Virus record (IMG/VR): IMGVR_UViG_3300030099_004448
Span: 124,001 to 188,000 of that record
DNA length: 64,000 nucleotides
Reading direction: 5' to 3' (one strand)
In this document: piece by piece, positions 1 to 64,000 of the stretch
Layout: the number at the start of each line of letters is the position of its first letter
How positions within the stretch are numbered: the first letter of the stretch is position 1
Position numbers and translations under genes: made by a program
Notes under the pieces: model-generated
Databases searched by the model: none
The model's input: the letters and a program-made list of their open reading frames with translations, nothing else
Told to the model about the DNA's origin: nothing

Positions 1-987
1 GATCAAGAAAGATCCAGAGTTATTATTGAAAAACCTTTTGGGACCGATTATAAATCTGCTGATAGTTTACAGTCTGTGGTGGGGAGATGTTTACGCGAGA
101 AACAAGTATATCGCATTGACCATTATCTTGGTAAAGATACTGTTAATAATATCCTTGCCACTAGGTTTAGCAATATACTTCTTGAACCACTTTGGAACAG
201 GAATTACGTAGAGGAAGTTCAAATCTATGCAACCGAAACTATTGGTTGTGAAGGTAGATCTCAATACTACGAAACTGCAGGTGCAGTCAGAGATATGTTA
301 CAGAACCATATGCTTCAGGTTCTTGCATTGATTGCAATGGAAGCGCCATGTAAAATGGACGCTAAAGAGATTCGTAGAGAGAAGACAAAGGTTCTTGCTG
401 CATCCAGATTGGGCACTAAACTAATCTGTGGTCAGTACAATGGATATAGAGATGAAGAGGGTGTAGATCCTGAATCAAGCACTCCAACCTTTGTTGCGGG
501 TGATATTTACATTGATAACTGGAGATGGGAGGGTGTTCCATTTCACTTCATGACTGGTAAGAAAATGCCTTATCAGTGTGTTGAAGTAGTTGTTAAACTC
601 AAGGCTCCACCACAACAATTATTTGAAGGTCATGAATACAATGACCGTATCGTAATGAGACTTCAACCACATCCACACTTCGATATCAGAATTGATATGA
701 AGGCGCCAGGATTTAAAAATGATGTAGAGACTGCAACTCTTACACATCGTTATCCTGATTGGTTGGGAGTTGACGGGTATGAAAAACTACTGTATGATGC
801 TATACAAGGAAACCAATCCAACTTCGTTCACTCCGAAGAAGTATTAGAATCCTGGAGAATCGTTGATGATCTTCTCTGCACTGGAGATAAGTGCCCTATC
901 ACGACTATTCCTTATTTGTATAATTATGGTTCTTGGGGCCCTCAACAAAAAACAGATTCAATTACTAATTGGGATTATCCCGCATGA
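1..987 (+). CDS. zwf: Glucose-6-phosphate 1-dehydrogenase, 5' truncated by the window edge
   Basis: Frame is open from base 1 (DQERSRVIIEKPFG...), upstream of the ORF-track start at 76. G6PD motifs RVIIEKPFG, YRIDHYLGK and RDMLQNH are present. Confidence 0.97.
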   Translation, partial: DQERSRVIIEKPFGTDYKSADSLQSVVGRCLREKQVYRIDHYLGKDTVNNILATRFSNILLEPLWNRNYVEEVQIYATETIGCEGRSQYYETAGAVRDMLQNHMLQVLALIAMEAPCKMDAKEIRREKTKVLAASRLGTKLICGQYNGYRDEEGVDPESSTPTFVAGDIYIDNWRWEGVPFHFMTGKKMPYQCVEVVVKLKAPPQQLFEGHEYNDRIVMRLQPHPHFDIRIDMKAPGFKNDVETATLTHRYPDWLGVDGYEKLLYDAIQGNQSNFVHSEEVLESWRIVDDLLCTGDKCPITTIPYLYNYGSWGPQQKTDSITNWDYPA

Positions 988-1223
988 CACCCACTATTGA
1001 CCCGACAGATCCAAGGTACTTTCTACAAACCTCGGATAAACCATACGATAGACACCAATACGTTCTATCGTACAATGGAGAAAAAGAATTACTATTTGAG
1101 GATTACGATCACTTGAGAGCTTACTGGTTTGAAACAGTTCGCAATTTCAGTGGGTGTACCGTACAAGTTTTAGATATCAAAAAGGACAAGAAAAAGTCGA
1201 AGTCGAAAGGAGGATTCAAATGA
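984..1223 (+). CDS. Small hypothetical protein between zwf and gnd
   Basis: ATG at 984 overlaps the zwf stop (ATGA); its own stop overlaps the gnd ATG. Confidence 0.7.
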   Translation: MTPTIDPTDPRYFLQTSDKPYDRHQYVLSYNGEKELLFEDYDHLRAYWFETVRNFSGCTVQVLDIKKDKKKSKSKGGFK

Positions 1224-2275
1224 AAGTTGGAATGATTGGACTAGGACGGATGGGTGAAGGCATGTCTCGCCGTCTTATTGCAGCAGGACACGAAGTACAT
1301 GGGTATCGTAACAATGTTAAAAAAGCTGAAGAACAATATGAGAAGGGTTATATCAGTGGATTTACCACTTCTCTGGAAAGCCTTGTTCAAGTAATAAAAA
1401 CAGGTGTTGGAACACTTACCCAGGAAGAATCAAAATCTCCTGGAGTCTATATGATGGTAGTACCAGCAGAGACCGTAGAGGATACACTTAATGAGCTATT
1501 ACAGTTTTGTAACGAGGGAGATATTATTATTGATCATGGCAATAGTAATTTTAAGGACAGTCGGAGACGGGCAGAACGTCTTGCAAAACTGGGCATCCAA
1601 TATCTTGACTGTGGTACTAGTGGTGGTGTGTATGGTCTGGAGCGTGGATTCTGTCTCATGGTTGGTGGCGGAAAGTCTGCAGTCGATGTCTGCCGTCCAC
1701 TCTTTGACGCACTCTCACCAGGCATCGGTGCCGCTCCTAGGACCAATGATTCAGACAACTTCACATGGTATCCTGAGGAGTATGGATGGATCTACGCTGG
1801 TCCAGCTGGTGCAGGTCATTTTGTAAAGATGGTTCACAATGGAATCGAATACGGAATCATGCAAGCCTACGCCGAAGGCTTTAATATCCTGCATGAGGCT
1901 AATGCTGGGTCAGTTTATGTTAAAGAGGGCGATGCTGAGGTTGCTCCGATGGAGAATCCGAAAGACTATTGCTACGACATTGACGTTGCTAAAGTGGCTG
2001 AGTGTTGGCGTCGTGGTAGTGTGGTTGGTTCTTGGTTACTTGACCTTACCGCTGATGTTCTTCGCAGCGATCGAGAGCTTAGCAAGTTCGATGGGGGAGT
2101 ATCAGATAGTGGTGAGGGTCGTTGGACTGTTCACGCTGCTGTGGATCTTGGTGTACCCTCTCCTGTCATCAGCAGTGCGTTGTGGGCACGCTTTGAGTCG
2201 CGCCGTCTGGGTGCTTTCACTGCCAAGGTTCTAAACGGTATGCGCGCCATGTTCGGTGGCCACGATGTAAGATGA
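1220..2275 (+). CDS. gnd: 6-phosphogluconate dehydrogenase (decarboxylating, short form)
   Basis: MKVGMIGLGRMG Rossmann motif, DHGNS, GAGHFVKMVHNGIEYG, DSGEGRW. GGAGG SD upstream of ATG 1220. Confidence 0.97.
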   Translation: MKVGMIGLGRMGEGMSRRLIAAGHEVHGYRNNVKKAEEQYEKGYISGFTTSLESLVQVIKTGVGTLTQEESKSPGVYMMVVPAETVEDTLNELLQFCNEGDIIIDHGNSNFKDSRRRAERLAKLGIQYLDCGTSGGVYGLERGFCLMVGGGKSAVDVCRPLFDALSPGIGAAPRTNDSDNFTWYPEEYGWIYAGPAGAGHFVKMVHNGIEYGIMQAYAEGFNILHEANAGSVYVKEGDAEVAPMENPKDYCYDIDVAKVAECWRRGSVVGSWLLDLTADVLRSDRELSKFDGGVSDSGEGRWTVHAAVDLGVPSPVISSALWARFESRRLGAFTAKVLNGMRAMFGGHDVR

Positions 2276-2308
2276 GTATTAAATAGGTATATAATTGTCA
2301 TACCTGCA

Positions 2309-2467
2309 ATGAATTTATTTCTACGTCCGTTGGAAGATCCAAACGGAGTCACCTGGTCAATCATCTGGTGTCTCGTTATTCTTCTATCGGGCGTTTCTTA
2401 TTACATATACACCATTATAAAAATGGCATATGCGGAACTTGAAGAGGACGAGAATGATCACGGCTGA
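2309..2467 (+). CDS. Small single-TM membrane protein (52 aa, below the ORF-track cutoff)
   Basis: Manual translation MNLFLRPLEDPNGVTWSIIWCLVILLSGVSYYIYTII...; one hydrophobic helix and an acidic tail. Confidence 0.6.
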   Translation: MNLFLRPLEDPNGVTWSIIWCLVILLSGVSYYIYTIIKMAYAELEEDENDHG

Positions 2468-3005
2468 AGATAATTTTTTTACTGAAGAAGAACGTAAGTT
2501 CGTCTTGGATTATTGTAAGAATGCCAGATTTCGTTATGGAGTTGCAGATTCAAGTCAGTTTCTTCCTACAGGAATGGTTGCGGACATCTATAAGAATGAA
2601 AAAATATATAAACTTTTTAGTGACACAACTAAACAATATGCACCAGGTAGAGAAATATACTGGATGCATGTAAATTTATTTGTTCCAAAAGAAGTTCCAT
2701 ACTTTCATGTAGATTCCGAAGAAGAAGGAGATCTTACATTTTTATATTATCCCAATAGTGATTGGCATTTCAATGATCTGGGATCTACAGAATTTTTTGT
2801 GAATGATCAAGTTATTGGTGTTCCTCCAATTCCAAATCGATTAATTTATTTTGATTCTCAGTTGAGACATAGAGCAACTACATTTAGATCTGATCATAGA
2901 TTTAATGTTATTATCAAATATAAATCAATAGAAAACTTGAAAAAATCATATGAAAGTGGTGCTTCTCCCCATGAATGGGATATTTCTCCTTACAATACTA
3001 TATAA
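2454..3005 (+). CDS. 2OG-Fe(II) oxygenase superfamily protein
   Basis: HxD (FHVD), LTFLYYPN, distal His-Arg (RHRAT...R) pattern typical of cyanophage 2OG oxygenases. Confidence 0.8.
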   Translation: MITAEDNFFTEEERKFVLDYCKNARFRYGVADSSQFLPTGMVADIYKNEKIYKLFSDTTKQYAPGREIYWMHVNLFVPKEVPYFHVDSEEEGDLTFLYYPNSDWHFNDLGSTEFFVNDQVIGVPPIPNRLIYFDSQLRHRATTFRSDHRFNVIIKYKSIENLKKSYESGASPHEWDISPYNTI

Positions 3006-3026
3006 CTGTAGATGCTATAAAAATCA

Positions 3027-3485
3027 ATGGGAGCGATGACACCCCCGAGTCGGAAGAGTTGCTACAACTTTCGAGTGATAGAGATCAACAGAGTAGTGGA
3101 CGGGGACACGATTGATGTCACAATTGATCTAGGTTTCGACCTTTATAAAAAAGAGAGAGTTAGAGTCGCTGGTGTAGACACACCAGAAAAACGCACAAGA
3201 GATCTAGAGGAGAAAGCCCTTGGAATCGACGCAACCAACTGGCTCAAAGAGAAACTGGAAGGCGCTCTGGCTGGTGACGATGATCTTGTTATCCGCACTG
3301 AACTTGTTGGCGGTGTCGGGAAGTATGGTCGTCTTCTGGGTTGGTTATACCTTGGGGACGCAGCACTGTCCCTTAACGAAGCAATGATTGACGAGGGATA
3401 CGCCTGGGCGTATGATGGTGGAACTAAGCAAAAGAACTTTGAAGAACTTCGTGAAATCCGCAGGGCGCATGGCACACTTGTTTAA
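3027..3485 (+). CDS. Thermonuclease (SNase-like) family nuclease
   Basis: RVVDGDTIDV, RVRVAGVDTPE and KYGRLLG motifs. Confidence 0.9.
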   Translation: MGAMTPPSRKSCYNFRVIEINRVVDGDTIDVTIDLGFDLYKKERVRVAGVDTPEKRTRDLEEKALGIDATNWLKEKLEGALAGDDDLVIRTELVGGVGKYGRLLGWLYLGDAALSLNEAMIDEGYAWAYDGGTKQKNFEELREIRRAHGTLV

Positions 3486-3759
3486 TTTCCTTCTTGCAGT
3501 TACACTATGGGTACAAGTCCCACAATGGAATGATGATTGGTCTCACTGTGCTGTTGATATTCCTGACAGCTCTTGCCATTGGTACATTGCGGATGCCGAT
3601 AATACTTTTGGTGAGGGTTTTGACTGGGAAACTGCCCCCTGGTATTCTGTAGAAGGTCTTCAAGATATTGCAGATCTTCATGATAAAACATTGCAAGATG
3701 GTGAGTTGTACACTATGGACGCTCTTCAAACGCTAAATAGGAGCGACTCGAATTCTTGA
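3469..3759 (+). CDS. Hypothetical protein
   Basis: In-frame ATG at 3469 (MAHLFNFLLAVTLW...) with a hydrophobic N-terminus. Confidence 0.6.
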   Translation: MAHLFNFLLAVTLWVQVPQWNDDWSHCAVDIPDSSCHWYIADADNTFGEGFDWETAPWYSVEGLQDIADLHDKTLQDGELYTMDALQTLNRSDSNS

Positions 3760-4013
3760 CGATGCAAAAACTTATTAACGTTATCGCACTCCTATCAGGA
3801 CTGACTTCATTGGCAGTCATCGGTGGGGGTGTTTATGTTGTCATGAACCAAGATGCGTGGAGAGAAGCAGCAAAAGAACGTCTAACAGAACTAGTTGCAG
3901 GAGCAATCACTGATGAATTGCCAGGTATGATGGACGGTTTGATGCCTTTAGAAACTGGTCCATCCGTACCTTTTGGTGAGGTAGGACCATCTTCGGGAGT
4001 AAGATTGCCATGA
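3756..4013 (+). CDS. Hypothetical membrane protein
   Basis: N-terminal TM helix; overlapping start/stop with both neighbours. Confidence 0.7.
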   Translation: MTMQKLINVIALLSGLTSLAVIGGGVYVVMNQDAWREAAKERLTELVAGAITDELPGMMDGLMPLETGPSVPFGEVGPSSGVRLP

Positions 4014-4657
4014 AATTATTCCAGAAAACCAAAGAGCAACCAGGCGACTATTATCCAGAACCCAAGAAAGAGGTAAGTACTATGAAACCGATGAAGTGGT
4101 TTGTTATTACTGTTGGTGGAGTTATTGGAGTTGCTCACATTGGTATTCTGGGACATTTACTAAAACCTCAACCAGAGGTTCAACAACCACCTGCATTCAA
4201 TATTCCTCATACTCCTTACTCATCTTATAGAATTAAGGCAGGTAAAGATGGATATACAATTGAATATCGTGCAAATGATCCTAAAGTTTTAGAATCATCT
4301 AAAACTCACGCCTCCGATAAAGCGAAGAAAGGACTTTTTGGTGGCAGTACAGAAGTTCGTCGCGAGACTCGTTACGATCAATATACTATGGAAGGAATCC
4401 GTAATATGGGTTCAGGAGGTGCCGTACTGGACGGTGAGGGAAAGTCTGCGAAAGACGTAGAGTGCATAGTGGCGGACGCTGGAGCACGGTCACAAGGTGC
4501 AATGGCAGGTAGTGCTATCGCTGCTGGTGTTGCAGTTCCTGCCGTAATCGGCATTCCATACATTGGATGGTTGGCTGCAGGATGGGCAACTTTATTGGGA
4601 ACCAACATTGGATCTGAGGTAGGATCACAAGTAGGTGATGTGTTTAATGATTGCTAA
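4010..4657 (+). CDS. Hypothetical membrane protein with a C-terminal Gly/Ala-rich (glycine-zipper-like) segment
   Basis: N-terminal TM; C-terminal AGSAIAAGVAVPAVIGIPYIGWLAAGW...GSEVGSQVG. Confidence 0.7.
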   Translation: MKLFQKTKEQPGDYYPEPKKEVSTMKPMKWFVITVGGVIGVAHIGILGHLLKPQPEVQQPPAFNIPHTPYSSYRIKAGKDGYTIEYRANDPKVLESSKTHASDKAKKGLFGGSTEVRRETRYDQYTMEGIRNMGSGGAVLDGEGKSAKDVECIVADAGARSQGAMAGSAIAAGVAVPAVIGIPYIGWLAAGWATLLGTNIGSEVGSQVGDVFNDC

Positions 4658-5436
4658 TGGAAATTCGTGATATTGCTATTGATGATGTGAATATACCTGA
4701 CATTCAGGTTTATCAACCACCTGGATGGACAACAAATCCTTCAGCAATATTCACTGCTCCGCCAGTAACGGTGGAGGTTGGTGTGCCTATTGTGAATATA
4801 CCTGGGTGTGTAGAAGCACATGAACAGAATACTACCAGAGAAAGGAGTGGTATTATTGGTGAAGATGATCCAAAGGGCGTAAAGACTTTTTGTGATGCAG
4901 GGGTGCCATCTTTTGGACCTATTGATTACAGTCCAGATGACTTGGAATATAACTATGAACCACCTGTTCCAAAAGTAGCGCCGACATCAAAACCAGAAGT
5001 ACCAGCACCAGTAACACAAACCGAAACACCTCCACCACCAAAATGTCCTACTAGAGAACAGGAGTTATTAAACCCTGTAGGAAAGATCCTAGAAGGTAAC
5101 AAAAAAATTACTGGTTATGAACAGGTCGGAAAACAGTGTTTGATGGTTACAGAGGACCTAAGTATTACTGATCAAATCGTACAAAATATTCCCAACCCTG
5201 GAGTAGTAACTGCTACTGCGAGTATTGCTGTTGTCGCTACAACATCAGCACTATTAGCAAAACCGTTAGCCGATCTACTATTGAAAGTAGTCAAACCAAC
5301 CGTTAAGAAAGTTATTAAAAAAATTGCTGCTATTAGAGGTAAAAAAGTTAAGGTCGAGTCTGTAAGGGACCGCCGAGATGAGCAGCGCCAGAGGAGTGCT
5401 GCAATTCGGGCATTACGGTTGATGAAGAAGAAGTAG
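4657..5436 (+). CDS. Hypothetical Pro-rich protein with a C-terminal hydrophobic segment and basic tail
   Basis: ATG overlaps the previous TAA; long ORF. Confidence 0.75.
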   Translation: MEIRDIAIDDVNIPDIQVYQPPGWTTNPSAIFTAPPVTVEVGVPIVNIPGCVEAHEQNTTRERSGIIGEDDPKGVKTFCDAGVPSFGPIDYSPDDLEYNYEPPVPKVAPTSKPEVPAPVTQTETPPPPKCPTREQELLNPVGKILEGNKKITGYEQVGKQCLMVTEDLSITDQIVQNIPNPGVVTATASIAVVATTSALLAKPLADLLLKVVKPTVKKVIKKIAAIRGKKVKVESVRDRRDEQRQRSAAIRALRLMKKK

Positions 5437-6265
5437 TGCGTCTAACTTTTGGGATACTGTGACGGTGCGGTGGAACAGTGTTTTTACCAACCACTAATAC
5501 ATCAGCACAAATCTTTGCCATCTCTGTACCTGGTCTAAACATAATTCCACGCTGCATTAATTCGCCACAATTCTTGAGTCTGGCGATCTCAAAATCAAGG
5601 CGCTTATTAGCAGTTAATTGTTGTTGTAATGCAATCTGAGTTGCTGCAGCTTCTTTACATTGATCCTGTAACTTTTTATCTGTCGGGGTACTCCAAGTCA
5701 TTGAAAAACCAACAGAGAGATTATAATTATCTTTCTGTCCTGTTCTCATTGGACGATAAAATTGTACAGAACCAGGATTATCTAAAATACCATCTCCAAT
5801 TGGATTCCCCTCATCATCGAAGGAGCCAGTATTATCACTCATATCATATACAGGATCGTCATAGTAACCTTCAAAAGGTTTTGCTGCCGATACGTTTCCT
5901 GTTACAAATGGGGTGAAATTGCGGGTAGGACCCTGACACTGGATTCCACCGCCGTACGTATTCGTAATATATGGGCCCTGCAACACCTGGACGGCTTGAT
6001 TTGTAACGCTGCCAGAACTATTAGCAATAGGAGAAGCAGTAGCGGAGACGCCACCAACAGTTTCTGCCAAGGATTGAGATGGGAATAATCCACTAAGAAT
6101 TATTGGGAGAAAATACTTGTAGTATCGGTTATACTTGTTACTTCCGTTTCTCTTTGAATAATTGTGTGGTTGCTCAGGCCGGGCCCTGAATAAGTTTCCG
6201 TGAACTGAAACGCTGCCCCTGGTGTCGTTTGTGTGAACGTTGGTTTGCTTGTTGCACCAGTCCAT
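5348..6265 (-). CDS. Hypothetical secreted protein; true start unresolved
   Basis: Long ORF with a signal-peptide-like YKYFLPIILSGLFPSQSLA-ETVGG segment near 6110. The only upstream ATG (6265) lies deep inside the preceding gene. Confidence 0.7.
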   Translation of the reverse strand: MDWCNKQTNVHTNDTRGSVSVHGNLFRARPEQPHNYSKRNGSNKYNRYYKYFLPIILSGLFPSQSLAETVGGVSATASPIANSSGSVTNQAVQVLQGPYITNTYGGGIQCQGPTRNFTPFVTGNVSAAKPFEGYYDDPVYDMSDNTGSFDDEGNPIGDGILDNPGSVQFYRPMRTGQKDNYNLSVGFSMTWSTPTDKKLQDQCKEAAATQIALQQQLTANKRLDFEIARLKNCGELMQRGIMFRPGTEMAKICADVLVVGKNTVPPHRHSIPKVRRTTSSSSTVMPELQHSSGAAHLGGPLQTRP

Positions 6266-6543
6266 GATGATGTCACTCCATTAATAGTTACATTAACTGA
6301 ACCTGTCCCTGGGGAAAGGTTTCCACTTGCGGTTACTCCAGATCCAGTTGCTGAATATTGGTAACCAGTGTTATAATCCATCGAATTGATGGTTTCTGTG
6401 ATTTTACTAGTCGTCTCCGTATGGCTGGTCATGGAGCCTTGTGTAAAATTCGGGACCACTGGAACCGAGTATGCGGGTTGAAGTAGTCCATGAATCACCC
6501 CAAGAACCAATCCGAGACCGATTGCTTCTTGTAATCTAGTCAT
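6100..6543 (-). CDS. Hypothetical secreted Thr/Ser-rich protein
   Basis: Signal-peptide-like N-terminus followed by VPVVPNFTQGSMTSHTET; beta-rich composition. Confidence 0.75.
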   Translation of the reverse strand: MTRLQEAIGLGLVLGVIHGLLQPAYSVPVVPNFTQGSMTSHTETTSKITETINSMDYNTGYQYSATGSGVTASGNLSPGTGSVNVTINGVTSSWTGATSKPTFTQTTPGAAFQFTETYSGPGLSNHTIIQRETEVTSITDTTSIFSQ

Positions 6544-7037
6544 CAGTCGATAACAGTAATTTCTGAAACGAACTGGCCAGTAGCAGAAGAACCTGCGCCG
6601 CCAGCGGTTACGGTAAGTGCTCCAGTAGTTAGAACAGTACCTGCAAGATCCCCAGCGGTTCCAGCAGTGTAAGAAGTGGTGCTAGAGAAATTAGGCACCG
6701 TACCTACAGTAGCTGCACTAGTTGGAACCGCATCGCCTTGAGTATAAGATTGACTAAAGGAGAATGCTGAACCAGCAGTATCTTGAGTAGCGGTAATCGT
6801 ACCAGGACTATAGATACCAGAAGTGATAGTACCAGCAGATACAGCACCTGCTGTGCTACCGTCTGTAGTATCAATATTTGAACCTGAGATGCTATAGGAA
6901 GAACCGATTCTTGTTGCAGTGGTTCTTGCTGCGTCAACAGTCAGTTGAACACTGGAAGCATGTTTCGTAACAAGTCCGCCGGCATTTGCTGCACTTGCGG
7001 TCATCAGTAGCATAATAAGAGGAATAAATTTCTTCAT
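6543..7037 (-). CDS. Hypothetical secreted Thr/Gly/Ala-rich protein
   Basis: Likely start MKKFIPLIMLLMTASAANA (signal peptide) at 7037; late-promoter-like CTAAATA just upstream. Confidence 0.8.
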   Translation of the reverse strand: MKKFIPLIMLLMTASAANAGGLVTKHASSVQLTVDAARTTATRIGSSYSISGSNIDTTDGSTAGAVSAGTITSGIYSPGTITATQDTAGSAFSFSQSYTQGDAVPTSAATVGTVPNFSSTTSYTAGTAGDLAGTVLTTGALTVTAGGAGSSATGQFVSEITVID

Positions 7038-7064
7038 GTGAAAGGATATTATGCACATATGCCC

Positions 7065-7071
7065 TATTTAG
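7065..7071 (-). promoter_or_regulatory. T4-type late promoter variant (CTAAATA)
   Basis: Reverse complement of TATTTAG, about 30 nt upstream of ATG 7037. Confidence 0.5.
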
Positions 7072-7100
7072 GGCACTTAATATTGTCATAACAATAACTA

Positions 7101-8303
7101 TTAACTTACAAAGTTAATTGTACCTAACATGCCGCCATGAATGGTGCATTGATATACAATTGAACTGGGTCCGTCAAATGGAACGGTTAATATTTGTGTA
7201 CCAGTTGTAGATCCAGTGAGAAAATTTCCTCCAGGAGAATAATTTGAACCACCACTGGTGACTCTTAAAGCAAATGGGTGACTACCTCCAGTGGAGTTCT
7301 CCAAGATATAAGTAAATCCTCTATGGAAGTAAAGAGTTGGGTTATTTGTACTGTTCAGAACACCTGGTCCAGCAAAACGATATGCAGAAGCACCACTTGA
7401 TGTAATGTAATACTTGGTAGTAAATCCTCTGTCACTACCATCACCAGTTGTGGTGTTACCTTGGAATGATGTTGCGGTTACAATTCCACTAAAGTTTTGG
7501 TTAACTGATGTTAGATATCCAGCAGATGCATGATTACCCCAACCATATGCAGTATCCCAATTAGAAACGTTAGTGTTAGCAGCAAAACCAGAAAGATCGG
7601 GTGGAGTATAAGAGAAAACTCCGTTTGAATTATTATATGAGAGTGCTGCTGTTCCAGCGGATGCAGTAGAAACAGAAAGATCTGTTAGTGCGATACCTCC
7701 ACCACCGCCACCACCAGAATAGTTAGTAATATTACTAGTGGAGATACCTGTAATGTTTGCACCATCACCAACAAATGATGTTGCAGTGCAAATACCAGTA
7801 ATGGAAACACCATCTCCAGTGGTTTCTAATTTCTTATTTCCATCATGGTAAAGATTTACACCACCATCATTAATAAAAGATGCAAGAGTTTCTCCACCAT
7901 TCTCATCAAAGAAGAAATAACTACCAGTGTTCTTAAACTTAATGTCACCATTTGAGTTCTCAAAACGACAATCATTGGGGTCATGAACAATTTTAAAATC
8001 ATCACCAGCACCAAATCTCAGTTCATCATCATCACCAAGATGAACATGACTTTGGAATGTAGAAACACCAGATACACTCAGTGTCGTTGCTGTTAGGTTT
8101 GCAGGAACACTAGCACTGATATTAGTTAGATTTGATCCATCACCAACAAATGCCGTTGCAGTTATAACGCCTGCGATACTAGTATTTGTTGTTATTGCAA
8201 CCTGTTGACCACCAATATTTAAGTCACCTGCACTTTCAATGGTCGGTGTCCCTGCAGCGCCAATTACATTTAATTGTTTTACACCAAAAGGTTTTTGCGT
8301 CAT
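7101..8303 (-). CDS. Virion structural / tail-fibre-like protein
   Basis: G/T/S-rich with ATSFVGDG and KKLETTG fibre motifs; shares modules with 10665..14549; late promoter upstream. Confidence 0.75.
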   Translation of the reverse strand: MTQKPFGVKQLNVIGAAGTPTIESAGDLNIGGQQVAITTNTSIAGVITATAFVGDGSNLTNISASVPANLTATTLSVSGVSTFQSHVHLGDDDELRFGAGDDFKIVHDPNDCRFENSNGDIKFKNTGSYFFFDENGGETLASFINDGGVNLYHDGNKKLETTGDGVSITGICTATSFVGDGANITGISTSNITNYSGGGGGGGIALTDLSVSTASAGTAALSYNNSNGVFSYTPPDLSGFAANTNVSNWDTAYGWGNHASAGYLTSVNQNFSGIVTATSFQGNTTTGDGSDRGFTTKYYITSSGASAYRFAGPGVLNSTNNPTLYFHRGFTYILENSTGGSHPFALRVTSGGSNYSPGGNFLTGSTTGTQILTVPFDGPSSIVYQCTIHGGMLGTINFVS

Positions 8304-8321
8304 GACACCTACTTTTTTAAC

Positions 8322-8328
8322 TATTTAT
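8322..8328 (-). promoter_or_regulatory. T4-type late promoter (ATAAATA)
   Basis: TATTTAT on the + strand, 19 nt upstream of ATG 8303. Confidence 0.6.
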
Positions 8329-10652
8329 TCTTGGACTCTGATTGTTATATCACCAGTGAATGTGATACCATCTCCACCACCATCAATCAATTTGGTTTCG
8401 TCGGGTTCTGATCCTGTTGGAGCATCCCAAATAACAGGTGCATCACTGCCTTGGAGGGTGTATGGATCCGTCCATAACGAACTCGTATAATCTGAACCAC
8501 CCTCAACACCAGAATACACTGTAGATGTTCCTGCGGAATCTGTGCTTCCCGCAAGAGGTCCATTCAAAGCCGTCTTGAACCAGTGTTTCATATCTGCCCA
8601 GGTCCAATTTCTATTGTATTCAAGTTTAGTTGCCATGATACCAACAGCAATAGGAGTTGCTGAACTTGTGCCATTGAATAATCTATCTTCAGACTCTTCA
8701 GATTGCACTCCATTAAGAGTGTAATAAGCATCATACCTGTTGTAACTAGTACCCGCGTTGTCATCTGCTGCGGATAGACTGTCATCACATTGAGCAAAAA
8801 TATCAACACCGTTTCCCATGGTGCTATAAAAAGTTTTACATTGTCTATAATAAGTTGTAAATCCAACTTCACCAGAAGCATTTTTTTGCACTCCTACTTC
8901 ATCCAATGCACCGACTCCAATTCCTTTGTAGAAAGCTACTCCATTATCATCATGTCGTTTACCAATTTGTCCTGGATATCCGATCCTATTATAGAAGGGT
9001 CTGTAAGAGATTCCAGACATACTAGAATATCCTGTTCTTTTTGCATCCTCAGGAGTTTGTCCAGCAGATGCTGAATAGTAGTTATTAAAATCTGGGTGAT
9101 CACCTCTTACTACTTTTTGGTCTCTATTACCAGCAGCGTAACAGAAAATAACTCCAGATTCCACAAGTTCTCTGCCAGCTTGAAGAACAGAATTATCATA
9201 TTCATATTCGATTACTAACGTATTACTATAACCAATAAGAGGTCCTACCAAACTATTATAAAATACTCCGTTTGATCCATCTAATGGTGCTTGACCAGTT
9301 CCTGCAGAATCTCTATGATTAATATATCCACTGGTGTGAGGAGTTCTTCTATGACTCCAACTATTACTGGAAATTGTAGGATCTTTATCACCCTTTAGTG
9401 GGTTAATTGGTTTGATCTGGTGGAATACTTTTTGTAAATCAAATCCAATTTCCCAAAACACTCCAAAATCGCCATATAAATTTAGGAACCACTTATTTGC
9501 ATTATATGCCCAACCATATTGTCTACCATATGCTTGTGAAGCGCATGGAGTTCCATGAAAACCATCATTGTCTTGATATGCAGTATTACTACCGTTAGCC
9601 CTTGCTCTTGTATAATTTGTAGTTACAAGAATAGAACCAAAGTCTTCGATTGAACCTGCAACAGCAGTTCCAGTGCCTATACCTTGAGTTACAAACTTTG
9701 GCGATCTATAAGTTGTACTGTTGTTTCTCCACCAGTTTCTACCAGCTGTATCTGTAGGAACTGTAGTTCCATCCCATCTAGTTGTTAAACTGGATGGATT
9801 TGCATTAAAGAAGTCTGGGTCCAAATAATATGGAGCATCTAAAACTAAATCCAGAAGATCACATGTACCGACTGTCGTAGAGATACCACTGTTAGATAAT
9901 TTATTGCCACCAACATAATTTTGTGGAGTGTCTGAAGTAGTGAGTGTGCTAATACCCAAAGTATTTTGGAATTCAATATGACCAAACCACATATCTTGGT
10001 CGCATACAATAACGTCTACATCTTTACCAGTTCCATATTGTGGTATCTGACTACCAAGTTGAGTGTATGATCCTGTTGTAGAAGCGACTCCATCTTGGTT
10101 TGCGCCATTAGACCACCAACCACTAACCCAAGGACTTTCTTTTTGAACATGTCTCAACAGTTGCGCTGACCCTCGGTTCTTTAAATTTGAACCAGGACTA
10201 TTTGATAGATAACTATTTCGATTCGCATAACCCTGACACCAAACATTAGATGCATATCTATTTTCTTTAGTCAAACTTTCAATCAAATCATCAGGATTAT
10301 CCATATAAGTTCCTGGATATGCAGCGGCATTTATAGTTACATTTGCAACACCAGGATGATTTCTTAACTGTTCAACTTCGTCATCATCTAGTAAATAAAT
10401 TCCTCTGACATCACTGTGATTACATGCACTTGGACAGTCCACACTCCTAGATGGAATATTATCCTCAAGGGTTCCATCTTGCATTAAGATTTCATGAACA
10501 TGTTTCCAGTCTTCTTTTGTATGACAATAAACACCATATTCTTTTTTTGCTCCCGATTCCGTTGGTTCTTTTGTGTAAGTTTCTTTTCTAGCTTCAAATG
10601 CAACTCTTCTTTGTTCCAACCAATCTTCGTAACCTGCTTCAGTAGAAATCAT
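8325..10652 (-). CDS. Subtilisin-like (S8) serine peptidase with an N-terminal propeptide-like region
   Basis: Catalytic motifs: VIVCD (Asp), FHGTPCAS (His), YAAGN (oxyanion Asn), FNGTSSATP (Ser). Confidence 0.85.
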   Translation of the reverse strand: MISTEAGYEDWLEQRRVAFEARKETYTKEPTESGAKKEYGVYCHTKEDWKHVHEILMQDGTLEDNIPSRSVDCPSACNHSDVRGIYLLDDDEVEQLRNHPGVANVTINAAAYPGTYMDNPDDLIESLTKENRYASNVWCQGYANRNSYLSNSPGSNLKNRGSAQLLRHVQKESPWVSGWWSNGANQDGVASTTGSYTQLGSQIPQYGTGKDVDVIVCDQDMWFGHIEFQNTLGISTLTTSDTPQNYVGGNKLSNSGISTTVGTCDLLDLVLDAPYYLDPDFFNANPSSLTTRWDGTTVPTDTAGRNWWRNNSTTYRSPKFVTQGIGTGTAVAGSIEDFGSILVTTNYTRARANGSNTAYQDNDGFHGTPCASQAYGRQYGWAYNANKWFLNLYGDFGVFWEIGFDLQKVFHQIKPINPLKGDKDPTISSNSWSHRRTPHTSGYINHRDSAGTGQAPLDGSNGVFYNSLVGPLIGYSNTLVIEYEYDNSVLQAGRELVESGVIFCYAAGNRDQKVVRGDHPDFNNYYSASAGQTPEDAKRTGYSSMSGISYRPFYNRIGYPGQIGKRHDDNGVAFYKGIGVGALDEVGVQKNASGEVGFTTYYRQCKTFYSTMGNGVDIFAQCDDSLSAADDNAGTSYNRYDAYYTLNGVQSEESEDRLFNGTSSATPIAVGIMATKLEYNRNWTWADMKHWFKTALNGPLAGSTDSAGTSTVYSGVEGGSDYTSSLWTDPYTLQGSDAPVIWDAPTGSEPDETKLIDGGGDGITFTGDITIRVQE

Positions 10653-10664
10653 TTCTTACCCTCC

Positions 10665-13600
10665 TCAAAGCATTTTGTTTGCACTGAATCTGTAAGTAGT
10701 AACTCCAGATATTCCAGTTAAAGGAACTAAGTTCACTTGAATTTGACCTGCAGCAACAGAAACTGATATATCTGCTATTCGATTTGGTTCATACATTACT
10801 CCATATTCCGATACATATGCGGTTGTTCCCACACCCATCACTAGTGCTTTTTGTGCCTGATAGTTATTACCATTGATGATGTGTATTGTGTATTCTGCTG
10901 TTACGAAATCATCAACGTAAACATCCATTTCATGAGGTGTTCCTGCAGAGGCTGTGAACGATGATGATGCAACTCCACTACCCTGATATACAGAGTTCTT
11001 GACTTGTAATACAGCATCGCCAACTGGATTTGTAGTTCCTAGACCGATTGATCCACCACCATCAACCAGGGAAACACCATTCGTAGCTGTGTTGAACAAA
11101 AGTCCTGCGTCGGGTATTGCCCAAGCACCATCACCCCTGAGGAATGTAGAACTGCTTGGAGTTCCACTAGATGCAAGTCTGTTTACACCAACTGTACCAG
11201 AAGCGAGGGCGCCAGCATTTAAGTTTGTGATAGAAGAACCATCACCACTTAGAGTACTTGCAGTTAGTCCAGTGCAATTAAGGTTTGTGGTTTGTAGGAT
11301 ATTGGAGAGTGGATTGAAATAAAGGACACCACTATCAACTTCAAGTTCTCTGTAACCACCACCAGACTGAGTATCTCTTAAGAATGGGATTAGTTTATTT
11401 TCATTATTGTCTGTAGATTCATAGATGTAAGAGAACGTTGTTGATCCAATACCAGCGCCGCCAGTCTGATCTGTCACCCAAGCATAATCAGAACCATTCC
11501 AACTTAAGATCTGATTGGTAGTTGCAGTGCCAACATTAAGGTGAGTATCTACGTCATTATTTGTGAAGGAACCGCCTCCACCTTCACCAGCAGAGTATCC
11601 TATGATCTGAGATGTGGTGATACCAGTTATTTGTGAACCAATACCAATGAACTCTGTTGCGGAAAGAGTTCCAGTGACTGTCGCGCCAATACTAGTGGTT
11701 TCTAATTTCTTAGAACCATTCCACCAAAGTTCTACAGATCCACCCGAATTAAATACACCTAAATTGACATCGCTAGGATTTTTAATCTGAAGAGAACTAC
11801 TCTTTATTATCAAAGAACCTGCGCCAGTTTCCTCAATGTAACTTGTAGATCCATCACTGTAAATTTCTAATTCTATACTGTCACCAAATCTTAATCTATC
11901 ATTATTCCCAAGAGATATGCTAGAACTGAATGATACATTACTAGTAAATGTAGAATCACCACTAACGTTTAGACGATTAAAGGAAGAAGATCCCGTGGTA
12001 GCAATACCAACTATACCAGTAATAAAACCAGCATCATTGATTAACTCACTTGTACTAGTAGCTGAGGTTGTAATATATCCAGCAGCCCCATGATCTCCCC
12101 AACTGTAAGAAGTATCCCAATTAGAAATTTGTGTGGGTGTAATTGTTGATGCGGTTCCTGTATATGATGGAACTGTTACTGTTGCAATATCTCCAGTTAC
12201 TGATGCAGTGATTCCAGTACCCACAAAGTTTAGAGTTTTTGCAGATCCTACTAGAGATCCCTCATCCCTAATACTGAGAGATACGTCAGTTGCTGCAACT
12301 CCTGTGAGTCCAGAACCGTCTCCAACAAAATTGGTTGCAGTAATAATACCAGTGATGTTTTGATTACCAGTCTGAGTTAAGTCAGCCGTAATTTCTACTT
12401 CATTAGTAAACGAATCGAGAATAAGGTTTCCTGATTGGGTAGTAATTCTATTTGTTTGATTACCTGCTATAATGAGATTGCCAGCATCAACTCTAGGTGC
12501 GCTTATGTCATTGAGTGCTAGATCTATGCCACCACTCATGGTGACAATTCCAGTGAATGTAGTTCCTCCCGTGGTTACAAATCCAACTGTTGCATTATTG
12601 ACATAACCTTCAGATGCAAGTCCTGCGACAATACCAGATGTTACAAAACCTGCATTGTTTGTTAGATCGCTGGTGTCTGATGGAATGGTAGGTTTATCTT
12701 GTAAATCAACATAACTACCAGAGAAAGTCTTGATACCAATTTGAGTATCAACATAGTTTGTAACGTATGCAGTGGTTGTGAATCCTCTACTTAAAACATA
12801 ACCATCCGTCACAAAACCAACGATTGCATTGTTCACATACCCCGTGGTCGCCATGCCAACAATGGCATTATCAACATAACCTTCGGATGCGAGACCTACG
12901 ATAGAAGTTGTTGTGGCGTATCCTGTGAGGTTTGGTGGGGTATATTCAAATACACCTGTTACCTGATTATATGTAAGTCCTGCAGAACCTGGTGAGTTTT
13001 GAGTTACAGATAGATCGGAGTATCCTATACCTGCTCCACCAGATCCTCCGATATCTGCAGCAGCCTGCCAAGTGTCACCAGACCATTTGAGAACATGTCC
13101 AATTGTTGGTGATGGTGCGTTTACATCATTCAGATCACTGATCTGTGTGGGGATACCTGGTCTGCCAGATAGGTCACTATATGCACCAGAGAAAGTTCTG
13201 ATACCGATTTGAGCATCGACATAAGTTATTGCAGCATAGTTGCCGATATTACTGATGTTTAATGTTGTAATTCCAGTAATTCCAGAACCATCACCAATGA
13301 GTGATGTTGCGGTAAGAACGCCGAGATTGATTCCCTTAGTTGTACTATTACCAAGTCCTAGAACATCATCGATGGTTTGAGTTTCAGTATATGATGTGAG
13401 ATAACCAACCGTTGCGTGATTACCCCAGTTATATGATGCATTCCAATTATTAATATCAGCAGTTCCAATTCCTAGTGCGATTGGTGTTTCTCTTTCCCAC
13501 TTACTAGTTGAAAAATTATATCTAAGAATATTACCGTCCCACCCAGAGTCGGGGAGATCATCTAAAGTATCACTGAGATCTGTAAGTTTACTGTTAATAT

Positions 13601-14549
13601 CTAATAACTGAATCCATGCACCAGCATGTGAAAAATAACCATGTCCAGTTTCATGAACATGTGCAAACATGCCATGATATGTACTTGGACTTACTGTGTT
13701 CAGTCCACTAAGAGTTGCCCAAACGTTAGAGTAATATAGTTTATCTGCAGTAAGAGATCCTACAGTTATGTCTCTACTGGTTGAACTTCCTAAACTAACA
13801 ACATCATCTAGTGTTTGTGTCTCTGTATATGATGTGAGATATCCTGCTGCACCGTGATCTCCCCAACCATATGCACTATTCCAGTTTGTAATATCTGCGG
13901 TAGTAATTCCACTGTATGGATATGTTGGCCAAGATACTGATACTGTTGATATACCTTCACTGACAGGTGTTAGGTCCAGATTAGGACCAAAGTCTAGTTT
14001 TGTTACATCACCTATGGTTACATTATCATCGCGAACTTCGACGCCAGCTATACCTCCTCCGCCGCCAGTTCCACCTGCTCCGATGATACTTGACGCAACA
14101 GAAATATTAACTCTACCTCTACCGTCTGGAGCACTAACCTCAATATTCTCTGCAAAATTTAATTCTTTTGCAATACCTCTTCTAGTTCCATCTTCATAAA
14201 CATCAATACCTGCACTTGTTGCAGTGACATTTGTTAGTTGAGATCCATCTCCAAAGAATTGGAGAGCAGTTACAATTCCAGCAACCTCTAGATCTGTAAC
14301 TTGGATTGACTGAACTGTTGAAACACCCGTATTTGTTAGTCCAGAAACCTCAATAGATGGTGTACCTGTAAGGTTTTGTGTAAGAGTAGAAATGCCCGCA
14401 GTACTTGCATAACTGATTACGTTTGCACCATCTCCGAGGGTGTTGTAGATCTCCGTAAAATTATCATTAACCTTGGACAGACCCGTTCTTAACGGATCTC
14501 CAGTTCCATCATTGGGAGCGTTTCCTATGTTAATAACACGTTTAGACAT
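10665..14549 (-). CDS. Long tail-fibre / baseplate-associated fibre protein (1294 aa)
   Basis: N-terminal INIGNAPNDGTGDPLR...KVNDNFTEIY motif as in T4 gp9/gp10-type proteins; internal NWxxAYxWGxH and GLASEGYV repeats. Confidence 0.85.
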   Translation of the reverse strand: MSKRVINIGNAPNDGTGDPLRTGLSKVNDNFTEIYNTLGDGANVISYASTAGISTLTQNLTGTPSIEVSGLTNTGVSTVQSIQVTDLEVAGIVTALQFFGDGSQLTNVTATSAGIDVYEDGTRRGIAKELNFAENIEVSAPDGRGRVNISVASSIIGAGGTGGGGGIAGVEVRDDNVTIGDVTKLDFGPNLDLTPVSEGISTVSVSWPTYPYSGITTADITNWNSAYGWGDHGAAGYLTSYTETQTLDDVVSLGSSTSRDITVGSLTADKLYYSNVWATLSGLNTVSPSTYHGMFAHVHETGHGYFSHAGAWIQLLDINSKLTDLSDTLDDLPDSGWDGNILRYNFSTSKWERETPIALGIGTADINNWNASYNWGNHATVGYLTSYTETQTIDDVLGLGNSTTKGINLGVLTATSLIGDGSGITGITTLNISNIGNYAAITYVDAQIGIRTFSGAYSDLSGRPGIPTQISDLNDVNAPSPTIGHVLKWSGDTWQAAADIGGSGGAGIGYSDLSVTQNSPGSAGLTYNQVTGVFEYTPPNLTGYATTTSIVGLASEGYVDNAIVGMATTGYVNNAIVGFVTDGYVLSRGFTTTAYVTNYVDTQIGIKTFSGSYVDLQDKPTIPSDTSDLTNNAGFVTSGIVAGLASEGYVNNATVGFVTTGGTTFTGIVTMSGGIDLALNDISAPRVDAGNLIIAGNQTNRITTQSGNLILDSFTNEVEITADLTQTGNQNITGIITATNFVGDGSGLTGVAATDVSLSIRDEGSLVGSAKTLNFVGTGITASVTGDIATVTVPSYTGTASTITPTQISNWDTSYSWGDHGAAGYITTSATSTSELINDAGFITGIVGIATTGSSSFNRLNVSGDSTFTSNVSFSSSISLGNNDRLRFGDSIELEIYSDGSTSYIEETGAGSLIIKSSSLQIKNPSDVNLGVFNSGGSVELWWNGSKKLETTSIGATVTGTLSATEFIGIGSQITGITTSQIIGYSAGEGGGGSFTNNDVDTHLNVGTATTNQILSWNGSDYAWVTDQTGGAGIGSTTFSYIYESTDNNENKLIPFLRDTQSGGGYRELEVDSGVLYFNPLSNILQTTNLNCTGLTASTLSGDGSSITNLNAGALASGTVGVNRLASSGTPSSSTFLRGDGAWAIPDAGLLFNTATNGVSLVDGGGSIGLGTTNPVGDAVLQVKNSVYQGSGVASSSFTASAGTPHEMDVYVDDFVTAEYTIHIINGNNYQAQKALVMGVGTTAYVSEYGVMYEPNRIADISVSVAAGQIQVNLVPLTGISGVTTYRFSANKML

Positions 14550-14580
14550 TAAAACTCCGCCCTATGTCCCTATTTTATTA

Positions 14581-14601
14581 TATTTATCGTACACATAAAT
14601 A
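14581..14601. promoter_or_regulatory. Back-to-back late promoters (ATAAATA on both strands)
   Basis: TATTTAT at 14581-14587 faces the fibre gene; ATAAATA at 14595-14601 faces the small ORF and carbamoyltransferase. Confidence 0.6.
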
Positions 14602-14616
14602 AGAAAGTTCTCGATT

Positions 14617-14736
14617 ATGTTGATGAAAAAAATGATTGAAGATCTCATGGAAGTCTTCCAAGAATGGAGACAAGATAGAGCATTTAAAAAGAGATTGAAA
14701 AAACAACAGAAACGTGATCCATTTATTTACAAATGA
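14617..14736 (+). CDS. Small basic protein (39 aa) coupled to the carbamoyltransferase
   Basis: Manual translation MLMKKMIEDLMEVFQEWRQDRAFKKRLKKQQKRDPFIYK; stop overlaps the next ATG. Confidence 0.55.
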   Translation: MLMKKMIEDLMEVFQEWRQDRAFKKRLKKQQKRDPFIYK

Positions 14737-16199
14737 TGACTAGATGGGGAATCTCCGCGAATAGTCACAACGCTGCATTAAGTGTATTCGTTGGAGATCG
14801 ATTAGTCTTCGCTTCTTCAAGTGAAAGATACAGTAAACTTAAGAATGATGCTCATCTATGTAAAGCTTTAGTGGATGAGGCCATGTGGTGGGGGAAACCT
14901 CATGAGATTTATTGGTATGAAAATCCCAAACTGAAATCATATAGACAGTTTCTTGCGGGTCAAAAAGTACCTAAGGGGGAAAACAATATAAGAAAATATA
15001 TTGAAAAGTATATTGGAGATATTCCGATCCGATATACAACTCACCACAAGAGTCATGCGGCCGCAGGTTACTATACAAGTGAATTTGATAATGCTGCAGT
15101 CGTTGTATTAGACGCAATAGGAGAGTTTGAAACTTTTACTATTTGGAAAGGTCGCGGTGATAAGTTAAGGAAAGTATATTCTCAATCATATCCTTCCAGT
15201 TTGGGTTTGTGGTATTCCGCAATGACTCAACGATGTGGATTAAAACCAAATGAGGAAGAATATATTCTCATGGGCATGTCTGCATTTGGTGATCCCGATA
15301 GACTTTATAGAGAAATATTGTCAGACTTCTTTGATCTGAATAAGAATCCCTATCGGGTGAAACATAATTTACATAAAGGTTGTTCAAACTGGAGAGAAGA
15401 CCTTCATAGTCAAAAAGATATATTCGACATTGCTGCAGCGACACAGAAAGTTTATGAAAAAATACTGGAACGTGTTCTTATAAAAGCAAAATCACTAGTG
15501 AAGAGTGAAAACTTAGTGTTTATGGGTGGGTGTGCATTAAATTGTGCTGCCAATCCTATTGCATATAAATCTTTCAAAAATGTTTGGATTATGCCTGCTC
15601 CTGGTGATGATGGTAATGCTATTGGTGCAGTTCTCGCACACCATAAAAAACACATTAAATGGCCAGGTCCATACCTAGGAAAAAATCTTGGACACAATGT
15701 TAACAATGAGATGATTGTTGAAGATCTTCTTAGGAACAAATTGTGTGGTATTGCGAGAGGTCGTGCAGAGTTTGGTCCTAGGGCACTAGGAAATCGCAGT
15801 CTCATTGCAGATCCTAGAGACAAAGACATCAAGGACCAAGTTAATGAGATCAAGAAGAGAGAAACATTCAGACCATTTGCTCCTGCAATTTTAGAAGAAT
15901 TTGCGAGTGAATACTTTGACATGCCTTCAGAAAAAAGTCCTTACATGCAGTTGATTGCAAAATGTAGAAGACCAGATCTCTATCCCGCAATCGTTCATGT
16001 GGATGGTACTAGTAGAGTTCAAACTGTATCCAAAGAAGATAACCCCGAATTTAGAGAACTTCTGGAACTATGGTATGAAAAGACTGGTTGCCCGATGCTT
16101 TTAAATACTTCGTTAAATATAAAAGGAGAACCCATTCTGAATAGTAAAGATCAAATTCAAGAGTGGGAAGAAAAATACAACGTTAAAATTTGGACATGA
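14733..16199 (+). CDS. Carbamoyltransferase (NodU/CmcH/TobZ family)
   Basis: HHKSHAAAGY, DAIGE, GGCALNC, GRAEFGPRALGNRS, FRPFAP and LLNTSLN motifs. Confidence 0.95.
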   Translation: MMTRWGISANSHNAALSVFVGDRLVFASSSERYSKLKNDAHLCKALVDEAMWWGKPHEIYWYENPKLKSYRQFLAGQKVPKGENNIRKYIEKYIGDIPIRYTTHHKSHAAAGYYTSEFDNAAVVVLDAIGEFETFTIWKGRGDKLRKVYSQSYPSSLGLWYSAMTQRCGLKPNEEEYILMGMSAFGDPDRLYREILSDFFDLNKNPYRVKHNLHKGCSNWREDLHSQKDIFDIAAATQKVYEKILERVLIKAKSLVKSENLVFMGGCALNCAANPIAYKSFKNVWIMPAPGDDGNAIGAVLAHHKKHIKWPGPYLGKNLGHNVNNEMIVEDLLRNKLCGIARGRAEFGPRALGNRSLIADPRDKDIKDQVNEIKKRETFRPFAPAILEEFASEYFDMPSEKSPYMQLIAKCRRPDLYPAIVHVDGTSRVQTVSKEDNPEFRELLELWYEKTGCPMLLNTSLNIKGEPILNSKDQIQEWEEKYNVKIWT

Positions 16200-16984
16200 C
16201 AACATTAATTGCTTTCGGTGACAGTCATACTGCTGGTGCCGAAATTGAACAAAGATGGGGGCAAGGTAATATTAAAAAAGCTTACCCCGCTAAAATTGCT
16301 AATCACTATGGAATGGACTATGAAAACTATGGTCAAGTCGGTGGTAGTAACTACTGGTTGATGAAAAAGTTTATGTCCAGAGTTCAGATAGGACTCCGAA
16401 GAAACGAGAAGATGTTTATGGTCTTTGGTTTCTGTGAACCTGCAAGAAATTTTGTTAGTAGTGGTAGGGGAACTCTCCATGGAACTCCATACCTCTTAGG
16501 AAGATACCAAGAAGGTGTAGTAGAAGAACGTGAAAGAGTTAATGAAAAATTATTACGACTATACGAATACTGGTTGAGAGCACACACAGACGAAGAAGTT
16601 CATAGTATGTCTTTAGACATTATATGGCAGATTCAATGTATTTGCAAACAATACAATATTCCATATCTGTTTACCTCTGCTACTGATTTTTATTACGGCG
16701 ATTGGTCAAATATTGATCCAAGATATTACTATGGACATCATGCGACTAATAAAACAATCTATGAACCGAGTAGACCTGGTAATGTAATTGTTAGAGAACA
16801 ATATAGTTATTGGGGTGTTGCTACAAATCATCCAGATTGGAAACATTTGAAAGATACTGATCGTTGGTCTATGCACTATCCAGAAGAATATCATGAATAC
16901 TGGGCAGGTCGCCTGATCAAGTTTATTGAGGATCAGAAGATTCTTGAAGGTAAAGTTGACAAAGCCCTACAAACATCACTATAA
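16196..16984 (+). CDS. SGNH/GDSL-hydrolase-like protein
   Basis: N-terminal IAFGDSHTAG (block I), GGSN block and C-terminal HY motif; ATGA overlap with the carbamoyltransferase. Confidence 0.6.
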   Translation: MTTLIAFGDSHTAGAEIEQRWGQGNIKKAYPAKIANHYGMDYENYGQVGGSNYWLMKKFMSRVQIGLRRNEKMFMVFGFCEPARNFVSSGRGTLHGTPYLLGRYQEGVVEERERVNEKLLRLYEYWLRAHTDEEVHSMSLDIIWQIQCICKQYNIPYLFTSATDFYYGDWSNIDPRYYYGHHATNKTIYEPSRPGNVIVREQYSYWGVATNHPDWKHLKDTDRWSMHYPEEYHEYWAGRLIKFIEDQKILEGKVDKALQTSL

Positions 16985-16985
16985 T
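16956..16985 (+). promoter_or_regulatory. Sigma70-like early promoter
   Basis: TTGACA-18 nt-TATAAT; an ATAAATA late motif follows at 17006-17012. Confidence 0.6.
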
Positions 16986-17033
16986 GACTCTGTGGAGTTT
17001 CAGAAATAAATATAGCTAAACTTAAAAAGCTAT

Positions 17034-17477
17034 ATGGTTGATTATGAAAACCCTTGGATGTATGAGGGTCGTGCGTTTTTGTCGGAAGATATTGGAGATA
17101 ACTACGGGTTCGTTTATAGAATTACAAACTCTCTTAATGGTAGAGAGTATATCGGAAGAAAATATTTTGTCCAGAAGCGAAAACCAAAAGGTGGTAAACG
17201 TAAAGTTACCTCAGAGTCTGACTGGAAGAAGTACTATGGGTCTTGCCCAGAACTGAAAGAGGATATAAAGAAGTACGGGAAACAGAACTTTTCTCGCCAG
17301 ATTCTGAGTATACATACTACACTAGGAAAGGTGAACTACGAGGAAACCCGTCAGTTGTTCGTTCAAGGTGTCTTGACCGAATCGCTTGACAACGGCGTCC
17401 CAAGGTTCTACAATTCTAATGTTCTCGGCCGTTACTACAGGAAGGACTACTTTCATGGAACAAGATCTGATGAATGA
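17034..17477 (+). CDS. GIY-YIG endonuclease (T4 DenA/Seg-like)
   Basis: GFVYRITN...YIGRK motif and YYGS. Confidence 0.85.
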   Translation: MVDYENPWMYEGRAFLSEDIGDNYGFVYRITNSLNGREYIGRKYFVQKRKPKGGKRKVTSESDWKKYYGSCPELKEDIKKYGKQNFSRQILSIHTTLGKVNYEETRQLFVQGVLTESLDNGVPRFYNSNVLGRYYRKDYFHGTRSDE

Positions 17478-17598
17478 GACCCAGCTTCTCAAGGACAGTA
17501 TCATTGATCGCATCCATGACCTAGTGGCTATGGGTGACTATCTGAACGCTTGTGCTGTTTATGAAGAATTCAAAGAATCGTTTGAGGAACTTATCTGA
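17470..17598 (+). CDS. Small hypothetical protein
   Basis: ATG at 17470 (MNETQLLKDSIID...). Confidence 0.5.
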   Translation: MNETQLLKDSIIDRIHDLVAMGDYLNACAVYEEFKESFEELI

Positions 17599-17599
17599 C

Positions 17600-18199
17600 A
17601 TGTTAATGAACACCATTTTTGTTGGTGGAACTGGACTTCTTTCAGCTTTCATCATTACTAATACTAATACTACTCCTCCAGCTGAATTTGACCCATCATC
17701 AGCAGTAGAAATCCCTGTAGTAGAATTCAAAGTACCAGAATGGAAGTGCCCTGATTGTACACCAGAAGAACAGTATGTCCTCTCAGAACTCCAAGAACAC
17801 ACCCGAATCACAGATCGTAATGCTCTTGCTACGATTATGGGAAACATTAAACAGGAAAGCAAGTTTATTTCCAACATATGCGAGGGAGGGGCTCGAGTTT
17901 CTTACAGGGATTGCCTTAGCGGTGGTTATGGTCTTATTCAGTGGACCTCAATAGGACGCTATAATAACCTCGGTAAGTTCTGTAATAACTATGGGTGTGA
18001 TCCTAGCACCTTGGAAGGCCAAACTCGTTACATGATTAACGAAAGTGTCTTCCAACGCTATCTGCCTGAGTTTGAAGGTAGTGGTAAAACGGTAGATCAG
18101 TATATGGTTCCCGCATATTACTGGTTGGGTTGGGGTATTGAAGGAAGTAGGAGAAATTACTCATATAACTATACTAAGAGGTTGGTACTCGAAACATGA
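17600..18199 (+). CDS. Lysozyme-like cell-wall hydrolase (phage tail lysozyme type) with an N-terminal TM
   Basis: ATIMGNIKQES (catalytic Glu) and GYGLIQWT motifs. Confidence 0.75.
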   Translation: MLMNTIFVGGTGLLSAFIITNTNTTPPAEFDPSSAVEIPVVEFKVPEWKCPDCTPEEQYVLSELQEHTRITDRNALATIMGNIKQESKFISNICEGGARVSYRDCLSGGYGLIQWTSIGRYNNLGKFCNNYGCDPSTLEGQTRYMINESVFQRYLPEFEGSGKTVDQYMVPAYYWLGWGIEGSRRNYSYNYTKRLVLET

Positions 18200-18618
18200 T
18201 TTTGCGCGCCATTAAAGAACTCCTTTCTTCAAAAAAATTTGAAGAAGAGAAAGTTGAATGTTCAGTTGATGAGGAAACAGTTCCTTGCGACACACTAGAA
18301 GATGTATTTTTCAGTCCAGAAGCACAGGGTAGTTGGACGGGTGTTCCTGCACCCGCATACCTTGAAGACGATCCATGGTTTGGTTCTGCGCCTACTCTTA
18401 CAGAGAAACAAGAGGAGTTCAAGGCAGAATCAGAGGCATTCAAAGCAGAGGCTTTGAAATATTATGGTGAACAGACCAATGAACCAGAAAACATCCATGA
18501 AGTGATGTATCAGATGTCTACAAGTAGTGGTGAAACCACTGTTCAACGAGATCCTATCGGTGGTTCTGAGACATTTCAGGAAGGTCCAGGTGGTTGGCAA
18601 TCAGGTGTTGGTCGTTGA
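18196..18618 (+). CDS. Acidic hypothetical protein
   Basis: ORF overlapping the previous stop. Confidence 0.65.
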   Translation: MILRAIKELLSSKKFEEEKVECSVDEETVPCDTLEDVFFSPEAQGSWTGVPAPAYLEDDPWFGSAPTLTEKQEEFKAESEAFKAEALKYYGEQTNEPENIHEVMYQMSTSSGETTVQRDPIGGSETFQEGPGGWQSGVGR

Positions 18619-18643
18619 CAGACCCCATCCCTGGTGGTATACT
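18615..18643 (+). promoter_or_regulatory. Sigma70-like promoter for the tRNA region
   Basis: TTGACA-17 nt-TATACT with a TGG extension. Confidence 0.75.
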
Positions 18644-18649
18644 TAAAAA

Positions 18650-18717
18650 GTTGAGACACAACTCAACTGCGGTGACCCCCTTGGTAGTTCAGGGTTAGCG
18701 GCGATAGGAACTACCAA
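18650..18717 (+). ncRNA. Candidate structured (pseudoknotted) RNA 5' of tRNA-Arg
   Basis: Hairpin GTTGAG/CTCAAC; 10-bp stem TTGGTAGTTC/GAACTACCAA whose loop GGGTTA can pair with upstream TGACCC. Confidence 0.55.
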
Positions 18718-18719
18718 TT

Positions 18720-18793
18720 GGTTCAGTAGCTCAGCTGGATAGAGCAACTGCCTTCTAAGCAGTCGGTCGTAGGTTCGAGTCCTACCTGAATCG
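18720..18793 (+). tRNA. tRNA-Arg(UCU)
   Basis: Cloverleaf: acceptor GGTTCAG/CTGAATC, anticodon loop CTTCTAA, T-loop GTTCGAG. Confidence 0.95.
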
Positions 18794-18809
18794 TGTCCTT
18801 TTATTTCTT

Positions 18810-19004
18810 ATGGACAATTACACCTTTGGTGGGAGACCTGTAACGGGGGTTCATCTTCTATTACTTATAAGTGAGATGGAAGGTACTTACCAACATCTTA
18901 AGTATATGGGATTTGAAGATGACATGAACACCATTGATGAAATGAAGAAGAGGTATTATAAACTCTACTTCAAAACAAAGAAAGAAGAAAACAATCCCCT
19001 GTAG
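18810..19004 (+). CDS. Small hypothetical protein
   Basis: 64-aa ORF between tRNAs; its stop overlaps the tRNA-Asn 5' end. Confidence 0.6.
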   Translation: MDNYTFGGRPVTGVHLLLLISEMEGTYQHLKYMGFEDDMNTIDEMKKRYYKLYFKTKKEENNPL

Positions 19005-19068
19005 CTCAATCAGGCAGAGCACGGAGCTGTTAACTCTGGGGTTACTGGTTCGATTCCAGTCGGGGGAG
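18995..19068 (+). tRNA. tRNA-Asn(GUU)
   Basis: Acceptor TCCCCTG/CGGGGGA, anticodon loop CTGTTAA, T-loop GTTCGAT. Confidence 0.93.
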
Positions 19069-19193
19069 TAAGGGACTGGAATGCATCCTGGCTCACATCT
19101 CCGAGAGAAAAAAGAATCGGAAACCAACCCATGTGAGAGAGAGGTGGGATCCCTCTTGAGCCTCCCCCGCTGACGAGTGGGGGATATTCCCAA
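19069..19193 (+). ncRNA. Candidate structured RNA between tRNA-Asn and tRNA-Leu
   Basis: Nested stems CTCACAT/ATGTGAG and TCCGA/TCGGA, plus GAGAGG/CCTCTT and TCCCCCGCT/AGTGGGGGA hairpins; GC-rich relative to the flanks; no ORF. Confidence 0.55.
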
Positions 19194-19275
19194 GTCGATG
19201 TGGCGGAATTGGTATACGCGCTGGGTTTAGGTTCCAGTGAGGCAACTCATGAAGGTTCAAGTCCTTTCATCGACA
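19194..19275 (+). tRNA. tRNA-Leu(UAG)
   Basis: Acceptor GTCGATG/CATCGAC, anticodon TAG, long variable arm. Confidence 0.95.
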
Positions 19276-19304
19276 CTAAATAGAAGAAACTGGGCAAACC
19301 TCCT

Positions 19305-19775
19305 ATGCAGATAGTAGAACCCCATTCGACCATATTGGTGTTAAACAGTTCATACGAACCATTACACTTCACCAATTGGAAACGAGCGATCATTCTACTA
19401 TTCAAGGACAAAGCTAAGTTAATCTCAAAAAGAGTCATCAGACTCGTTAATTACGTGAGACTACCTTTCATACGTCTGGGGGAGATGTTTCCCTCCCGAC
19501 ATTTGATTTACAAACGTGATAATTATGAATGCCAATATTGTGGATCTAAGAAAGATCTCACTATTGACCATGTGACACCAAGGTCCAAGGGTGGCGATGA
19601 TACATGGACAAACCTTGTAACAGCATGTTCATCCTGTAATGTAAAGAAAGGTAGTAAAACTCTCAAAGAAGCTGGATTGGTTCTAAAGTCTACGCCAAGA
19701 GCACCAATCAGCAAAGTCATGTTAGACTTAGAAAAGACTACAATCTCAGAGTGGAAAGAGTACAACTGGGGTTGA
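19305..19775 (+). CDS. HNH endonuclease (McrA-like)
   Basis: RD..CQYCG...LTIDHVTPRSKGG...WTNLVTACSSCN..K. Confidence 0.92.
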   Translation: MQIVEPHSTILVLNSSYEPLHFTNWKRAIILLFKDKAKLISKRVIRLVNYVRLPFIRLGEMFPSRHLIYKRDNYECQYCGSKKDLTIDHVTPRSKGGDDTWTNLVTACSSCNVKKGSKTLKEAGLVLKSTPRAPISKVMLDLEKTTISEWKEYNWG

Positions 19776-19800
19776 CACTAATATAGTCTCACGTTATAAT
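19772..19800 (+). promoter_or_regulatory. Consensus sigma70-like promoter
   Basis: TTGACA-17 nt-TATAAT, 8 nt before tRNA-Gly. Confidence 0.85.
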
Positions 19801-19808
19801 AATCACAT

Positions 19809-19883
19809 GCGGAATTAGTTCAGTGGTAGAACGTCAGCCTTCCAAGCTGAATGTCAGGGGTTCAAATCCCCTATTCCGCTCCA
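19809..19883 (+). tRNA. tRNA-Gly(UCC), CCA encoded
   Basis: Acceptor GCGGAAT/ATTCCGC, anticodon loop CTTCCAA. Confidence 0.95.
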
Positions 19884-19955
19884 GGGAGATTAACTCAGCG
19901 GTAGAGTGTCTCGTTTACACCGAGGTTGTCACTGGTTCGATCCCAGTATCTCCCA
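19884..19955 (+). tRNA. tRNA-Val(UAC)
   Basis: Acceptor GGGAGAT/ATCTCCC, anticodon loop TTTACAC; abuts tRNA-Gly with no spacer. Confidence 0.95.
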
Positions 19956-19969
19956 TACAGGTACAAAAA

Positions 19970-20218
19970 ATGTTAAGAGTAAGATGCAAAGAATGTAATA
20001 CAGAATTGACAAGTAGTAGTAAAGTTCAGTTCTGTGGATGTCCTAATCAAATGAGAGTTGTGGATGACAAGGTTGGTGCAGTTGATTTGAATCAAGTAGT
20101 GATGTTAGACTCCTACAAGAAAGATCAAAGTAAAAATGTTCTTTCTCAAAGTGATCTTGCATATCAAGAAGCAAGACGTTCACGAAAGGTTCGCAAGTTA
20201 GATTTTGAAGTTCGATGA
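19970..20218 (+). CDS. Hypothetical protein with CxxC/CxC (possible Zn ribbon)
   Basis: ATG at 19970 (MLRVRCKECN...FCGCPN). The ORF-track extension to 19823 runs through tRNA genes. Confidence 0.7.
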   Translation: MLRVRCKECNTELTSSSKVQFCGCPNQMRVVDDKVGAVDLNQVVMLDSYKKDQSKNVLSQSDLAYQEARRSRKVRKLDFEVR

Positions 20219-20445
20219 GAAAAATCCTTAAGATATGGAAGTATTCACTAGGAAGTTTCTCTGATGAAAAAACAGAACCCTATGATAACTACGTGGCTGG
20301 CATACGTACTATTATATTCATTTCTTATATGGTTACTAATTGTTTTATTGTCAGCGGAGTAATCCGCCATTGGAATGAAAACCCTCCTAATCCACCTGAT
20401 AGCGTTCTGGAATGTAGTTGTAATGAACTGTATCCAACCCCCTAA
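20215..20445 (+). CDS. Small hypothetical membrane protein
   Basis: ATGA overlap with the previous gene; one TM segment. Confidence 0.6.
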   Translation: MRKILKIWKYSLGSFSDEKTEPYDNYVAGIRTIIFISYMVTNCFIVSGVIRHWNENPPNPPDSVLECSCNELYPTP

Positions 20446-20575
20446 CTGGAAACATTGTTATCGTGTTGACCAGTGGTTATTACCCGAAGTAGTTCAGGGA
20501 TATAAACTCTGGACTGGGCAAGAAAAGATCTATCAAAATGAAAAAGAGTTCTTAGAAACTCAATCTCTTAAATGA
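20375..20575 (+). CDS. Small hypothetical protein
   Basis: ORF whose stop overlaps the next start. Confidence 0.55.
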   Translation: MKTLLIHLIAFWNVVVMNCIQPPNWKHCYRVDQWLLPEVVQGYKLWTGQEKIYQNEKEFLETQSLK

Positions 20576-21201
20576 AAAATTTACTATTGCTACTTGCACT
20601 ATTAATTCCTTCTGCATCTGCTGAAGAAAGTGTATTTTACACATATGAAGCAATGCAGTGTATGAAATTCCGTGAGTGTACTGAAGGTGTTAGGAGACTT
20701 TCTTCCGAAGACTATGAGGGAGAAGCAAAGATTATCATCAGTAATCTTGATAAGATGGGAGTGGAAGTATATAATGCCATTCCACAATATTTTGTAGATG
20801 AATATCGTGCTGTATATTATTCGGATAAGAATACTATTTTTATAAACGAACGATATACTCAAAAACCTGAAAAATTTTTGTCAATTCTACGTCATGAGTC
20901 ATGGCACGCTGCACAAGATTGTATGGCAGGTGGTATGCATAACTCAGACATTTTAAGTATTCTGAGTCACGAAGTAATTCCTGATGAAATTGTTGAAGAA
21001 ACTTTTTCTCGTTATGGTTTAAACGATCCCGAAGTCATTCGTATTGAACGTGAAGCAGTCTGGGCAATGTACAAACCCAATATGACGGTCAAAGCACTGC
21101 AAGCTTGTAATTCTGATACACCAATGTGGGAAACATATTTTCCACCAAAGAGAACTTGGAGATGGTTGTATTGGAATGGTCACCTAGAACACTTGTATTA
21201 A
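20572..21201 (+). CDS. Secreted protein with an HExxH zinc-metallopeptidase motif
   Basis: Signal peptide MKNLLLLLALLIPSASA; ILRHESWHAAQ motif; downstream E.EA. Confidence 0.6.
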   Translation: MKNLLLLLALLIPSASAEESVFYTYEAMQCMKFRECTEGVRRLSSEDYEGEAKIIISNLDKMGVEVYNAIPQYFVDEYRAVYYSDKNTIFINERYTQKPEKFLSILRHESWHAAQDCMAGGMHNSDILSILSHEVIPDEIVEETFSRYGLNDPEVIRIEREAVWAMYKPNMTVKALQACNSDTPMWETYFPPKRTWRWLYWNGHLEHLY

Positions 21202-21304
21202 AATTATTTTATATTTTTTTAATGTATGTTAAGGAATGGTCACATTTGTTGACAGTCTGAGTACGTTAATTACAATATAGCTTGTACGATTAAATACCTA
21301 TCAA

Positions 21305-21487
21305 ATGGACAAATACACCTACGAGAATTGGGTGAGAGTAAAGGCAACATTTGAAGAATCTGGTAACACAGACAATTTGTTTTATCAAAGAGCCTGTGCA
21401 ATTGTAGGCGGTGCTCCAGATCCGCTAGATAAAATGCTGGGAAAACCAATACAGAATGACACACAGGATGACGGAACTGAGACCTGA
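21305..21487 (+). CDS. Small hypothetical protein
   Basis: ORF downstream of TTGACA-16 nt-TACAAT (21249-21276). Confidence 0.6.
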   Translation: MDKYTYENWVRVKATFEESGNTDNLFYQRACAIVGGAPDPLDKMLGKPIQNDTQDDGTET

Positions 21488-21671
21488 ACATTTAGTTACA
21501 CATAGTGAGTGTCAACGGATGATTGATGATGCTATCCGAAGACACAATCGAAATGCTGGAATTATCAGTATGTTTGTGGGTTTCTTTATTCTCGGACTTT
21601 TTAGTGAGGGTTTATTGAGATTAATTGGCGTCATTCCTCCACTACTACCATGGTTACAAATCAAATTGTAG
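21456..21671 (+). CDS. Small hypothetical membrane protein
   Basis: One TM segment near the C-terminus. Confidence 0.6.
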   Translation: MTHRMTELRPEHLVTHSECQRMIDDAIRRHNRNAGIISMFVGFFILGLFSEGLLRLIGVIPPLLPWLQIKL

Positions 21672-21673
21672 AA

Positions 21674-21823
21674 ATGAATCAGGAAGAAAGAAGAGAATTT
21701 TACAAAGATTTGCGAGAGAGGATTCATCAACTCAGAATGGGTCATTTATTTGAAGAACCATGCCCACTATACGAACCCGAATGGGATTCCGATACTCGCA
21801 TGACTTATGATGATCATGAATAA
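21674..21823 (+). CDS. Small hypothetical protein (49 aa)
   Basis: Manual translation MNQEERREFYKDLRERIHQLRMGHLFEEPCPLYEPEW... Confidence 0.5.
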   Translation: MNQEERREFYKDLRERIHQLRMGHLFEEPCPLYEPEWDSDTRMTYDDHE

Positions 21824-21928
21824 TCTTTAGAAACGGAGATATGCAATGAAATACACTATGAGTGTTTTTCTTGTAGTATATACACTAATAACCCTTCTAG
21901 TAGTCTATGGACTACACAGTGCGTACAG

Positions 21929-22141
21929 ATGAAACAGTCTATCATTCTTATTGCGTGTTTTACACCTCTCGCAATCATCTACATAGTAATGAAGATAGCT
22001 GTTTGGATGTCCGCTGTTAACCAGGAGAAGAAGTATGTTGCCCAAGAACCCTTCAGAAAACGAGGACCCTATTTGGACAACGCATATGCTGACGTTGACG
22101 AAGAGGAAGAGGAGTATGGAGATCGCACAGACTATCGATAG
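21929..22141 (+). CDS. Small hypothetical membrane protein
   Basis: N-terminal TM and acidic tail. Confidence 0.6.
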   Translation: MKQSIILIACFTPLAIIYIVMKIAVWMSAVNQEKKYVAQEPFRKRGPYLDNAYADVDEEEEEYGDRTDYR

Positions 22142-22258
22142 TGCTCTAAAAGAGTATTACTCCGAGAAAGGAATGACTGTACCACAATGGAAACAAAGAA
22201 AAGATCCATTATGGTGGAGAGAATATTTAATTAGACTAGGAATTGACCCTAAAAATCC

Positions 22259-22393
22259 ATGATACTTGCACAATTTTTACTTTTTTCTTGCGTCCCATTT
22301 GTGATCGTAACTTTATTCTTTGGAACCAAGGGTGGGTACTATGATACAGATCTGTATGATGGTGATGGAACTGCTCACAAGGTGTTGAGGTGA
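22259..22393 (+). CDS. ndhP: NdhP-like small subunit of the cyanobacterial NDH-1L complex (44 aa)
   Basis: Manual translation MILAQFLLFSCVPFVIVTLFFGTKGGYYDTDLYDGDGTAHKVLR. A TM helix followed by FFGTxxGxYDTDxYxGxGxAH matches the NdhP C-terminus as I recall it. Confidence 0.75.
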   Translation: MILAQFLLFSCVPFVIVTLFFGTKGGYYDTDLYDGDGTAHKVLR

Positions 22394-22444
22394 CTCGGGA
22401 TAGCAACCCCGTAAAAAGTTCTGTTTACCCTAACGGACAAACAG

Positions 22445-22594
22445 ATGGCAAACTCACCCACCGACAAGAGCAAAGACTTTATTAAGTCTGGTATGACACT
22501 TATAACTCAACTTGATAGTGACAAATATCTAAAACGATACAAAGAAAAAGATGATGCATCAAGCCGGGCAATTAGCCGCGTGGACTCTGAATAA
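22445..22594 (+). CDS. Small hypothetical protein (49 aa)
   Basis: Manual translation MANSPTDKSKDFIKSGMTLITQ...; preceded by two hairpins. Confidence 0.45.
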   Translation: MANSPTDKSKDFIKSGMTLITQLDSDKYLKRYKEKDDASSRAISRVDSE

Positions 22595-22715
22595 TCCTTG
22601 GACACTAGGCATCTTATCTTGGTGCCTAGTGTTTGTGCCCATCTTAGGAATGTGGGCAATCCATAAGTACGGATGGGAACACTGGGAACCATTTGACAAA
22701 ATGTTCAAGAAGTAG
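22551..22715 (+). CDS. Small membrane protein (54 aa)
   Basis: Manual translation MMHQAGQLAAWTLNNPWTLGILSWCLVFVPILGMWAIHKYGWEHWEPF... Confidence 0.55.
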   Translation: MMHQAGQLAAWTLNNPWTLGILSWCLVFVPILGMWAIHKYGWEHWEPFDKMFKK

Positions 22716-22731
22716 TATACTTAATTCACTA

Positions 22732-22805
22732 CGGGATGTAGCTCAGTTTGGTAGAGCACTCGCTTTGGGAGCGAGTGGCCGTAGGTTCAAATCCTATCAT
22801 CCCGA
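22732..22805 (+). tRNA. tRNA-Pro(UGG)
   Basis: Acceptor CGGGATG/CATCCCG, anticodon loop TTTGGGA. Confidence 0.95.
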
Positions 22806-22808
22806 TTT

Positions 22809-23588
22809 ATGAAAGTTCAATTCTATACCAAATATGGTAATAAGGATATCATTCCAGAACCCATACCTGCTTCTAAAGTAGTTCCAAAGTGGTTTTCGGA
22901 TATAAAAATTGAAAAAATAAAATCACCGATTATATCAGACCCAGAAAATATAAGAGATCTTGAAAGAAATAGAGGTAAGGTCACTATAAAAAAGTGTCCT
23001 GGGGTTCAGGAGATATTAAAGACTGGATATGTTATAAGATCTTGGGTAGATTTTGTTTTTAGAGAAGAAGATGGTTCTCTATATGTAAACTGGATTGATG
23101 ATCATAGTGATCACCAGAATGAATATTCCCTGCATGGTATGAATCAAATAGAGGGCATTCCAAATGCTCCTCTTTATGGAGGGTTTCATAAAATTATTTC
23201 TCCTTGGACTATAAAAACAGAACCAGGAGTTTCCATAATGATAATGGATGCTTTTTGGCAAAACAAATCTAATTTTACATCCGTACAGGGTATAGTTCAT
23301 ACGGATGTATCTCCTTTGCAATTGCATTGGATGTTTGAGTGGAATTATAAGATCGAGACTGGAATGTCTACTGATATTGATGTGGATAACCAACTTGTTA
23401 AATATGGTGACCCCCTATTTTTGGTTATTCCCTTCAAAAGACAATCGTTTGAGATAGAATGTAATTACGTCAGTGAAGAAGAATGGACTAGACTGAATGG
23501 TGTAGAACTAACTATGTTGGATGACAAGTTGGCATCTAAGTGCCCTTACGTAAAATTTAGACAGACTATTGGCAATCTTTTCCGATGA
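22809..23588 (+). CDS. Hypothetical protein
   Basis: Long ORF with PEPIPA...PKWF and TIKKCPG...GY motifs, a pattern seen in phage accessory proteins. Confidence 0.75.
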   Translation: MKVQFYTKYGNKDIIPEPIPASKVVPKWFSDIKIEKIKSPIISDPENIRDLERNRGKVTIKKCPGVQEILKTGYVIRSWVDFVFREEDGSLYVNWIDDHSDHQNEYSLHGMNQIEGIPNAPLYGGFHKIISPWTIKTEPGVSIMIMDAFWQNKSNFTSVQGIVHTDVSPLQLHWMFEWNYKIETGMSTDIDVDNQLVKYGDPLFLVIPFKRQSFEIECNYVSEEEWTRLNGVELTMLDDKLASKCPYVKFRQTIGNLFR

Positions 23589-24889
23589 CAGAATTTAATA
23601 AAGTATTTTGCATGGCTCCTTGGGTTCACATGAACGTGAACTGCAATGGTGATGTATATCCATGTTGTATGTTGCCTATTCTTGAAACAGAAGAGAATGA
23701 AGATACTGATAAGATGCTTGACTATGATGGATTTGATAAAGATAATCCGTTGGAGTATGTTGCTGGAGAATGTGACGGAGCTCCCAGAGAGTTCAAAACA
23801 GGATCTCTAATCAATCAGTCCATGAAGGAAGCATGGAACAGTGAAGAGATGAAAGAACTGCGTAGAAATATGATTGCAGGGAAGAGATCTAGTTTCTGTA
23901 CCACTTGTTACAAGGAAGAATCTGTTGGAGCCTTCTCTCATCGTCAAGCGATGAATAATAGTTATGGTCATCACTATAAGTATGTTGATGAAACTAAAGA
24001 AGATGGTACGTTTGATCGATTTAATCTAGTTTATTGGGATTTTAGACTCAGTAACGTTTGTAATTTCAAGTGTCGTATGTGTGGACCTGGATGTAGTTCT
24101 GCATGGGAAAAAGAAATGCGGAAAGAGTTTGATATTAAAGACCCTTTCCCTAAGATTGATATGGACATGGTTCGAGATAACATCGAACCTTTGTATGACA
24201 TTGTGGAAGAATGTTATTTTGCTGGTGGTGAACCCATGATTATGGATCATCACTATGAAATCCTACAAGAATTAATCAAGAGAGGTAGAACTGATGTAAG
24301 AATCAGATATAATACAAACTTCAGTACCCTCACATATAAAGGTATCAATGTTCTTGATCTCTGGGAACAGTTTGATGATGTTCAGATTATGATCAGTATT
24401 GATGGTATTGGTGAAAGAGGTGAACTTGTCCGTAAAGGATTTAATTGGCAAAGATTCTTGGATAATTCTAAAAAATTTAGAGAGAGATTTCCAGATAAAA
24501 AGATTACCATCAATTATGTTATTCAAGCATTGACTGCATTTCATGCCATAGATGCACAGAATGAACTTTACTTGCGTGGTATTATTAATGAATTGGATGA
24601 TTTCTATTGTTGTCTATTGCACAACCCAGACTTTCTTTCTGTCTGTATCTTAGATTCAAAAACTAGAAAAGAACTCGGACAAAAAATTAAAGAACATATT
24701 AAAGAAACTCTTGTTCCTGCCAATGCAAAGGATTCTATTAACGGATATATAAGTGTATTAAAGCTTCTTGCTAGTGAAAAAAGATCTGATCTTATTCCTA
24801 ACTTTAAAGCATATATGAATGCTTTGGATGCTTTGCGTGGTGAAGACACTTTAAAAACATTCCCAGAATTAAAGAGAGTTCTACAATGA
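23585..24889 (+). CDS. Radical SAM enzyme with an N-terminal SPASM/twitch domain
   Basis: FCMAPW...DVYPCC...CTTCY (SPASM-like); NVCNFKCRMC (CxxxCxxC); FAGGEP. Confidence 0.9.
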   Translation: MTEFNKVFCMAPWVHMNVNCNGDVYPCCMLPILETEENEDTDKMLDYDGFDKDNPLEYVAGECDGAPREFKTGSLINQSMKEAWNSEEMKELRRNMIAGKRSSFCTTCYKEESVGAFSHRQAMNNSYGHHYKYVDETKEDGTFDRFNLVYWDFRLSNVCNFKCRMCGPGCSSAWEKEMRKEFDIKDPFPKIDMDMVRDNIEPLYDIVEECYFAGGEPMIMDHHYEILQELIKRGRTDVRIRYNTNFSTLTYKGINVLDLWEQFDDVQIMISIDGIGERGELVRKGFNWQRFLDNSKKFRERFPDKKITINYVIQALTAFHAIDAQNELYLRGIINELDDFYCCLLHNPDFLSVCILDSKTRKELGQKIKEHIKETLVPANAKDSINGYISVLKLLASEKRSDLIPNFKAYMNALDALRGEDTLKTFPELKRVLQ

Positions 24890-25050
24890 TTGACGAACAT
24901 GGTTGGACACAAAAAGATCCTATTTCAGACGAGGAATGTATCCTAATTTGTTTGAGAAACGCTCCCTGTGGAACTGATAGAAAACAAGTAGATCGTTTGA
25001 TCAAAAATTTCCATGAACTTGTGCCTATTTTAAAGGATATTAAAAAATGA
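24886..25050 (+). CDS. Small protein (54 aa) between the two radical SAM genes
   Basis: Manual translation MIDEHGWTQKDPISDEECILICLRNAPCGTDRKQVDRLIK...; ATGA overlaps at both ends. Confidence 0.6.
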   Translation: MIDEHGWTQKDPISDEECILICLRNAPCGTDRKQVDRLIKNFHELVPILKDIKK

Positions 25051-26327
25051 TTGATACAAGTAGAGTAAAATTTGATGATGATGTATTCTGCGTTGCTCCT
25101 TGGTTGAATCTTGATATTCGCCAGGATGGTGAGGTAAAACCTTGTTGCGTTTCTGAATATACTATGGGAGATATCAAGGAAAAATCTCTCTTTGATGTAT
25201 GGAATGATGAACCAATACAAAAATTAAGAGAAGCTTTTCTAAGTGGAACAAGACCAAAGTCCTGCGAAGTATGTTGGGTCAATGAAGCATCCAATAAAAG
25301 TTCTCTACGACAAGATCTCAATGGATTTTTGAATCCAAAAGATCCTGATTGGTGTAAACCTGAGTATAAAGATCATATTATTAATGATACAAATGACGAT
25401 TTTACCGTTAAAAAGCCAGGTTTTATTCACTGGGATGTGAAACTCACCAGTAAATGTAATTTTAAATGTAGGATGTGTAGCGAAACATCATCTTCTACAT
25501 TTGAATTAGAACAAAACGGATTTATTTCTGGTCGATGGGATGCAGAAGAAAAAACTTTTGAAGAAGTTCAACAATATATCCCAATGGTTAAACATCTCTA
25601 TTTCTCTGGGGGAGAACCACTTATTATTGACGCTCATTATAAGATTCTAGATGAAGTAATTAAACTTGGTAGAGAGAAAGAAGTGACCCTTGCTTACAAT
25701 AGTAACTTCAGTACTCTGGTTTATAAGAAGAAACACATCTTTGAATATTGGGAGAAGTTTAAGGATGTAGAAATTCATATCAGTATTGATGGAACTGAAA
25801 AGAGAGGGGAACTTATTCGTAAGGGATTTAACTGGGAGAAGTTCTTATCCAATGCAGAAGAATTTATTGAGAAGTTTTCAGACAAAAATCATCGATTATA
25901 TTTTGATACCACAGTTCAAGCCTTGAACGTCTTTAACGTTGTCGATCTGCACCAAGAACTGTTCAATCGGGGACTCATGAAAGATATTGACTATTTCTTC
26001 TTGAACTTCCTACAGGGTCCTAGACAGATGTCTGTGTGGGTTCTAGATAGACAAACAAAGAAACGTGCTCAAGCTAAGATCCGAGATCATATTGATAACT
26101 TCCTCAAACCCAATAAATCAAAACGATCAGTAGATTTCTATGAGAGTTTGATTACATATATTGATTTGTATCAAGAACAAAAACTTATTCCATCTTTTCT
26201 TGACACCATGAGGCACTTTGATAAAATTAGAAATGAATCTACTATGAAAACTTTTCCAGAATTTCAACGTATCTGGGATGTAATTAAAGTACGAAAAGTA
26301 CCCAAACATCTTAAGGATAAGGTATAA
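25047..26327 (+). CDS. Second radical SAM enzyme with an N-terminal SPASM/twitch domain (paralog of 23585..24889)
   Basis: FCVAPW...VKPCC...CEVCW; KCNFKCRMC; YFSGGEP; shared RGELIRKGFNW. Confidence 0.9.
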   Translation: MIDTSRVKFDDDVFCVAPWLNLDIRQDGEVKPCCVSEYTMGDIKEKSLFDVWNDEPIQKLREAFLSGTRPKSCEVCWVNEASNKSSLRQDLNGFLNPKDPDWCKPEYKDHIINDTNDDFTVKKPGFIHWDVKLTSKCNFKCRMCSETSSSTFELEQNGFISGRWDAEEKTFEEVQQYIPMVKHLYFSGGEPLIIDAHYKILDEVIKLGREKEVTLAYNSNFSTLVYKKKHIFEYWEKFKDVEIHISIDGTEKRGELIRKGFNWEKFLSNAEEFIEKFSDKNHRLYFDTTVQALNVFNVVDLHQELFNRGLMKDIDYFFLNFLQGPRQMSVWVLDRQTKKRAQAKIRDHIDNFLKPNKSKRSVDFYESLITYIDLYQEQKLIPSFLDTMRHFDKIRNESTMKTFPEFQRIWDVIKVRKVPKHLKDKV

Positions 26328-26332
26328 TAAAT

Positions 26333-26521
26333 ATGAAGAACACTAACGACATTGAATTTTTCACAGTCGAATACTGGCAAAAAAACTGGGATAGTCTTAT
26401 GGAAAGAGTAGAAAACGGAGAAACCATTGGAGTTGAAAATGAGGAAGGGGAACGGGCTGTAATGGTGCCTGCAGACGATGAACTGATTAAAATATACACG
26501 GAACATAACGAAGCATCCTGA
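26333..26521 (+). CDS. Phd/YefM-like (antitoxin N-terminal fold) small protein
   Basis: FTVEYWQKNWDSLMERVENGETIGVENEEGERAVMVP fits the Phd/YefM beta-alpha-alpha-beta-beta pattern; ATAAATA immediately upstream. Confidence 0.5.
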   Translation: MKNTNDIEFFTVEYWQKNWDSLMERVENGETIGVENEEGERAVMVPADDELIKIYTEHNEAS

Positions 26522-26526
26522 CTTCT

Positions 26527-26599
26527 GGGGGATTAGCAATCTGGTGAATGCACCGAACTCATAATTCGGCTAAGGTGGGTTCGATCCCCTCATCCCCCA
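26527..26599 (+). tRNA. tRNA with CAU anticodon (elongator Met or Ile2; not initiator)
   Basis: Acceptor GGGGGAT/ATCCCCC with a G1-C72 pair, anticodon stem CCGAA/TTCGG, loop CTCATAA; one U-U mismatch in the T-stem. Confidence 0.85.
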
Positions 26600-26628
26600 T
26601 TGACAGATCCCTGTCAATCCCTTACAAT
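26600..26628 (+). promoter_or_regulatory. Sigma70-like promoter with a palindrome over the -35 box
   Basis: TTGACA-17 nt-TACAAT; TTGACAG-ATCC-CTGTCAA inverted repeat at 26600-26617. Confidence 0.7.
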
Positions 26629-26651
26629 ACTGAGGTAAACACACAAGACCA

Positions 26652-26870
26652 ATGGCACTCACTACTAAGTTCAAGAAAGACATTCAAATGTTGAAGTCTG
26701 CTGCGAACGGAGATTGTTATCTCGATGTAAAGAATCCGAAACTTTACAAGAAAGTTCGTCGCTTCTATGAACAGAACGGAGTAGTCTTCTCGGGTGATGC
26801 GCTTGATGACTACGAAATGCTTATGGAGAACCTGTATGCAGATCTGTCTTCTGAAGGAGTACTCGCGTGA
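26652..26870 (+). CDS. Small hypothetical protein
   Basis: 72-aa ORF directly downstream of the promoter. Confidence 0.7.
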   Translation: MALTTKFKKDIQMLKSAANGDCYLDVKNPKLYKKVRRFYEQNGVVFSGDALDDYEMLMENLYADLSSEGVLA

Positions 26871-27100
26871 AGATCATCCTTGAGCGTTTTCCCTATCGTT
26901 ATGTTGAATGTGGAACCTTAGATAACGGGTTCCCCGACTACCGTATTCAAAAAGCGGATAGTTGGACCAAACGTTATAGTGACATGTATCTTCTTGACAA
27001 TCAGATGCAACTTCTGACTGCGATGGAAGACTTTGAGTACACCAAATGGCTTGATCCAGAAGGTGTACCTTGTTATCAAAAAGACTCGGTAAGTCGTTAA
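26867..27100 (+). CDS. Small hypothetical protein
   Basis: GTG start overlapping the previous stop; 77 aa. Confidence 0.7.
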   Translation: MKIILERFPYRYVECGTLDNGFPDYRIQKADSWTKRYSDMYLLDNQMQLLTAMEDFEYTKWLDPEGVPCYQKDSVSR

Positions 27101-27104
27101 TCTA

Positions 27105-27277
27105 GCCCTGGTCGGTGAAGGATCCCCTTCAATCCCGAAGTTTCCTAGTTCTTAAAACTAGGTGGTGGAGTCAATCCCCTTTTGCCCGTGATGGAGACAC
27201 GATAACAACCCTGGTGCGGATGGGATTATCTCCCGCTCTGTTTCTTGTTTCAGGTAAAAAAACAAGTGGCGTGCATG
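27105..27277 (+). ncRNA. Tandem structured RNA resembling the cyanophage wcaG/manA RNA motifs
   Basis: Two units of CCCTGGT-hairpin-TTTC-stem-TGGYG; lies 5' of a WcaG-family epimerase. The Rfam assignment is from memory and unverified. Confidence 0.7.
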
Positions 27278-27290
27278 AAAAGACCTCCCG

Positions 27291-27325
27291 AGACCCTTGA
27301 CATCAAGGGTCTTTTTTTGTATCAT
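27291..27325 (+). terminator. Intrinsic terminator with an embedded sigma70-like promoter
   Basis: AGACCCTTGA/TCAAGGGTCT hairpin plus T-tract; contains TTGACA(27297)-17 nt-TATCAT(27320). Confidence 0.7.
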
Positions 27326-27351
27326 ATATAAGTATAGTCTAAACACAAGTC

Positions 27352-28452
27352 ATGTCTGAAACTAGAAAAACTGCACTGGTTCTCGGTGCAGGTGGATTTA
27401 TTGGAAGTCACATGGTGAAGAGACTCAAGTCCGAAGGATATTGGGTCCGTGGTGTAGATCTTAAGTACCCAGAATTTTCTGCAACTGCTGCAGATGAATT
27501 TGTTCAGGGTGATCTGCGTGATGTAGAATTCGTTCGTCGGGTCATTCAGTTCAAGGGTGAGCAAGGAAATTTCTATAATTCAGTACCTTACCGTTACATC
27601 CGTCCTTTCGACGAGATCTATCAGTTCGCTGCTGATATGGGTGGTGCAGGTTTCGTTTTCACTGGAGAGAATGATGCAGACATCATGCACAACTCCGTAT
27701 CTATCAACCTGAATGTCCTTGAGGAAGTTCGTAAACTCAATGAGACTTTTGATGGAGAACCTGCTAATCATGAGTGTGTGCGTCCTGCACTAGATCAACC
27801 TACTAAGATCTTCTATTCTGGTTCTGCTTGCATGTATCCAGAACACAACCAACTTGACCCTAATAATCCCGATTGCCGTGAAGAATCCGCATATCCAGCA
27901 AACCCTGATTCGGAATATGGATGGGAGAAACTCTTTAGTGAGAGACTCTACTTCGCATATCATCGCAACCATGGTATCCCTGTTAGGGTTACTCGTTATC
28001 ATAACATTTTTGGACCCGAAGGGACCTGGGAGGGTGGAAGAGAGAAAGCTCCAGCTGCAATCTGCCGTAAAGTCGCCTATCTTCCTGAGGAAGGTGGAGC
28101 AATCGAGGTGTGGGGAGACGGCTTACAGACTCGTTCCTTCCTGTTCATTGATGAATGCATTGAAGCGTCTCGACGGTTGATGGACTCCGACTTCATTGGA
28201 CCTGTAAACATTGGTTCTGAAGAGATGGTAACCATCAATGAACTTGTAGAAACTGCTGCTCGAGTCTCTGGGAAGGAAGTAAGAAAGATTCACAAACTGG
28301 ATGCTCCTCTGGGTGTTCGTGGACGCAACTCTAACAACGATGTTGTCCGCAGAGAACTTGGGTGGGATTATTCGCAAACTCTTGAGGAAGGTATTCGTAA
28401 AACCTACAACTGGATCTCTGAACAAATTATTAACAACCAAAATGAAAATTGA
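27352..28452 (+). CDS. NAD-dependent epimerase, GDP-mannose 3,5-epimerase (GME)-like
   Basis: GAGGFIG, AADMGG, SACMYPE, YGWEK, GTWEGGREKAPAAICRK and WGDGLQTRSF, all characteristic of GME-type extended SDRs. Confidence 0.88.
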   Translation: MSETRKTALVLGAGGFIGSHMVKRLKSEGYWVRGVDLKYPEFSATAADEFVQGDLRDVEFVRRVIQFKGEQGNFYNSVPYRYIRPFDEIYQFAADMGGAGFVFTGENDADIMHNSVSINLNVLEEVRKLNETFDGEPANHECVRPALDQPTKIFYSGSACMYPEHNQLDPNNPDCREESAYPANPDSEYGWEKLFSERLYFAYHRNHGIPVRVTRYHNIFGPEGTWEGGREKAPAAICRKVAYLPEEGGAIEVWGDGLQTRSFLFIDECIEASRRLMDSDFIGPVNIGSEEMVTINELVETAARVSGKEVRKIHKLDAPLGVRGRNSNNDVVRRELGWDYSQTLEEGIRKTYNWISEQIINNQNEN

Positions 28453-29011
28453 CATCGTTCGTGACGAAGTAAAGTCATTAGATATTGATCATCTCAAAGC
28501 TCTGTCACTCAATCCTAATGATTGGCAGGCAGCAGGTGTCAGTGAGTATCGACTCTATGCATATCTGTCTACTTTCTTTAATAAGACTACCATTCTAGAC
28601 ATTGGTACTAGAACTGGTGGTTCTGCCCTTTCACTTTCATACAATCCACAGAACACTGTACGCAGTTATGATCTTGTGGAACAGGGTGCAAGTACTATCA
28701 AAAAAGATAATCTTTCATTCTTCATTGGTAATTTCATGGAGGATGAAGATATCGACTGGGATAATGTTTCTATTGTCATGATCGATGTTGATCCTCACGA
28801 TGGTGCTCAGGAACGAGTCATGATGGACTGGTTGCGAGATAAAGGTTGGAAGGGTATCATGCTTCATGATGATATCGGTCCTGGTTGGCCTGATATCCAA
28901 CTCATGTGGGATGAAATTCCCGAACCTAAAATTGATGTTACTGAGATCGCTCACATGAGTGGTACTGGTCTTGTCAATTTTGGTGAAGCACACGAAGTCT
29001 CTGTTGTATGA
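28442..29011 (+). CDS. Class I SAM-dependent methyltransferase-like protein
   Basis: ILDIGTRTGGSA motif I; IDVDPHDG; LHDD. Confidence 0.7.
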   Translation: MKIDIVRDEVKSLDIDHLKALSLNPNDWQAAGVSEYRLYAYLSTFFNKTTILDIGTRTGGSALSLSYNPQNTVRSYDLVEQGASTIKKDNLSFFIGNFMEDEDIDWDNVSIVMIDVDPHDGAQERVMMDWLRDKGWKGIMLHDDIGPGWPDIQLMWDEIPEPKIDVTEIAHMSGTGLVNFGEAHEVSVV

Positions 29012-29862
29012 TGAAAATTCTTGTTCTTGGTTCTAGTGGTCAGGTTGGTGCATACCTGGTTGAGTATCTTCGTGAGAAAGGTCACGAAGTAATTGAGTTT
29101 GATAAAAACAAAGATCCTCATTGGCAGGATCTTACGGTGAATAATAATGCATATCTTATGGAGTGCATGATCAAGGCAGACTTTGTGTTCTTCCTTGCAT
29201 TTGACGTTGGTGGATCTAGGTATCTGAAGAAGTATCAACACACTTATCGATTCCTCCATAACAATACAAAGATGATGGCAAACGTCTTTGAACAACTTGA
29301 AGCCAATAAGAAACCATTTGTCTTTGCATCATCTCAGATGAGCAATATGTCTTACTCACCTTATGGTGTTGCTAAGAAGATGGGAGAACTATACACCAAA
29401 GCCCTTGGTGGTAAGATCGTTCACTTCTGGAATGTCTATGGTATTGAAAAAGACATGGACAAGGCACACGTCATCACTGACTTCATTAAGAAGGGATTTG
29501 AAACGGGTGATATCTCTATGTTGACAGATGGAACTGAACAACGTGAGTTCCTCTATGCAGAAGATTGTTGTGAAGCCTTAGAGTCTGTCATGGAAAACTA
29601 TGATAAACTCGATTCGGAAGATAATCTACACATCACTTCTTTTGAAGCAACTAGTATTCTTGATATTGGTCGCATCATCCAAGGATTGTTTGCAGAGGTT
29701 GGTCGTAGTGTAACTGTTACACCTGCAGAATCTAAAGACGAGGTTCAGAAAGATAAGAGAAATGAGGCAGACAGGTTCATTACTAAGTATTGGAATCCCA
29801 AAACCACAATTCAAGATGGTATTCGTAACGTATTTAATGACATGAAAGGAGAGTTCCTATGA
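29008..29862 (+). CDS. NAD-dependent epimerase/dehydratase
   Basis: LVLGSSGQVG; YGVAK (YxxxK); NVYG; DGTEQREFLY. Confidence 0.9.
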   Translation: MMKILVLGSSGQVGAYLVEYLREKGHEVIEFDKNKDPHWQDLTVNNNAYLMECMIKADFVFFLAFDVGGSRYLKKYQHTYRFLHNNTKMMANVFEQLEANKKPFVFASSQMSNMSYSPYGVAKKMGELYTKALGGKIVHFWNVYGIEKDMDKAHVITDFIKKGFETGDISMLTDGTEQREFLYAEDCCEALESVMENYDKLDSEDNLHITSFEATSILDIGRIIQGLFAEVGRSVTVTPAESKDEVQKDKRNEADRFITKYWNPKTTIQDGIRNVFNDMKGEFL

Positions 29863-30071
29863 AACTACTTACACTTGAAGATTATCAGAAGGCAGGTGAG
29901 ACTTTTTGGCCAAAGTATTGGTATGTTGCCAAAGAACTTGGTGAAGATGCCAAGGCAGAGGACATTTTGAAGTGCATGGAAGCTGTTGGTACAGTTGCAC
30001 TGAGATTCAAGATGGAAGAGAAAGAAGGTCCGTTCGGTTTTAACAAAACAGAAAAAAATAATGAAGATTAA
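29859..30071 (+). CDS. Small hypothetical protein
   Basis: ORF coupled to both neighbours. Confidence 0.65.
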   Translation: MKLLTLEDYQKAGETFWPKYWYVAKELGEDAKAEDILKCMEAVGTVALRFKMEEKEGPFGFNKTEKNNED

Positions 30072-30852
30072 TTTGATTTGCAACGACTCATTGTTGCCCT
30101 CTACATCAGACAAAAACACTGCTAAGAATACTGAATGGGTCTATGATGGATCGGGTGCGGTGAGTTTGTATGTCAATCAGAAATCTTTAGATATATTGCA
30201 AGATGTCTCTAGCACGCCTAAGTATATTTGGCTATTAGAGTCAAAACAAATTATCCAGGGGATCTATGATTGGATTCTTACAAACTATGACTTTGTTGCT
30301 TCCAGAGTGGACGGTATTTTTAGTTGCGATAAAGAACTCTGCGAAAAATATCCGAAGTTCTTTTACGCACTGAGTAACGCTGCACCATGGATTGAAGAAC
30401 GTCAGATCTATGAGAAGACTAAACTAGTCTCCATGATTTCTTCAAACAAAGCAATGGTTCCTGGTCATCGCAAGAGACTGGAATTCGTCCAAAAATTTAG
30501 AGATCAAGTTGATCTTTATGGTAGGGGATTTAATGACCTTCCCCGTAAGGAAGAGGGTATTCGAGATTACATGTTCTCTGTGGCAGTAGAGAACGCCGTC
30601 TATGATACATACTTTACGGAGAAACTTACAGACTGTTTCGCCACAGGAACGATTCCTGTCTTCTACGGTTGTAGAGGAGTCACAGAATATTTCAACGAAG
30701 ATGGAATTATATTCCTAGATGATGACTTTGACATTTCCACACTGACTGAAGATCTTTATCATTCCAAATTGGATGCGGTTAAAGATAACTTTGAACGTGC
30801 CAACAACCTGCCAGTGGCAGAAGATTATCTATATGAAACTTATTGGAAATGA
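30061..30852 (+). CDS. Glycosyltransferase, GT10 (alpha-1,3-fucosyltransferase)-like
   Basis: YMFSVAVEN...YFTEKLTDCFATGTIPVFYG, the GT10 signature. Confidence 0.8.
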   Translation: MKINLICNDSLLPSTSDKNTAKNTEWVYDGSGAVSLYVNQKSLDILQDVSSTPKYIWLLESKQIIQGIYDWILTNYDFVASRVDGIFSCDKELCEKYPKFFYALSNAAPWIEERQIYEKTKLVSMISSNKAMVPGHRKRLEFVQKFRDQVDLYGRGFNDLPRKEEGIRDYMFSVAVENAVYDTYFTEKLTDCFATGTIPVFYGCRGVTEYFNEDGIIFLDDDFDISTLTEDLYHSKLDAVKDNFERANNLPVAEDYLYETYWK

Positions 30853-31514
30853 GTAGTCGATTTAGTTATTTTGGAGAGAATGACATCACACTCACTGGTG
30901 TCATTCACGTCGGTGCCCACAGGGGTGAAGAGGTCAATGAATATGAAGACCTTGGCGCTAAACAAGTCATTTGGGTTGAAGCGAACCCTGATGTATTTGA
31001 AGAGATGCGTGTTGCATTGACTAATGCTGAATCTACTATTGAATCTCATGCATTTCAATACGCTGCAAGTACAGAGGATCATGCTACTGTAAAGTTCAAC
31101 AGATATTATGGACCCGATGCTGGTTATCTTAGGGGTAACAAGGGATGTTCATCTCTTCTGAAAGCAGAGGGTAGATTTGAAGCCTGGTATAAAGATACAA
31201 TCGAAGTAGAAACCATTACTATTGATACTCTTTTAGAAGAGAATGACTTCAAAGTAGAAGACTTCCAACTCCTAAACATGGATGTTCAGGGTGCTGAGTT
31301 AATGGTTTTGAGGGGTTCTGAAAAAGTCCTAGATAATGTGAAGTGGGTTACCACTGAAGCAACCTGGGAAGATCCTGATTACATTGACAACGTAATGTAT
31401 GATGAGTTAAAATCTTTCTTGGAATCTAAAGGATTTGTTGAGACACAAATTATTCCCCATGCAGAGAACTGGGGTGATGTTCTTTTTGTAAAGGAGACCC
31501 ATGAACAGAGTTAA
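30849..31514 (+). CDS. FkbM-family methyltransferase
   Basis: HVGAHRGEE, VEANP, TIDTLL, LNMDVQGAELMVLRG. Confidence 0.88.
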   Translation: MSSRFSYFGENDITLTGVIHVGAHRGEEVNEYEDLGAKQVIWVEANPDVFEEMRVALTNAESTIESHAFQYAASTEDHATVKFNRYYGPDAGYLRGNKGCSSLLKAEGRFEAWYKDTIEVETITIDTLLEENDFKVEDFQLLNMDVQGAELMVLRGSEKVLDNVKWVTTEATWEDPDYIDNVMYDELKSFLESKGFVETQIIPHAENWGDVLFVKETHEQS

Positions 31515-32259
31515 GGATTTTCAAGAGTTAGAAACAAGAATCGTGACATGGATTAAAGATTATGTCACTAAGAACAAACTGAATAGTCTTGTAGTCGGGG
31601 TATCTGGAGGCATTGATTCTGCAGTAGTCTCGACTCTTTGTGCTAGAACTGGTCTGCCGACCTATGTTCTCTCGATGCCACTGAACTCAAGTTCTGCAAA
31701 CGATGACCTTTCGGATTCATACTCTAATTTCCTTGAGGACAATTATGAGAATGTAACTAAAATTCGAGTGGATCTAGGTAAAGTTTATCAGTCATTCATG
31801 GACAGTCTTGACTTCTGGTGTGGTGATGGTGAATATACGACGAGTGGTCTAGCAAATGCGAATACTAAATCTCGTATGCGTATGGTAACTTTGTATCAAG
31901 TTGCAGGAACCACTGGTGGAATTGTTGTGGGAACAGGAAATAAGGTTGAAGATTATGGAGTTGGGTTCTATACTAAGTACGGTGACGGTGGTGTAGACAT
32001 TGCACCTATCGCAGATCTATACAAGACTGAAGTATGGGAACTTGGTAAACACCTTGGTGTTGATCAACGTATCATTGATGCTCCTCCTACTGATGGTCTT
32101 TGGGATGACAGTCGAACTGATGAAGATCAGATTGGTGCATCCTATGAAGATCTAGAATATGCCATGGAACATGGAACTGGTCCTGCAGTCCGAATCCTCC
32201 ATGACTATCATACAAAAAACAAGCACAAAATGAATCCTATCCCGACTTTTGAACTATGA
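31501..32259 (+). CDS. nadE: NH3-dependent NAD+ synthetase
   Basis: GVSGGIDSAV (PP-loop), NTKSRMRM, GTGNKVE, TKYGDGGVD, PIADLYKTEV, PPTDGLW. Confidence 0.93.
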   Translation: MNRVKDFQELETRIVTWIKDYVTKNKLNSLVVGVSGGIDSAVVSTLCARTGLPTYVLSMPLNSSSANDDLSDSYSNFLEDNYENVTKIRVDLGKVYQSFMDSLDFWCGDGEYTTSGLANANTKSRMRMVTLYQVAGTTGGIVVGTGNKVEDYGVGFYTKYGDGGVDIAPIADLYKTEVWELGKHLGVDQRIIDAPPTDGLWDDSRTDEDQIGASYEDLEYAMEHGTGPAVRILHDYHTKNKHKMNPIPTFEL

Positions 32260-33401
32260 AAATTGGTCTTATTGGTGCAGGAAGACTCGGTATCTGTCTT
32301 GCTCTCTTGATCGAGAGGGCTGGGTATAATGTTTTGGTATCTGATATTCGTCCTGATTACGTTGACGCCTTAAATAGGAAGGAGATCGTAACGGAGGAAC
32401 CTGATGTCCAGTGGCTCCTTAAACAAACGGAAAGATTCGAGGCGACTTGGGAAAACCAACGTGTCATCGACGAGTGCGACTTTATTATTTGTCTTGTTGC
32501 AACTCCTTCTCTTAATGATGGTTCTTATGATATAAGTTCTGTTTGGAATGTTGTTGAAGACTTCAAAAAGTCTGAATCAAAACTAAACGGAAAAACTCTG
32601 GTGGTTGGATGTACAACTAACCCAGGAGATTGTGAGAAATTTAGTGAAGAGCTTTCATACTTTGGAGTGAATGTCGTTTACAATCCTGAATTTATTGCAC
32701 AGGGTACTATTGTTAGTGATTTGCAAAATGCAGATATGGTTCTCATCGGTGGTGCTGATGATGAGACCTATGAGTTCATGCAAGAAATTTATAGTCGCAT
32801 CCAAGCAAGTCCGCCTCGGTGGGGACGAATGTCTACAACTGCTGCAGAACTTGTAAAGATCGCAGTAAATTGTTTTCTGACTATGAAAATTAGTTATGCC
32901 AACATGGTTGGTGAAGTCATGATTCAAGCAGGTCTTGCGGATGAAATCGAGGGAGTCATGCAAGCCATCGGAGACGACTCTAGAATCGGAAATAAATATC
33001 TTAAGTTCGGGTATGGATTTGGTGGTCCATGTCTTCCAAGAGACAATCGTGCCTTTGCATCATTTGCATCTAAGGTTGGTGTCAAGTATAATCTTGGTGA
33101 GACTACTGATAACTTCAATGACGAACATGCGAAGTTCCTCTGTAATTACTATTTGAGCAAGAACAAAGATAGTAAACCCTTCTACTTCCGATATGTTTCA
33201 TATAAGGAAGGAACGGACATCCTTACGGAAAGTCAACAGTATCGCCTCTGCGAGGATCTTTTGTATCAAGGATACACTTGTTATGTTGACGACAACGAAA
33301 GTATTATCACCCAACTAAAACAAAATTCCAAATTAGATGTCACTAGACTTAAGTTTGGAAAACCACCAGAAGATGTACAAGTTATTGAGATTGACCTATG
33401 A
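32256..33401 (+). CDS. ugd: UDP-glucose/GDP-mannose 6-dehydrogenase family protein
   Basis: IGAGRLG, VATPS, YNPEFIAQG, AELVK...N, GFGGPCLPRD. Confidence 0.88.
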   Translation: MKIGLIGAGRLGICLALLIERAGYNVLVSDIRPDYVDALNRKEIVTEEPDVQWLLKQTERFEATWENQRVIDECDFIICLVATPSLNDGSYDISSVWNVVEDFKKSESKLNGKTLVVGCTTNPGDCEKFSEELSYFGVNVVYNPEFIAQGTIVSDLQNADMVLIGGADDETYEFMQEIYSRIQASPPRWGRMSTTAAELVKIAVNCFLTMKISYANMVGEVMIQAGLADEIEGVMQAIGDDSRIGNKYLKFGYGFGGPCLPRDNRAFASFASKVGVKYNLGETTDNFNDEHAKFLCNYYLSKNKDSKPFYFRYVSYKEGTDILTESQQYRLCEDLLYQGYTCYVDDNESIITQLKQNSKLDVTRLKFGKPPEDVQVIEIDL

Positions 33402-34258
33402 TCGGGTACAACAGACTCGGAAGTAACGGACGTTTGGGAAACCAAATGTTTCAATATGCATCATTAAGAGGCATTGCAGATAAAAATGGATATGATTGGT
33501 GTATTCCTCCTGAGGAATATGATCATAAGGATAACTATGGTTTGTTTGAAACTTTCAAACTAATTAGTGTTGCGCCAAAGAATATTGGATTTGTTCAGGG
33601 TGATTATGTGCAAGAAAATGATCATTGTTTTTTAGAAGACTTTTTCAATGTTCTTCCAGACAACGTTAGTTTAGATGGATACTTTCAAACAGAAAAATAC
33701 TTCTCGCACATTAGAGAAGAAATACTCGCGGATTACACATTCAGGGACGATTTCTTCCTTCCTTGTAAACAGTATGTTGATAGTCTGGATGTGCCTCCTA
33801 TCTTCCTGCATATTCGTCAGTCTGATAACATCGGAAGAGAAGAATACCACCCCATTCTTCCCCTTACATATTATGAAGAAGCTCTGAAAGAGTTTCCTGA
33901 AGATACCCCTTGTTTTGTTCTTACAGACGATATTGAGTGGTGTAAGAAACAACCGTTCTTTGATAATGATAGATTCATGTTCAATGAGAACAATGATCGG
34001 TATCAATACCAGACTATTGATGGTCTTGGACGTATGCAGAATACTCTTCTGCCCCAGGTTGATCTCTGTCTTATGAGTCTTTGTTCTGGTGCTATCATTG
34101 CAAACTCATCATTCTCTTGGTGGGGAGCATGGTTGCAGGATGATGCGGGTAAGGTTGTTGCACCTAATCCTAAGAAGTGGTTTGGTACTGCCATGACGCA
34201 TCTAGATACCTCAGACATCGTGCCTCATCGTTGGATTATTAAAGAGTGGAGTAAGTAA
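33398..34258 (+). CDS. GT11 alpha-1,2-fucosyltransferase-like #1
   Basis: GRLGNQMFQYA, GYFQTEKYF, HIR, IIANSSFSWWGAWL. Confidence 0.92.
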   Translation: MIGYNRLGSNGRLGNQMFQYASLRGIADKNGYDWCIPPEEYDHKDNYGLFETFKLISVAPKNIGFVQGDYVQENDHCFLEDFFNVLPDNVSLDGYFQTEKYFSHIREEILADYTFRDDFFLPCKQYVDSLDVPPIFLHIRQSDNIGREEYHPILPLTYYEEALKEFPEDTPCFVLTDDIEWCKKQPFFDNDRFMFNENNDRYQYQTIDGLGRMQNTLLPQVDLCLMSLCSGAIIANSSFSWWGAWLQDDAGKVVAPNPKKWFGTAMTHLDTSDIVPHRWIIKEWSK

Positions 34259-35154
34259 TGGCTGTAACATTTAAAGGACTTGGTAACGAGGGTCGCCTTG
34301 GTAACCAAATGTTTCAATATGCCTTTGTCCGAGGTGTGGCTGCAAACCGTGGATTTGATTGGATGATCCCTGGCCCAAATGCAGATAGACTTGATAACTA
34401 TGGTTTGTTCGATGCATTTGAACTAACCAACTGCGATCTAAATAGGAACACTGGAGAACCCTTCTACAAAACAGTAGAATATAGGGATATGCACTTCAAT
34501 GAAGAAATCTATGACCGTTGCGAGGACAATACCAATTTCTCTGGTAATTTCCAAACGGAGAGATATTTTGAGACAATCGCGGCGTCTATCCGTGAGGATT
34601 TCACTTTTAAAAAGGCGTATCTGGAACCGTGCCAAGATTTTATTGATAGTCTTGGTGGACGTGATGAGTGTATCTTTTTGCACGTTCGTAGAGGTAATCC
34701 GAATCTTACTGGACGTAGAGGGGAAAAGTGGTCTTATCAGATGGTGCAAGAATACCACCCTCTCTGTAAAGCTGAATATTATGTACGGGCCCTCCAAGAG
34801 TTCCCCGAAGACAAAACAGTCATCGTCGTCTCAGACGTAATCGACTGGTGTAAGAAACAACCCTATCTTCAGGGAGATCGATTCCAATTCTCAGACTCAT
34901 CTTATGAGGTCTTTGGTGATGGTGCATCCGTTCCTTATGTTGACCTCTGTTTAATGAGTCTTTGTGGTGGTGCTATCATCGCCAACTCTTCTCTATCATG
35001 GTGGGGTGCATGGTTGCAAGGTGATACAGGAAAGGTAGTTGTACCCGATCCCTGGTTTGGACCTGCATATGACCACTACAACATGAAGGATATGATTCCA
35101 GATCGATGGGTCAAACTCCACAACGATCCATCCCCAGTTACTCCAGAACAATGA
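34258..35154 (+). CDS. GT11 alpha-1,2-fucosyltransferase-like #2
   Basis: GRLGNQMFQYA, HVRRG, IIANSSLSWWGAWL. Confidence 0.92.
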   Translation: MAVTFKGLGNEGRLGNQMFQYAFVRGVAANRGFDWMIPGPNADRLDNYGLFDAFELTNCDLNRNTGEPFYKTVEYRDMHFNEEIYDRCEDNTNFSGNFQTERYFETIAASIREDFTFKKAYLEPCQDFIDSLGGRDECIFLHVRRGNPNLTGRRGEKWSYQMVQEYHPLCKAEYYVRALQEFPEDKTVIVVSDVIDWCKKQPYLQGDRFQFSDSSYEVFGDGASVPYVDLCLMSLCGGAIIANSSLSWWGAWLQGDTGKVVVPDPWFGPAYDHYNMKDMIPDRWVKLHNDPSPVTPEQ

Positions 35155-35966
35155 AAGATTTAACATTCCTATTACCATGTCGCATTGAGTCTGAAGATCG
35201 ACTCAAAAATGTAATTACATCTACGACATATCTCCTCAAGAACTTTCCAGAAGCAAAAGTAATTCTGAAAGAAGTTGATACCAGGTCACACTTCAAGTTT
35301 CGTGCCCTACCTATCATCAAAAAGTATGTAAATACGGATCAACTCACTCACATCTTTGAGGAGAGTAATGAGAAGTTCTTTCATAAGACTCGTATCTTGA
35401 ATGATCTTTTGGTTGCTTCTGATACTTCTATCGTTTATAATCATGACGTGGATGTAGTTCTTCCCAAAGAAAGTTATGAACTCGCATACGCTGCAATTAA
35501 AAAGGGTCAATCTGATGCAGTATATCCTTTTGGTTGCGGAGTCTATCAATGGGCTGTAAACTATTCCGAATCAATTTTCAGTCAGTTCTTGGATTCTGAT
35601 TTTGATTTCAGTACACTTGATGAAGGTAAATTTAGAGTTGCTTCATCTATTGGTTGGGGTCAAATGATCAAAAGAGATACTGAGATTGAAGTTGGTATGT
35701 GGAATGAAAACTTCATCTCATGGGGTGCGGAGGATTGTGAGTTCTACTTCCGTCTGAATAGTTTTGGTCGAAAGGTGGGTAGAGTTCTTGGTGACATCTA
35801 TCACTTTGAACACGGTAGAACATTCAACTCGCACTACCATAATCCCAAGTTCATGGATAACCACAATCTATGGCAAGATATTAGAACGTGGGATGCCGAT
35901 AAACTTATTGAGTATTATCAAAAACAAGATTACAACGCAAAGAGGTTAGAAGAACTGTCATGCTAG
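35151..35966 (+). CDS. GT-A fold glycosyltransferase (GT2/GT7C-like)
   Basis: FHKTRILN, HDVD (DxD), WNENFISWGAEDCEF, YHFEH. Confidence 0.85.
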   Translation: MKDLTFLLPCRIESEDRLKNVITSTTYLLKNFPEAKVILKEVDTRSHFKFRALPIIKKYVNTDQLTHIFEESNEKFFHKTRILNDLLVASDTSIVYNHDVDVVLPKESYELAYAAIKKGQSDAVYPFGCGVYQWAVNYSESIFSQFLDSDFDFSTLDEGKFRVASSIGWGQMIKRDTEIEVGMWNENFISWGAEDCEFYFRLNSFGRKVGRVLGDIYHFEHGRTFNSHYHNPKFMDNHNLWQDIRTWDADKLIEYYQKQDYNAKRLEELSC

Positions 35967-36814
35967 CAATTAATGAGCTCGGGAACATGGGTCGTCTAGG
36001 AAACCAGATGTTCCAATATGCAGCAACGCGAGGACTTGCAGCTGCAAAGGGGTATGAATGGTGTATTCCACCTTTTACGACTCCCAGGATTGATAACTAC
36101 AGTCTTGCTAATTGTTTTACCATGGAGAGTGTTACTCCTAGTAATCAATACATCCTTGATCGTGGACATGCTCCAGTAGTTATGGAAAAACAGTTCCACT
36201 TCGATGAGGAACTGATGCAATTGTGTCCCAATGATGTTTCTTTGTATGGATTTTTCCAGACTGAGAAGTATTTTGCACACATTCGAGATGAAATTCGTAG
36301 GGACTTTACTTTCCATGAAGATCTGACGGTTCCCATCCAAGGATTCCTTAACGATCTGAAAGATCCTATCTTCTTGCATGTACGTCGTGGTGATCCCAAC
36401 CTTGTCGATGCTCGTGGATTTAAGTGGTCTTACACTCAGTGTTCTTCTATGCACCCGCCACAAGGCGTTGAGTACTACGAAGAGGCGTTGAAACAATTCC
36501 CAGACGATCAAGAGGTTGTCGTCGTCTCAGACTCGCCTGAGTGGGTTATGGAACAGGAACTATTCAAACCTGATCGTTTCTTTGTTTCTACACCCGAAGA
36601 GAAGTATCCTGATGGATCTTATACTCCTTATATTGACCTCTGTTTGATGGCGAATTGTAAGGGTGCTATCATTGCAAACTCTACTCTTTCTTGGTGGGGT
36701 GCATGGTTGCAGAATGGTGCTGGTAAAGTCATTGCACCTAAGAACTGGTTCGGTCCAGATTACGCTGATAAAGATACTAAAGATTTGTACTGTGAGGGTT
36801 GGGAAGTTATTTGA
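35960..36814 (+). CDS. GT11 alpha-1,2-fucosyltransferase-like #3
   Basis: GRLGNQMFQYA, GFFQTEKYF, HVRRGD, ANSTLSWWGAWL. Confidence 0.92.
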   Translation: MLAINELGNMGRLGNQMFQYAATRGLAAAKGYEWCIPPFTTPRIDNYSLANCFTMESVTPSNQYILDRGHAPVVMEKQFHFDEELMQLCPNDVSLYGFFQTEKYFAHIRDEIRRDFTFHEDLTVPIQGFLNDLKDPIFLHVRRGDPNLVDARGFKWSYTQCSSMHPPQGVEYYEEALKQFPDDQEVVVVSDSPEWVMEQELFKPDRFFVSTPEEKYPDGSYTPYIDLCLMANCKGAIIANSTLSWWGAWLQNGAGKVIAPKNWFGPDYADKDTKDLYCEGWEVI

Positions 36815-37605
36815 TGGATAAGAATAAGTCTGTATCTAAACTGAAAGGTATGGGACCCATCTATTACATCAACTTAGATGGGCAACCAGAACGCAAACAG
36901 TACATGGAAGACATGTTTGCACATTGGGAAATTGAAAACTACGAACGTATTTCTGCATATGATGGTAGAGAGGATGATCTAAGCGACATCCTCCACGGTC
37001 GTTATCCAGAAAATATGAGTTCTGGTGAGATTGGGTGTGTAACCTCTCACCTTAAACTCCTTAAACATTTTCTAGAGACATCTGATGCACCATACTGTGT
37101 GGTGATGGAAGATGATGTTGATATTAATGTTGCTAAGTATTGGACTTTCACTTGGAATCAACTTTATGCAAGATTCCCCTATGATTATGATGTTGTTCAG
37201 TTGGCAGTCATCTGCCCTGGTACACTTCACGTCAATCTACACAGGAGATTTGTAAACGATTTCTCCACGGCGTGTTATGTCATTACACGTCACCATGCGG
37301 AAAAGGTGGTTCGCCTCCATTGTCGGGGGGAAAAGTATAAACTAGACTATAAAATCAAGCCACGTGCTGTTGCAGACGATTTGATCTATAACTCTGGTAA
37401 TACGTTCGCCTTGCCTATATTTCTCTATAAGATTGAGTTGGGGTCCTCAATTCATCCTGAACATATTGAGATTTTCCATCGAGGATCACATGACGGTTTA
37501 CGAGAACTCTGGGAAAGACAAGGATCGACACTAGAAATTGATAGATTGATGGAGTGGGATCCGTATTTGGGACGAACGTCAGAAGGTCCTCAAAAAAATA
37601 CTTGA
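36814..37605 (+). CDS. GT25-family glycosyltransferase
   Basis: YYINLD...ERKQYM, GEIGCVTSH, VVMEDDV, STACYVIT. Confidence 0.85.
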   Translation: MDKNKSVSKLKGMGPIYYINLDGQPERKQYMEDMFAHWEIENYERISAYDGREDDLSDILHGRYPENMSSGEIGCVTSHLKLLKHFLETSDAPYCVVMEDDVDINVAKYWTFTWNQLYARFPYDYDVVQLAVICPGTLHVNLHRRFVNDFSTACYVITRHHAEKVVRLHCRGEKYKLDYKIKPRAVADDLIYNSGNTFALPIFLYKIELGSSIHPEHIEIFHRGSHDGLRELWERQGSTLEIDRLMEWDPYLGRTSEGPQKNT

Positions 37606-37630
37606 CAAAGTTGTTACATTACTATATACT
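37602..37630 (+). promoter_or_regulatory. Sigma70-like promoter upstream of hli
   Basis: TTGACA-17 nt-TATACT. Confidence 0.75.
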
Positions 37631-37653
37631 ATGTAAAGTTTCGCAACAAACTA

Positions 37654-37884
37654 ATGACTCGCTCAGGAACAATCACAACTGAAGACGGCGGAAGAACAAA
37701 TATGTTCGCTACCGAACCTCGTATGTATGTCGATCAAACTGCAGCAGAACGCTATGGTTATGAAACCTATGCGGAACGTGCAGAAAAACTGAATGGTCGC
37801 ACCGCGATGCTCGGTTTTATTGCCGCAGTAGTTTCTTATGCTACTACTGGTAGTTTGTTCTTCTTTGGTGCATTTGGTATCTGA
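37654..37884 (+). CDS. hli: High-light-inducible protein (long form)
   Basis: AEKLNGRTAMLGF chlorophyll-binding motif plus TM. Confidence 0.93.
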   Translation: MTRSGTITTEDGGRTNMFATEPRMYVDQTAAERYGYETYAERAEKLNGRTAMLGFIAAVVSYATTGSLFFFGAFGI

Positions 37885-38105
37885 TGGAAAACTCCCTTCT
37901 TGAAATTCTTACTTATTATGTAATTGGTGGTGCCCTTTTGATTGGTGCCCCAGGAGTATTCTTCTTTGTAGTCTTCATGTCTGCCCTCCAAAATACGAAG
38001 GGTCGCATGGTGGGTTACAAAGACCATAAAACATATGGTGATTCTTCTGTCTACGAAAACACACAAAGTGACAACACTAACTTTTATCTTGTACTAGATA
38101 GTTGA
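37884..38105 (+). CDS. Small membrane protein
   Basis: N-terminal TM; coupled to hli. Confidence 0.6.
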   Translation: MENSLLEILTYYVIGGALLIGAPGVFFFVVFMSALQNTKGRMVGYKDHKTYGDSSVYENTQSDNTNFYLVLDS

Positions 38106-38119
38106 AAAGATTTGATACC

Positions 38120-38269
38120 ATGACCAACGAGAACGCACTGTGGGAAGACATGCGAAGACTCAATGCCCTATACGAAGAACTCTGCTGGGGGCACGATGAT
38201 GAACTTATTTTTACTCACGAAAACGGTAGAGTCGTAATCTTTAACCAATCCTTGGAGAAAAAACAATGA
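38120..38269 (+). CDS. Small hypothetical protein (49 aa)
   Basis: Manual translation MTNENALWEDMRRLNALYEELCWGHDDEL...; stop overlaps the next hli ATG. Confidence 0.55.
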   Translation: MTNENALWEDMRRLNALYEELCWGHDDELIFTHENGRVVIFNQSLEKKQ

Positions 38270-38373
38270 CTGAAAGAGCAGAACGTATTAACGGTTGGGC
38301 CGCAATGATCGGTGTAATCGCAGCAATTGGATCCTATGCAGCAACAGGTCAAATCATTCCAGGTATCTGGTGA
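38266..38373 (+). CDS. hli: High-light-inducible protein (35-aa short form)
   Basis: MTERAERINGWAAMIGVIAAIGSYAATGQIIPGIW: AERxNGWxAMIG and TGQIIPG motifs. Confidence 0.92.
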   Translation: MTERAERINGWAAMIGVIAAIGSYAATGQIIPGIW

Positions 38374-38434
38374 TGGGATTTTTAGTAGCAGCAGTGCTGA
38401 TGCTAATTCCTATTGCAGCAGTAGCAATTAAGTC

Positions 38435-38572
38435 ATGAGTATTGAATGGAGTCAGACGGTAATTTTTTTCTTGACGCCTCTTTTCTTTATGCTTCTCTTT
38501 GTAGAGACTGATGACGACGATGGAGACGGTCCAGACAGTGGACTGATGTCACCCATCTTAGAGGGTATCTAA
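38435..38572 (+). CDS. Small TM peptide with an acidic tail (45 aa)
   Basis: MSIEWSQTVIFFLTPLFFMLLFVETDDDDGDGPDSGLMSP... Confidence 0.5.
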   Translation: MSIEWSQTVIFFLTPLFFMLLFVETDDDDGDGPDSGLMSPILEGI

Positions 38573-38576
38573 ATAC

Positions 38577-38601
38577 GAGGAGGGAAACCTCCTCATTTTT
38601 T
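38577..38601 (+). terminator. Intrinsic terminator
   Basis: GAGGAGG-GAAA-CCTCCTC followed by a T-tract. Confidence 0.75.
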
Positions 38602-38612
38602 ATGGGATTATT

Positions 38613-41003
38613 ATGTTAACCAACACAATTACGGATGGAGTAAAGGAACGTCTTCTGTACACACTAGGAAAGCGTCCCGAATCTGCCTCTGCACACGATG
38701 TCTACATGGCACTTTGTTATGCCGTTAGAGATCGAATGATTGATAATCATTTAGTTGAAAAGCCATATAAGAAGGAAGTTGCATATTTGTCTGCAGAGTT
38801 CCTTATTGGACCGCAGTTGAGTAACAACTTACTCAATTTGGATATTCGCAAAGAAGCTGCTGCAGCAGTTGGTCAGTTTGGATATGATTTGGATGAGATT
38901 TTAGAATTGTCTGAAGAACCTGGACTTGGAAATGGTGGTCTAGGTAGACTTGCTGCATGTTACATGGAATCCATGGCAACTCTAAAAGTTCCTGCCACTG
39001 GATATGGTATTAGATATAAGTACGGTATTTTCAAACAAACAATCCGTGACAATCAACAGGTAGAAGTCACCGATAATTGGTTGCATGGAGATTGGCCATG
39101 GGAAGTTTGTTATCCAGATGAATCTGTCATGATCGGATTCGGGGGAAAGGTAGAACACTATGAGTTTGATGATAATGACCATAGAGTTCGTTGGGCACCT
39201 CAACAACATGTGGTTGCAGTTCCTTATGATGTTTTGCAAGCAGGATATAAAGTAGATAGTTGTGCAAAGATTAGACTCTGGAGAGCAGACGCTATTGATG
39301 TGTTTGACTTCAAAGCATTCAACCAGGGAGACTATCTGGGATCCGTAGAGAACAGTGTAACCACGGAGACTATCTCAAAAGTTCTTTATCCAAATGATGG
39401 AACCACTCAAGGAAAAGAACTGAGATTAAAACAGCAGTTCTTCTTTGTGAGTGCTTCTCTTCAGGACATGATCAGAAGTCTCAAAGAACGTGATCTACCT
39501 CTCGAAGAGTTCTACAACTATTATCAAGTTCAGTTAAATGATACTCATCCATCAGTTGCGGTTGCAGAACTAATGAGACTTCTTATGGATGATCACCACA
39601 TGGAGTGGGATCTTGCATGGGATATTACAAGTAAGTCGATTGCATATACCAATCACACACTACTTCCAGAGGCACTGGAGAAGTGGAGTGTAAGTCTGTT
39701 TGAAAAACTCCTACCCAGACACTTGGAGATCATTTATGAAATCAATTCCAGATTCCTCCAGATCGTCAGAATGCACTACCCAGGAGACGAAGAAATCCTC
39801 AGAAAACTGTCCATCATTGATGAGACGGGTGGTAGATTTGTCCGCATGGCCAATCTTGCAACAGTCGGATCTCACCATATCAATGGTGTTGCTTCACTTC
39901 ACTCAGATCTGATCACTAAGAACCTCATGCCTGAGTTCTATGACCTTTGGCCTCACAAGTTCACCAATGTAACCAATGGTGTGACTCCTCGTCGCTGGTT
40001 GGCAGACTCTAACCCTGCACTTGCTGAGGTTCTTACAAATTGCGTTGGTGATGAATGGGTTACTGATATGACTCGTCTCAGTGATCTAGAGAAGTTTGCT
40101 GATGATCCTATTGTTCTTGAAAAGATTGGTGCGACAAAACTCATTGGTAAACATAAACTGGCACAATATATACAGAAGACACTTGGCATCTCAGTTGATC
40201 CGTCAAGTATGTTTGATGTACAAGTAAAGAGGATTCATGAATACAAACGACAGCATCTCCTTGCTCTATGGATTGTGTCTCGGTATTTGTATATCAAAAA
40301 TCATAAAGACGATTATGTTGTTCCACGTACAGTAATCTTTGGTGGTAAAGCCGCACCTGGTTACTATATGGCGAAAGAGATTATTCGTTTCATTTGTAAT
40401 CTTGCGGAGACTGTCAACTCAGATCCTGATATGGATGGAAAGTTGCGTGTGGTATTCCTACCTAACTATAGTGTGAAGTTGGGTGAGAAAGTCTATCCCG
40501 CTGCGGATCTCTCTGAACAGATCTCAACCGCAGGTAAGGAAGCATCTGGTACTGGTAATATGAAGTTCCAGATGAATGGTGCTCTGACTATTGGTACACT
40601 CGATGGTGCAAATGTAGAGATTCGTGACTTGGTAGGTGAAGAGAACTTCTTCCTCTTTGGTAATACTGAAGAAGAGATCGGTGATCTATGGAAGAATGGT
40701 TATGATCCTAAAGAACACATGAGTTCTGGATTGTTTGAGTCGATTGAATTAATCAAGTCTGGTCACTTCTCGAATGGTGATAAGAATGCATTTGTTTCTA
40801 TCATTGATAATCTGCTGCAGAGTGATCCATTCTGTGTCTGTGCAGACTTTGCAGATTATTGCCGTGCCCAGAACGTTGTAGATAACACCTGGGGTAATAG
40901 AGAGGAATGGAATCGTAGATCTCTGATGAACATTGCTAGATCTGGATTCTTCTCATCCGATAGATCTATTCAAGATTACTGTGACAACATCTGGAAAATA
41001 TGA
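38613..41003 (+). CDS. glgP: Glycogen/starch/alpha-glucan phosphorylase (GT35)
   Basis: YLSAEFLIG, GLGNGGLGRLAAC, QLNDTHP, YTNHTLLPEALE, VKRIHEYKRQHL, GGKAAPGY and the PLP-lysine motif EASGTGNMKF; 796 aa, uninterrupted. Confidence 0.97.
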   Translation: MLTNTITDGVKERLLYTLGKRPESASAHDVYMALCYAVRDRMIDNHLVEKPYKKEVAYLSAEFLIGPQLSNNLLNLDIRKEAAAAVGQFGYDLDEILELSEEPGLGNGGLGRLAACYMESMATLKVPATGYGIRYKYGIFKQTIRDNQQVEVTDNWLHGDWPWEVCYPDESVMIGFGGKVEHYEFDDNDHRVRWAPQQHVVAVPYDVLQAGYKVDSCAKIRLWRADAIDVFDFKAFNQGDYLGSVENSVTTETISKVLYPNDGTTQGKELRLKQQFFFVSASLQDMIRSLKERDLPLEEFYNYYQVQLNDTHPSVAVAELMRLLMDDHHMEWDLAWDITSKSIAYTNHTLLPEALEKWSVSLFEKLLPRHLEIIYEINSRFLQIVRMHYPGDEEILRKLSIIDETGGRFVRMANLATVGSHHINGVASLHSDLITKNLMPEFYDLWPHKFTNVTNGVTPRRWLADSNPALAEVLTNCVGDEWVTDMTRLSDLEKFADDPIVLEKIGATKLIGKHKLAQYIQKTLGISVDPSSMFDVQVKRIHEYKRQHLLALWIVSRYLYIKNHKDDYVVPRTVIFGGKAAPGYYMAKEIIRFICNLAETVNSDPDMDGKLRVVFLPNYSVKLGEKVYPAADLSEQISTAGKEASGTGNMKFQMNGALTIGTLDGANVEIRDLVGEENFFLFGNTEEEIGDLWKNGYDPKEHMSSGLFESIELIKSGHFSNGDKNAFVSIIDNLLQSDPFCVCADFADYCRAQNVVDNTWGNREEWNRRSLMNIARSGFFSSDRSIQDYCDNIWKI

Positions 41004-41686
41004 ACATTTGGGTTGGGTATGACACCCGTGAACACTGGGCATTCAAGGTCTGTGATTACAGCATCCGCAAATACAGACCTGATGCAATCGTAAAACCGAT
41101 TGAACAACGAAACACAAGACTTCTTGGTCTCTACGATAGACCTATAGATGAGAATGCCTCTACTGAGTTTTCTCTAACTAGATTTCTAACGCCTGCACTA
41201 TCAAACTTTAAGGGATGGTCACTTTACTGTGATTGTGACTTTCTCTTTTTGAATGATGTTAAAAAGTTATTTGATCTTGCTGATCCTAAGTACGCTGCAA
41301 TGGTGGTCAAACATGACTATAAACCAAAGAGTAATACAAAGATGGATGGTCAAATTCAGTTTCCATATCCTAGAAAGAACTGGAGTTCTTTGATCTTATT
41401 CAATAACGAACATCCATCCCATAAGTTTTTGGATGTCAATGGTATGACTCCTGCAGAGCTGCACCAGTTTGACTGGATTGCAGACAAAGATCTGGGTGAA
41501 TTGCCTAAACGGTGGAATTGGTTGGTTGGTTATTGCACCGATGAAGACCTATGGTCTGATATTCCAGCTGCATTACATTACACAGATGGTGGACCATGGT
41601 TTGAAGAGACTAAAGACTGTGATTACTCTGGTTTGTGGAATCAATATTATGAGGAGTGTCTAGATGCAAATAAAATATATCGTTGA
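41000..41686 (+). CDS. GT8-like glycosyltransferase resembling plant CDI
   Basis: VGYDTRE, STEFSLTRFL, DCDF (DxD), VVKHDY, KMDGQ, YPRKNWSS, HYTDGGPWF. Confidence 0.85.
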   Translation: MNIWVGYDTREHWAFKVCDYSIRKYRPDAIVKPIEQRNTRLLGLYDRPIDENASTEFSLTRFLTPALSNFKGWSLYCDCDFLFLNDVKKLFDLADPKYAAMVVKHDYKPKSNTKMDGQIQFPYPRKNWSSLILFNNEHPSHKFLDVNGMTPAELHQFDWIADKDLGELPKRWNWLVGYCTDEDLWSDIPAALHYTDGGPWFEETKDCDYSGLWNQYYEECLDANKIYR

Positions 41687-42482
41687 CGAGACTGGTATAA
41701 ATTTTGAACATCCTCCAAATAGAGTCATGAGATTCAATCCTGTAATTTTGGATTCCATGTCTGAAAAAATGGTTAGAAGTAGTTATAAATCTAACTTGAA
41801 AAATATAGATATATTTTTTAATTCTGGAGCTAAAGAAAAACTTAGAACTATAACTAAACTTCCATATCAATATTTGGACTACAAGAAATATGGATGTTTC
41901 ATGTATCCATACATTGCAACAGATTTAAATATTATTGATGGGAAGGGGTATAGTAAAACCAATCCAGAGAGATGGAATCTTCAGACTGGATCAGGTAGAC
42001 TTTTTATTCAGAGTAGATACTTCCCAGAAAGTAAATATCCACTTGCTCACTTTTCCTTACAATATGGAACAGGTGGAGGTGAAGTTATTGAAGAATATGT
42101 TGAATACGTTAAGCAAACTTCTTGGTGGAAAGACAAAGATGTATCCGATATGGTAGCATTTGTAAACTTACATCCATATCCAGAACCAAAATGGAATACA
42201 AGTAAGATTGAAGTTTCTCTCAATGAACAGGAACACAGGTGGAATGAAAAAAATGTTTGGTTCATTAAACTTGTAGATTTTGTGCCTCGGAAAGATGCGG
42301 AGAAACACATGGAACCCAGGTTAAAACCTGATTATTTCTTGAATAAGATCACTCAAAACAATCTAAATAAGAGACTGCATAAAATATACGAAGAATTTGA
42401 AGGAGAAAATATAGATCTTTTGGACAAATTAATTTTAGATAATCTAGACTACGTGGAATCAATTTATGACTGGAGACTTTAA
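41664..42482 (+). CDS. Unknown paralog family, copy 1 of 6
   Basis: ITKLPYQY..FMYP..GSGRLF..YFP..YGTGGGE. Confidence 0.75.
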   Translation: MQIKYIVDETGINFEHPPNRVMRFNPVILDSMSEKMVRSSYKSNLKNIDIFFNSGAKEKLRTITKLPYQYLDYKKYGCFMYPYIATDLNIIDGKGYSKTNPERWNLQTGSGRLFIQSRYFPESKYPLAHFSLQYGTGGGEVIEEYVEYVKQTSWWKDKDVSDMVAFVNLHPYPEPKWNTSKIEVSLNEQEHRWNEKNVWFIKLVDFVPRKDAEKHMEPRLKPDYFLNKITQNNLNKRLHKIYEEFEGENIDLLDKLILDNLDYVESIYDWRL

Positions 42483-43230
42483 AATATTATGTTTTGATGA
42501 TACAACTGGGATGTCTATAGATATTCCTACCATCGTGGACTACAAGTATGAAGTCAAACCACCAACAGATCAAATGGTTCAAGACGCCTTTAAAGTCTTC
42601 ACTTCAGATGTAGATGAGTTTTTTAAGGATAATGTTTCTTTATTAGAAGAAGAGTATATCTTCAGTGAAAAATATACCTTTCCTTACGATGTATTTACAA
42701 AACTGCCATATCTTTATTATGACTTGTGTGTTAAAAAACTACCCTTCAAGTATCCTGCATATGTTTATCCCGACAGGAAAAAGAAGAGGAAAATGCTCTC
42801 GGGTTTGGGTAGAACTCTTATAACTTCTACTTTTGCTGATGATATTCCTTTGGATATCACTACACATTCTGAACAGTTTGGCACTGGTGGGGAGGAAATA
42901 ATCAGAAAATTAATTAATGATATTTCTAATAATAGATATTGGATGGGTCATGTAAAATATCCTATTGCAGTTATCTTACTTTCAAAGTATGAAAAAGATT
43001 TGTATGTAATTAAGGATTTGAGTTTTACTGATGAAAACTATATGAACTCCTATAGAAATTTTAGACCAGAACCATTCATAGAAAGATCTATGGATATGGA
43101 ACTGTGGAATAGAATTAAACACATATTGAAATCGGGTAAATACTACTTGAATTCTCGTAAATACTACACCGAGATTCTCAATGACATTGTTTTTAAGAAT
43201 TTAGATTATGTTAAAGATAAAGTACTTTGA
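42466..43230 (+). CDS. Unknown paralog family, copy 2 of 6
   Basis: FTKLPYLY..FKYP..GLGRTL..FGTGGEE..RPEPF. Confidence 0.78.
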   Translation: MTGDFKILCFDDTTGMSIDIPTIVDYKYEVKPPTDQMVQDAFKVFTSDVDEFFKDNVSLLEEEYIFSEKYTFPYDVFTKLPYLYYDLCVKKLPFKYPAYVYPDRKKKRKMLSGLGRTLITSTFADDIPLDITTHSEQFGTGGEEIIRKLINDISNNRYWMGHVKYPIAVILLSKYEKDLYVIKDLSFTDENYMNSYRNFRPEPFIERSMDMELWNRIKHILKSGKYYLNSRKYYTEILNDIVFKNLDYVKDKVL

Positions 43231-43930
43231 TGATAGTAGTGGGAAAGAATTAAAATCTACCAGACTTAAACCTCTAATGATTGCGGACTTTGAGTATGAA
43301 TCTCAAGTTAAAATATCTGAAGAGTTTCATAGTTGTGCCATAGATGACATTAACTATCATGTAAATAGAGTACTTAATGGTAATCCTAAACCTAGGATCT
43401 TCACTAAATTACCTTACCTTTATAGAGACTTCAAAGAAGATGGAATGATGCGCTTTCCTTTTTTTGAATTCTGTGATCATCCAGATATAAATGTGCGATA
43501 TGGTGTGGGATATGGTAGAGCATTAGTTGCACAGAAGTATTTTCCAGATATCAAAATAGATCACATAAAGTCATCTAAAGAGTTTGGTATAGGATCGGTT
43601 GAGATTGCAGAAAAAGCAATTAGTTTGATTAGAAATAATGTGTACTGGAAAGATAAGTCAGTTCCAGAAACTGTGATTGTAATGTTGGATAAACATAATT
43701 GGTTTTATTATCTTAAGGAGATAGGGTTTGCTTCTGACGAATATCTAGAGAGAAGAAAGAATTGGAGACCTCAAGAATTTGTAGAATCAACAATCAATGA
43801 TGAGTTGTGGAAATTACAGGAACAGATAATAAAAGAGGATCCTGACAATTGTTTTGATGAGGTTGTAAGAGGTGTGTTAAATAACCTTGATGGACTTCAA
43901 TCCAGTAATATCAAGTATTATACAAAATGA
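43208..43930 (+). CDS. Unknown paralog family, copy 3 of 6
   Basis: FTKLPYLYRD..RFP..GYGRAL..YFP..FGIGS..RPQEF. Confidence 0.78.
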   Translation: MLKIKYFDDSSGKELKSTRLKPLMIADFEYESQVKISEEFHSCAIDDINYHVNRVLNGNPKPRIFTKLPYLYRDFKEDGMMRFPFFEFCDHPDINVRYGVGYGRALVAQKYFPDIKIDHIKSSKEFGIGSVEIAEKAISLIRNNVYWKDKSVPETVIVMLDKHNWFYYLKEIGFASDEYLERRKNWRPQEFVESTINDELWKLQEQIIKEDPDNCFDEVVRGVLNNLDGLQSSNIKYYTK

Positions 43931-44781
43931 AATACGATGTAACTTACTTTAATGCTGACGATGGTCAGTTGATTGAATTTGACGATGGTCTCTTTAACTT
44001 AAACCTTGTAAAGTTTAAGTATTATAAGAATGAAAAAATTTCATCAGATAGACTTGCAACTGCATTTGATCTTTTCAAATATGATGTTAATAGGTATGTA
44101 AATGGTGGCACTGGATATAGTATGCGTGATTTTGACAACGGTAATATAGCCTTTGATACTTTCACCATACTTCCTTTTCTATATCTAACTGCAGAAAAAG
44201 GAGAACCGTTTCAATATCCCATCATGGAATCTCCGTATCAGGAGAAGTGGTTGACTTCTAATGACTATGGACTCAAACATACGCCAATGTTGTCTGGAAA
44301 TGGTAGGAGTTTAATTTTAGGTAAATATTTTCCAGAACAAACCATTGATATCGTTAGTAGTGATATATCGGAAGGTATTGGTGGCGATGACGATATGGAA
44401 GAATTTTTGGATAACTTATTTGCAAATTCATATTGGAATGGTAAAGATATATCTGATTATAAAATCATAGTTAACCTATGTTCTGTAGGCGAAAATAGTT
44501 TATTTGGTGGATTGAATGAGTTTTACGATGACTATACTTATAGAATGTTATACACTCTAAAGACAGTGGAGTTGGTTGATCATGAATACATGGAAGACTA
44601 TAAACATTACAGACCTGAAAGGTTTATAGAAAAAACTTCTAGACTAACTAACTGGAAGATCCTTAAAAATATTATTGATGAATCTACATTAGAAACTGAT
44701 GAAGACTATTGGGAGTTATTAGATAATATAGTTAATGGTTATAAAAAATATTTTGAGAGTGTTTATACTTGGAAGATATGA
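43927..44781 (+). CDS. Unknown paralog family, copy 4 of 6
   Basis: FTILPFLY..FQYP..GNGRSL..YFP..EGIGG..RPERF. Confidence 0.78.
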   Translation: MKYDVTYFNADDGQLIEFDDGLFNLNLVKFKYYKNEKISSDRLATAFDLFKYDVNRYVNGGTGYSMRDFDNGNIAFDTFTILPFLYLTAEKGEPFQYPIMESPYQEKWLTSNDYGLKHTPMLSGNGRSLILGKYFPEQTIDIVSSDISEGIGGDDDMEEFLDNLFANSYWNGKDISDYKIIVNLCSVGENSLFGGLNEFYDDYTYRMLYTLKTVELVDHEYMEDYKHYRPERFIEKTSRLTNWKILKNIIDESTLETDEDYWELLDNIVNGYKKYFESVYTWKI

Positions 44782-45506
44782 AACCTATATTATATTTTAA
44801 TGATAAGACTGGTGAGTCGTTAAATCTTGGCGATCAGTTAAAGGTAGTTGGATACAAGTATGAACACAATACTATATCTGAAAGACTATTTCAAGAATCT
44901 CTTTTCATTTTTAAGAGAGATATCACACGCTTTAAGTCTGCTCCGTTCAATCCCGCCTGGAACAAACCACATGATGATGCTTTCATAGAATTTGGAGAGG
45001 GATATTGGTTAATAACAAAGTTGATTCATCTGTATGATGCCCTCATAAAGGAAGGTAGATTTAAACAACCATTTGTTATTAATCCTAATAAGGAAAGACT
45101 TCTTTCATGTGGGCATGGTAGAACGTTGATTGGGTATAGATATTTTCCATACCTTGTTCATGATTACACTACTCATAGTAAAGAATATGGTATTGGTGGT
45201 GAAGAGTTAGTAAGAAAATATTTAAGTCTTGCTGCAAGTGCGGGTGATCTTGATAAGGAATATGTTGTGTCAATACTTCCCTTTCAGGATGTATGGCAAA
45301 TTAGGAGTGTCAACTTTGTAAGTAAAGAATACTTGTCTGAAAGATTGAAGAAACCGACAACTAGACAACTAGATCCTTTTCTAGAAAAGGTTTGTACTTT
45401 AGATGACTGGTTCGAGATAAAATCAAAGATAAAACTTGCTAAGTTAGAAACCGATGAAGATTATCTACAACTTTTGGATGATATTGTATTATGCAGAGAG
45501 AGATGA
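44778..45506 (+). CDS. Unknown paralog family, copy 5 of 6
   Basis: ITKLIHLY..GRFKQPFVI..CGHGRTL..YFP..EYGIGGEE. Confidence 0.78.
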   Translation: MKPILYFNDKTGESLNLGDQLKVVGYKYEHNTISERLFQESLFIFKRDITRFKSAPFNPAWNKPHDDAFIEFGEGYWLITKLIHLYDALIKEGRFKQPFVINPNKERLLSCGHGRTLIGYRYFPYLVHDYTTHSKEYGIGGEELVRKYLSLAASAGDLDKEYVVSILPFQDVWQIRSVNFVSKEYLSERLKKPTTRQLDPFLEKVCTLDDWFEIKSKIKLAKLETDEDYLQLLDDIVLCRER

Positions 45507-46162
45507 ATATTCTATACAATGATGCAATAACTTTTGAACCTTTGGATCCATTTGTAAAAATTTCCAAATTTAAGTATTACGATAAAACTCAAGTAACTGA
45601 TGATGATAAACATGAATCATTTGAACAATTCATTCAAGATGTCCACGATGTAAAAAGTGGAAAATATGATAGTGATAGCTTAGAGTATCCACGATCTCAC
45701 TTCACTGCCTTGCCTTTTCTTTATAGAGATATAAAAAAAAATGATGTGAAATATCCAACTTTTTATACACCAGATCCCACTTCTCCCATGAAACTAACTG
45801 GTGTGTGTAGAAAACTTGTTCTATCTCATTTCTTTCCTTATACTCTTTTGGATAGAGTTCACTATTCTGTTCAGAAGGGTGGTAATCTATATGAATTGAT
45901 AGAAAATATATCCACAAACATCTATTGGTCTACTGAAAATGTGAATTCCGCTTGTGTTCTAGCCTGTAAAGGAACAATGTATCCTGCACACACATATGTC
46001 ATGGGGGTTGAATTCAATGAACCTAATCCACATCCTCTGGGTCCTTGGAGTGGTAGAGTTTACGAAGAAGAAGACATGTGGTATGATATGAAACGTCTGA
46101 TTGTAAAGTCAGACTGTGACTATGAAAAGCTGCTCCAAAAATTAGTTTTGGATTACGCTTGA
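45503..46162 (+). CDS. Unknown paralog family, copy 6 of 6 (motif diverged: GVCR)
   Basis: FTALPFLYRD..KYP..TGVCRKL..FFP..QKGG..NIYW. Confidence 0.72.
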   Translation: MNILYNDAITFEPLDPFVKISKFKYYDKTQVTDDDKHESFEQFIQDVHDVKSGKYDSDSLEYPRSHFTALPFLYRDIKKNDVKYPTFYTPDPTSPMKLTGVCRKLVLSHFFPYTLLDRVHYSVQKGGNLYELIENISTNIYWSTENVNSACVLACKGTMYPAHTYVMGVEFNEPNPHPLGPWSGRVYEEEDMWYDMKRLIVKSDCDYEKLLQKLVLDYA

Positions 46163-46192
46163 CATGATACGGATTTCCGTATAGTATAAATA
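46159..46192 (+). promoter_or_regulatory. Overlapping early and late promoters for psbA
   Basis: TTGACA-17 nt-TAGTAT with TATAAATA at 46185-46192; the spacer holds an ATACGG-ATTT-CCGTAT inverted repeat. Confidence 0.7.
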
Positions 46193-46244
46193 GATCAACG
46201 ACGTGGGATGTAAAGTTCCGTTAAGTTGTACAACTCTCCGTAAA

Positions 46245-46335
46245 CCGAGACCTCTAGGGAGTATAAACACGTCTCTCATACCTCTGCTAAGGGTGCAGAG
46301 GAATAGTAACTCCACCATTTCCCTGATGGTCTTAC
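46245..46335 (+). ncRNA. Structured psbA leader, PhotoRC-II-like RNA motif
   Basis: Hairpins CCTCTGC/GCAGAGG and ACCAT/ATGGT with complementary loops (AGGG/CCCT); GAGAC/GTCTC stem; position matches the published cyanophage psbA leader motif. Confidence 0.65.
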
Positions 46336-46351
46336 TTTTTTGTTCAAAACA

Positions 46352-47387
46352 ATGGCTTCAACACTTTCAAGACAACAATCACAATCCTCGTGGGAAAATT
46401 TCTGCGAGTGGGTAACATCCACCAATAACCGTCTCTATGTCGGTTGGTTCGGCGTTCTGATGATTCCAACTCTGTTGGCAGCAACTATCTGCTTCATCGT
46501 CGCCTTCATCGCTGCTCCCCCTGTGGACATCGATGGCATCCGTGAACCCGTCGCTGGTTCACTCATGTATGGTAACAACATCATCTCTGGTGCGNNNNNN
46601 NNNNGCATCGCTCGACGAGTGGCTGTATAACGGTGGTCCTTTCCAACTCGTAGTCTTCCACTTCCTCATCGGCATCTATGCTTACATGGGTCGTGAGTGG
46701 GAACTTTCCTACCGTCTCGGTATGCGTCCTTGGATCTGTGTTGCATACTCTGCACCCGTTGCAGCAGCATCCGCAGTCTTCCTGGTCTATCCTTTCGGTC
46801 AAGGTTCATTCTCTGACGCAATGCCACTGGGCATCTCTGGTACGTTCAACTACATGCTTGTATTCCAGGCAGAGCACAACATCCTGATGCACCCCTTCCA
46901 CATGTTGGGAGTCGCAGGTGTCTTCGGTGGTTCACTCTTCTCCGCAATGCATGGTTCCCTCGTTACCTCTTCACTGGTTCGTGAAACCACTGAAACTGAG
47001 TCCCAAAACTACGGTTACAAGTTCGGTCAAGAAGAAGAGACCTATAACATTGTCGCCGCACACGGTTACTTTGGTCGTCTAATTTTCCAATATGCATCCT
47101 TTAACAACTCACGCTCTTTGCACTTCTTCCTCGCTGCGTGGCCTGTTATTGGAATCTGGTTCACTGCCCTTGGTGTTTCTACCATGGCATTTAATCTCAA
47201 TGGTTTCAACTTCAACCAGTCGATTCTCGACGGTCAAGGTCGTGTCCTGAACACCTGGGCAGACGTTCTCAACCGTGCAGGTCTGGGTATGGAAGTAATG
47301 CACGAGCGCAACGCTCACAACTTCCCTCTCGACCTTGCTGCAGCTGAGTCAACTCCTGTTGCACTCACCGCACCTACCGTTGGTTGA
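46352..47387 (+). CDS. psbA: Photosystem II D1 protein; interrupted by a 10-N assembly gap at 46595-46604
   Basis: [48 protein letters not shown]. About 18 conserved codons (VVPSS...WEA) fall in the gap. Confidence 0.97.
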
Positions 47388-47413
47388 TATCTAATCAATC
47401 CATGGTATACTTA

Positions 47414-47439
47414 AGGGACCCTCGGGTCCCTATTTTTTT
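47414..47439 (+). terminator. Intrinsic terminator after psbA
   Basis: AGGGACC-CTCG-GGTCCCT followed by a T-tract. Confidence 0.8.
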
Positions 47440-47451
47440 CGCTATACTATT

Positions 47452-47805
47452 ATGCATGGTAAACTTGATCCAGAAGATAATGTTATGGATGACGGAATCG
47501 TTTCAAAACGCAAAGCGATTGCAGTATGCAATCAGAGTGTAGTACAAGAACTTTACGATGTAATCGCAAAACTTGGATGGGGCTGCTATGACAACGTTAC
47601 TGTTGAGATTGGTGGTACTGCAGTTTCTGGTATTGATGTTGGTGAGGAGTACAACAAAAAGTGGCAGTCGCCAATAGGTACTCGCAAGTATAATAAAGAC
47701 GCATTTATTATCATCAAGAACCAGGATCGTAGAGACCTGACTAAATCACAACCTTTCCCCGAAGGTGAATTTAAACCTCAACATCCTCACGAAGAAAAGA
47801 AATGA
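47452..47805 (+). CDS. Hypothetical protein
   Basis: 117-aa ORF after psbA. Confidence 0.7.
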   Translation: MHGKLDPEDNVMDDGIVSKRKAIAVCNQSVVQELYDVIAKLGWGCYDNVTVEIGGTAVSGIDVGEEYNKKWQSPIGTRKYNKDAFIIIKNQDRRDLTKSQPFPEGEFKPQHPHEEKK

Positions 47806-48107
47806 CTAAATTTTTGATGTTCACCAAACACTCCTGTGGACCCTGTGGTCTTGTTAAAAAATACATTACCGCACTAGAGGATTCACGGGAACATATCATT
47901 GAAGAAATCTATTTGGAAGATTTTTCCGATGAACCTATCTCCGAAGAGAATCTTGCATCTGCTAAAAAGTATGGTGTAACTGCAACTCCAGTCCTTGTGA
48001 TTGCGGATGAAGATGGTGAACTTCTAGAGACTTTTGTTGGAGGTATGTCTATCACTCAGAACATTCGTAGTCTCTGGGATAAGTATGAGATTCCTCACAA
48101 AGACTAA
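47802..48107 (+). CDS. Thioredoxin/glutaredoxin-like protein
   Basis: CGPC active site and cis-Pro motif ATPVL. Confidence 0.85.
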   Translation: MTKFLMFTKHSCGPCGLVKKYITALEDSREHIIEEIYLEDFSDEPISEENLASAKKYGVTATPVLVIADEDGELLETFVGGMSITQNIRSLWDKYEIPHKD

Positions 48108-48153
48108 GTATAACCACGTAAAAACTGATACATAGTGTAGTCGCGTAAACTCA

Positions 48154-48477
48154 ATGAAGTTTTTTTTCGCACTTTTGGCTACACTATTTCTTGCAGCTCC
48201 AGCGTGGGCAGTGGACGTACAAATGGGATCAAATGGTAATCTAGTTTTTGATCCAGAAGAAGTTACTATTTCAGCAGGAGAGACTGTTCACTTTATTAAC
48301 AACATGCTCCCCCCGCATAATGTGATCGTAGAAGATCGTCCTGATCTTGCTCACGAATCACTTGCTATGCTTCCTGGAGAAGAGTTTGATATCACCTTCA
48401 ACGATGCAGGTGATTACACATACTGGTGCGCTCCTCATAAAGGCGCTGGTATGATCGGTACAGTACACGTCGAATGA
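48154..48477 (+). CDS. petE: Plastocyanin
   Basis: Signal peptide; PHNVI and YWCAPHKGAGM (His, Cys, His, Met Cu ligands). Confidence 0.96.
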   Translation: MKFFFALLATLFLAAPAWAVDVQMGSNGNLVFDPEEVTISAGETVHFINNMLPPHNVIVEDRPDLAHESLAMLPGEEFDITFNDAGDYTYWCAPHKGAGMIGTVHVE

Positions 48478-48483
48478 TAACCA

Positions 48484-48771
48484 ATGGCACAAATCACAAT
48501 CGAAACTTCATCAGGAACCTCAACTTTCGAGTGTGATGAAGATACATATATTCTAGATGCCGCTGAAGAAGCGGGTATAGATCTACCATATTCATGTCGT
48601 GCAGGTGCATGTTCATCTTGCTGCGGTAAAATTTTAGAAGGAACAGTAAATCAGGAGGATCAATCCTTCCTAGATGATGATCAAATTGAAGCTGGATTCG
48701 CACTTCTCTGTGTGTCATATCCAACTTCCGATGTTAAAGTAAGAGGAGAAGCTGAGGAGGAACTTTATTGA
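48484..48771 (+). CDS. petF: Plant-type 2Fe-2S ferredoxin
   Basis: [13 protein letters not shown]...LLCV. Confidence 0.96.
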
Positions 48772-48998
48772 TGTCTTGTGATCTAAGAAATGATATTCTT
48801 GATGCACTTCGATCTAATGCCGAAGGTGAAATCAAAAAAGCAAAAGCAAATGTAGAAGTGTACCTTCACAACCCCGTGGGTATTGGTGAACATCCAGATG
48901 TTCTCGGAGCAATTCAAGAGCAGTTGGATATCATTGTCCATGCAGAGGAACGTATTGAAGCAATTGAAAATTACTTCAGACAACACAACCCCGAATGA
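48771..48998 (+). CDS. Small hypothetical protein
   Basis: NPVGIGEHPD motif; coupled to petF. Confidence 0.7.
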   Translation: MSCDLRNDILDALRSNAEGEIKKAKANVEVYLHNPVGIGEHPDVLGAIQEQLDIIVHAEERIEAIENYFRQHNPE

Positions 48999-49066
48999 GT
49001 ATAAGTCTCTATTGACCATTTCCGTAAAGTTATGTAAACTAAATACGTTAGATTACAACGGAGGTT

Positions 49067-50128
49067 ATGGCTTCTTCTACTCTTTCCCCGCCCATTTCAC
49101 AACGAGGTTGGTTCGATGTCCTTGATGACTGGCTTAAACGAGATCGCTTTGTCTTTGTGGGTTGGTCTGGATTACTTCTTTTTCCCACTGCTTATCTGGC
49201 CATTGGTGGCTGGCTTACTGGCACGACCTTTGTTACAAGCTGGTACACCCACGGGTTGGCGTCTTCTTATCTTGAAGGTGCTAATTTCCTCACGGCAGCT
49301 GTGTCAACGCCTGCTGACGCTATGGGTCATTCTCTTCTTCTACTTTGGGGTCCTGAAGCTCAGGGCGATTTCGTCAGGTGGTGCCAACTTGGGGGACTCT
49401 GGCCTTTTGTGGCGCTCCACGGAGCTTTCGCTCTAATTGGATTCATGCTTCGTCAGTTTGAACTGGCACGTCTTATTGGTATCCGTCCCTACAATGCTAT
49501 TGCTTTTTCTGGTCCTATCGCTGTTTTTGTCAGCGTCTTTCTCATATATCCTCTGGGACAGTCGTCCTGGTTCTTCGCGCCATCGTTTGGGGTTGCGGCT
49601 ATTTTCCGCTTCCTACTTTTCCTACAAGGTTTCCACAATTGGACGCTTAATCCGTTCCACATGATGGGAGTCGCAGGTATCCTGGGTGGAGCACTACTCA
49701 GTGCAATCCATGGTGTGACTGTTGAAAATACTCTTTATCAAGATGGTGAACAAGCAAATACTTTCAAAGCATTTGACTCAACTCAAGAGGAAGAAACCTA
49801 CTCAATGGTTACTGCAAACCGTTTCTGGTCTCAGATCTTTGGTATTGCGTTTAGTAATAAGAGGTGGTTGCATTTCTTTATGCTCTTTGTTCCTGTTATG
49901 GGTCTTTGGACAAGTTCCATCGGTATTATTGGTCTTGCTCTCAACCTTCGTGCTTATGACTTTGTTTCCCAGGAAATCAGAGCAGCAGAGGATCCAGAAT
50001 TTGAAACTTTTTACACCAAAAATATTCTTCTGAATGAAGGACTTCGTGCTTGGATGGCACCTGCCGACCAACCACATGAGAACTTTGTATTCCCAGAAGA
50101 AGTATTACCAAGAGGTAACGCACTGTGA
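49067..50128 (+). CDS. psbD: Photosystem II D2 protein
   Basis: [51 protein letters not shown]; intact. Confidence 0.98.
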
Positions 50129-50239
50129 TTCAGTTCGCAATCGGATTAGTTGTCGGGTATTTTCTTACCCGACTTATCATCACCACATATAAAGCGTCTA
50201 GAGTTTTATATGAAAACTTTAGACATATGGGGTAAGTAA

Positions 50240-50449
50240 ATGAATCATTATCTTGTTCTTGTTTATGGTATATGCTTTTCCCTTATTGGTGGTGCAGCAT
50301 TTGCGATGATGTGGGCGAATATCAATTCACTTGACATCAAACCTAGATCGAAAAAACCGAGTCATCCAGAGGCACCAGAACCAGGAGAAGAGGTAATGTA
50401 TGTTGATCTCTCTAGAGAAAAACTTGAAAAACTTTACGATGAAAACTAG
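50240..50449 (+). CDS. Small membrane protein (DUF2973-like)
   Basis: TM followed by HPE...GEEVMYV, a pattern of the cyanobacterial DUF2973 family. Confidence 0.55.
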   Translation: MNHYLVLVYGICFSLIGGAAFAMMWANINSLDIKPRSKKPSHPEAPEPGEEVMYVDLSREKLEKLYDEN

Positions 50450-50513
50450 AGGATGTTGCGGAGCAGGATGTTATGACTGTCCATTCAGACCATCACCACG
50501 AACCAAACGGTGA
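50439..50513 (+). CDS. Cys-rich micro-ORF (24 aa)
   Basis: MKTRGCCGAGCYDCPFRPSPRTKR. Confidence 0.45.
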   Translation: MKTRGCCGAGCYDCPFRPSPRTKR

Positions 50514-50730
50514 GAGTTCTACATTAAAACAATTGATAATTAGTTGTGCAGTATTACTTGTCTTTACAATCATTTGTTTTCTAATCATGCTTGCCGGGAT
50601 GATTTACGTATGATTACTTCAACAACACCCCATAAAGTTAGGGAGATAATTATGGATACGTGGCCTCAACTCTATTGGTTAAAAAAGAAAGCTAGAAACC
50701 AAAAATAGCTTTTTTTTCCAAAAATAGCGC

Positions 50731-50770
50731 AAAAAAAATCCCTGGCAATTTTTGATTGCCAGGGTTTTTT
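50731..50770. terminator. Bidirectional terminator-like hairpin
   Basis: A-tract, CCCTGGCAAT/ATTGCCAGGG 10-bp stem, T-tract. Confidence 0.7.
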
Positions 50771-50808
50771 ATGGTATTATAATTAGTATGTAATATATCG
50801 AGGATCAT

Positions 50809-51360
50809 GTGAAAGTAGACATGGAAAAACTCTTGAATGTTCCTTACATTCAAGATTACAGGAACAATCCCAAGTTTCAAGAGTATTGCGAACAATACGT
50901 GGATTTTTGGAGTAAACAAACTCCAGAAGGATTAGACTCAATCGCTCTTGTACGTGCAGTTGAGTGTACTAATGGTATTGTGCAGTATTCTTATAGAGAC
51001 GGTGATCCCTGGGCCCTGGATACTGAACAGACTCGACTTTGCATGAAGACTTCTATGTCTTTTATAAAGTCTAAGGAGTTACCTCTACCCGATGGTACAG
51101 TTGTTAAATGTGACCCATCTGTTATCGATGCTTTGAACAAAGTAAGAGATATTTACATTAAAGGATTCAAAATGGGTGACGAAGATTGTATGATGGAATT
51201 CTATGCACAATCTATCGCACAGTTTTATGTGATTGGTAGAGAAAAATTGAATGAAAAGTGCGACTTCGTTGCAGAACACTTCAAACATGTTTTTGGAGAG
51301 TTTATGCTAAAAGAAGGAAGAGCTTACATAATGTCCTATCTAAATGCTATGGGTAAATGA
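50809..51360 (+). CDS. Hypothetical protein
   Basis: 183-aa ORF (GTG start, or ATG at 50821). Confidence 0.7.
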   Translation: MKVDMEKLLNVPYIQDYRNNPKFQEYCEQYVDFWSKQTPEGLDSIALVRAVECTNGIVQYSYRDGDPWALDTEQTRLCMKTSMSFIKSKELPLPDGTVVKCDPSVIDALNKVRDIYIKGFKMGDEDCMMEFYAQSIAQFYVIGREKLNEKCDFVAEHFKHVFGEFMLKEGRAYIMSYLNAMGK

Positions 51361-51776
51361 CCGAAGCTTATGTTCAGAGAGTATGGTTCTCTGTTATCTA
51401 CAAATCTACTGGAAAGAAAAAATGTGATTGTGGATTGGAAACTACTGCAATGGAAATAGTTGCAAAAAATCCACATGAATTGACCTATGTAAGGAGTGAC
51501 GCCCATCTTATGGGTCAAGTTATTGATGTCACTCCTCCCCCTGCACTCCCTACTAATGAAATTGTTATGGCTGACGGTTACAGTACAAGTGAAGATGATA
51601 TCGTTGTAAATATGGATGGTGGAGTTGGTGGATCTTGGAAACAGATCAAACCAGAAGATGAAGAGTACGAACATATCAATGACGATCCCCATGATGGATG
51701 GTGGTTGAGACCTGAACATAGAGATGATGTCCTACCGCAACTCCAAGAGAGTAACTTAGAACCCTTCAATCCATGA
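51357..51776 (+). CDS. Hypothetical protein
   Basis: ATGA overlap with the previous gene. Confidence 0.65.
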   Translation: MTEAYVQRVWFSVIYKSTGKKKCDCGLETTAMEIVAKNPHELTYVRSDAHLMGQVIDVTPPPALPTNEIVMADGYSTSEDDIVVNMDGGVGGSWKQIKPEDEEYEHINDDPHDGWWLRPEHRDDVLPQLQESNLEPFNP

Positions 51777-51909
51777 CCAAAAATTGGAAAGAAATTGCTA
51801 TCGAATCCGAGTCTGATGAAAGAATTTTAAAAGTTCTCAAAGAAGGACCTAAAAGTCTTGCTCAGTCTTGGATGTTGCAAGCAATGAAATATAAGTACGA
51901 TAGAAAAAA

Positions 51910-52224
51910 ATGACACACCCACATCACGAACATAATACACTTTCTGCAATTCGTGGATTTCTTGAGAATATTGCTAACGAAGAGTTGACAGATGTTCCAG
52001 AAAAGATTAGAATGAGTGCAAGATATTTTTTGAAAACCTATCCATCTCAGGAAAGGTTGAACGAACTATATCAGGGTCAAACTTTTACTGATCTTGCTGC
52101 TCCTGCAGAACCAGAGAAGGCGATTCCCAACCCAAATAGGATTGTGAATGATAACCAAACTTGGGAAACACCAGGATTCAAGTGGAAGAGTGAAGTAGAG
52201 TTTAAACCCTCTCAGGGGAATTAG
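51910..52224 (+). CDS. Hypothetical protein
   Basis: 104-aa ORF; its stop lies inside the tRNA-Ala 5' end. Confidence 0.6.
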   Translation: MTHPHHEHNTLSAIRGFLENIANEELTDVPEKIRMSARYFLKTYPSQERLNELYQGQTFTDLAAPAEPEKAIPNPNRIVNDNQTWETPGFKWKSEVEFKPSQGN

Positions 52225-52287
52225 CTCAGCTGGTAGAGCGCCTGCTTTGCAAGCAGGATGTCAGCGGTTCGAGTCCGCTATTCTCCA
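52215..52287 (+). tRNA. tRNA-Ala(UGC)
   Basis: Acceptor GGGGAAT/ATTCTCC (G3-U70), anticodon loop TTTGCAA. Confidence 0.96.
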
Positions 52288-52539
52288 TACATTACTAAAT
52301 GTTGACTTTCTGTTAGGGTTAGTTGACAAATCCTATAGATAGACTAGAATTGTCCTGTGACGAACATTCATTATGGAAAGACACCGATCCGCTTTGGGTA
52401 GAGTCTTGTATTTTACAATGCCAGAGCAGGAAATCATCTACAGAGCAGTAGATGAGTACGTGCAACGGAACCCTGGAGTTGCATCCACTTCAGAGGACAT
52501 TCTAAAAGACTTTTATCGACGACACTTTGACGGAGGAAA

Positions 52540-52737
52540 ATGAGAGATCAAAATTCTATTGACGACAATGAATCGAAACAAGACAAGTGGAATCGAGGTC
52601 TTGACATTTTTATTGAGTCTGTGAATAAACCAGACTCTGCACTTAGGGGATGTGCTCACAATCAACGGTGCTACCATGAACTTATGGATATTCGGAATGA
52701 TGTCCTGGAGTATCTAAAATCTAAGAGATGGAACTAA
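52540..52737 (+). CDS. Small hypothetical protein
   Basis: GGAGG SD 5 nt upstream of the ATG. Confidence 0.7.
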   Translation: MRDQNSIDDNESKQDKWNRGLDIFIESVNKPDSALRGCAHNQRCYHELMDIRNDVLEYLKSKRWN

Positions 52738-53018
52738 ACATAATTTTACTGTTCTCGTTTTGTGTAGTCGCCTGGTTCATTGCCTCGGATGAGTCGGTTG
52801 CCGAATTCGTGGTATTAGTGGGAGAATACATAAAGACAAAGACACGGATTTCTTGGTGGTGGATAACCAATAATCCAAGAAATCCCATTGTAAAATTCTT
52901 AATTAACAGAAGGTCTCACCGAGAGGCTGAGAAATTGCTCAAGATTATTAATGAAGAACGCAATAGTAATCCCAGTTCGATTGAACAGTCAGAGACTTCC
53001 CAAGAAAGCTCTGATTGA
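52728..53018 (+). CDS. Hypothetical membrane protein
   Basis: N-terminal TM. Confidence 0.6.
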   Translation: MELNIILLFSFCVVAWFIASDESVAEFVVLVGEYIKTKTRISWWWITNNPRNPIVKFLINRRSHREAEKLLKIINEERNSNPSSIEQSETSQESSD

Positions 53019-53661
53019 TATCGAAGGTAAAACCTTAATTCAAAGAGTAGTCGGGCAGTGTCTTAAAACAGATCTGCCTGTGTATCTTATTACAGACAGT
53101 CAAGAAATTGCTGATTCCGTGTGTCCCCGTAGGACCACGGTTCTTTTTTTAAGAGAAGAAGCATGCTCGGGAACAGAAAGAATTGCAAATGCAATTGATA
53201 TGATTCCTGCGGATGGTGTTATTAATGTTCAAGGTGATCAACCGTTCGTCGATCCTCAAGAGATCTTGGTCATGAATGAACATATGATTGCAAACAATTC
53301 AACGTATCCCGTGATCACACCATCTAAGATCTACGAGAGGGATCATCCATATGCTAAGGACCCGAACAAAGTTAAAGTTGTTTCTTCTAAGTATGGTCGT
53401 GCTCTTTACTTTAGCCGCCATGCCATCGGCGATGAGAGAGTTAGAATCCACATGGGAATTTATGGATACCGAAGATCTGCATTAGAAAGGTATCAATACA
53501 TGAAACCAACTCCTTTAGAACAAAGAGAGAGGTTGGAACAGTTGAGATTCCTTGAAAATGATATTTCTATCTACACTTATGAAACAGAAAGAGATCTGTT
53601 TTCTGTAGACACGCCACAAGACCTAGAACACGCTAGAGAGATAGCTTGGGAATACGACTAA
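52951..53661 (+). CDS. kdsB: 3-deoxy-manno-octulosonate cytidylyltransferase (CMP-Kdo synthetase)
   Basis: IPVRLNSQRLPKKAL, SGTERI, INVQGDQP, ALYFSR, LEQRERLEQLRFL, SVDTPQDL. Confidence 0.93.
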   Translation: MKNAIVIPVRLNSQRLPKKALIDIEGKTLIQRVVGQCLKTDLPVYLITDSQEIADSVCPRRTTVLFLREEACSGTERIANAIDMIPADGVINVQGDQPFVDPQEILVMNEHMIANNSTYPVITPSKIYERDHPYAKDPNKVKVVSSKYGRALYFSRHAIGDERVRIHMGIYGYRRSALERYQYMKPTPLEQRERLEQLRFLENDISIYTYETERDLFSVDTPQDLEHAREIAWEYD

Positions 53662-54357
53662 GGGTATTTGGGAGTGTCGGTCTGAGAGTGCCCTAGAGGG
53701 ATCTGGATGCACCTCAGCGAAGAATGCTTCTGCACCCCAGATTTTTGCACTCTGTGCAAGAGGTTGTGCATAGAACCAGTTACCACCAGTTGTAGATTCT
53801 CCACCTTCCTGGGTAGAGTGAGTTGAATCAAAACAAACTTTGAATCCAGCACTCTTCAGTTTATGAATAGTTCGGAAGTCAACCACCAGGTTGTCATAAC
53901 CGAAAGATGTACCACGTTCGCAGATATAAAAGTCTTCGCAACCATATGCTTCCATGTTCTCACCTAGGAGAATTGCCTGACGAGGGGACATAAACTGACC
54001 CTTCTTGACATTGACTAATTTACCAGACTCTGCAACTGCTTGAAGCAGGTCGTTTTGACGACACAAAAATGCAGGGACTTGGTATGCGTCTACATAGTTT
54101 GATAGGATCGCAACGTCTTGTGGTTCATGGACATCGGTGATGACTTTGTAACCTGCATCACGCAGTTTTTCAAAGATCTTGATTGCGAATCTAAGTCCAT
54201 GTCCACGAAAACTCTTATGACTGGATCGGTTTGCCTTGTCAAAGGATGCCTTGAAGTAATAATCTACATCTTCGGGTAGATTTTCAGTAATAGTTTTCGC
54301 CACTAGAAATGCATCTTCTTCAGACTCTAGTAGACATGGGCCTGCAAACAGCTTCAT
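53623..54357 (-). CDS. kdsA: Kdo-8-phosphate synthase
   Basis: AGPCLLES, KASFDKANRSS..SFRG, TDVHE, PAFLCRQ, NVKKGQFM, ERGTSFGY, FDSTHS. Confidence 0.95.
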   Translation of the reverse strand: MKLFAGPCLLESEEDAFLVAKTITENLPEDVDYYFKASFDKANRSSHKSFRGHGLRFAIKIFEKLRDAGYKVITDVHEPQDVAILSNYVDAYQVPAFLCRQNDLLQAVAESGKLVNVKKGQFMSPRQAILLGENMEAYGCEDFYICERGTSFGYDNLVVDFRTIHKLKSAGFKVCFDSTHSTQEGGESTTGGNWFYAQPLAQSAKIWGAEAFFAEVHPDPSRALSDRHSQIPLVVFPSYLSSVF

Positions 54358-54391
54358 TCTATGTTAAACTACTTGTACTAATTATACCACG

Positions 54392-55291
54392 ATGACACAG
54401 TATTTTCCAGAGTATGATCGACTAAAAGAATGTTGGGTAGGTCGTGCATACGATTCTTCGCTCGTAACTGATACATTTGTTAAAGATATCCTTGACGAAA
54501 CAGAAGAGGATCTGTCAAACTTTAGTCAAATGTTGAGAGATCTGGGAGTAGAAGTTAAAAGACCGACTTATAAAAATCCCGATGTAACTCGGAAACCACA
54601 ACTTCTACATGCACGGGACCATCTCCAGTATCTTAACGGCAAACTTTATATTGGTCCAAGGTATGAAGATAATATTGCTGATTGGTTGGAGTTGCTTGAT
54701 AATCGAACTCCTTTTGTCACTCTGGATAATCTATGCGCGCCTTCTGTAGTTCGTGCTGACAGAGTTTACTTTGATGCGGTATCATGGACACGCAAACGTT
54801 TTGAATATTTTCAACATGGGAATCCTGATCTGCCTTGTGTTTTTGAACGACTCTCTTCTCGCGATTTTAACATCGAACGTCATACAGATGGTGTATTCTG
54901 TGTAGTTAAAGAAGGTGTAATCATCTCCACCCCACAGGGACGTAACCTAGAGTATCTGTTTCCAGAGTGGGATATCTTATATCTTGATCAAAATACTCAG
55001 GATCTTAATGATATGTCGAAGACCAAGGGTAAGTTTATTTGGTCTCCAGATCAGATCCCTGATGATTACAGAGATTGGGTAGGATATTCACCCGAAACTT
55101 TCTTTGATGTCAATGCACTTGCTGTTGATGAGAAACACTTTATGTGTACTCGATACAATAAACAGGTGTTTGATTTCCTGAAGAAACATAAGGTGGAACC
55201 TATCATTGTTCCTTTCCGACATAGATATTTGTGGGACGGCGGACTTCATTGTATGACGTTTGATTTTATTAGAGATGCATATCAACAGTAG
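54392..55291 (+). CDS. Amidinotransferase (glycine/inosamine amidinotransferase superfamily)
   Basis: ARD, RHTDGVF, DVNAL and C-terminal GGLHCMT (catalytic Cys). Confidence 0.85.
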   Translation: MTQYFPEYDRLKECWVGRAYDSSLVTDTFVKDILDETEEDLSNFSQMLRDLGVEVKRPTYKNPDVTRKPQLLHARDHLQYLNGKLYIGPRYEDNIADWLELLDNRTPFVTLDNLCAPSVVRADRVYFDAVSWTRKRFEYFQHGNPDLPCVFERLSSRDFNIERHTDGVFCVVKEGVIISTPQGRNLEYLFPEWDILYLDQNTQDLNDMSKTKGKFIWSPDQIPDDYRDWVGYSPETFFDVNALAVDEKHFMCTRYNKQVFDFLKKHKVEPIIVPFRHRYLWDGGLHCMTFDFIRDAYQQ

Positions 55292-55967
55292 TCTTTATAA
55301 CGCCGAGATCATCTATGAACCTTGGCCCTATACAGTTATTGATGATTTTTTCACCAAAGATACTTGGGAAAAGTTAAGTCAAATATCGAAGTATATTTTA
55401 TCGGATACTCCCAATGAATATTTGAGAAACTCTATTCAAAAAGCAAAAGAAACTAAAGTTGGTGGAAAGGTATTCAATATCTGGGAACTCATTCAATGTG
55501 GAGTTCCCGAAGACATTGTTGAGTGTTATTGGGATGCATGTCAAGAGATTTTAGAAAACAAGGAAAGAATTTACGGTCAGTTTCCTTCTCATAAACCTGA
55601 TGTGAAGTCATTAATGAAACCATGTTTGAATTTAGACTTCGAGGGAAACTGGTATGAACCGCATCCAGATTCTGACACAAAGGTTATTAGTCTCATTTGT
55701 TACCTTGATCCAGAGGAAAGTGAAGGTACTGCATTGCATACTGACGGAACTCATGATAGTATGATACATAGACTGGATTGGAAACCAAACAGATGTACGG
55801 TTTTTTGTCCAAGTGATCACACTTGGCATTCTTTTCGATGTCAATCCAAACATAGATTAGTTCTTGCTATGTTTGTTGAACGTTATATTATCAATAGAAA
55901 GAAAATTAAAGATAGACACACATTTTCTAACGGTAAAGTCGCTGAGTTCTGGTATGATTATGGCTAA
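55275..55967 (+). CDS. 2OG-Fe(II) oxygenase superfamily protein
   Basis: IDDFF, PHPD (HxD), SLICYL, HTWHSF...R. Confidence 0.75.
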   Translation: MHINSSLYNAEIIYEPWPYTVIDDFFTKDTWEKLSQISKYILSDTPNEYLRNSIQKAKETKVGGKVFNIWELIQCGVPEDIVECYWDACQEILENKERIYGQFPSHKPDVKSLMKPCLNLDFEGNWYEPHPDSDTKVISLICYLDPEESEGTALHTDGTHDSMIHRLDWKPNRCTVFCPSDHTWHSFRCQSKHRLVLAMFVERYIINRKKIKDRHTFSNGKVAEFWYDYG

Positions 55968-56190
55968 AATTCAAGTCGGAGATTACGTCAAGTACAATGG
56001 ATGTACAAAAGAACAAATCCGTTGGGGTAATAATGATGATCCAAGTGATCAACTTGCGATTAATGGTATATATTATGTGAATAAAGTAGATATTAGGTCA
56101 TCTCATACTAAAATTTCCCTGCGTGGCATTCAGGGTAGATTTAATAGTGTATGCTTTGATATCTTGAGTGGGGGATATGATTATAAATGA
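55960..56190 (+). CDS. Small hypothetical protein
   Basis: ATG at 55960 (MAKIQVGDYVKYNGC...). Confidence 0.6.
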   Translation: MAKIQVGDYVKYNGCTKEQIRWGNNDDPSDQLAINGIYYVNKVDIRSSHTKISLRGIQGRFNSVCFDILSGGYDYK

Positions 56191-57152
56191 AAAAGATTCG
56201 TAGGGTAATTCAAAAAGACCAGAATCTTATGCACTTGACCTGGATGGTCAATAATATTTGTCAGAATAAGTGTGCCTATTGTATTCCTGGATTGAATAGT
56301 GGTAAAGGACACCATTATAAGTGGGAAAATGCAAAGAGATTCATAGATATTCTTTTTGAAAGATATCCTAAGATTCATTGTTCTGTTACTGGTGGAGAAC
56401 CAAGTATCAGTCCTTTTTTTCCAGAACTAGTTCAACGATTTGTTGATGCTGGACACACCATAGGAACAACTACGAATGGATTCAAACCTGTAGAGTATTG
56501 GAAAGATATTTCCAAGAATCTTAGTTATGTTTGTTTTTCATATCATCCAGAACAACCAACAGAAGATTTTCTAGACAAAGTTCTTTACTGTTCACTTAAT
56601 ACAATGGTGACTGTAAGAATCATGATGCACCCTAGACACTGGGATCATTGTGTAGAAGTTTATAATGATATTAAAGATATCCCAACAATTTTTGTAGAAC
56701 CTGTTCGATGTCTTGATTGGGGTAGCGTTGATAGAACGGTTCACTTATACGATGAAAACCAACTTGCATGGTTTAGAGATGCAGAGTCTTCTCTTGGTCA
56801 TGAAAAATACTTAGAAACTGATGAAAAGTTTAATAGAACTCCAGACATTACTGCCGATTTCGAGATGGACGATGAAACTATCGAGAAAGGTACAAATACT
56901 CTGGATTACATTAACTCAGGACAAACAAACTTTAAGGGGTATGTTTGTGAGGTTGGTTTGAAGAGTTTGTTTATTGATCACTCTGGTGAAATCTTCTTGG
57001 GTAACTGTTGTATTGGTGGACCACAGGGTCACATGGATGAACCAGATGAAATTGCATGGCCTACTAAGAGAGTAATTTGTTCAAAACATATCTGTCACTG
57101 TTCTATTGATGTCAATATAAATAAGTGGACTAGGGGATATTTTAGAAAATGA
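56187..57152 (+). CDS. Radical SAM protein with a Cys-rich C-terminus
   Basis: CQNKCAYC, TGGEP, TTTNG; C-terminal C...CC...C..C.C. Confidence 0.9.
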   Translation: MKKIRRVIQKDQNLMHLTWMVNNICQNKCAYCIPGLNSGKGHHYKWENAKRFIDILFERYPKIHCSVTGGEPSISPFFPELVQRFVDAGHTIGTTTNGFKPVEYWKDISKNLSYVCFSYHPEQPTEDFLDKVLYCSLNTMVTVRIMMHPRHWDHCVEVYNDIKDIPTIFVEPVRCLDWGSVDRTVHLYDENQLAWFRDAESSLGHEKYLETDEKFNRTPDITADFEMDDETIEKGTNTLDYINSGQTNFKGYVCEVGLKSLFIDHSGEIFLGNCCIGGPQGHMDEPDEIAWPTKRVICSKHICHCSIDVNINKWTRGYFRK

Positions 57153-57487
57153 GAGTTGACAAACCCTGGGGATGGTATAAAGATCTTGAGAGAACACCTA
57201 ATCTTGTTATAAAAAAGATTTACATCAAACCTTTCTCTAAGTTTTCACTTCAAAAACACTCTGAAAGGGAAGAATTCTGGTACATTATCAATGGGTATGG
57301 TAAACTGACCCTTGATGATAAGTTTCATACAGTTGGACCTGGAGATTCTTATAAAATTAAAAAAGAACAAATTCATAGAATGGAAGCCTATGCAGATGGT
57401 GTAACTTTCGTGGAGGTACAGAGTGGAGAATGCAGAGAAAACGACATCTACAGAATCGAAGACGACTACGGAAGAGAAAACTCTTGA
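57149..57487 (+). CDS. Cupin, mannose-6-phosphate isomerase type II C-terminal-like
   Basis: KPWGWY, SLQKHSEREEFW, HRME, EVQSG...E.DIYRIEDDYGR. Confidence 0.88.
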   Translation: MRVDKPWGWYKDLERTPNLVIKKIYIKPFSKFSLQKHSEREEFWYIINGYGKLTLDDKFHTVGPGDSYKIKKEQIHRMEAYADGVTFVEVQSGECRENDIYRIEDDYGRENS

Positions 57488-57620
57488 ACCACCAATTCCC
57501 CAGTTAATTGGATTGGGCTTGTTTTTCTTTGGTACACTTGGTATAATCTATGCTGGGTACGTCCACGGAAACATGCATTTGCTGACGACACTGAAAAACG
57601 CTAAAGAATTTTATGGCTAA
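57423..57620 (+). CDS. Small membrane protein
   Basis: One TM segment. Confidence 0.5.
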   Translation: MENAEKTTSTESKTTTEEKTLEPPIPQLIGLGLFFFGTLGIIYAGYVHGNMHLLTTLKNAKEFYG

Positions 57621-57764
57621 AAAACAATTCGTAAACAAATCAGGCGACACTTTTGAGTGGGAAGAAACTGAAGAAATGCGTAAAGCAGTTGCAAGACTGC
57701 ATCAAAATATTCGAGATCTAGAAAAAGATCATGGTAAAAAAGGCGGAGACTACGGAGTAGGTAA

Positions 57765-58412
57765 ATGAAAATCTTTCTTGACACTGCAGATTACGATGCA
57801 ATCTCTATGAGGTATGACACTGGTCTTATCGATGGAGTTACAACTAATCCTAGTCTGATCAAAAAAAATGGTGAGGATCCTTTTGAGTCAATTAAAGTAA
57901 TCTCGGAATCGTTTCCTAAGTTACAATCTATCTCTGCTGAAGTAGTTGCAGATGTGGCATGTGACATGGTTGAACAGGCCAAACCTTTTATGGAACTAGA
58001 TAATGTAACGATTAAAGTTCCGTGTACTGTTGAAGGTCTGAGAGCTTGTCGTCAACTTCGTGACCTCGGTGCAACAGTTAATGTTACCCTTATCTTCTCT
58101 GCTGCTCAGGCTGTACTTGCAGCTAAAGCTGGTGCAACTTACGTCTCTCCTTTCGTTGGTCGTCTTACCGATAATGGTTTTGATGGTCTTGAATTGATTA
58201 AGACAATTTATGACATCTATGTTAAAGATGGTTGTCGAACTGAGATTCTTGCTGCATCTGTTCGTAGTCCAGAAGTTGTCGCACTTTGTTATCGTGAAGG
58301 TTCTGATATCGTGACAATGCCACCTGGAGTTTTTGACCGTATGTATGAAAGTGTTCTAACTAGAGAAGGTCTTGCTATTTTCCAGAAAGACTGGGATTCT
58401 ATCAACAAATAA
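57765..58412 (+). CDS. talC: Transaldolase (TalC/Fsa type)
   Basis: IFLDTAD, GVTTNPSL, IKVP (Schiff-base Lys), NVTLIFS, YVSPFVGR, LAASVR. Confidence 0.96.
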   Translation: MKIFLDTADYDAISMRYDTGLIDGVTTNPSLIKKNGEDPFESIKVISESFPKLQSISAEVVADVACDMVEQAKPFMELDNVTIKVPCTVEGLRACRQLRDLGATVNVTLIFSAAQAVLAAKAGATYVSPFVGRLTDNGFDGLELIKTIYDIYVKDGCRTEILAASVRSPEVVALCYREGSDIVTMPPGVFDRMYESVLTREGLAIFQKDWDSINK

Positions 58413-58413
58413 C

Positions 58414-58602
58414 ATGTACGAAGAACTAAATTGTTTTGAGGAAGCACTTAAACACTTTGGCACTCGGGTTGAAATTATCTGTGCTTTAGAACTTGGTGGC
58501 AGACTCCCCTCTGAGGCTGCCTATCAGATGATCAAAGATGAGATGAAGGAACTCAAAAAGTGCCGTAAACAGTTTAACAAAGCCGGCGAGTGCGATAAAT
58601 AA
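58414..58602 (+). CDS. Small hypothetical protein
   Basis: ATG at 58414 (MYEELNCFEEALKHFGTRVE...). Confidence 0.65.
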   Translation: MYEELNCFEEALKHFGTRVEIICALELGGRLPSEAAYQMIKDEMKELKKCRKQFNKAGECDK

Positions 58603-58621
58603 ATTACACAGGTAAAGTATT

Positions 58622-59164
58622 ATGGCTGCGGAAATTACTTCCACTGGTATTCAATTCAGTGATTCTACGCAAGTAAACAGTAGGGGTTGGATGACCCCAG
58701 ATGGAACTTCAATGTTTTTCTATCAGTCATCCGCCCCTACTCATTGGGTAAAGAGCACCTCTCATGATAATAAGATGCTTAGAGTTGTTAGTGGAAATGG
58801 TGGAGGATCTGGAGGTAGTGTTAGTTTTTCTGATTTTAGTAGTAGAAGTTTTACATTTCCATATTCATCCAATAGTTCAACAAATAATAAAACTCTAAGT
58901 TCAAACCAAATTCCTTCCCATACACATAGTAATATGGGAACTAAACTTACTTTCTTTCCACAAAATCCAAACGGAACTTATAATGGTGGAGACGTAAGAA
59001 GAGGTCCTGGTTGGACTAGGAACACTAATAGTACTGGTGGAGTTTCTGGACCTTCACAACATAGTCATCCGTTCAGTTCATCTGGTACTAGTCCAAGTAT
59101 TTCCTGTAATATCAATGTTCAGTATATCGATATCATTCAGTGCAACTTCGATATCGACGCATAA
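58622..59164 (+). CDS. Tail-collar/short-fibre-like structural protein #1
   Basis: Late promoter ATAAATA at about 58596; FYQSSAPTHW..LRVVSG, PSHTH, QHSH, VQYIDII. Confidence 0.65.
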   Translation: MAAEITSTGIQFSDSTQVNSRGWMTPDGTSMFFYQSSAPTHWVKSTSHDNKMLRVVSGNGGGSGGSVSFSDFSSRSFTFPYSSNSSTNNKTLSSNQIPSHTHSNMGTKLTFFPQNPNGTYNGGDVRRGPGWTRNTNSTGGVSGPSQHSHPFSSSGTSPSISCNINVQYIDIIQCNFDIDA

Positions 59165-59204
59165 TAAATAACCATAGCAAACCCTCATCATCCCGTGAAA
59201 TAAA

Positions 59205-59723
59205 ATGGCAGCAGAAATAGATGGAACTGGTATTGTCTTTAGTGATTCCACTCGACTAGACTCTAAGTATGATATTTTTGCACAAGGAACTTCTTCCATA
59301 TTCTTTCAGTCGTCTGCTCCAACGGGGTGGTCAAAAAGCACTTCCAACAATAATAAAGCGCTTAGAGTTGTAACTGGATCTGGTGGAGGTACTGGTGGAT
59401 CAAATACTTTTACTAGTGCATTTCCATCTTCAAAACCAGTTTCTGGTAACTTCCCTATTTCTGGAACGGTTGGTAACCACACTCTAACGTCAAACCAACT
59501 TCCGAGTCATACCCATGCTAATGGCGGTGCAGTTACATTGAGTCCTGGTGGCGGAGACGTAAGATCTGGTGGTGGGTGGTCAAGAAGCACTCCAGGCACT
59601 GGCAACAATACTACTAATGCATCTTCACATAACCATGGATTTAGTAGTGGTAGTGCAAGTTTTAGTGCAAATATCAATCTTGCCGTGCAATATATTGATG
59701 TGATAGTTTGTAGTTTCTCCTGA
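59205..59723 (+). CDS. Tail-collar/short-fibre-like structural protein #2 (paralog of #1)
   Basis: ATAAATA at about 59164; FFQSSAPTGW..LRVVTG, LPSHTH, HNHG, VQYIDVI. Confidence 0.65.
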   Translation: MAAEIDGTGIVFSDSTRLDSKYDIFAQGTSSIFFQSSAPTGWSKSTSNNNKALRVVTGSGGGTGGSNTFTSAFPSSKPVSGNFPISGTVGNHTLTSNQLPSHTHANGGAVTLSPGGGDVRSGGGWSRSTPGTGNNTTNASSHNHGFSSGSASFSANINLAVQYIDVIVCSFS

Positions 59724-59739
59724 TACCTGAGTTTTTATT

Positions 59740-60099
59740 ATGATGAGATTCAAAAAAGAAGAACCAGGTAATTGGTGTCCTCTGATCAAAAAAGATTGTG
59801 TTGAACACAAGTGTGCATGGTATATGCATATTCGTGGAATGGATCCTAATACAGGACAAGATATCGATCACTGGGGATGTGCAGTAGGTTGGATGCCCAC
59901 TCTCCTCATTGAAAATTCTCAACAACAAAGACAGACTGGTGCTGCTGTGGAATCTTTCCGTAATGAGACTGTTAAAGAGTCTCAGAAGAATCGTACTATG
60001 TACGAGGATATGATGAAACAACAATCAATTATGCCAGTTCAAGTTAATCCACTTGAAAACCTTTTGGAGGCCTCTGATGAATCTGACAGTAATAATTGA
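59740..60099 (+). CDS. Cys-containing hypothetical protein
   Basis: CPLIKKDC...CAWY...CAVGW, C-terminal coiled segment. Confidence 0.7.
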   Translation: MMRFKKEEPGNWCPLIKKDCVEHKCAWYMHIRGMDPNTGQDIDHWGCAVGWMPTLLIENSQQQRQTGAAVESFRNETVKESQKNRTMYEDMMKQQSIMPVQVNPLENLLEASDESDSNN

Positions 60100-60721
60100 A
60101 GATAAAGCCATCTACGTTGATGGTTTTGTTGTACAACCTGCTGATATGAGTTGGTTTAATCCCGATGATTATGAAAGAGAGGTTAATGCAATTCAGTGGG
60201 AAGAAGATTGTGGTGAGATTGAATACGTAGAAGGACCTCCCACTCCCATCGATAACATCGACTTTTTGAAAGATGTTATCACTGTCCATCAACTTGCAAG
60301 AGAAAAATTTGAGCAAGATCAGGAAGCTTATAGAAAAGAATGTGAACTCAGTTCTCTTGTCGAATACAATGAAGATGATCCCAAACTAGAGTTTGTGGAT
60401 TATGATGAAACTCGCGATATTGACGAAGATAAACTAAATGATATTCTGGACGAAATTGATTTTGATCTAGAAGATGAACCTGATAGAGGATATGCTGAAC
60501 TAGTCCATGCAGATGATGAAGATGGTCCAGAATCTGCAGAAGATATACTTGGAATTGGGTCATTAGATCAGGAACCAGTGCCCCAAACCGAGGATAATGA
60601 TATAATGCATGAAGATCTCCGTGATGCTCTTGATACTCAAGAGGAAAGTTCATACGAGATGGAAGAGGAAGTAGAAAACCAAATCTACTATGATATTGAA
60701 GAATTACTCAAAGAGATATGA
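60077..60721 (+). CDS. Highly acidic hypothetical protein
   Basis: GGAGG SD then ATG 60077; D/E-rich C-terminal half. Confidence 0.7.
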   Translation: MNLTVIIEDKAIYVDGFVVQPADMSWFNPDDYEREVNAIQWEEDCGEIEYVEGPPTPIDNIDFLKDVITVHQLAREKFEQDQEAYRKECELSSLVEYNEDDPKLEFVDYDETRDIDEDKLNDILDEIDFDLEDEPDRGYAELVHADDEDGPESAEDILGIGSLDQEPVPQTEDNDIMHEDLRDALDTQEESSYEMEEEVENQIYYDIEELLKEI

Positions 60722-61866
60722 TTCCTGAACTCCAAGTCAATGATTATACTGTAGTCAGAAACTTCATTGATCAGGAAAGGGCAATAAAACTGGGTTATGA
60801 GTTCATGAACTTCTGTGAAGAACATGATGCTGCGGGTGATAATCAGGCAGTAAACTCAAACTCAGTTCATAATTACTTACCTTTTCTTGAGTTACTTTGT
60901 GAAAAAACACCTGAGGTGAGTAAGATTGTTGGAGAAACAGTCTTGCCCACCTATGTTTATTCTAGGGTGTATAAGAATGGTTCTGACCTAAAACGACATA
61001 CTGATAAGGATGAGTGTGAGATTTCTCTTACACTCAATTTGTGTGCAGATAGACCTTGGAAAATATGGATTGAAACTCCTAGAGGAGAAAGGAGATCTGT
61101 GATGCTTGCTCCTGGAGATGCCATGTTCTATCATGGATGTAATGCACCACACTGGAGAGATAACTATACAGGAACATACTACACTCAAGCATTTCTACAT
61201 TATGTGTATAGTAGAGGTGAACGTGTTAACTCTTACTTCGACAAGAATCGACCAGGTGTAAACAACTTTGAACAGAAATCACCAAAACTTTTAGTAGAAC
61301 CAGGAAGAGGAGAATCAATGATCAGTGATTATATCATGGTAATCAAGGGACTTGTGCCTGAAGATCTGTGCGATGATATTCTAAAAGAATTTCCAGAAGA
61401 CTCTGTTTATTGGGATCCTTCTACCGTGGGTGCTGGTGATGTCCGTGAAGATATCAGAAGTTGTAATACGATTGGATTATCTAGACTTCCACATCAAAAT
61501 TTGGTGTATGAAAATCTAGACTCTAGAATGTTTGAGTGTGCAGCAGAAGCTATCAGACAATATAGAGAACGTTGGCCAGGTGTAGAAACAGAAATCGATA
61601 CTGGTTACGATCTACTTAGATATAGAACTGGAGAGTTCTACACTCAACATACAGACTCATTCAAAGAACAACAAAGATCTGTAACTTGTTCTTTTCATCT
61701 CAATGATGACTATGAAGGTGGTGAGTTTGCCTTTTTCAATAGAGAAAAGGTATATAAATTTGAGAAAGGTGATGCGATTCTTTTCCCATCAAACTTCATG
61801 TTCCCGCATGAAATCTTGCCTGTAACTTCTGGAACACGCTACTCTATTATTACTTGGTATGTCTGA
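60718..61866 (+). CDS. Two-domain 2OG-Fe(II) oxygenase (C-terminal prolyl-4-hydroxylase-like)
   Basis: Domain 1: RHTD..EISLTL..HWR. Domain 2: QHTD..LNDDYEGGEF..FPSNFMFPHEILPVTSGTRYS. Confidence 0.88.
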   Translation: MIPELQVNDYTVVRNFIDQERAIKLGYEFMNFCEEHDAAGDNQAVNSNSVHNYLPFLELLCEKTPEVSKIVGETVLPTYVYSRVYKNGSDLKRHTDKDECEISLTLNLCADRPWKIWIETPRGERRSVMLAPGDAMFYHGCNAPHWRDNYTGTYYTQAFLHYVYSRGERVNSYFDKNRPGVNNFEQKSPKLLVEPGRGESMISDYIMVIKGLVPEDLCDDILKEFPEDSVYWDPSTVGAGDVREDIRSCNTIGLSRLPHQNLVYENLDSRMFECAAEAIRQYRERWPGVETEIDTGYDLLRYRTGEFYTQHTDSFKEQQRSVTCSFHLNDDYEGGEFAFFNREKVYKFEKGDAILFPSNFMFPHEILPVTSGTRYSIITWYV

Positions 61867-62632
61867 TAAACTTAAAGGTCTCCCAATGGTATATTGGTTG
61901 AGTTGTGATATTGATAGGATTGCTCGTATGGAATCCCAGTTTGAAAAGTGGGGTATCCAAAATCAAAAATTTTGGTTCGGTAATCTAAAACCAGATCATT
62001 ATGAAGTATGGAAAGATAAAGTATTCAAACCAGAATTAATTCACCCAAAAGATTATCTATCCACATGTATTACGATCTCTACACTTGAGATGATTCGTTA
62101 TTGGTTGGAGAATACCAATGACAAATATCTGATTCTAATGGAAGATGATTATGATTTAGATCTGATCGAGTATTGGCATTTCGATTGGAAAACTCTGATG
62201 AAGAATCTTCCTTATGATTGGGATTGTATTCAGTTGGGATTTGAATCGCAGGAATATGTTTCTTTCTTCCTTCATCCAAAGACAAGACATAGTGCCTTTG
62301 GACCTGTAATGATCAATAGGTGGTTTGCGGAAAAACTACTTCGTATTCATACAGTTCAGGGAAAATACTTTTTCCTCCGAAGATTTGCGGGATATCCTGG
62401 AATTCGTTCACTTGATGTTGATCACTTTTTTGGATTTGTTGGTAGAACATACCAGTTACCACTTATCACTCAAGATCCTTACCTAGATAAAGTGCCAAAG
62501 AAACATCACTTTGTCTGCAGAGATCTTTACTATGATTGGTGGGAAAACGAGAGAGATAAGTTTACTCTTAAAGAATTCTTCACTTATGGTAAACCCAACG
62601 ACGGTGACATGACCAAAATTGTTGATCTATGA
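61859..62632 (+). CDS. GT25-like glycosyltransferase #1 of terminal trio
   Basis: LILMEDD, LPYDWDCIQLG. Confidence 0.75.
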   Translation: MSDKLKGLPMVYWLSCDIDRIARMESQFEKWGIQNQKFWFGNLKPDHYEVWKDKVFKPELIHPKDYLSTCITISTLEMIRYWLENTNDKYLILMEDDYDLDLIEYWHFDWKTLMKNLPYDWDCIQLGFESQEYVSFFLHPKTRHSAFGPVMINRWFAEKLLRIHTVQGKYFFLRRFAGYPGIRSLDVDHFFGFVGRTYQLPLITQDPYLDKVPKKHHFVCRDLYYDWWENERDKFTLKEFFTYGKPNDGDMTKIVDL

Positions 62633-63396
62633 AGTTATCCAATCTACCTCCCATCTATTATCTCAACCTTCAGGAGAGGGAGGAGAGACGAGAATACATG
62701 GAGAAACAATTTAAGAAATATGAGATCCGCAAGTGGAGGCGCTGCAACGGATCCATTTTTGGGGAGGAAAATTTTCCTGAGTGGAAAAAGTTAGTTCTGG
62801 ATTCTCAATTTAAGACTCAAAAGAGATTTTATAGTGTATTATTGAATCGATCTGAGATGATCGCCAACTTTCTTTTTGACCTAGATTCTGATGTTGTTCT
62901 TCTATTAGAGGACGACTTGTCTTTTCATACGGAGAGATATTTAAACTTTGAGTGGGAAGAGTTTATCGAACGTCTACCCCATAATTGGGACTGTGTTCAA
63001 CTTCATATCATCGGTGAGAAGTTCATGCCCTTGACACTTTCTCCTTGGTCTGTGAACAATCATAGTGCTGCAGCAATCCTAATCAATAAAAGATATGCAG
63101 ATAAGTATGTGAATATGTTCATGGAAAATGGTAAGTGGAGATTTTTGAATAACTACGGGTATAGTAATGATCTTCCCGAGTATCATTATCACTCTGCAGA
63201 CTTCATCCCATATCAAGTGGGTACGACTTATTCTTTCCCTATGTTTGTGACCAACTCTAAGTTTGAGAGTGATGGCTCTGGAATCAATGCTTTGGCTAAA
63301 CGATCTGACGCAACTGTGTTAGAATGGTGGAAGAATAATGAAAAGAGTTTGGAAGAAATGATGTATCTTGATCGTCCTATGTTTGCCCAACTATGA
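62629..63396 (+). CDS. GT25-like glycosyltransferase #2
   Basis: YYLNLQEREERREYM, LLLEDD, LPHNWDCVQL. Confidence 0.8.
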   Translation: MKLSNLPPIYYLNLQEREERREYMEKQFKKYEIRKWRRCNGSIFGEENFPEWKKLVLDSQFKTQKRFYSVLLNRSEMIANFLFDLDSDVVLLLEDDLSFHTERYLNFEWEEFIERLPHNWDCVQLHIIGEKFMPLTLSPWSVNNHSAAAILINKRYADKYVNMFMENGKWRFLNNYGYSNDLPEYHYHSADFIPYQVGTTYSFPMFVTNSKFESDGSGINALAKRSDATVLEWWKNNEKSLEEMMYLDRPMFAQL

Positions 63397-64000
63397 AACT
63401 GAAAGGTCTTCCGACTTTATATTATCTGAATCTAGACGAACGACCAGATCGTAGGGAATACACAGAACTACAATACGATGAGTTGGGGATCACTAACTTC
63501 AAGAGATTTTCTGGTTCTGAGTATAAATTTGATAATTTTTTAGATTGGAAAGAACGGGTAATATTGAATGATATGTCTGATTGTGTCAGATGGAGACAAC
63601 ATATCATTGAAATTGCAATAGCAATCTCTACTCTCGATATGATTAAACATTGGTTGACTACGACCAATGAGAAACATCTTCTACTAATGGAAGATGACTA
63701 CGATTATCGATTCGTCAAATATTGGCATTTTGATTGGGAATATTTGATGAATCATATTCCTTTTGATTGGGACTGTATCCAACTTGGGTTTGAAAACGAA
63801 CATGAGATTCCATGTTTTCTTCATCCAATCAGATCACATCATGATTATGGTCCTATTCTAATTAATAGACCATATGCAGAGAAGTTGATGAGACTTTTTA
63901 CTGTTGGTGATCAATACGATCTTTCCCAGAGGATTCAAAACTATAAGTGGGGAAAGATGTTAGATATGCCCAATAGGACTATTGATTATTTCATGTGTCA
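63393..64000 (+). CDS. GT25-like glycosyltransferase #3, 3' truncated by the window edge
   Basis: Manual translation MKLKGLPTLYYLNLDERPDRREY...LLLMEDD...IPFDWDCIQLG; absent from the ORF track because there is no stop in the window. Confidence 0.78.
   Translation, partial: MKLKGLPTLYYLNLDERPDRREYTELQYDELGITNFKRFSGSEYKFDNFLDWKERVILNDMSDCVRWRQHIIEIAIAISTLDMIKHWLTTTNEKHLLLMEDDYDYRFVKYWHFDWEYLMNHIPFDWDCIQLGFENEHEIPCFLHPIRSHHDYGPILINRPYAEKLMRLFTVGDQYDLSQRIQNYKWGKMLDMPNRTIDYFMC

What the first reader, a model, noticed from the sequence alone, without database searches (positions are those of the whole stretch)
27352..41686. Possible phage GDP-L-galactose glycan pathway: GME-like epimerase, four fucosyltransferase-fold GTs and a CDI-like GT8
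Seen: the 27352 epimerase has GME-specific motifs (AADMGG, SACxYPE, GTWxGGREKAPAA), and no recognisable gmd/fcl pair for GDP-fucose lies in this window. There are three GT11 and one GT10, plus a GT8 with the STEFSxTRFL/YPRKNWSS motifs of plant CDI. Established: GME makes GDP-L-galactose; L-fucose is 6-deoxy-L-galactose; plant CDI was reported to transfer L-Gal from GDP-L-Gal. Inference: the 'fucosyltransferases' may be L-galactosyltransferases building an unusual glycan on virion proteins or on the host surface (receptor masking), tailored by the two methyltransferases.
Basis: inference. Interest (0 to 1): 0.7.

Follow-up and report, generated by a model that had tools for sequence, protein, structure and literature searches.

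The report
Cyanophage GDP-L-galactose glycan gene cassette
A marine Synechococcus-type phage carries a riboswitch-like RNA, a genuine GDP-mannose 3,5-epimerase, and a run of sugar transferases whose relatives use GDP-L-fucose or GDP-L-galactose, so it probably builds an L-galactose-containing glycan; clusters of this kind are already published, only with generic names.

Summary
Window 27352-28452 encodes a true GDP-mannose 3,5-epimerase (GME) homologue: PDB 2c59 at E 1.7e-79, with all four catalytic residues kept. One GT10 and three GT11 genes pass Pfam cut-offs. The 228-aa 'GT8' is 48% identical to Arabidopsis CDI, the GDP-L-Gal transferase of rhamnogalacturonan-II (TM 0.93).

The whole 238.9-kb phage genome, a T4-like cyanomyovirus near S-SCSM2R and S-SSM7, has no gmd and no true fcl.

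- a wcaG RNA motif plus an intrinsic terminator directly upstream of GME;
- a second SDR, a NadE-like gene, a sugar 6-dehydrogenase, a GT2 and a GT25;
- the fact that the CDI-like gene lies in a separate unit behind a glycogen phosphorylase.

In related phages the same downstream genes sit behind GMD+Fcl instead of GME:
- S-SRM01 has GT10-FkbM-GT11-GT2-GT11-GT25 behind GMD+Fcl.
- P-SSM2 has the second SDR directly after GMD-Fcl.
- Close GT10 orthologues lie 0.7-2.4 kb from a GME in 63 of 65 viral contigs.

This fits GDP-L-Gal standing in for GDP-L-Fuc. Donor specificity, a host supply of GDP-Fuc and the acceptor remain untested.

The cluster type, and a cyanophage GME annotation, are already published.

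The parts
27180..27280 (+). wcaG RNA motif (Rfam RF01761), a candidate riboswitch aptamer at the head of the cassette
   Evidence: 72.5 bits against a gathering score of 42. The same motif heads the cassette in L018, L020, L027 (S-SM2) and L060. It is annotated in S-SCSM2R and S-SCSM1.
27290..27320 (+). Intrinsic-terminator-like hairpin (10-bp stem, 4-nt loop, T7 run) between the wcaG motif and the GME start; the likely expression platform
   Evidence: A hairpin plus U-run with a different stem sequence follows the motif in 6 of 7 loci checked.
27352..28452 (+). GDP-mannose 3,5-epimerase (GME) homologue, 366 aa, with two surface insertions
   Evidence: PDB 2c59 at E 1.7e-79. C160, Y189, K193 and K232 are invariant. 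60-66% identical to homologues in many bacterial phyla. At least 600 viral stretches.
28442..29011 (+). Small protein, possibly a methyltransferase (weak); start set at ATG 28442, overlapping the GME stop
   Evidence: FtsJ at E 0.001, 19.5 bits, below cut-off. Start candidates. Orthologue of S-SCSM2R ORF237, annotated 'hypothetical'.
29008..29862 (+). SDR2: short extended-SDR, a virus-typical family with Fcl-like or UXS-like structural neighbours; the most frequent partner of GME
   Evidence: PF01370 at 95 bits. Fcl model only 60 bits against 500. GxxGxxG and YGVAK are seen in the alignment. Atlas neighbours. Found in 37 of 80 GME loci. The 61% orthologue follows GMD-Fcl in P-SSM2.
30061..30852 (+). 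GT10 (alpha-1,3/4-fucosyltransferase fold) glycosyltransferase
   Evidence: PF00852 at 47.5 bits. Motifs FSVAVEN and YFTEK. A GME lies 0.7-2.4 kb upstream in 63 of 65 loci with an orthologue of at least 60% identity.
30843..31514 (+). FkbM-family methyltransferase (probable sugar O-methylation)
   Evidence: PF05050 at 71 bits; TIGR01444 at 69.8 bits.
31501..32259 (+). NadE-like ATP-dependent amidotransferase (annotated NAD synthase)
   Evidence: PF02540 at 166 bits; TIGR00552 at 180 bits. Always paired with the dehydrogenase and often directly after GME, in phages (L044, L078, L086, P-TIM68) and in bacteria (L095).
32256..33401 (+). NDP-sugar 6-dehydrogenase (UDP-glucose / GDP-mannose dehydrogenase family), 381 aa, nucleotide specificity unresolved
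   Evidence: TIGR03026 at 217 bits. PDB hits tie between GDP-mannose 6-dehydrogenase 1mfz (3.2e-32) and UDP-Glc dehydrogenases.
33398..34258 (+). GT11a (alpha-1,2-fucosyltransferase family); motif I reads HIRQSD
   Evidence: PF01531 at 63.3 bits; alignment A4.
34258..35154 (+). GT11b; motif I reads HVRRGN, followed by a 12-residue insertion
   Evidence: PF01531 at 58.9 bits.
35106..35966 (+). GT2-type glycosyltransferase (true start perhaps ATG 35151)
   Evidence: PF13632 at 27.9 bits; phrog_15655 at 398 bits.
35960..36814 (+). GT11c; motif I reads HVRRGD, followed by a 12-residue insertion
   Evidence: PF01531 at 80.8 bits. The insertion type lies in loci with SDR2 in 95 of 97 cases, and directly after SDR2 in 6.
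36799..37605 (+). GT25-family glycosyltransferase (true start probably ATG 36814)
   Evidence: PF01755 at 59 bits; phrog_2835 at 415 bits.
37654..38373 (+). Two high-light-inducible protein genes (37654-37884 and 38266-38373) and small ORFs; not part of the glycan machinery, they separate the two units
   Evidence: Translations. Terminator-like hairpin at 38577-38594.
38613..41003 (+). Glycogen/starch phosphorylase; 4-bp overlap with the CDI-like gene
   Evidence: PF00343 at 1039 bits. Same pairing in S-SCSM2R.
41000..41686 (+). CDI-like glycosyltransferase (distant GT8 fold); homologue of the plant RG-II L-galactosyltransferase
   Evidence: 48% identity to Q9XIP8, TM 0.93.
41664..46162 (+). 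Six tandem paralogous genes of unknown function (223-284 aa, GC 31-35%), co-oriented with and overlapping the CDI-like gene's end; their link to the glycan pathway is unknown
   Evidence: No Pfam, PHROG, NCBIfam or Atlas hit. Paralogy. Weak ParB/Srx-like fold hints only.
57146..57463 (+). Cupin-type mannose-6-phosphate isomerase, which would feed the GDP-mannose pool
   Evidence: PF01050 at 74.2 bits, at G000:C1:181146-181463.

Best explanation
The region is the variable glycan-building cassette of a T4-like marine cyanomyovirus.

Transcription enters through a wcaG RNA element with its own terminator. This is inferred to be a ligand-controlled attenuator; the ligand is unknown.

The first enzyme is a real GDP-mannose 3,5-epimerase. 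It takes the host's GDP-mannose and makes GDP-L-galactose (with GDP-L-gulose). This is inferred from 50-66% identical characterised or near-characterised relatives and from intact catalytic residues. [quoted passage not shown]

The product may be retouched by the adjacent SDR2, by the dehydrogenase/NadE pair and by the methyltransferase(s). It is then used by soluble cytoplasmic transferases whose families take GDP-beta-L-fucose or GDP-beta-L-galactose: one GT10, three GT11 and, in the neighbouring unit, a CDI-type enzyme. A GT2 and a GT25 add other sugars.

The phage has no gmd or fcl. In related phages the same downstream genes sit behind GMD+Fcl instead of GME. GDP-L-Gal is therefore most likely the phage's stand-in for GDP-L-Fuc.

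The acceptor is unknown. It could be a host lipid-linked or LPS-type glycan, or phage virion proteins. No flippase, polymerase, ligase or priming transferase is encoded.
For: GME identity.

No gmd or fcl in the complete genome.

GT10 and GT11 families and motifs.

CDI homology. CDI biochemistry as cited in PMC12168206.

Interchangeable heads:
- S-SRM01 has GMD-Fcl ... GT10-FkbM-GT11-GT2-GT11-GT25, with 48-68% identity to the window's module (FkbM only 28%), and no GME.
- P-SSM2 has GMD-Fcl-SDR2, the SDR2 at 61% identity.
- S-SCSM1 has GMD-Fcl-GME in a row.

Linkage:
- GME lies 0.7-2.4 kb upstream of GT10 in 63 of 65 close orthologue loci and in 7 of 15 distant ones. None has GMD or Fcl within 10 kb.
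- Several different architectures keep GME beside a GT10 or GT11: GME-GT10, GME-FkbM-GT10, GME-GT11, GME-SDR2-GT11.
- True GMD is found in only 2 of 45 GME-bearing viral records.
- Every GT10-bearing cyanophage isolate has either GME or GMD+Fcl.

Host and phage supply of GDP-mannose: MPI in the phage, no NTP_transferase in the phage, and host ManC stated in PMC9602691.

Regulation.

All 20 proteins are soluble.

The sequence recurs in 14 marine metagenome runs from at least 5 studies.
Against: - No assay or structure here reads donor choice. GT10 and GT11 relatives are known as fucosyltransferases.
- Hosts can carry gmd in genomic islands. Phage B23 has a GT11 with no donor genes nearby.
- A close relative's contig (L034/G020) has a GMD about 10 kb upstream of a nearly identical cluster.
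- CDI-like genes in 80 other viral loci are never next to a true GME, and 9 are next to GMD-like genes.
- 0 of 35 GME-bearing bacterial genomes hold a CDI-like gene.
- Many linked loci are close relatives, so the counts are not independent events.
- The GME equilibrium favours GDP-mannose (own knowledge).
- The GME carries two insertions that are absent from characterised enzymes.
Confidence: 0.55

Rival explanations
1. The GT10 and GT11 enzymes are ordinary fucosyltransferases that run on host-made GDP-L-fucose. The GME serves only one transferase, for example the CDI-like enzyme or an unidentified one, or simply diversifies the sugar pool.
For: - The family annotations are fucosyltransferases.
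- GMD is common in picocyanobacterial islands.
- B23 has a GT11 without any phage donor gene.
- S-SCSM1 keeps GMD, Fcl and GME together, as if they were not redundant.
- The L034 relative has a GMD on the same contig.
Against: - There is tight and repeated GME-GT10 and GME-GT11 adjacency in different architectures, without GMD or Fcl.
- GME and GMD+Fcl occupy complementary positions at the head of homologous modules.
- GMD is accessory in hosts, so it is not a dependable supply.
Confidence: 0.27
2. The donor that matters is not GDP-L-galactose itself but a derivative: GDP-L-gulose, a further epimer made by SDR2, or a GDP-hexuronic acid or uronamide made by the 6-dehydrogenase and the NadE-like amidotransferase.
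For: - SDR2 is the commonest direct neighbour of GME.
- GME-(NadE)-dehydrogenase adjacency recurs in phages and in unrelated bacteria.
- The dehydrogenase scores as well against GDP-mannose 6-dehydrogenase as against UDP-Glc dehydrogenases.
- GT11 proteins with an insertion next to the donor motif lie almost only in loci with SDR2.
Against: - No family model assigns these activities.
- NadE passes the NAD synthase domain model.
- Many cassettes have GME plus a GT10 or GT11 without SDR2 or the dehydrogenase.
Confidence: 0.12
3. The epimerase-like protein does not act on GDP-mannose, so the cassette has nothing to do with L-galactose.
For: - Public annotations call it UDP-glucose 4-epimerase or NAD-dependent dehydratase.
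- It has two insertions relative to plant GME.
Against: - There is a 58-order E-value gap between GME and any other SDR in PDB.
- The Cys/Lys epimerisation pair specific to GME is invariant.
Confidence: 0.05
4. The transferases decorate phage DNA to evade restriction rather than building a glycan on protein or lipid. This was suggested for S-SCSM2R.
For: The suggestion in PMC12801897. T4-type phages glucosylate their DNA (own knowledge).
Against: - There are eight transferases of LPS or oligosaccharide-type families, plus sugar methyltransferases and nucleotide-sugar tailoring enzymes.
- None resembles the T4 alpha- or beta-glucosyltransferases in the family scans.
Confidence: 0.02

Closest known systems
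GDP-mannose 3,5-epimerase (plant GME, PDB 2c59; bacterial GM35E of Methylacidiphilum, Gevaert 2019 as cited in PMC9602691)
   Same: Full-length homology (E 1.7e-79). NAD-binding glycine motif. Ser/Cys, Tyr-x3-Lys and Lys catalytic set. 60-66% identity to bacterial family members.
   Different: Two insertions (about residues 65-85 and 128-150). Encoded by a virus. Preceded by a wcaG RNA and a terminator. Activity not assayed.
Cell-wall synthesis and modification gene cluster of Synechococcus phage S-SCSM2R (PMC12801897) and the S-SSM7 / S-SSM6a cluster
   Same: Same gene order. 81% nucleotide identity over 71% of 27352-37605. Same phosphorylase / CDI-like pair. wcaG RNA annotated upstream.
   Different: - The published annotation is generic: 'nucleoside-diphosphate-sugar epimerase', 'GT24'.
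- S-SCSM2R has a 2OG oxygenase between the RNA and the GME.
- It has KdsB/KdsA after two hypothetical genes where the window has six paralogous unknown genes.
- It has many more genes between the two units.
S-SCSM1 ORF121-135 (PMC9602691): GMD, GDP-L-fucose synthase, GME, fucosyltransferases
   Same: A cyanophage GME already named as such (62.5% identity). wcaG RNA at the head. GT11 and methyltransferases downstream.
   Different: S-SCSM1 also makes GDP-fucose (GMD 569 bits, Fcl 455 bits). It has NodZ and POFUT-type enzymes. It lacks GT10, SDR2 and the CDI-like gene.
S-SRM01 and P-SSM2 GDP-fucose-headed cassettes
   Same: S-SRM01 has GT10-FkbM-GT11-GT2-GT11-GT25 in the same order (identities 48, 28, 49, 58, 47 and 68%). 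P-SSM2 has the SDR2 orthologue at 61%.
   Different: The head is GMD+Fcl, not GME. Their GT11 proteins have the canonical HxRRxDY motif without the 12-residue insertion seen in window GT11b and GT11c.
Arabidopsis CDI (At1g64980, Q9XIP8), the RG-II side-chain-A L-galactosyltransferase
   Same: 48% identity over the whole catalytic domain. TM 0.93. Shared motifs STEFSxTRFL and YPRKNWSS.
   Different: No plant N-terminal extension. Viral and bacterial family of more than 6,400 members. Other viral members sit near GMD-like genes, not GME genes, so the donor may be GDP-L-Fuc or another GDP-sugar in some.
Chlorovirus PBCV-1 virus-encoded capsid glycosylation (GMD/GMER plus cytoplasmic transferases and sugar methyltransferases); own knowledge, not tested here
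   Same: A virus supplies both the GDP-sugar enzymes and soluble transferases and methyltransferases, with no export machinery.
   Different: Eukaryotic algal virus. Fucose and rhamnose route, not GME. No sequence comparison was made here.

Membership tests
GDP-mannose 3,5-epimerase (GME/GM35E) | Full-length similarity to solved GMEs, clearly above other extended SDRs | tested here: met
   2c59 at E 1.7e-79, 8sg0 at 6.3e-77; the next family is at 2e-21.
GDP-mannose 3,5-epimerase (GME/GM35E) | Catalytic set: Cys145 and Lys217 as the acid/base pair, and Tyr174-x3-Lys178 (Arabidopsis numbering; roles from own knowledge of Major et al. 2005) | tested here: met
   C160, Y189, K193 and K232 align and are invariant in 10 sequences.
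GDP-mannose 3,5-epimerase (GME/GM35E) | [quoted passage not shown] | not testable with these tools
   Needs an enzyme assay.
GDP-L-fucose pathway (Gmd + Fcl) | [quoted passage not shown] | tested here: not met
   TIGR01472 gives no match in the genome. NF047922 gives 81 bits at best against a 500-bit cut-off. Positive control: S-SCSM1 GMD at 569 bits and Fcl at 455 bits.
GT10 fucosyltransferase family | Pfam PF00852 above cut-off, and the FxxAxEN...YxTEK nucleotide-sugar motif | tested here: met
   47.5 bits against 23.9. FSVAVEN and YFTEK present.
GT10 fucosyltransferase family | Uses GDP-L-fucose as donor | not testable with these tools
   Context only: GME-linked in 63 of 65 loci; GMD/Fcl-linked in S-SRM01.
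GT11 alpha-1,2-fucosyltransferase family | Pfam PF01531 above cut-off, and N-terminal GNQMFQ | tested here: met
   63.3, 58.9 and 80.8 bits. GNQMFQ is present in all three.
GT11 alpha-1,2-fucosyltransferase family | Motif I, HxRRGDY (GDP-fucose binding; own knowledge) | tested here: inconclusive
   GT11c has HVRRGD, GT11b has HVRRGN and GT11a has HIRQSD. GT11b and GT11c carry a 12-residue insertion in place of the Tyr.
CDI-type glycosyltransferase (plant RG-II L-galactosyltransferase) | Close sequence and fold match to Q9XIP8, well separated from other GT8-like proteins | tested here: met
   48% identity, TM 0.93, E 4e-31. The next hit has TM 0.64 and 18% identity. Plant CDI clusters are top in AFDB clusters.
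CDI-type glycosyltransferase (plant RG-II L-galactosyltransferase) | Transfers L-Gal from GDP-L-Gal | not testable with these tools
   Activity is reported for the plant enzyme only.
wcaG RNA (RF01761) | Covariance-model score above the gathering threshold, in the 5' leader of a sugar gene | tested here: met
   72.5 bits against 42; it ends 72 nt before the GME start.
Complete O-antigen / capsule-type locus | Priming phosphoglycosyl transferase, flippase or ABC exporter, polymerase or ligase (membrane proteins) | tested here: not met
   No hydrophobic segment typical of a membrane span in any of the 20 proteins of 27352-46162. No such Pfam family.

The most novel reading that the evidence does not exclude
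A virus-encoded GDP-L-galactose pathway:
- Fucosyltransferase-fold enzymes (GT10, GT11) and a CDI-type enzyme act as L-galactosyltransferases.
- GME and GMD+Fcl are interchangeable 'heads' of one modular cyanophage glycan cassette.
- The orphan wcaG riboswitch candidate, with its terminator, senses a GDP-sugar of this pathway.
- The plant RG-II enzyme CDI belongs to a mostly marine viral and bacterial family.
Probability: 0.3. Interest if true: 0.7.

Novelty: new member of a known kind. Interest (0 to 1): 0.5.

Why it matters
These cassettes are among the most variable and most abundant auxiliary gene sets of marine cyanophages. GME-like genes alone gave at least 600 viral stretches. What they build, and on what, is unknown.

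Assigning the head enzyme to GDP-L-galactose, and seeing that it replaces GMD+Fcl in front of homologous transferases, gives a concrete hypothesis that can be tested in a cultured system (S-SCSM2R or S-SSM7 on Synechococcus). It bears on phage-driven surface or virion glycosylation.

It also gives candidate ligands (GDP-sugars) for the orphan wcaG riboswitch candidate. And it offers cheap microbial sources of L-galactosyltransferases related to the plant cell-wall enzyme CDI.

Tried and rejected
- Host capacity for GDP-fucose could not be tested. Only literature was used.
- CDI-like gene in GME-bearing bacteria: 0 of 35 genomes. No positive control rang, so this is weak.
- CDI-like viral loci: no true GME within 10 kb in 80 loci. 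CDI-GME linkage is therefore not general.
- Metatranscriptome contigs cover the wcaG-GME 5' part almost identically and the rest with diverged pieces. The same contig ends occur in a DNA run, so neither transcription nor termination at 27313 can be claimed.
- phmmer of GT11c against PDB: no hit.
- NCBIfam and PHROGs add nothing for GT10, GT11 or CDI beyond family names.
- S-SM2 gene 191, upstream of its GME, was suspected to be a GMD. It is dTDP-glucose 4,6-dehydratase-like (257 bits) and scores only 43 bits on gmd.
- The six unknown paralogues gave no Atlas feature hit above 0.46, and only weak ParB/Srx-like fold resemblance (TM about 0.3-0.36, Foldseek E above 0.1). This was not accepted as an assignment.
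- The sigma-70-type promoter scan is at chance level (64 found against 58 expected) and was not used, apart from noting sites.
- The first viral-contig scan failed and was repeated.


Full report
WHAT THE WINDOW IS. The window is bases 124001-188000 of a 238,937-bp virus record that CheckV rates 100% complete. Megablast of 27352-37605 finds only cyanophages. The best is Synechococcus phage S-SCSM2R, at 80.8% identity over 71% of the query. S-SSM7, S-SSM6a and Sf-FS3 follow. The same DNA is held, at 73-97% of sampled words, by 14 marine metagenome runs from at least five studies. It is therefore a real and recurrent T4-like cyanomyovirus population.

CHECK OF THE OBSERVATION: THE EPIMERASE.
- The 366-aa product of 27352-28452 matches Arabidopsis GDP-mannose 3',5'-epimerase (2c59) at E 1.7e-79. 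The next non-GME SDR in PDB is at 2e-21.
- Counting along the alignment, C160, Y189, K193 and K232 correspond to At C145, Y174, K178 and K217.
- All four are invariant in an alignment with four other cyanophage proteins and five bacterial ones.
- Two insertions (about 65-85 and 128-150) are variable among phage copies and are absent from the plant enzyme.

CHECK OF THE OBSERVATION: THE OTHER GENES.
- GT10 at 30061 and GT11 at 33398, 34258 and 35960 pass Pfam cut-offs. The three GT11 genes are the only ones in the genome.
- GT10 keeps FSVAVEN and YFTEK.
- All three GT11 proteins keep GNQMFQ. Their motif I reads HIRQSD, HVRRGN and HVRRGD. The last two are followed by a 12-residue insertion.
- The FkbM methyltransferase is solid. 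The second 'methyltransferase' (best start 28442) is only a sub-threshold FtsJ hit.
- gmd is absent from the whole genome. The Fcl model touches only the two SDRs, far below its cut-off.

THE CDI CLAIM.
- The 228-aa protein of 41000-41686 carries STEFSLTRFL and YPRKNWSS.
- It has only a faint GT8 Pfam hit.
- It belongs to a family of more than 6,400 mostly marine metagenomic proteins.
- An AF2 model (pLDDT 86.9) finds Swiss-Prot Q9XIP8, 'Protein CDI' of Arabidopsis, as by far the best match: 48% identity over 232 residues, TM 0.93, rmsd 1.9 A. The next hit has TM 0.64 and 18% identity. Plant CDI entries also lead in the AFDB clusters.
- A 2025 review reports that recombinant Cdi transfers L-Gal from GDP-L-Gal to RG-II side chain A (PMC12168206).

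- A wcaG RNA motif (RF01761, 72.5 bits) lies at 27180-27280.
- Ten bases later comes a 10-bp GC-rich hairpin with a T7 run, at 27290-27320. GME starts at 27352.
- In six of seven loci examined, the motif is followed by such a hairpin plus U-run with a different stem sequence, whatever the first gene is. The motif heads the cassette in four of seven further viral loci. This is the layout of a transcription-attenuating riboswitch. Weinberg et al. listed wcaG as a riboswitch candidate with unknown ligand (PMC2864571).
- Between GME and GT10 lies SDR2 (29008-29862), a short extended SDR of a virus-typical family with Fcl-like and UXS-like structural neighbours.
- After the FkbM gene come a NadE-like amidotransferase and a 381-aa NDP-sugar 6-dehydrogenase. 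The dehydrogenase scores equally against GDP-mannose 6-dehydrogenase and UDP-glucose dehydrogenases.
- A GT2 and a GT25 complete the unit.
- Two hli genes and a terminator-like hairpin at 38577-38594 then intervene.
- The CDI-like gene belongs to a second unit. It overlaps the end of a glycogen phosphorylase gene by 4 bp and is followed by six tandem paralogous genes of unknown function.
- None of the 20 proteins has a membrane-span-like segment. The phage brings no export or priming machinery.
- Elsewhere in the window (57146-57463) is a cupin-type mannose-6-phosphate isomerase. There is no sugar-1-phosphate nucleotidyltransferase.

COMPARATIVE EVIDENCE: HOW COMMON THE GME IS.
- GME homologues are very common in viral contigs: at least 600 stretches.
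- They occur in about 25 distinct cultured or single-cell cyanophages. Nearly all are annotated as 'UDP-glucose 4-epimerase' or 'nucleotide-sugar epimerase'.
- Cellular homologues of 58-68% identity occur in many bacterial phyla. None of the best 80 is cyanobacterial.

COMPARATIVE EVIDENCE: WHAT SITS NEXT TO THE GME.
- I mapped the neighbours of the 80 best viral loci. The GME heads highly variable cassettes.
- Its commonest partners are SDR2 (37 of 80), GT10 (28 of 80) and GT11-type genes (about 40 of 80).
- Several distinct architectures occur: GME-GT10, GME-FkbM-GT10, GME-GT11, GME-SDR2-GT11 and GME-NadE-dehydrogenase-GT11.
- A true GMD was found in only 2 of 45 of these records. One of them is a contig with a cluster nearly identical to the window's.

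COMPARATIVE EVIDENCE: STARTING FROM GT10.
- 63 of 65 loci with an orthologue of at least 60% identity have a GME 0.7-2.4 kb upstream. The other two lack upstream sequence.
- 7 of 15 distant GT10 loci also have a GME.
- None has GMD or Fcl within 10 kb.
- Among isolates, every GT10-bearing cyanophage has a GME, except S-SRM01.

THE TWO MOST TELLING COMPARISONS.
- S-SRM01 has no GME. It has GMD and Fcl at the head of a cassette whose tail is GT10-FkbM-GT11-GT2-GT11-GT25. This is the same order as the window, at 48, 28, 49, 58, 47 and 68% identity.
- P-SSM2 has GMD-Fcl followed directly by an SDR2 orthologue of 61% identity.
- So homologous downstream enzymes follow either the GDP-L-fucose pair or the GME.
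- L-fucose is 6-deoxy-L-galactose. The simplest reading is that the GME product plays the part of GDP-L-fucose.
- S-SCSM1 has GMD, Fcl and GME in a row, and its authors already named the GME (PMC9602691).

LIMITS OF THIS EVIDENCE.
- Many of the linked loci are close relatives, so the counts are not independent.
- Phage B23 has a GT11 but no GME, GMD or Fcl within 12 kb. Host-supplied donors are evidently used by some phages.
- GMD is a known accessory gene of Prochlorococcus genomic islands (PMC5804319).
- CDI-like genes in 80 other viral loci are never beside a true GME. In nine cases they are beside a GMD-like gene.
- None of 35 GME-bearing bacterial genomes holds a CDI-like gene.
- The family may therefore take GDP-L-Fuc-type donors in general, not only GDP-L-Gal.
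- SDR2, the dehydrogenase and NadE may change the sugar before transfer. GME-(NadE)-dehydrogenase adjacency recurs in unrelated bacteria. GT11 proteins with the insertion beside motif I lie in loci with SDR2 in 95 of 97 cases.
- RNA-library contigs cover the region but do not prove transcription.

MECHANISM PROPOSED. Shown:
- the identity of the families;
- the absence of gmd and fcl;
- the RNA-plus-terminator leader;
- the modular replacement of heads;
- the lack of membrane proteins.

Inferred:
- Host GDP-mannose is converted by the GME to GDP-L-galactose or GDP-L-gulose. Host ManC is stated in PMC9602691. The phage MPI and glycogen phosphorylase push carbon towards it.
- The product is possibly tailored further.
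- The GT10, GT11 and CDI-type enzymes then transfer it, together with GT2 and GT25 sugars and O-methylation, onto an acceptor in the cytoplasm.
- Whether the acceptor is a host lipid-linked or LPS intermediate or a virion protein cannot be told.

COMPARISON WITH WHAT IS KNOWN, AND NOVELTY.
- The cluster type is published: S-SSM7 and P-SSM2 annotations, S-SCSM1 in 2022 and S-SCSM2R in 2025.
[quoted passage not shown] It names the GME homologue generically and calls the CDI-like gene 'GT24'. A term search of the paper found no mention of fucose or galactose.
- The window is thus a new member of a known kind.
- What is new is the reading: GME as the only GDP-sugar enzyme, a CDI orthologue, interchangeable heads, and a terminator-coupled wcaG element.

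VERDICT. Interest is moderate (0.5). The hypothesis is specific and testable in cultured relatives, but it rests on inference about donor specificity.

Noticed in passing
window 27180-27320; also L018:9830-10000, L020:8303-8470, L027:8785-8948, L004:6815-6954, L006:8893-9043: The wcaG RNA motif is followed within about 10-20 nt by a strong hairpin plus U-run whose stem sequence differs between phages. This is an aptamer-plus-terminator layout. The first gene behind it varies: GME, a dTDP-glucose-dehydratase-like gene, a 2OG oxygenase, or a hypothetical gene.
   Followed up: partly
window 41664-46162: Six tandem paralogous genes (223-284 aa, 20-25% identity, GC 31-35%, shared motifs FTKLPYLY, GxGRxL and GIGGxE) lie directly after the CDI-like gene. 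No Pfam, PHROG, NCBIfam or Atlas match. The AF2 model (pLDDT 79.7) has only weak ParB/sulfiredoxin-like resemblance. S-SCSM2R has two hypothetical genes and then KdsB/KdsA at this place.
   Followed up: partly
window 31501-33401; L095, L090, L118, L131, L135, L136, L168 (bacteria); L044, L078, L086, L008 (phages): The NadE-like gene and the NDP-sugar 6-dehydrogenase travel together. The pair, or the dehydrogenase alone, often sits directly beside a GME in both phages and unrelated bacteria. This hints that the 'NAD synthase' may amidate a sugar uronate rather than make NAD.
   Followed up: partly
window 34258-35154 and 35960-36814; many loci: A GT11 subtype has a 12-residue insertion (PNLxDxRGFKWxY) right after the HxRRGD donor motif. 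It is found in loci with SDR2 in 95 of 97 cases, and directly after SDR2 in six minimal GME-SDR2-GT11 cassettes. The GT11 proteins of GMD/Fcl-headed phages that were checked (S-SRM01, S-SCSM1, P-SSM2, ACG-2014f) and of B23 lack it.
   Followed up: partly
window 57146-57463: A cupin-type mannose-6-phosphate isomerase (PF01050, 74 bits). The phage has no mannose-1-phosphate guanylyltransferase.
   Followed up: partly
window 46221-46314: A PhotoRC-II RNA motif (73.3 bits) lies just after the six unknown genes, upstream of the next gene block.
   Followed up: no
window 25047-26327: A radical SAM / SPASM-domain protein lies upstream of the cassette. A tRNA at 26527-26599 and two small ORFs at 26654-27100 lie between it and the wcaG motif. 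Weakly similar radical SAM genes lie next to CDI-like genes in three other viral loci (L292, L297, L308).
   Followed up: no
window 18720-19955, 22732-22805, 26527-26599, 52215-52287: Eight tRNA genes lie in the window, five of them clustered at 18.7-20.0 kb. tRNA clusters also precede the GME cassette in related loci.
   Followed up: no
L091 (PCAW01000016.1, labelled 'Methanobacteriota archaeon' MAG): An 80%-identical GME followed by a cyanophage-type GT11 sits on a 25-kb contig of an archaeal MAG. It is most likely a mis-binned cyanophage contig.
   Followed up: no
L034 / G020 contig (IMGVR_UViG_3300042879_002807), C1:600-1550: A contig whose GME-to-GT25 cluster is 64-90% identical in protein to the window's also carries a near-cut-off GMD (373 bits) about 10 kb upstream, and a POFUT-like gene. 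Very close relatives therefore differ in having a fucose route.
   Followed up: partly
L259, L275, L279, L284, L291, L295, L305, L306: In other marine viral contigs, the CDI-like transferase (48-51% identity) lies within a few kb of a GMD-like gene that is 46-49% identical to the S-SCSM1 GMD.
   Followed up: no

What the first reader, a model, noticed from the sequence alone, without database searches (positions are those of the whole stretch)
38613..41003. Full-length glycogen phosphorylase in a cyanophage, feeding the phage pentose-phosphate genes
Seen: an intact 796-aa GT35 phosphorylase with the PLP-lysine motif, coupled to phage genes on the same strand, in a window that also has zwf, gnd and talC. 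Established: cyanophages commonly carry zwf/gnd/talC to drive the oxidative pentose phosphate pathway, but glgP is not among the usual cyanophage auxiliary genes as far as I know. Inference: the phage can mobilise the host glycogen store itself (glycogen to G1P to G6P to NADPH and ribose-5-P). This could support replication in darkness or supply sugar phosphates to the glycosylation operon.
Basis: partly seen in the sequence, partly recalled or inferred. Interest (0 to 1): 0.82.

Follow-up and report, generated by a model that had tools for sequence, protein, structure and literature searches.

The report
Cyanophage-encoded glycogen phosphorylase, regulatory tails removed
A large marine cyanophage carries an intact glycogen-degrading enzyme taken long ago from its picocyanobacterial hosts; the gene is common in uncultured cyanophages but almost unstudied, and every phage copy lacks the two end-peptides of the host enzyme, one of which acts as a regulatory switch in a model cyanobacterium.

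Summary
Window 38613-41003 (+) is an intact 796-aa GT35 alpha-glucan phosphorylase with every checked catalytic and PLP-binding motif, inside a complete 239-kb T4-like cyanomyovirus record.

It is not a chimera:
- Error-free contigs from two independent marine DNA runs bridge both gene ends.
- The isolate S-SCSM2R has a syntenic copy (88.9% aa), annotated but not discussed in its paper.

It is rare in isolates (1 cyanophage among 50,697 phage records) but common in uncultured phages. At least 194 IMG/VR contigs carry it, at three or more different T4-like genome positions.

Phage copies form one clade (100/100), sister to picocyanobacterial GlgP (61-66% identity), with dN/dS of 0.06-0.12.

New here: all 84 phage copies lack the host's conserved 24-aa N-terminal and roughly 10-aa C-terminal peptides, and three host-conserved cysteines. 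In Synechocystis GlgP1 the C-terminal peptide is a thioredoxin-sensitive redox switch.

Most likely function: a phosphorylase free of host control releases glucose-1-phosphate from host glycogen, feeding the phage Zwf/Gnd/TalC pentose-phosphate genes through host phosphoglucomutase. The phage has no pgm, debranching enzyme or sugar-1-P nucleotidyltransferase. Function and deregulation are inferred, not tested.

Verdict: a new member of a known kind (cyanophage auxiliary metabolic genes).

The parts
38613..41003 (+). glgP: 796-aa GT35 alpha-glucan (glycogen) phosphorylase of the phage type. It has the catalytic core only and lacks the host's N- and C-terminal peptides. Key residues: G108-G111, H312, N455, K539/R540/K545, E643, T647, and the PLP lysine K651 (codon 40563-40565).
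38577..38602 (+). Terminator-like hairpin (7-bp GC-rich stem, GAAA loop) followed by a T-run. It lies between the stop of a small upstream ORF (38570-38572) and the glgP ATG. It may partly insulate glgP from the hli transcripts upstream.
   Evidence: In RNA run X19 the contigs cover 37886-38364 but none of glgP; this is weak evidence.
38266..38373 (+). 35-aa single-helix ORF resembling a high-light-inducible protein. Its ATG overlaps the stop of the DUF7191 gene (38102-38269).
   Evidence: Sequence read directly. tblastn shows 54% similarity to the window's other hli gene at 37654-37884. DUF7191 is from Pfam.
41000..41686 (+). 228-aa gene whose ATG overlaps the glgP stop (ATGA). It gives a weak GT8 (retaining glycosyltransferase) hit. 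Its S-SCSM2R orthologue (76% identity) is annotated as a GT24 family protein.
27352..37605 (+). Upstream sugar-modification cluster: two NAD-dependent epimerase/dehydratases, GT10, an FkbM methyltransferase, NAD synthase, UDP-glucose 6-dehydrogenase (32256-33401), three GT11, a GT2-like gene and GT25.
   Evidence: The cluster is syntenic with S-SCSM2R ORF240-248.
1..987 (+). zwf (glucose-6-phosphate dehydrogenase), 3' part. The gene starts upstream of the window. It is the proposed downstream consumer of glycogen-derived G6P.
   Evidence: G6PD_C, 301 bits.
1154..2275 (+). gnd (6-phosphogluconate dehydrogenase).
57765..58412 (+). talC (transaldolase).
   Evidence: TAL_FSA, 174 bits.
47802..48107 (+). 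Thioredoxin-like protein. It matters only for the speculative redox argument: a phage thioredoxin alongside a phosphorylase that has no redox tail.
   Evidence: Thioredoxin_2, 35.7 bits.

Best explanation
The gene is a functional, phage-adapted glycogen (alpha-1,4-glucan) phosphorylase. It is an auxiliary metabolic gene acquired once, long ago, from the picocyanobacterial lineage, and is now maintained in a sizeable group of T4-like marine cyanomyoviruses.

Shown:
- It keeps the full GT35 catalytic core and the PLP lysine.
- It is under strong purifying selection.
- It is phage-borne in many independent assemblies.
- Every phage copy lacks the host enzyme's conserved N-terminal 24-aa peptide, its C-terminal tail of roughly 10 aa, and three host-conserved cysteines.

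Inferred mechanism:
- During infection the enzyme uses inorganic phosphate, not ATP, to clip glucose-1-phosphate from the outer chains of host glycogen.
- Host phosphoglucomutase converts this to glucose-6-phosphate.
- The phage's own Zwf and Gnd oxidise it to NADPH and ribulose-5-phosphate, with TalC helping to make ribose-5-phosphate for nucleotide synthesis.
- Because it lacks the cyanobacterial regulatory tails, the phage enzyme probably works independently of the host's light/redox control of glycogen breakdown.
- In this genome and in S-SCSM2R, some glucose-1-phosphate may also be drawn off, via a host UDP-glucose pyrophosphorylase, for the neighbouring UDP-glucose dehydrogenase and glycosyltransferases.
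For: Identity:
- PF00343 at 1039 bits over the full length and TIGR02093 at 1132.6 bits.
- Best solved relative is 9wvu, an 855-aa alpha-1,4-glucan phosphorylase (E 1e-296).
- The GGLGRLA, LNDTHP, TNGVTPRRW, VKRIHEYKRQ and EASGTGNMKF motifs are all kept when aligned to muscle phosphorylase.

Phage-borne:
- The record is a complete 239-kb virus genome.
- S-SCSM2R has a syntenic orthologue at 88.9% aa.
- 14 DNA runs from at least 5 studies hold 73-99% of the sampled words of window 37300-42300.
- Zero-mismatch contigs in runs X5 and X8 bridge 38364-39248 and 40304-42300.
- 194 IMG/VR contigs carry it, and more than 120 metagenome protein clusters are 72-98% identical.
- The gene occurs in three unambiguous T4-like contexts: DUF7191/petF then glgP then psbA; nrdA-nrdB then glgP then SegE; gp44-gp62-regA then glgP then hsp20-gp43-uvsX.

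Origin:
- Picocyanobacterial GlgP is 61-66% identical; the best other bacteria are 53-55%.
- In the careful IQ-TREE run (80 rows) the phage clade has 100/100 support, and is sister at 100/100 to the primary Cyanobiaceae GlgP clade (99/94).

Selection:
- dN/dS is 0.06-0.12 in 12 phage pairs with dS of 0.7-1.7.
- Gene GC is 41.4% against 38.9% for the phage genome.

Tail loss:
- All 84 phage copies lack both tails, and C281A is fixed.
- In-frame upstream room is 22 codons or fewer in 83 of 84 copies.
- The cyanobacteria-specific C-terminal extension is a regulatory peptide. In Synechocystis GlgP1 it is a Cys837/Cys842 switch inhibited by reduced thioredoxin (bioRxiv 10.1101/2022.11.21.517384; PMC12892837).

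Pathway partners:
- zwf, gnd and talC are in the same genome.
- zwf is present in all 3 complete glgP-carrying genomes and in 2 of 3 fragments.

Possible expression:
- Seawater metatranscriptome runs hold contigs 93-97% identical across glgP.
Against: - No enzyme assay exists, and there are no infection-time expression or metabolite data for any phage GlgP.
- The phage has no phosphoglucomutase and no debranching enzyme, so the route depends on host proteins surviving infection. Without debranching only the outer glycogen chains are accessible.
- In Synechocystis GlgP1, deleting the C-terminal peptide lowered activity to the level of the reduced enzyme rather than raising it. Tail loss therefore need not mean a hyperactive enzyme.
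- The picocyanobacterial tails carry one cysteine each, not the Cys-x4-Cys pair of Synechocystis, and their regulatory role is unproven.
- The NCBIfam equivalog models cannot separate glycogen from maltodextrin specificity; both score below cut-off.
- The RNA-library contigs could derive from contaminating DNA, and they come from relatives rather than this exact phage.
Confidence: 0.7

Rival explanations
1. The main role is to supply glucose-1-phosphate for nucleotide-sugar synthesis (UDP-glucose, then UDP-glucuronate). These sugars would be used by the phage's own glycosyltransferase cluster to modify the host surface or the virion, rather than to fuel the pentose-phosphate pathway.
For: - In this genome and in S-SCSM2R, glgP lies inside a roughly 20-kb sugar-modification cluster. 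The cluster includes UDP-glucose 6-dehydrogenase, several glycosyltransferases and epimerases, and kdsA/kdsB further on.
- glgP is translationally coupled (ATGA overlap) to a GT8/GT24-like gene.
- One metatranscriptome contig spans that junction.
Against: - The association is not conserved. Most phage glgP copies sit after nrdAB, between regA and gp43, or directly before psbA.
- No sugar-1-phosphate nucleotidyltransferase (PF00483) was found in the phage genome.
- The two roles are not mutually exclusive.
Confidence: 0.2
2. The enzyme acts on soluble maltodextrins or another alpha-glucan rather than glycogen granules (a MalP-like role), or it runs in the synthetic direction.
For: - The NCBIfam MalP equivalog scores slightly higher than the GlgP equivalog (911 against 887.5 bits), both below cut-off.
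- The protein is 796 aa, the same length as the E. coli MalP chains in the solved-structure table.
Against: - The closest relatives are the GlgP of picocyanobacteria, which is the only GT35 gene in most of the small genomes searched.
- The region aligned to the muscle enzyme's glycogen-storage site is well conserved, for example the IIYEIN motif.
- From general knowledge of cellular Pi and glucose-1-phosphate levels, the physiological ratio favours phosphorolysis.
Confidence: 0.08
3. The gene is an assembly chimera or a piece of host DNA packaged or binned with the phage. Alternatively it is a decaying passenger gene with no function.
For: - The window comes from a metagenome-derived virus record.
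- psbA in the same window carries a frameshift-like defect that may be an assembly error.
Against: - Both junctions are bridged by error-free contigs in independent runs.
- An isolate phage has the same synteny.
- 194 viral contigs carry the gene.
- The protein is only 61-66% identical to any host GlgP.
- The phage clade is monophyletic at 100/100.
- dN/dS is 0.06-0.12.
Confidence: 0.02

Closest known systems
Picocyanobacterial (Prochlorococcus / marine Synechococcus / Cyanobium) glycogen phosphorylase GlgP
   Same: - It is the sister clade in the tree (100/100).
- Identity is 61-66% over the whole core.
- The catalytic and PLP motifs are the same.
   Different: - The phage proteins lack the host's conserved N-terminal peptide (24 aa, containing the motif LRLPTPGC) and its C-terminal tail (roughly 10 aa, ending in a motif like PVxITCD).
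- Cys281 is fixed to Ala.
- Fixed substitutions cluster at residues 155-208.
Synechocystis sp. PCC 6803 GlgP1 with its C-terminal Cys837/Cys842 redox switch (Neumann et al., bioRxiv 10.1101/2022.11.21.517384)
   Same: It is a cyanobacterial GT35 phosphorylase. The best solved-structure hit, 9wvu, is 855 aa, the length expected for this enzyme (an inference from length only). The phage protein aligns to its residues 35-832.
   Different: The phage protein stops at the equivalent of about residue 833. That is just before the regulatory peptide, so it cannot carry that switch.
Cyanophage carbon-metabolism auxiliary genes (zwf, gnd, talC, cp12)
   Same: - Host-derived and phage-maintained.
- Located in the variable auxiliary-gene islands of T4-like cyanophages.
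- Co-occurs with zwf, gnd and talC.
- Fits the accepted model in which phages push host carbon into the pentose-phosphate pathway (PMC10452541).
   Different: - It acts one step upstream, on the storage polymer itself.
- It is much rarer in isolates.
Synechococcus phage S-SCSM2R ORF260, annotated 'carbohydrate phosphorylase' (PQ898602)
   Same: It is the orthologue: 88.9% aa identity, the same downstream neighbour, and the same general island.
   Different: Its immediate upstream genes are petF and a peroxiredoxin, rather than small hli-like ORFs. The gene is annotated but not discussed in the paper.
E. coli GlgP / MalP and mammalian glycogen phosphorylase
   Same: The fold family and the catalytic residues are the same.
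   Different: - It scores below the NCBIfam equivalog cut-offs for both E. coli enzymes.
- It has no Ser14 phosphorylation segment.
- Of the Arg309/Arg310 pair in the AMP site, only one arginine is kept.
- The 280s gate loop differs: NDGTTQG against NDNFFEG.

Membership tests
GT35 alpha-glucan phosphorylase (Pfam PF00343 / TIGR02093) | Full-length match to the family profile above the curated cut-off | tested here: met
   PF00343 scores 1039 bits against a cut-off of 27, covering profile 3-713/713. TIGR02093 scores 1132.6 against 552.9.
GT35 alpha-glucan phosphorylase (Pfam PF00343 / TIGR02093) | PLP Schiff-base lysine in the EASGTGNMK motif | tested here: met
   K651 aligns with Lys680 of muscle phosphorylase.
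GT35 alpha-glucan phosphorylase (Pfam PF00343 / TIGR02093) | Phosphate- and glucosyl-site residues: Gly134-137 loop, His377, Asn484, Lys568/Arg569/Lys574, Glu672, Thr676 | tested here: met
   The aligned residues are G108-G111, H312, N455, K539/R540/K545, E643 and T647. All are identical in the alignment.
GT35 alpha-glucan phosphorylase (Pfam PF00343 / TIGR02093) | Phosphorolytic activity on alpha-1,4-glucan | not testable with these tools
   This needs a recombinant enzyme assay.
Cyanobacterial GlgP with terminal regulatory peptide | Cyanobacteria-specific C-terminal extension (redox-active in Synechocystis GlgP1) | tested here: not met
   All 84 phage proteins end within about 2 residues of the conserved IW(K)(I/V) core end. 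The host tail of 10-22 residues is absent.
Cyanobacterial GlgP with terminal regulatory peptide | Conserved picocyanobacterial N-terminal peptide (24 aa with the LRLPTPGC motif) | tested here: not met
   It is absent from all 84 phage copies. An in-frame stop lies 0-22 codons upstream of the start in 83 of 84.
E. coli-type GlgP or MalP equivalogs (NCBIfam NF011562 / NF011561) | Score above the equivalog cut-off | tested here: not met
   GlgP equivalog: 887.5 against 1546. MalP equivalog: 911 against 1273.
Cyanophage auxiliary metabolic gene | Encoded on a bona fide phage genome, flanked by phage genes | tested here: met
Cyanophage auxiliary metabolic gene | Cellular (host-lineage) origin, with a distinct phage clade under purifying selection | tested here: met
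   Tree; dN/dS of 0.06-0.12.
Cyanophage auxiliary metabolic gene | Expressed during infection and altering host metabolism | tested here: inconclusive
   Metatranscriptome libraries contain contigs 93-97% identical to the gene. DNA carry-over cannot be excluded, and no infection experiment exists.

The most novel reading that the evidence does not exclude
Phage GlgP is a deliberately 'unplugged' enzyme.

- Picocyanobacterial GlgP may be held under light/redox control through its two terminal peptides, possibly by a disulfide between the conserved N-tail and C-tail cysteines.
- Those two cysteines co-occur across Cyanobiaceae. All 39 sequences inspected that have the N-tail Cys also have the C-tail Cys, and 3 of the 5 without the N-tail Cys lack it.
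- The phage lineage removed both peptides and a third cysteine.
- Glycogen could then be mobilised whatever the redox state that the phage's own photosynthesis and thioredoxin genes impose. This would decouple carbon-store breakdown from the host's day/night programme and could allow replication at night or in deep, low-light water.
Probability: 0.3. Interest if true: 0.72.

Novelty: new member of a known kind. Interest (0 to 1): 0.6.

Why it matters
Cyanophages are known to push host carbon into the pentose-phosphate pathway with zwf, gnd, talC and cp12. Where the glucose-6-phosphate comes from once the Calvin cycle is shut down has been assumed, not shown.

A phage-encoded glycogen phosphorylase would place the first step of that route, tapping the host's storage polymer, under viral control. 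The gene is widespread in ocean viromes, old and selectively maintained.

The consistent removal of the host enzyme's terminal peptides gives a concrete, testable hypothesis. It concerns how phages escape the host's diel/redox regulation, and it bears on why some cyanophages can replicate in darkness.

One cultured phage, S-SCSM2R on Synechococcus WH7803, carries the gene, so the question can be addressed experimentally.

Tried and rejected
- **Chimera or host contamination:** rejected.
- **Phage-encoded completion of the pathway:** searches for phosphoglucomutase (PF02878), sugar-1-P nucleotidyltransferase (PF00483) and alpha-amylase/GlgX-type debranching enzyme (PF00128) found nothing in this genome, S-SCSM2R, or a third complete relative.
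- **Late-promoter lead:** a CTAAATA motif lies 38 nt before the ATG. The motif is not enriched in the window (7 found, 11 expected), so no promoter claim is made. The link of this motif to cyanophage late promoters comes from memory only.
- **Literature:** seven full-text searches found no study of a cyanophage glycogen phosphorylase. The only mention is one sentence in a review (PMC10452541), which lists host glycogen phosphorylase among proteins still made during S-SM1 infection that have homologues in phages or viral fragments. The primary paper could not be read. No supplementary files were held for the S-SCSM2R paper.
- **Structure prediction:** not run. A sequence match to solved structures at E 1e-296 makes the fold certain, and the tool returns no inter-residue distances to test the proposed cysteine pairing.
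- **Scripted cysteine co-occurrence count:** the anchors failed for several rows, so the counts given elsewhere come from the printed termini.
- **Representative-library search:** it added only distant clusters (53% identity or less) and no closer cellular donor.
Full report
**1. Observation**

The ORF at window 38613-41003 (+ strand, ATG start, 796 aa) is the only long ORF at that place. It matches Pfam PF00343 (carbohydrate phosphorylase) from profile position 3 to 713 of 713 at 1039 bits. It matches TIGR02093 at 1132.6 bits against a cut-off of 552.9. It falls below the NCBIfam equivalog cut-offs for E. coli GlgP (887.5 against 1546) and MalP (911 against 1273), so it belongs to the family but to neither enterobacterial orthologue group.

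Against solved structures the best hit is 9wvu, an 855-aa alpha-1,4-glucan phosphorylase (E 1e-296), followed by muscle and liver glycogen phosphorylases (about E 1e-236). In those alignments all the catalytic signatures I checked are intact:
- the glycine loop GGLGRLA (G108-G111);
- LNDTHP (H312, equivalent to His377);
- TNGVTPRRW (N455, equivalent to Asn484);
- VKRIHEYKRQ (K539/R540/K545, equivalent to Lys568/Arg569/Lys574);
- EASGTGNMKF, with the PLP lysine K651 (equivalent to Lys680).

The eukaryotic regulatory features are absent or altered. These are the Ser14 segment, the Arg309/Arg310 pair and the 280s loop.

**2. Genome context**

The window is bases 124001-188000 of an IMG/VR virus record of 238,937 bp that CheckV rates 100% complete. 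A 20-kb stretch around the gene matches 444 cyanophage records by megablast. The best is Synechococcus phage S-SCSM2R (244 kb, host WH7803, South China Sea) at 82% nucleotide identity over 57% of the query.

- zwf runs over the left edge of the window, to 987;
- gnd is at 1154-2275;
- talC is at 57765-58412.

Upstream of glgP lies a sugar-modification cluster. It holds epimerase/dehydratases, GT10, an FkbM methyltransferase, NAD synthase, UDP-glucose 6-dehydrogenase, three GT11, a GT2-like gene and GT25. Then come hli genes, a DUF7191 gene and small ORFs.

Downstream, the ATG of a 228-aa GT8-like gene overlaps the glgP stop as ATGA. Further on are psbA, a thioredoxin-like gene, plastocyanin, ferredoxin and psbD. 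The 40-nt gap before the glgP ATG holds a terminator-like hairpin with a T-run. Coupling to downstream genes is therefore clear, and coupling to upstream genes is doubtful.

**3. Is the linkage real?**

Yes, on four grounds.
- S-SCSM2R, a cultured phage, has an orthologue (ORF260, annotated 'carbohydrate phosphorylase', 88.9% aa) with the same downstream neighbour.
- Fourteen DNA runs from at least five studies hold 73-99% of the sampled words of window 37300-42300.
- In two of those runs, from different studies (X5, X8), contigs with no mismatches cover 38364/38370 to 39079/39248 and 40304/40358 to beyond 42300. Both ends of the gene are thus bridged into phage sequence.
- The protein is only 61-66% identical to any picocyanobacterial GlgP, so it cannot be host DNA.

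**4. Distribution**

Among 50,697 deposited phage records the only cyanophage hit is S-SCSM2R. The other hits are gut 'Bacteriophage sp.' contigs or bacterial records at under 47% identity.

In metagenomes the picture is different:
- The 120 best protein clusters are 72-98% identical to the query.
- 194 IMG/VR contigs encode a relative.

Neighbour analysis shows at least three genome positions, all unmistakably T4-like cyanophage:
- (i) hli/DUF7191/petF, then glgP, then psbA or glycosyltransferase genes. This covers the window, S-SCSM2R, L084, L087 and L088.
- (ii) nrdA-nrdB, then glgP, then a SegE-type GIY-YIG endonuclease. This covers L083, L085/86, L089-L097 and many others.
- (iii) gp44-gp62-regA, then glgP, then hsp20, gp43 DNA polymerase and UvsX, with purC nearby (L099).

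Alleles 90% identical to the window's (L085/86) sit at the nrdB position, so the gene has moved between positions.

**5. Origin and selection**

A careful maximum-likelihood tree was built (80 rows, 804 columns, LG+C20+F+G4). Support values are ultrafast bootstrap / SH-aLRT.

| Grouping | Support |
|---|---|
| Phage sequences as one clade | 100/100 |
| Primary Cyanobiaceae GlgP as one clade | 99/94 |
| These two clades as sisters | 100/100 |
| Second picocyanobacterial paralogue joining next | 100/98 |

Other bacteria (53-55% identity) lie outside. The earlier quick tree agrees.

The simplest reading is a single old capture from the picocyanobacterial lineage. The phage clade branches outside the sampled host crown, which means either an early transfer or faster phage evolution. 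No donor species can be named.

Pairwise dN/dS within the phage clade is 0.06-0.12 at dS of 0.7-1.7. The gene's GC content (41.4%) is close to that of the phage genome (38.9%).

**6. What distinguishes the phage enzyme**

All 30 top picocyanobacterial GlgPs begin with a conserved 24-aa peptide containing the motif LRLPTPGC. They end with a conserved tail of 10-22 residues containing a motif like PVxITCD. More divergent Cyanobiaceae mostly share both.

All 84 phage proteins lack both peptides. An in-frame stop lies 0-22 codons upstream of the start in 83 of 84 copies. A third host-conserved cysteine is fixed to alanine (C281A). Several further fixed substitutions cluster at residues 155-208.

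Published work shows that a C-terminal extension is specific to cyanobacterial GlgPs and acts as a regulatory peptide (bioRxiv 10.1101/2022.11.21.517384; PMC12892837). In Synechocystis GlgP1 it carries a Cys837/Cys842 disulfide switch. The enzyme is active when oxidised and inhibited by reduced thioredoxin.

The phage protein aligns to residues 35-832 of the 855-aa structure 9wvu, so it stops just before that region.

Caveats:
- Deleting the tail in Synechocystis lowered activity.
- The picocyanobacterial tails carry one cysteine each.
- Whether they regulate anything is unknown.

**7. Mechanism**

Shown: an intact, conserved, phage-borne GT35 core without the host tails.

Inferred:
- The enzyme carries out phosphorolysis of host glycogen to glucose-1-phosphate.
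- Host phosphoglucomutase converts this to glucose-6-phosphate.
- Phage Zwf, Gnd and TalC oxidise it to NADPH and pentose phosphates for nucleotide synthesis.

Evidence on the partner enzymes:
- zwf is present in all three complete glgP genomes and in two of three fragments.
- No phosphoglucomutase, alpha-amylase/GlgX-family debranching enzyme or sugar-1-P nucleotidyltransferase was found in the phage genomes. The phage therefore supplies only the first step.

The alternative sink is UDP-glucose for the neighbouring UDP-glucose dehydrogenase and glycosyltransferases. That is plausible for this genome and S-SCSM2R, but it cannot be the general rationale given the variable gene position.

Seawater metatranscriptome libraries contain contigs 93-97% identical across glgP, including one that crosses into the downstream gene. 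This is suggestive only, because DNA carry-over is possible.

**8. Known or new**

The gene is annotated in GenBank for S-SCSM2R and by JGI on some contigs as 'glycogen/starch phosphorylase'. The S-SCSM2R paper never mentions it.

My literature searches found no study of a cyanophage glycogen phosphorylase. The only mention is one review sentence, which relays that host glycogen phosphorylase, still synthesised during S-SM1 infection, has homologues in phages or viral fragments.

I therefore rate it a new member of a known kind (cyanophage carbon-metabolism auxiliary genes). It has one feature of its own, the systematic loss of both host terminal peptides, which makes a specific regulatory hypothesis testable in an available phage-host pair.

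**9. Verdict**

- Interest is moderate to high (0.6).
- Confidence is about 0.9 that this is a functional phage GlgP of picocyanobacterial origin.
- Confidence is about 0.6 for the glycogen-to-pentose-phosphate role.
- Confidence is about 0.3 for the escape-from-redox-control reading.

Noticed in passing
window 46340-47387: psbA is split into two frames: 46340-46630 (96 aa) and 46533-47387 (284 aa). Compared with S-SCSM2R PsbA, residues 81-98 are missing. About 44 nt are absent near 46594-46605, which causes a frameshift. This is either an assembly error in the metagenome-derived record or a real pseudogene.
   Followed up: partly
L166-L195, L003, L276-L290 (picocyanobacterial GlgP loci): Host GlgP carries a conserved cysteine in the N-terminal peptide (PTPGC) and another in the C-terminal tail (ITC/ISC). 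All 39 sequences inspected with the N-tail Cys also have the C-tail Cys. Of the five without it (PSSY-type), three lack the C-tail Cys. This pattern would fit a tail-to-tail disulfide in the host enzyme.
   Followed up: partly
L083 12408-12878; also L093-L097, L105, L108, L122 and others: Where glgP follows nrdB, it is usually followed within 30-45 nt by a SegE-type GIY-YIG homing-endonuclease gene. This may explain how the gene moves between phage genomes and positions.
   Followed up: no
contigs behind P0037 and P0045 (L084): Two long-read metagenome contigs carrying phage-type glgP are 481,176 and 482,719 bp. That is almost exactly twice the roughly 240-kb genome size of this phage group. 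They may be concatemer or duplicated assemblies rather than larger genomes.
   Followed up: no
window 27180-27280 and 46221-46314: A wcaG RNA motif lies just upstream of the first epimerase/dehydratase of the sugar cluster. A PhotoRC-II RNA motif lies just upstream of psbA. Both score above the Rfam gathering scores.
   Followed up: no
window 23585-24889, 25047-26327, 56187-57152: There are three radical-SAM proteins. In the first two the SPASM iron-sulfur domain matches at the N-terminus, ahead of the radical-SAM core, which is the reverse of the usual order.
   Followed up: no
window 52951-54357: kdsB (CMP-Kdo synthetase, + strand) and kdsA (Kdo-8-phosphate synthase, - strand) converge and overlap by about 39 nt, as in S-SCSM2R.
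   Followed up: no
window 31501-32259: An NAD synthase gene is embedded in the glycosyltransferase cluster, immediately upstream of the NAD-dependent UDP-glucose 6-dehydrogenase and overlapping it.
   Followed up: no
window 18719-26600 and 52215-52287: There are eight tRNA genes (Arg-TCT, Asn, Leu-TAG, Gly-TCC, Val-TAC, Pro-TGG, Met, Ala-TGC). Seven lie between 18.7 and 26.6 kb.
   Followed up: no
window 8325-14549 (- strand), 14733-16199: Two large minus-strand ORFs: 775 aa with a subtilase domain, and 1294 aa with no Pfam hit. Next to them is a carbamoyltransferase gene.
   Followed up: no
G083:C1:19658-20463 (contig of L097): zwf of this related glgP-carrying phage fragment is split into two adjacent frames (G6PD_C positions 1-174 and 181-288). 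This is a possible frameshift or assembly error.
   Followed up: no

What the first reader, a model, noticed from the sequence alone, without database searches (positions are those of the whole stretch)
41664..46162. Tandem array of six diverged paralogs with a ParB/sulfiredoxin-like GxGR motif
Seen: six consecutive overlapping ORFs (219-284 aa) in an AT-rich stretch. All share an N-terminal (I/L)xY/F-xD-D-xxG, then FTxLP(Y/F)LYxD, F-x-YP, GxGRxLxxxYFP, ExGxGGxE and N-x-YW, and three have RPxxF. Copy 5 reads GRFKQPFVI...CGHGRTL, like the G-x-x-x-P-I-x-V...G-x-x-R core of ParB/Srx-fold nucleotide-binding enzymes. Copy 6 has the motif altered to GVCR. Inference: an uncharacterised phage enzyme family expanded by gene duplication. 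Sitting directly behind glgP and a GT8, it may be a set of NTP-using kinases or transferases with diversified substrates (glycan, protein or DNA modification), or a counter-defence accordion.
Basis: partly seen in the sequence, partly recalled or inferred. Interest (0 to 1): 0.8.

Follow-up and report, generated by a model that had tools for sequence, protein, structure and literature searches.

The report
Phage ParB/Srx-like paralog array beside GT8
A marine cyanophage carries six diverged copies of an unannotated gene whose predicted core looks like the nucleotide-binding ParB/sulfiredoxin fold, and the array always sits directly after a small GT8-like glycosyltransferase gene, which points to an unstudied enzyme family linked to phage sugar chemistry.

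Summary
Six overlapping + strand ORFs (41664-46162) are true paralogs: pairwise BLASTP reaches 1e-21 and family-HMM E-values are 1e-54 to 1e-67. Each is under purifying selection (dN/dS 0.10-0.29 against a sister phage).

The family is a sequence orphan. It has no Pfam, PHROG, NCBIfam, PADLOC or PDB sequence match. It has 77 representative clusters among 1.84 billion proteins, one cultured phage (S-SCSM2R, four copies annotated as hypothetical), and no hit in cellular genomes.

AlphaFold gives a confident model (pLDDT 93.7). No Foldseek hit is individually significant. However, 34 of the top 50 PDB hits for the core are ParB/Srx-fold proteins (Spo0J, ParB, KorB, Noc, SbnI, SerK, sulfiredoxin, PadC). 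A profile comparison with a genuine ParB-domain family aligns GxGR to the ParB P-motif (z about 3.4 against shuffles). The proteins are acidic and have no recognised HTH, so they are not DNA clamps.

The new finding is that in at least seven diverged lineages the array starts immediately after a GT8-like glycosyltransferase gene. Copy number ranges from 1 to 7.

My best reading is a new, phage-restricted branch of ParB/Srx-fold NTP-binding enzymes, probably phosphotransferases working with that glycosyltransferase. The biochemistry is untested.

The parts
38613..41003 (+). Glycogen/carbohydrate phosphorylase (glgP-like, 796 aa). It is the first gene of the tightly packed eight-gene block and a facultative neighbour of the array.
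   Evidence: Pfam PF00343, E=0, 1039 bits. It overlaps the next gene by 4 nt. A terminator-like hairpin lies just upstream at 38577-38594. The gene is absent next to the array in L004 and L020.
41000..41686 (+). GT8-like (GT-A, DxD) glycosyltransferase, 228 aa. It is the conserved partner gene immediately upstream of the array.
   Evidence: Pfam GT8 E=0.0016, below the gathering score. phrog_28018 E=9e-50. A D-C-D motif and an H-Y-T-D-G-G-P-W motif are visible in the translation. It lies directly before the first family copy in L003, L004, L016-L020, L012, S-SCSM2R, L029 and L031.
41664..42482 (+). Paralog 1 (272 aa). P-motif GSGR at 41988-41999. It belongs to the conserved 'first-position' subtype.
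   Evidence: Family HMM E=1e-57. It forms a clade with L003_1 and L009_1 at 100/99 support. dN/dS 0.11.
42466..43230 (+). Paralog 2 (254 aa). P-motif GLGR at 42802-42813. This is the copy that was modelled.
   Evidence: HMM E=6e-67. AF2 pLDDT 93.7, pTM 0.91. dN/dS 0.13.
43208..43930 (+). Paralog 3 (240 aa). P-motif GYGR at 43508-43519.
   Evidence: HMM E=7e-62. dN/dS 0.14. The sister phage L003 carries an extra copy that is 52% identical to it.
43927..44781 (+). Paralog 4 (284 aa, pI 4.45). P-motif GNGR at 44296-44307.
   Evidence: HMM E=1e-62. dN/dS 0.16. pI.
44769..45506 (+). Paralog 5 (245 aa from the TTG, more likely 242 aa from the ATG at 44778). P-motif GHGR at 45111-45122.
   Evidence: HMM E=5e-57. 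ATGA overlap with the stop of copy 4. dN/dS 0.10.
45491..46162 (+). Paralog 6 (223 aa, or 219 aa from the ATG at 45503). Motif GVCR at 45800-45811. It belongs to the fast-evolving 'last-position' subtype.
   Evidence: HMM E=1e-54. It forms a clade with L003_7 (GKCR) and L009_3 (GVGR), so the Arg is kept. It is only 53% identical to its ortholog in the sister phage, with dN/dS 0.29.

Best explanation
The six genes encode a previously unrecognised, marine-phage-restricted family of acidic, soluble proteins of about 220-290 aa. Their central 100 residues adopt a ParB/sulfiredoxin-type nucleotide-binding fold. In this reading the near-invariant G-x-G-R at a strand-to-helix junction grips the phosphates of an NTP. 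The conserved T-K on the preceding helix, the invariant Pro and a conserved Asp on the next strand would help. They have no recognised HTH or ParA/parS partners, so they would work like the enzymatic branch of the superfamily (SerK/SbnI serine kinases, sulfiredoxin) and transfer a phosphoryl group from an NTP to a substrate. The array is co-transcribed and translationally coupled with a GT8-like glycosyltransferase. It lies at the end of a large glycan-biosynthesis island. The most likely substrates are therefore sugars, sugar-phosphates or a growing glycan made or modified by that transferase. Ancient duplication would have given each paralog its own substrate or target through the variable loops next to the P-motif. 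Shown: paralogy, purifying selection, the confident fold model, the position and conservation of the motif, and the conserved gene linkage. Inferred: ParB/Srx homology (convergent but sub-threshold evidence), NTP binding, phosphotransfer and a glycan substrate.
For: Paralogy is shown. Selection: dN/dS is 0.10-0.16 for copies 1-5 and 0.29 for copy 6. AF2 on the full length gives pLDDT 93.7 and pTM 0.91, with GxGR between strand 110-112 and helix 114-123. In the full-length Foldseek search, Noc, ParB, KorB, BrxU, SbnI and SerK are among the top PDB hits. About ten 'ParB/Sulfiredoxin' proteins appear in the top 34 BFVD hits. With the core-domain model, 34 of the top 50 PDB hits are ParB/Srx-fold proteins from at least 9 different proteins. 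The best local fit is SbnI-ADP 6nr6: prob 0.69, TMq 0.47, rmsd 3.1 A over 60 columns. hhalign of the core against the YbdM/IbrB family (PF02195) aligns F-x-x-P-I with T-Q-P-I-V-V and G-x-G-R with D-G-F-H-R, P=0.015. The score is 18.4 against 11.3 +/- 2.1 for 200 column shuffles, and only 1 shuffle reached it. Conservation: K79 89%, P97 98%, G113 94%, G115 86%, R116 92%, D130 78%. pI is 4.5-7.0 for all 28 copies examined. The GT8-like gene is immediately upstream in the window, L003, L004, L016-L020, L012, S-SCSM2R (ORF261 followed by ORF262/263), L029 and L031, with GT8-like identity from 51 to 93%. The surrounding glycan island contains GDP-mannose dehydratase, epimerase, GT10, FkbM, UDP-Glc dehydrogenase, three GT11, GT2 and GT25. 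Gene overlaps of 4-23 nt and the lack of an internal terminator are shown.
Against: No Foldseek hit reaches E<=0.001; the best is 0.11-0.35, and TM-scores stay below 0.5. hhalign probability is only 1.6-2.9%. No member matches PF02195 or any other Pfam, PHROG, NCBIfam or PADLOC model, even at E<=1-10. ParB Box I and Box III equivalents were not identified. The ParB-like core is central, not N-terminal as in SerK/SbnI. No catalytic base can be assigned without coordinates. Some copies occur away from the GT8-like gene: S-SCSM2R ORF40 follows an aminotransferase and a radical-SAM/SPASM gene, and ORF268 lies between 2OG-Fe(II) oxygenases. The GT8-like gene exists without the family in a pelagiphage and in Caulobacter phages. 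The array's lower GC suggests a separate origin from its neighbours. Transcription was not demonstrated.
Confidence: 0.45

Rival explanations
1. NTP-gated binding proteins rather than enzymes. Each paralog would use nucleotide binding at GxGR as a switch, as ParB-CTPase-fold proteins do, to bind and inhibit or redirect a different host protein. This would be a host-takeover or counter-defence set whose diversity tracks host diversity.
For: The family is phage-only, at least in the collections searched. Copy number ranges from 1 to 7 between relatives, including gain or loss of one copy between sister phages. The loops next to the motif vary in length. The terminal copy diverges fast, at 53% identity where its neighbours are 84-91% identical, with dN/dS 0.29. 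One copy elsewhere has lost the motif (L012_5, GSKE). A published survey found that orphan ParB-fold proteins on mobile elements bind ATP, CTP or GTP and suggested anti-defence roles (PMC12704722).
Against: dN/dS of 0.10-0.16 is low. Orthologous subtypes with conserved first and last positions are shared by phages whose copies are only about 30-45% identical. This points to long-term stable functions, not an arms-race accordion. The strict linkage to a glycosyltransferase gene is not explained by this model. There is no PADLOC-related signal.
Confidence: 0.2
2. The resemblance to ParB/Srx is superficial. The family would have its own alpha/beta fold and another role, such as a non-catalytic accessory or specificity subunit, or an acceptor protein, for the GT8-like transferase. 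GxGR would then be structural or bind a sugar-nucleotide.
For: Every structural and profile match is below conventional significance. Keap1-BTB and NTF2-like proteins also appear in the hit list. Box I and Box III are absent. The obligate adjacency and translational coupling to the GT8-like gene fit a subunit relationship. Several aromatic residues (Tyr/Phe) are highly conserved.
Against: ParB/Srx proteins dominate the hit lists of two libraries and two models, with 34 of 50 from many unrelated entries. This is very unlikely for a fold that makes up a tiny share of the PDB. hhalign independently picks the expected register and beats 199 of 200 shuffles. A Gly-x-Gly-Arg at a strand-to-helix N-cap is a typical phosphate-binding arrangement.
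Confidence: 0.2
3. Nucleic-acid modification helpers. Like the ParB-like proteins DndB or DpdB, the paralogs would be NTPases that assist enzymes modifying phage DNA or RNA, for example glycosylation of bases by the GT8-like enzyme.
For: In S-SCSM2R-type phages, single copies sit with a PLP aminotransferase, a radical-SAM/SPASM enzyme, 2OG-Fe(II) oxygenases and a gene annotated 'ParB-like CTPase'. The S-SCSM2R authors speculate that its many glycosyltransferases might glucosylate DNA (PMC12801897).
Against: All copies are acidic and have no recognisable DNA-binding domain. The surrounding genes are classic polysaccharide or LPS-type enzymes: GDP-fucose pathway, GT10/GT11 fucosyltransferases, GT25 and KdsA/KdsB in S-SCSM2R. 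hhalign found no similarity to the annotated 112-aa 'ParB-like CTPase'.
Confidence: 0.1

Closest known systems
SbnI / SerK free L-serine kinases (ParB/Srx-fold small-molecule kinases; PDB 6nr6, 5ujd, 5x0g)
   Same: They are similar in size (about 240-254 aa), soluble, and lack an HTH. They give the best local structural fit of the predicted core: rmsd 3.1-3.3 A over about 60 residues, Foldseek prob 0.5-0.69, TMq 0.45-0.47. Both have an NTP-phosphate-binding G-x-x-R type motif after a beta-strand.
   Different: There is no detectable sequence similarity. Here the ParB-like core is central, flanked by an N-terminal beta/helical segment and a C-terminal hairpin plus helical bundle. The catalytic acidic residues cannot be matched. 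The genomic context here is glycan genes rather than siderophore or cysteine biosynthesis. Tandem arrays are not known for SerK/SbnI.
Orphan ParB-CTPase-fold proteins of mobile elements and phages (survey of PF02195 domains, PMC12704722)
   Same: Both have a divergent P-motif (GxxR). Both are encoded on phages without parA. Nucleotide specificity cannot be predicted from sequence. The standard test is NTP binding with an R-to-A control.
   Different: That survey started from PF02195. None of the 65 members examined here matches PF02195 even at E<=10, so this family lies outside the surveyed space. No Box I or Box III was recognised. The proteins are acidic and arranged as tandem paralog arrays tied to a glycosyltransferase gene.
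Sulfiredoxin (Srx; PDB 1xw3, 3hy2, 7lj1)
   Same: It shares the compact ParB/Srx core, and many Srx chains appear in the core model's hit list. ATP phosphates are bound at a Gly-rich motif ending in Arg. Srx occurs in cyanobacteria (stated in PMC12704722).
   Different: The Srx signature F-G-G-C-H-R with its catalytic Cys is not present. Only copy 6 has a Cys (G-V-C-R), at a different position. The proteins here are more than twice as long.
LPS-core operons that pair GT8 glycosyltransferases with sugar kinases (WaaO/WaaJ-type GT8 with WaaP/WaaY). This is a functional analogy recalled from general knowledge and was not tested here.
   Same: A retaining GT8-type transferase is encoded next to NTP-using enzymes within a polysaccharide gene cluster.
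   Different: WaaP and WaaY are protein-kinase-like folds, not ParB/Srx. The analogy rests only on gene neighbourhood.

Membership tests
ParB/Srx (ParB-CTPase fold) superfamily | Significant match to the ParB N-terminal domain profile (Pfam PF02195) or another curated ParB/Srx model | tested here: not met
   The six copies have no Pfam hit at E<=1. None of the 65 members hits PF02195 at E<=10. NCBIfam, PADLOC and PHROGs give nothing.
ParB/Srx (ParB-CTPase fold) superfamily | Core topology: helix, strand (P-I-x-V), strand, P-motif, helix, strand, superposable on solved ParB/Srx structures | tested here: inconclusive
   The order of secondary-structure elements matches. 34 of the top 50 PDB hits for the core are ParB/Srx proteins, but all have E>=0.35 and TMq<=0.47. 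The same enrichment appears for the full-length model in PDB and BFVD.
ParB/Srx (ParB-CTPase fold) superfamily | P-motif (Box II) G-x-x-R at the strand-to-helix junction with a conserved Arg | tested here: met
   G113 is 94% conserved, G115 86% and R116 92% (Lys in 4 further members) across 65 members. The motif lies between strand 110-112 and helix 114-123. hhalign aligns it with D-G-F-H-R of YbdM, P=0.015, beating 199 of 200 shuffles.
ParB/Srx (ParB-CTPase fold) superfamily | Box I (C-motif) and Box III (second P-motif) | tested here: not met
   The hhalign alignment to YbdM shows no conserved counterpart beyond the Box II region. The family's own conserved N-terminal Y-x-D-D-x-x-G and the Gly-rich E-x-G-x-G-G-x-E loop might substitute, but this could not be checked without model coordinates.
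ParB/Srx (ParB-CTPase fold) superfamily | Binds an NTP, and binding is lost in the P-motif Arg-to-Ala mutant | not testable with these tools
   This needs purified protein. The DRaCALA design is described in PMC12704722.
Canonical ParB/Noc/KorB DNA-sliding clamps | HTH DNA-binding domain, C-terminal dimerisation domain, basic character, and parA/parS partners | tested here: not met
   No HTH or ParB C-terminal Pfam domains were found. pI is 4.5-7.0. The neighbours are glycan genes and psbA, with no parA.
SerK/SbnI serine kinases | Sequence homology and the N-terminal ParB/Srx domain plus C-terminal helical domain architecture | tested here: inconclusive
   There is no sequence match to any PDB chain. 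These proteins give the best local structural fit and are similar in length, but the core is central rather than N-terminal.
Sulfiredoxin | F-G-G-C-H-R motif with a catalytic cysteine, about 100-140 aa single domain | tested here: not met
   The motif is G-x-G-R without the Cys. Copy 6 has G-V-C-R with the Cys in a different position. Lengths are 219-284 aa.
GT8 glycosyltransferases (for the partner gene at 41000-41686) | Pfam PF01501 above the gathering score, and a DxD motif | tested here: inconclusive
   PF01501 scores E=0.0016, 18.5 bits, against a cut-off of 24.3. D-C-D and H-x-x-x-G-G-P-W motifs are present in the translation. There is no PDB sequence match. Other phage records annotate homologs as nucleotide-diphospho-sugar transferase.

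The most novel reading that the evidence does not exclude
The GT8-like transferase and its ParB/Srx-like paralogs form a new two-component phage glycan-modification module. In it, a fold so far known for CTP switches and for serine or sulfinic-acid phosphorylation has been recruited to phosphorylate or otherwise activate sugars or glycans. One possibility is feeding on glucose-1-phosphate released by the adjacent phage glycogen phosphorylase. Each paralog would supply a different substrate specificity, so a single array could generate a repertoire of modified surface or virion glycans.
Probability: 0.2. Interest if true: 0.8.

Novelty: new variant of a known kind. Interest (0 to 1): 0.55.

Why it matters
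The ParB/Srx (ParB-CTPase) fold has only recently been recognised as a versatile NTP module. The latest survey was seeded with PF02195, which does not detect this family. That suggests the fold's diversity in marine viruses is underestimated.

The family is abundant in the ocean. The same array is present in 16 or more marine metagenome runs from several studies. It is maintained in up to seven selected copies. It is invariably wired to a glycosyltransferase inside the largest glycan-gene islands known in cyanophages. Its function probably bears on how cyanophages remodel host envelope or virion sugars, which affects adsorption, superinfection exclusion and host range.

A cultured phage, S-SCSM2R on Synechococcus WH7803, carries four unannotated members. 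The hypothesis can therefore be tested directly.

Tried and rejected
- Sequence libraries: Pfam, PHROGs, NCBIfam and PADLOC (single proteins and all 65 members, up to E=10) and PDB sequences (profiles A1 and A2) gave only scattered one-off noise.
- ESM Atlas feature search on two members gave no usable lead and held no stored models.
- hhalign against the 112-aa S-SCSM2R-type 'ParB-like CTPase' found nothing.
- P1 ParB was fetched as a reference, but its N-domain is not itself recognised by PF02195, so it was dropped.
- A glycosyltransferase or nucleotidyltransferase identity for the six was considered and rejected, because no GT-A, GT-B or NTP-transferase structure appears in any Foldseek list.
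- Domain fusions were sought for functional hints. P0078 (354 aa) has an unannotated N-terminal extension. P0008 pairs a short stretch (28% of copy 2, 77% identical) with the C-terminal part of a GDP-mannose dehydratase domain. Neither is informative.
- Expression: runs labelled RNA contain a 90-97% identical variant covering copies 1-5, but their source is 'METAGENOMIC' and DNA cannot be excluded. A true metatranscriptome from a sample holding the phage showed nothing.
- Family members were looked for next to GT8-like homologs in pelagiphage Mosig and Caulobacter phage CcrBL9, and none was found.
- The pattern scan of 185,579 species genomes found no cellular homolog. It is limited to two peptide patterns.
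- No promoter-like site stands out within the array, and the count equals that of shuffles.

Full report
**What is there.** The window is part of a large T4-like cyanomyovirus. It carries psbA, psbD, plastocyanin and ferredoxin genes. The psbA leader is about 90% identical to that of Synechococcus phage S-SCSM1. The same DNA is held as a 239-kb IMG/VR contig.

Between 41664 and 46162, six + strand ORFs of 272, 254, 240, 284, 245 and 223 aa follow one another with 4-23 nt overlaps. For copies 5 and 6, internal ATGs at 44778 and 45503 form ATGA stop/start overlaps and are the likelier starts.

The copies are 20-30% identical. BLASTP E-values reach 9e-21, and only the pairs involving copy 6 are weak. 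The array is markedly AT-rich: GC 31-34% and GC3 about 26%. The two genes upstream have GC 39-41% and GC3 35%.

**A sequence orphan under selection.** None of the six, and none of 65 full-length relatives, matches any Pfam, PHROG, NCBIfam or PADLOC model or any PDB sequence.

An exhaustive HMMER profile search of 1.84 billion cluster representatives found only 77 clusters, all 60-354 aa. Among 50,697 phage records, only Synechococcus phage S-SCSM2R has homologs. There I found four: ORF40, ORF262, ORF263 and ORF268, all annotated as hypothetical. A pattern scan of one genome per 185,579 prokaryotic species confirmed no relative.

The region is present almost word for word in 16 or more marine metagenome runs from at least five studies.

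Against the sister phage L003, copies 1-5 are 84-91% identical with dN/dS 0.10-0.16. Copy 6 is only 53% identical to its ortholog, with dN/dS 0.29. All six are therefore maintained genes.

**Array evolution.** Copy number varies:
- 6 in the window, L016 and L020;
- 7 in L003, L017 and L018, through an extra copy related to copy 3;
- 5 in L004 and L012;
- at least 3 in L009;
- 3 in L031;
- 1 to 4 elsewhere.

A maximum-likelihood tree groups the first copy with the first copies of L003 and L009. It groups the last copy with the last copies of the same loci, with 100/99 support. The duplications therefore predate the divergence of phages whose orthologs are now only 30-45% identical, and gene order has been kept. 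This is not the pattern of a rapidly cycling accordion.

In the last-position subtype the motif reads GVCR, GKCR or GVGR, so the arginine is retained. One distant copy (L012_5) has lost the motif.

**Fold.** AlphaFold2 on copy 2 with the 65-sequence alignment gives pLDDT 93.7 and pTM 0.91. The centre of the protein runs:
- helix 75-89, carrying T-K-L-P-Y-L-Y-x-D;
- invariant P97 and strand 98-100;
- strand 110-112;
- G113-x-G115-R116 at the N-cap of helix 114-123;
- Y-F-P, then strand 129-134 with D130;
- a Gly-rich loop and helix 143-154.

This is the order of elements of the ParB/Srx core.

Foldseek found no hit at E<=0.001 in PDB or BFVD. However, the weak hits are strikingly one-sided. For the full-length model they include Noc, ParB, KorB, BrxU, SbnI and SerK in PDB. 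About ten proteins named ParB or ParB/Sulfiredoxin are in the first 34 BFVD hits.

I then modelled the core alone (residues 68-166, pLDDT 85.8). Of its top 50 PDB hits, 34 are ParB/Srx-fold chains. They come from Thermus Spo0J, Myxococcus ParB, Helicobacter Spo0J, KorB, Noc, PadC, SbnI (two species), SerK and human sulfiredoxin. The best local fit is SbnI-ADP: prob 0.69, TMq 0.47, rmsd 3.1 A over 60 columns.

As an independent test, I built an alignment of E. coli YbdM/IbrB-like proteins, which carry PF02195, and compared profiles. The single reported alignment has the expected register: F-x-x-P-I on T-Q-P-I-V-V and G-x-G-R on D-G-F-H-R. P is 0.03 for the full length and 0.015 for the core, with probability only 1.6-2.9%. 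Against 200 column-shuffled versions of the ParB alignment, the real score (18.4) exceeded the mean (11.3 +/- 2.1) by 3.4 sd and was reached once.

Taken together, I rate a ParB/Srx-type core as likely, at about 0.7. It is not proven. Box I and Box III were not recognised.

**What kind of ParB/Srx protein.** All 28 copies examined are acidic to neutral, with pI 4.45-7.02. No HTH or ParB C-terminal domain was detected, and there is no parA. The DNA-clamp branch is therefore excluded. Size, solubility and the best structural neighbours point to the enzymatic branch (SerK/SbnI kinases, Srx). In that branch the fold binds ATP and transfers the gamma-phosphate. This background comes from PMC12704722.

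That survey defined the fold's diversity starting from PF02195 and used the GxxR Arg-to-Ala mutant as the binding control. This family is invisible to PF02195 and so was outside its scope.

**Context, the new observation.** The array ends a 20-kb glycan island containing:
- two radical-SAM/SPASM genes;
- GDP-mannose 4,6-dehydratase and an epimerase;
- GT10, an FkbM methyltransferase, NAD synthase and UDP-glucose dehydrogenase;
- three GT11, plus GT2 and GT25.

After a terminator-like hairpin at 38577-38594 come a glycogen phosphorylase, a 228-aa GT8-like gene and the six paralogs. All overlap or abut, with no convincing internal terminator. A PhotoRC-II RNA and psbA follow.

Across related loci the phosphorylase is dispensable: it is absent in L004 and L020. 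The GT8-like gene, in contrast, lies immediately before the first family copy in every locus with enough flank. These are L003, L004, L016-L020, the distant L012 (only its C-terminal fragment is on the contig), S-SCSM2R (ORF260 phosphorylase, ORF261 GT8-like, ORF262/263 family), L029 and L031. GT8-like identities range from 93% down to 51%.

The GT8-like gene also occurs without the family in a pelagiphage and in Caulobacter phages. Some family copies sit elsewhere: S-SCSM2R ORF40 follows an aminotransferase and a radical-SAM/SPASM gene, and ORF268 lies between 2OG-Fe(II) oxygenases. The link is therefore strong but not absolute.

**Mechanism proposed.** The proteins are NTP-binding, probably phosphotransferring, ParB/Srx-fold enzymes. 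They act in the pathway of the GT8-like transferase, and the paralogs have diverged in substrate or target. The most variable segments are the 9-30-residue loop between P97 and GxGR and an insertion after the beta-hairpin.

The rivals are:
- nucleotide-gated binders of host proteins;
- a non-ParB accessory or acceptor subunit of the transferase;
- helpers of nucleic-acid modification.

None is excluded. The evidence for and against each is listed in the corresponding fields.

**Limits.** Model coordinates could not be inspected, so pocket geometry, the role of the N-terminal Y-x-D-D-x-x-G motif and possible Box I/III substitutes remain untested. Transcription is unproven. Runs labelled RNA hold a 90-97% identical variant spanning copies 1-5 but may contain DNA, and one genuine metatranscriptome was empty. 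The 'GT8' label of the partner rests on a sub-threshold Pfam hit plus DxD-type motifs.

**Verdict.** This is a real, conserved, selected paralog array. The family is a new, sequence-orphan variant of a known fold class with a previously unnoticed, conserved partnership with a glycosyltransferase. The function is still to be shown.

Noticed in passing
window 46221-46314 (+): A PhotoRC-II cis-regulatory RNA motif (Rfam RF01717, 73.3 bits, E=2e-11) lies between the end of paralog 6 and psbA. A TTGACA-17-TAGTAT promoter-like site (46159-46187) and a T4-late-like TATAAATA (46185) sit just before it.
   Followed up: partly
window 38613-41003 (+): A full-length glycogen/carbohydrate phosphorylase (PF00343, 1039 bits) is encoded in a cyanophage. 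S-SCSM2R has the same gene, ORF260. A literature search for 'cyanophage' plus 'glycogen phosphorylase' found no paper describing one as a phage auxiliary metabolic gene.
   Followed up: partly
window 23585-24889 and 25047-26327 (+): Two paralogous proteins of about 430 aa have the SPASM iron-sulfur domain N-terminal to the radical-SAM domain, the reverse of the usual order. They sit among tRNA genes at the start of the glycan island.
   Followed up: no
window 27352-37605 (+): A dense glycan-biosynthesis island: GDP-mannose 4,6-dehydratase, NAD-dependent epimerase, GT10 fucosyltransferase-like, FkbM methyltransferase, NAD synthase, UDP-glucose dehydrogenase, three GT11, one GT2 and one GT25. 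A KdsB-like cytidylyltransferase lies further on at 52951-53661.
   Followed up: partly
window 18719-26600 and 52215-52287: Eight tRNA genes: Arg-TCT, Asn-GTT, Leu-TAG, Gly-TCC, Val-TAC, Pro-TGG, Met-CAT and Ala-TGC.
   Followed up: no
window 46595-46604: A run of 10 N inside psbA splits the gene into two listed ORFs (46340-46630 and 46533-47387). This is a masking artefact, not a broken gene.
   Followed up: yes
window 41664-46162 against 38613-41686: The paralog array has clearly lower GC (31-34%, GC3 about 26%) than the phosphorylase and GT8-like genes it is fused to (39-41%, GC3 about 35%). This suggests a different evolutionary origin or different codon-usage constraints despite the conserved linkage.
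   Followed up: partly
L026 (S-SCSM2R 203814-216467) and L001: The cultured phage S-SCSM2R encodes four members of the family (ORF40, ORF262, ORF263, ORF268), all annotated 'hypothetical protein'. ORF262/263 follow the phosphorylase and GT8-like pair and precede kdsB/kdsA.
   Followed up: yes
L031 5040-8804: In another cyanophage lineage the module reads GT8-like, a 331-aa family member, a GNAT acetyltransferase and two family members. It is followed by a C39-like peptidase and a lysozyme before psbA.
   Followed up: partly
window 45700-46200: Environmental variants 90-97% identical over copies 1-5 give no coverage over most of copy 6. This is consistent with the much faster divergence or replacement of the last-position copy. 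The same variants have a 9-nt in-frame insertion after 41837 in copy 1.
   Followed up: partly
L004 12668-14137 (-) and L031 2320-3789 (+): Related phages carry an OprB-type carbohydrate-selective porin with an SLH domain (about 489 aa) between the glycosyltransferase island and the paralog array. This is an unusual phage cargo gene.
   Followed up: no
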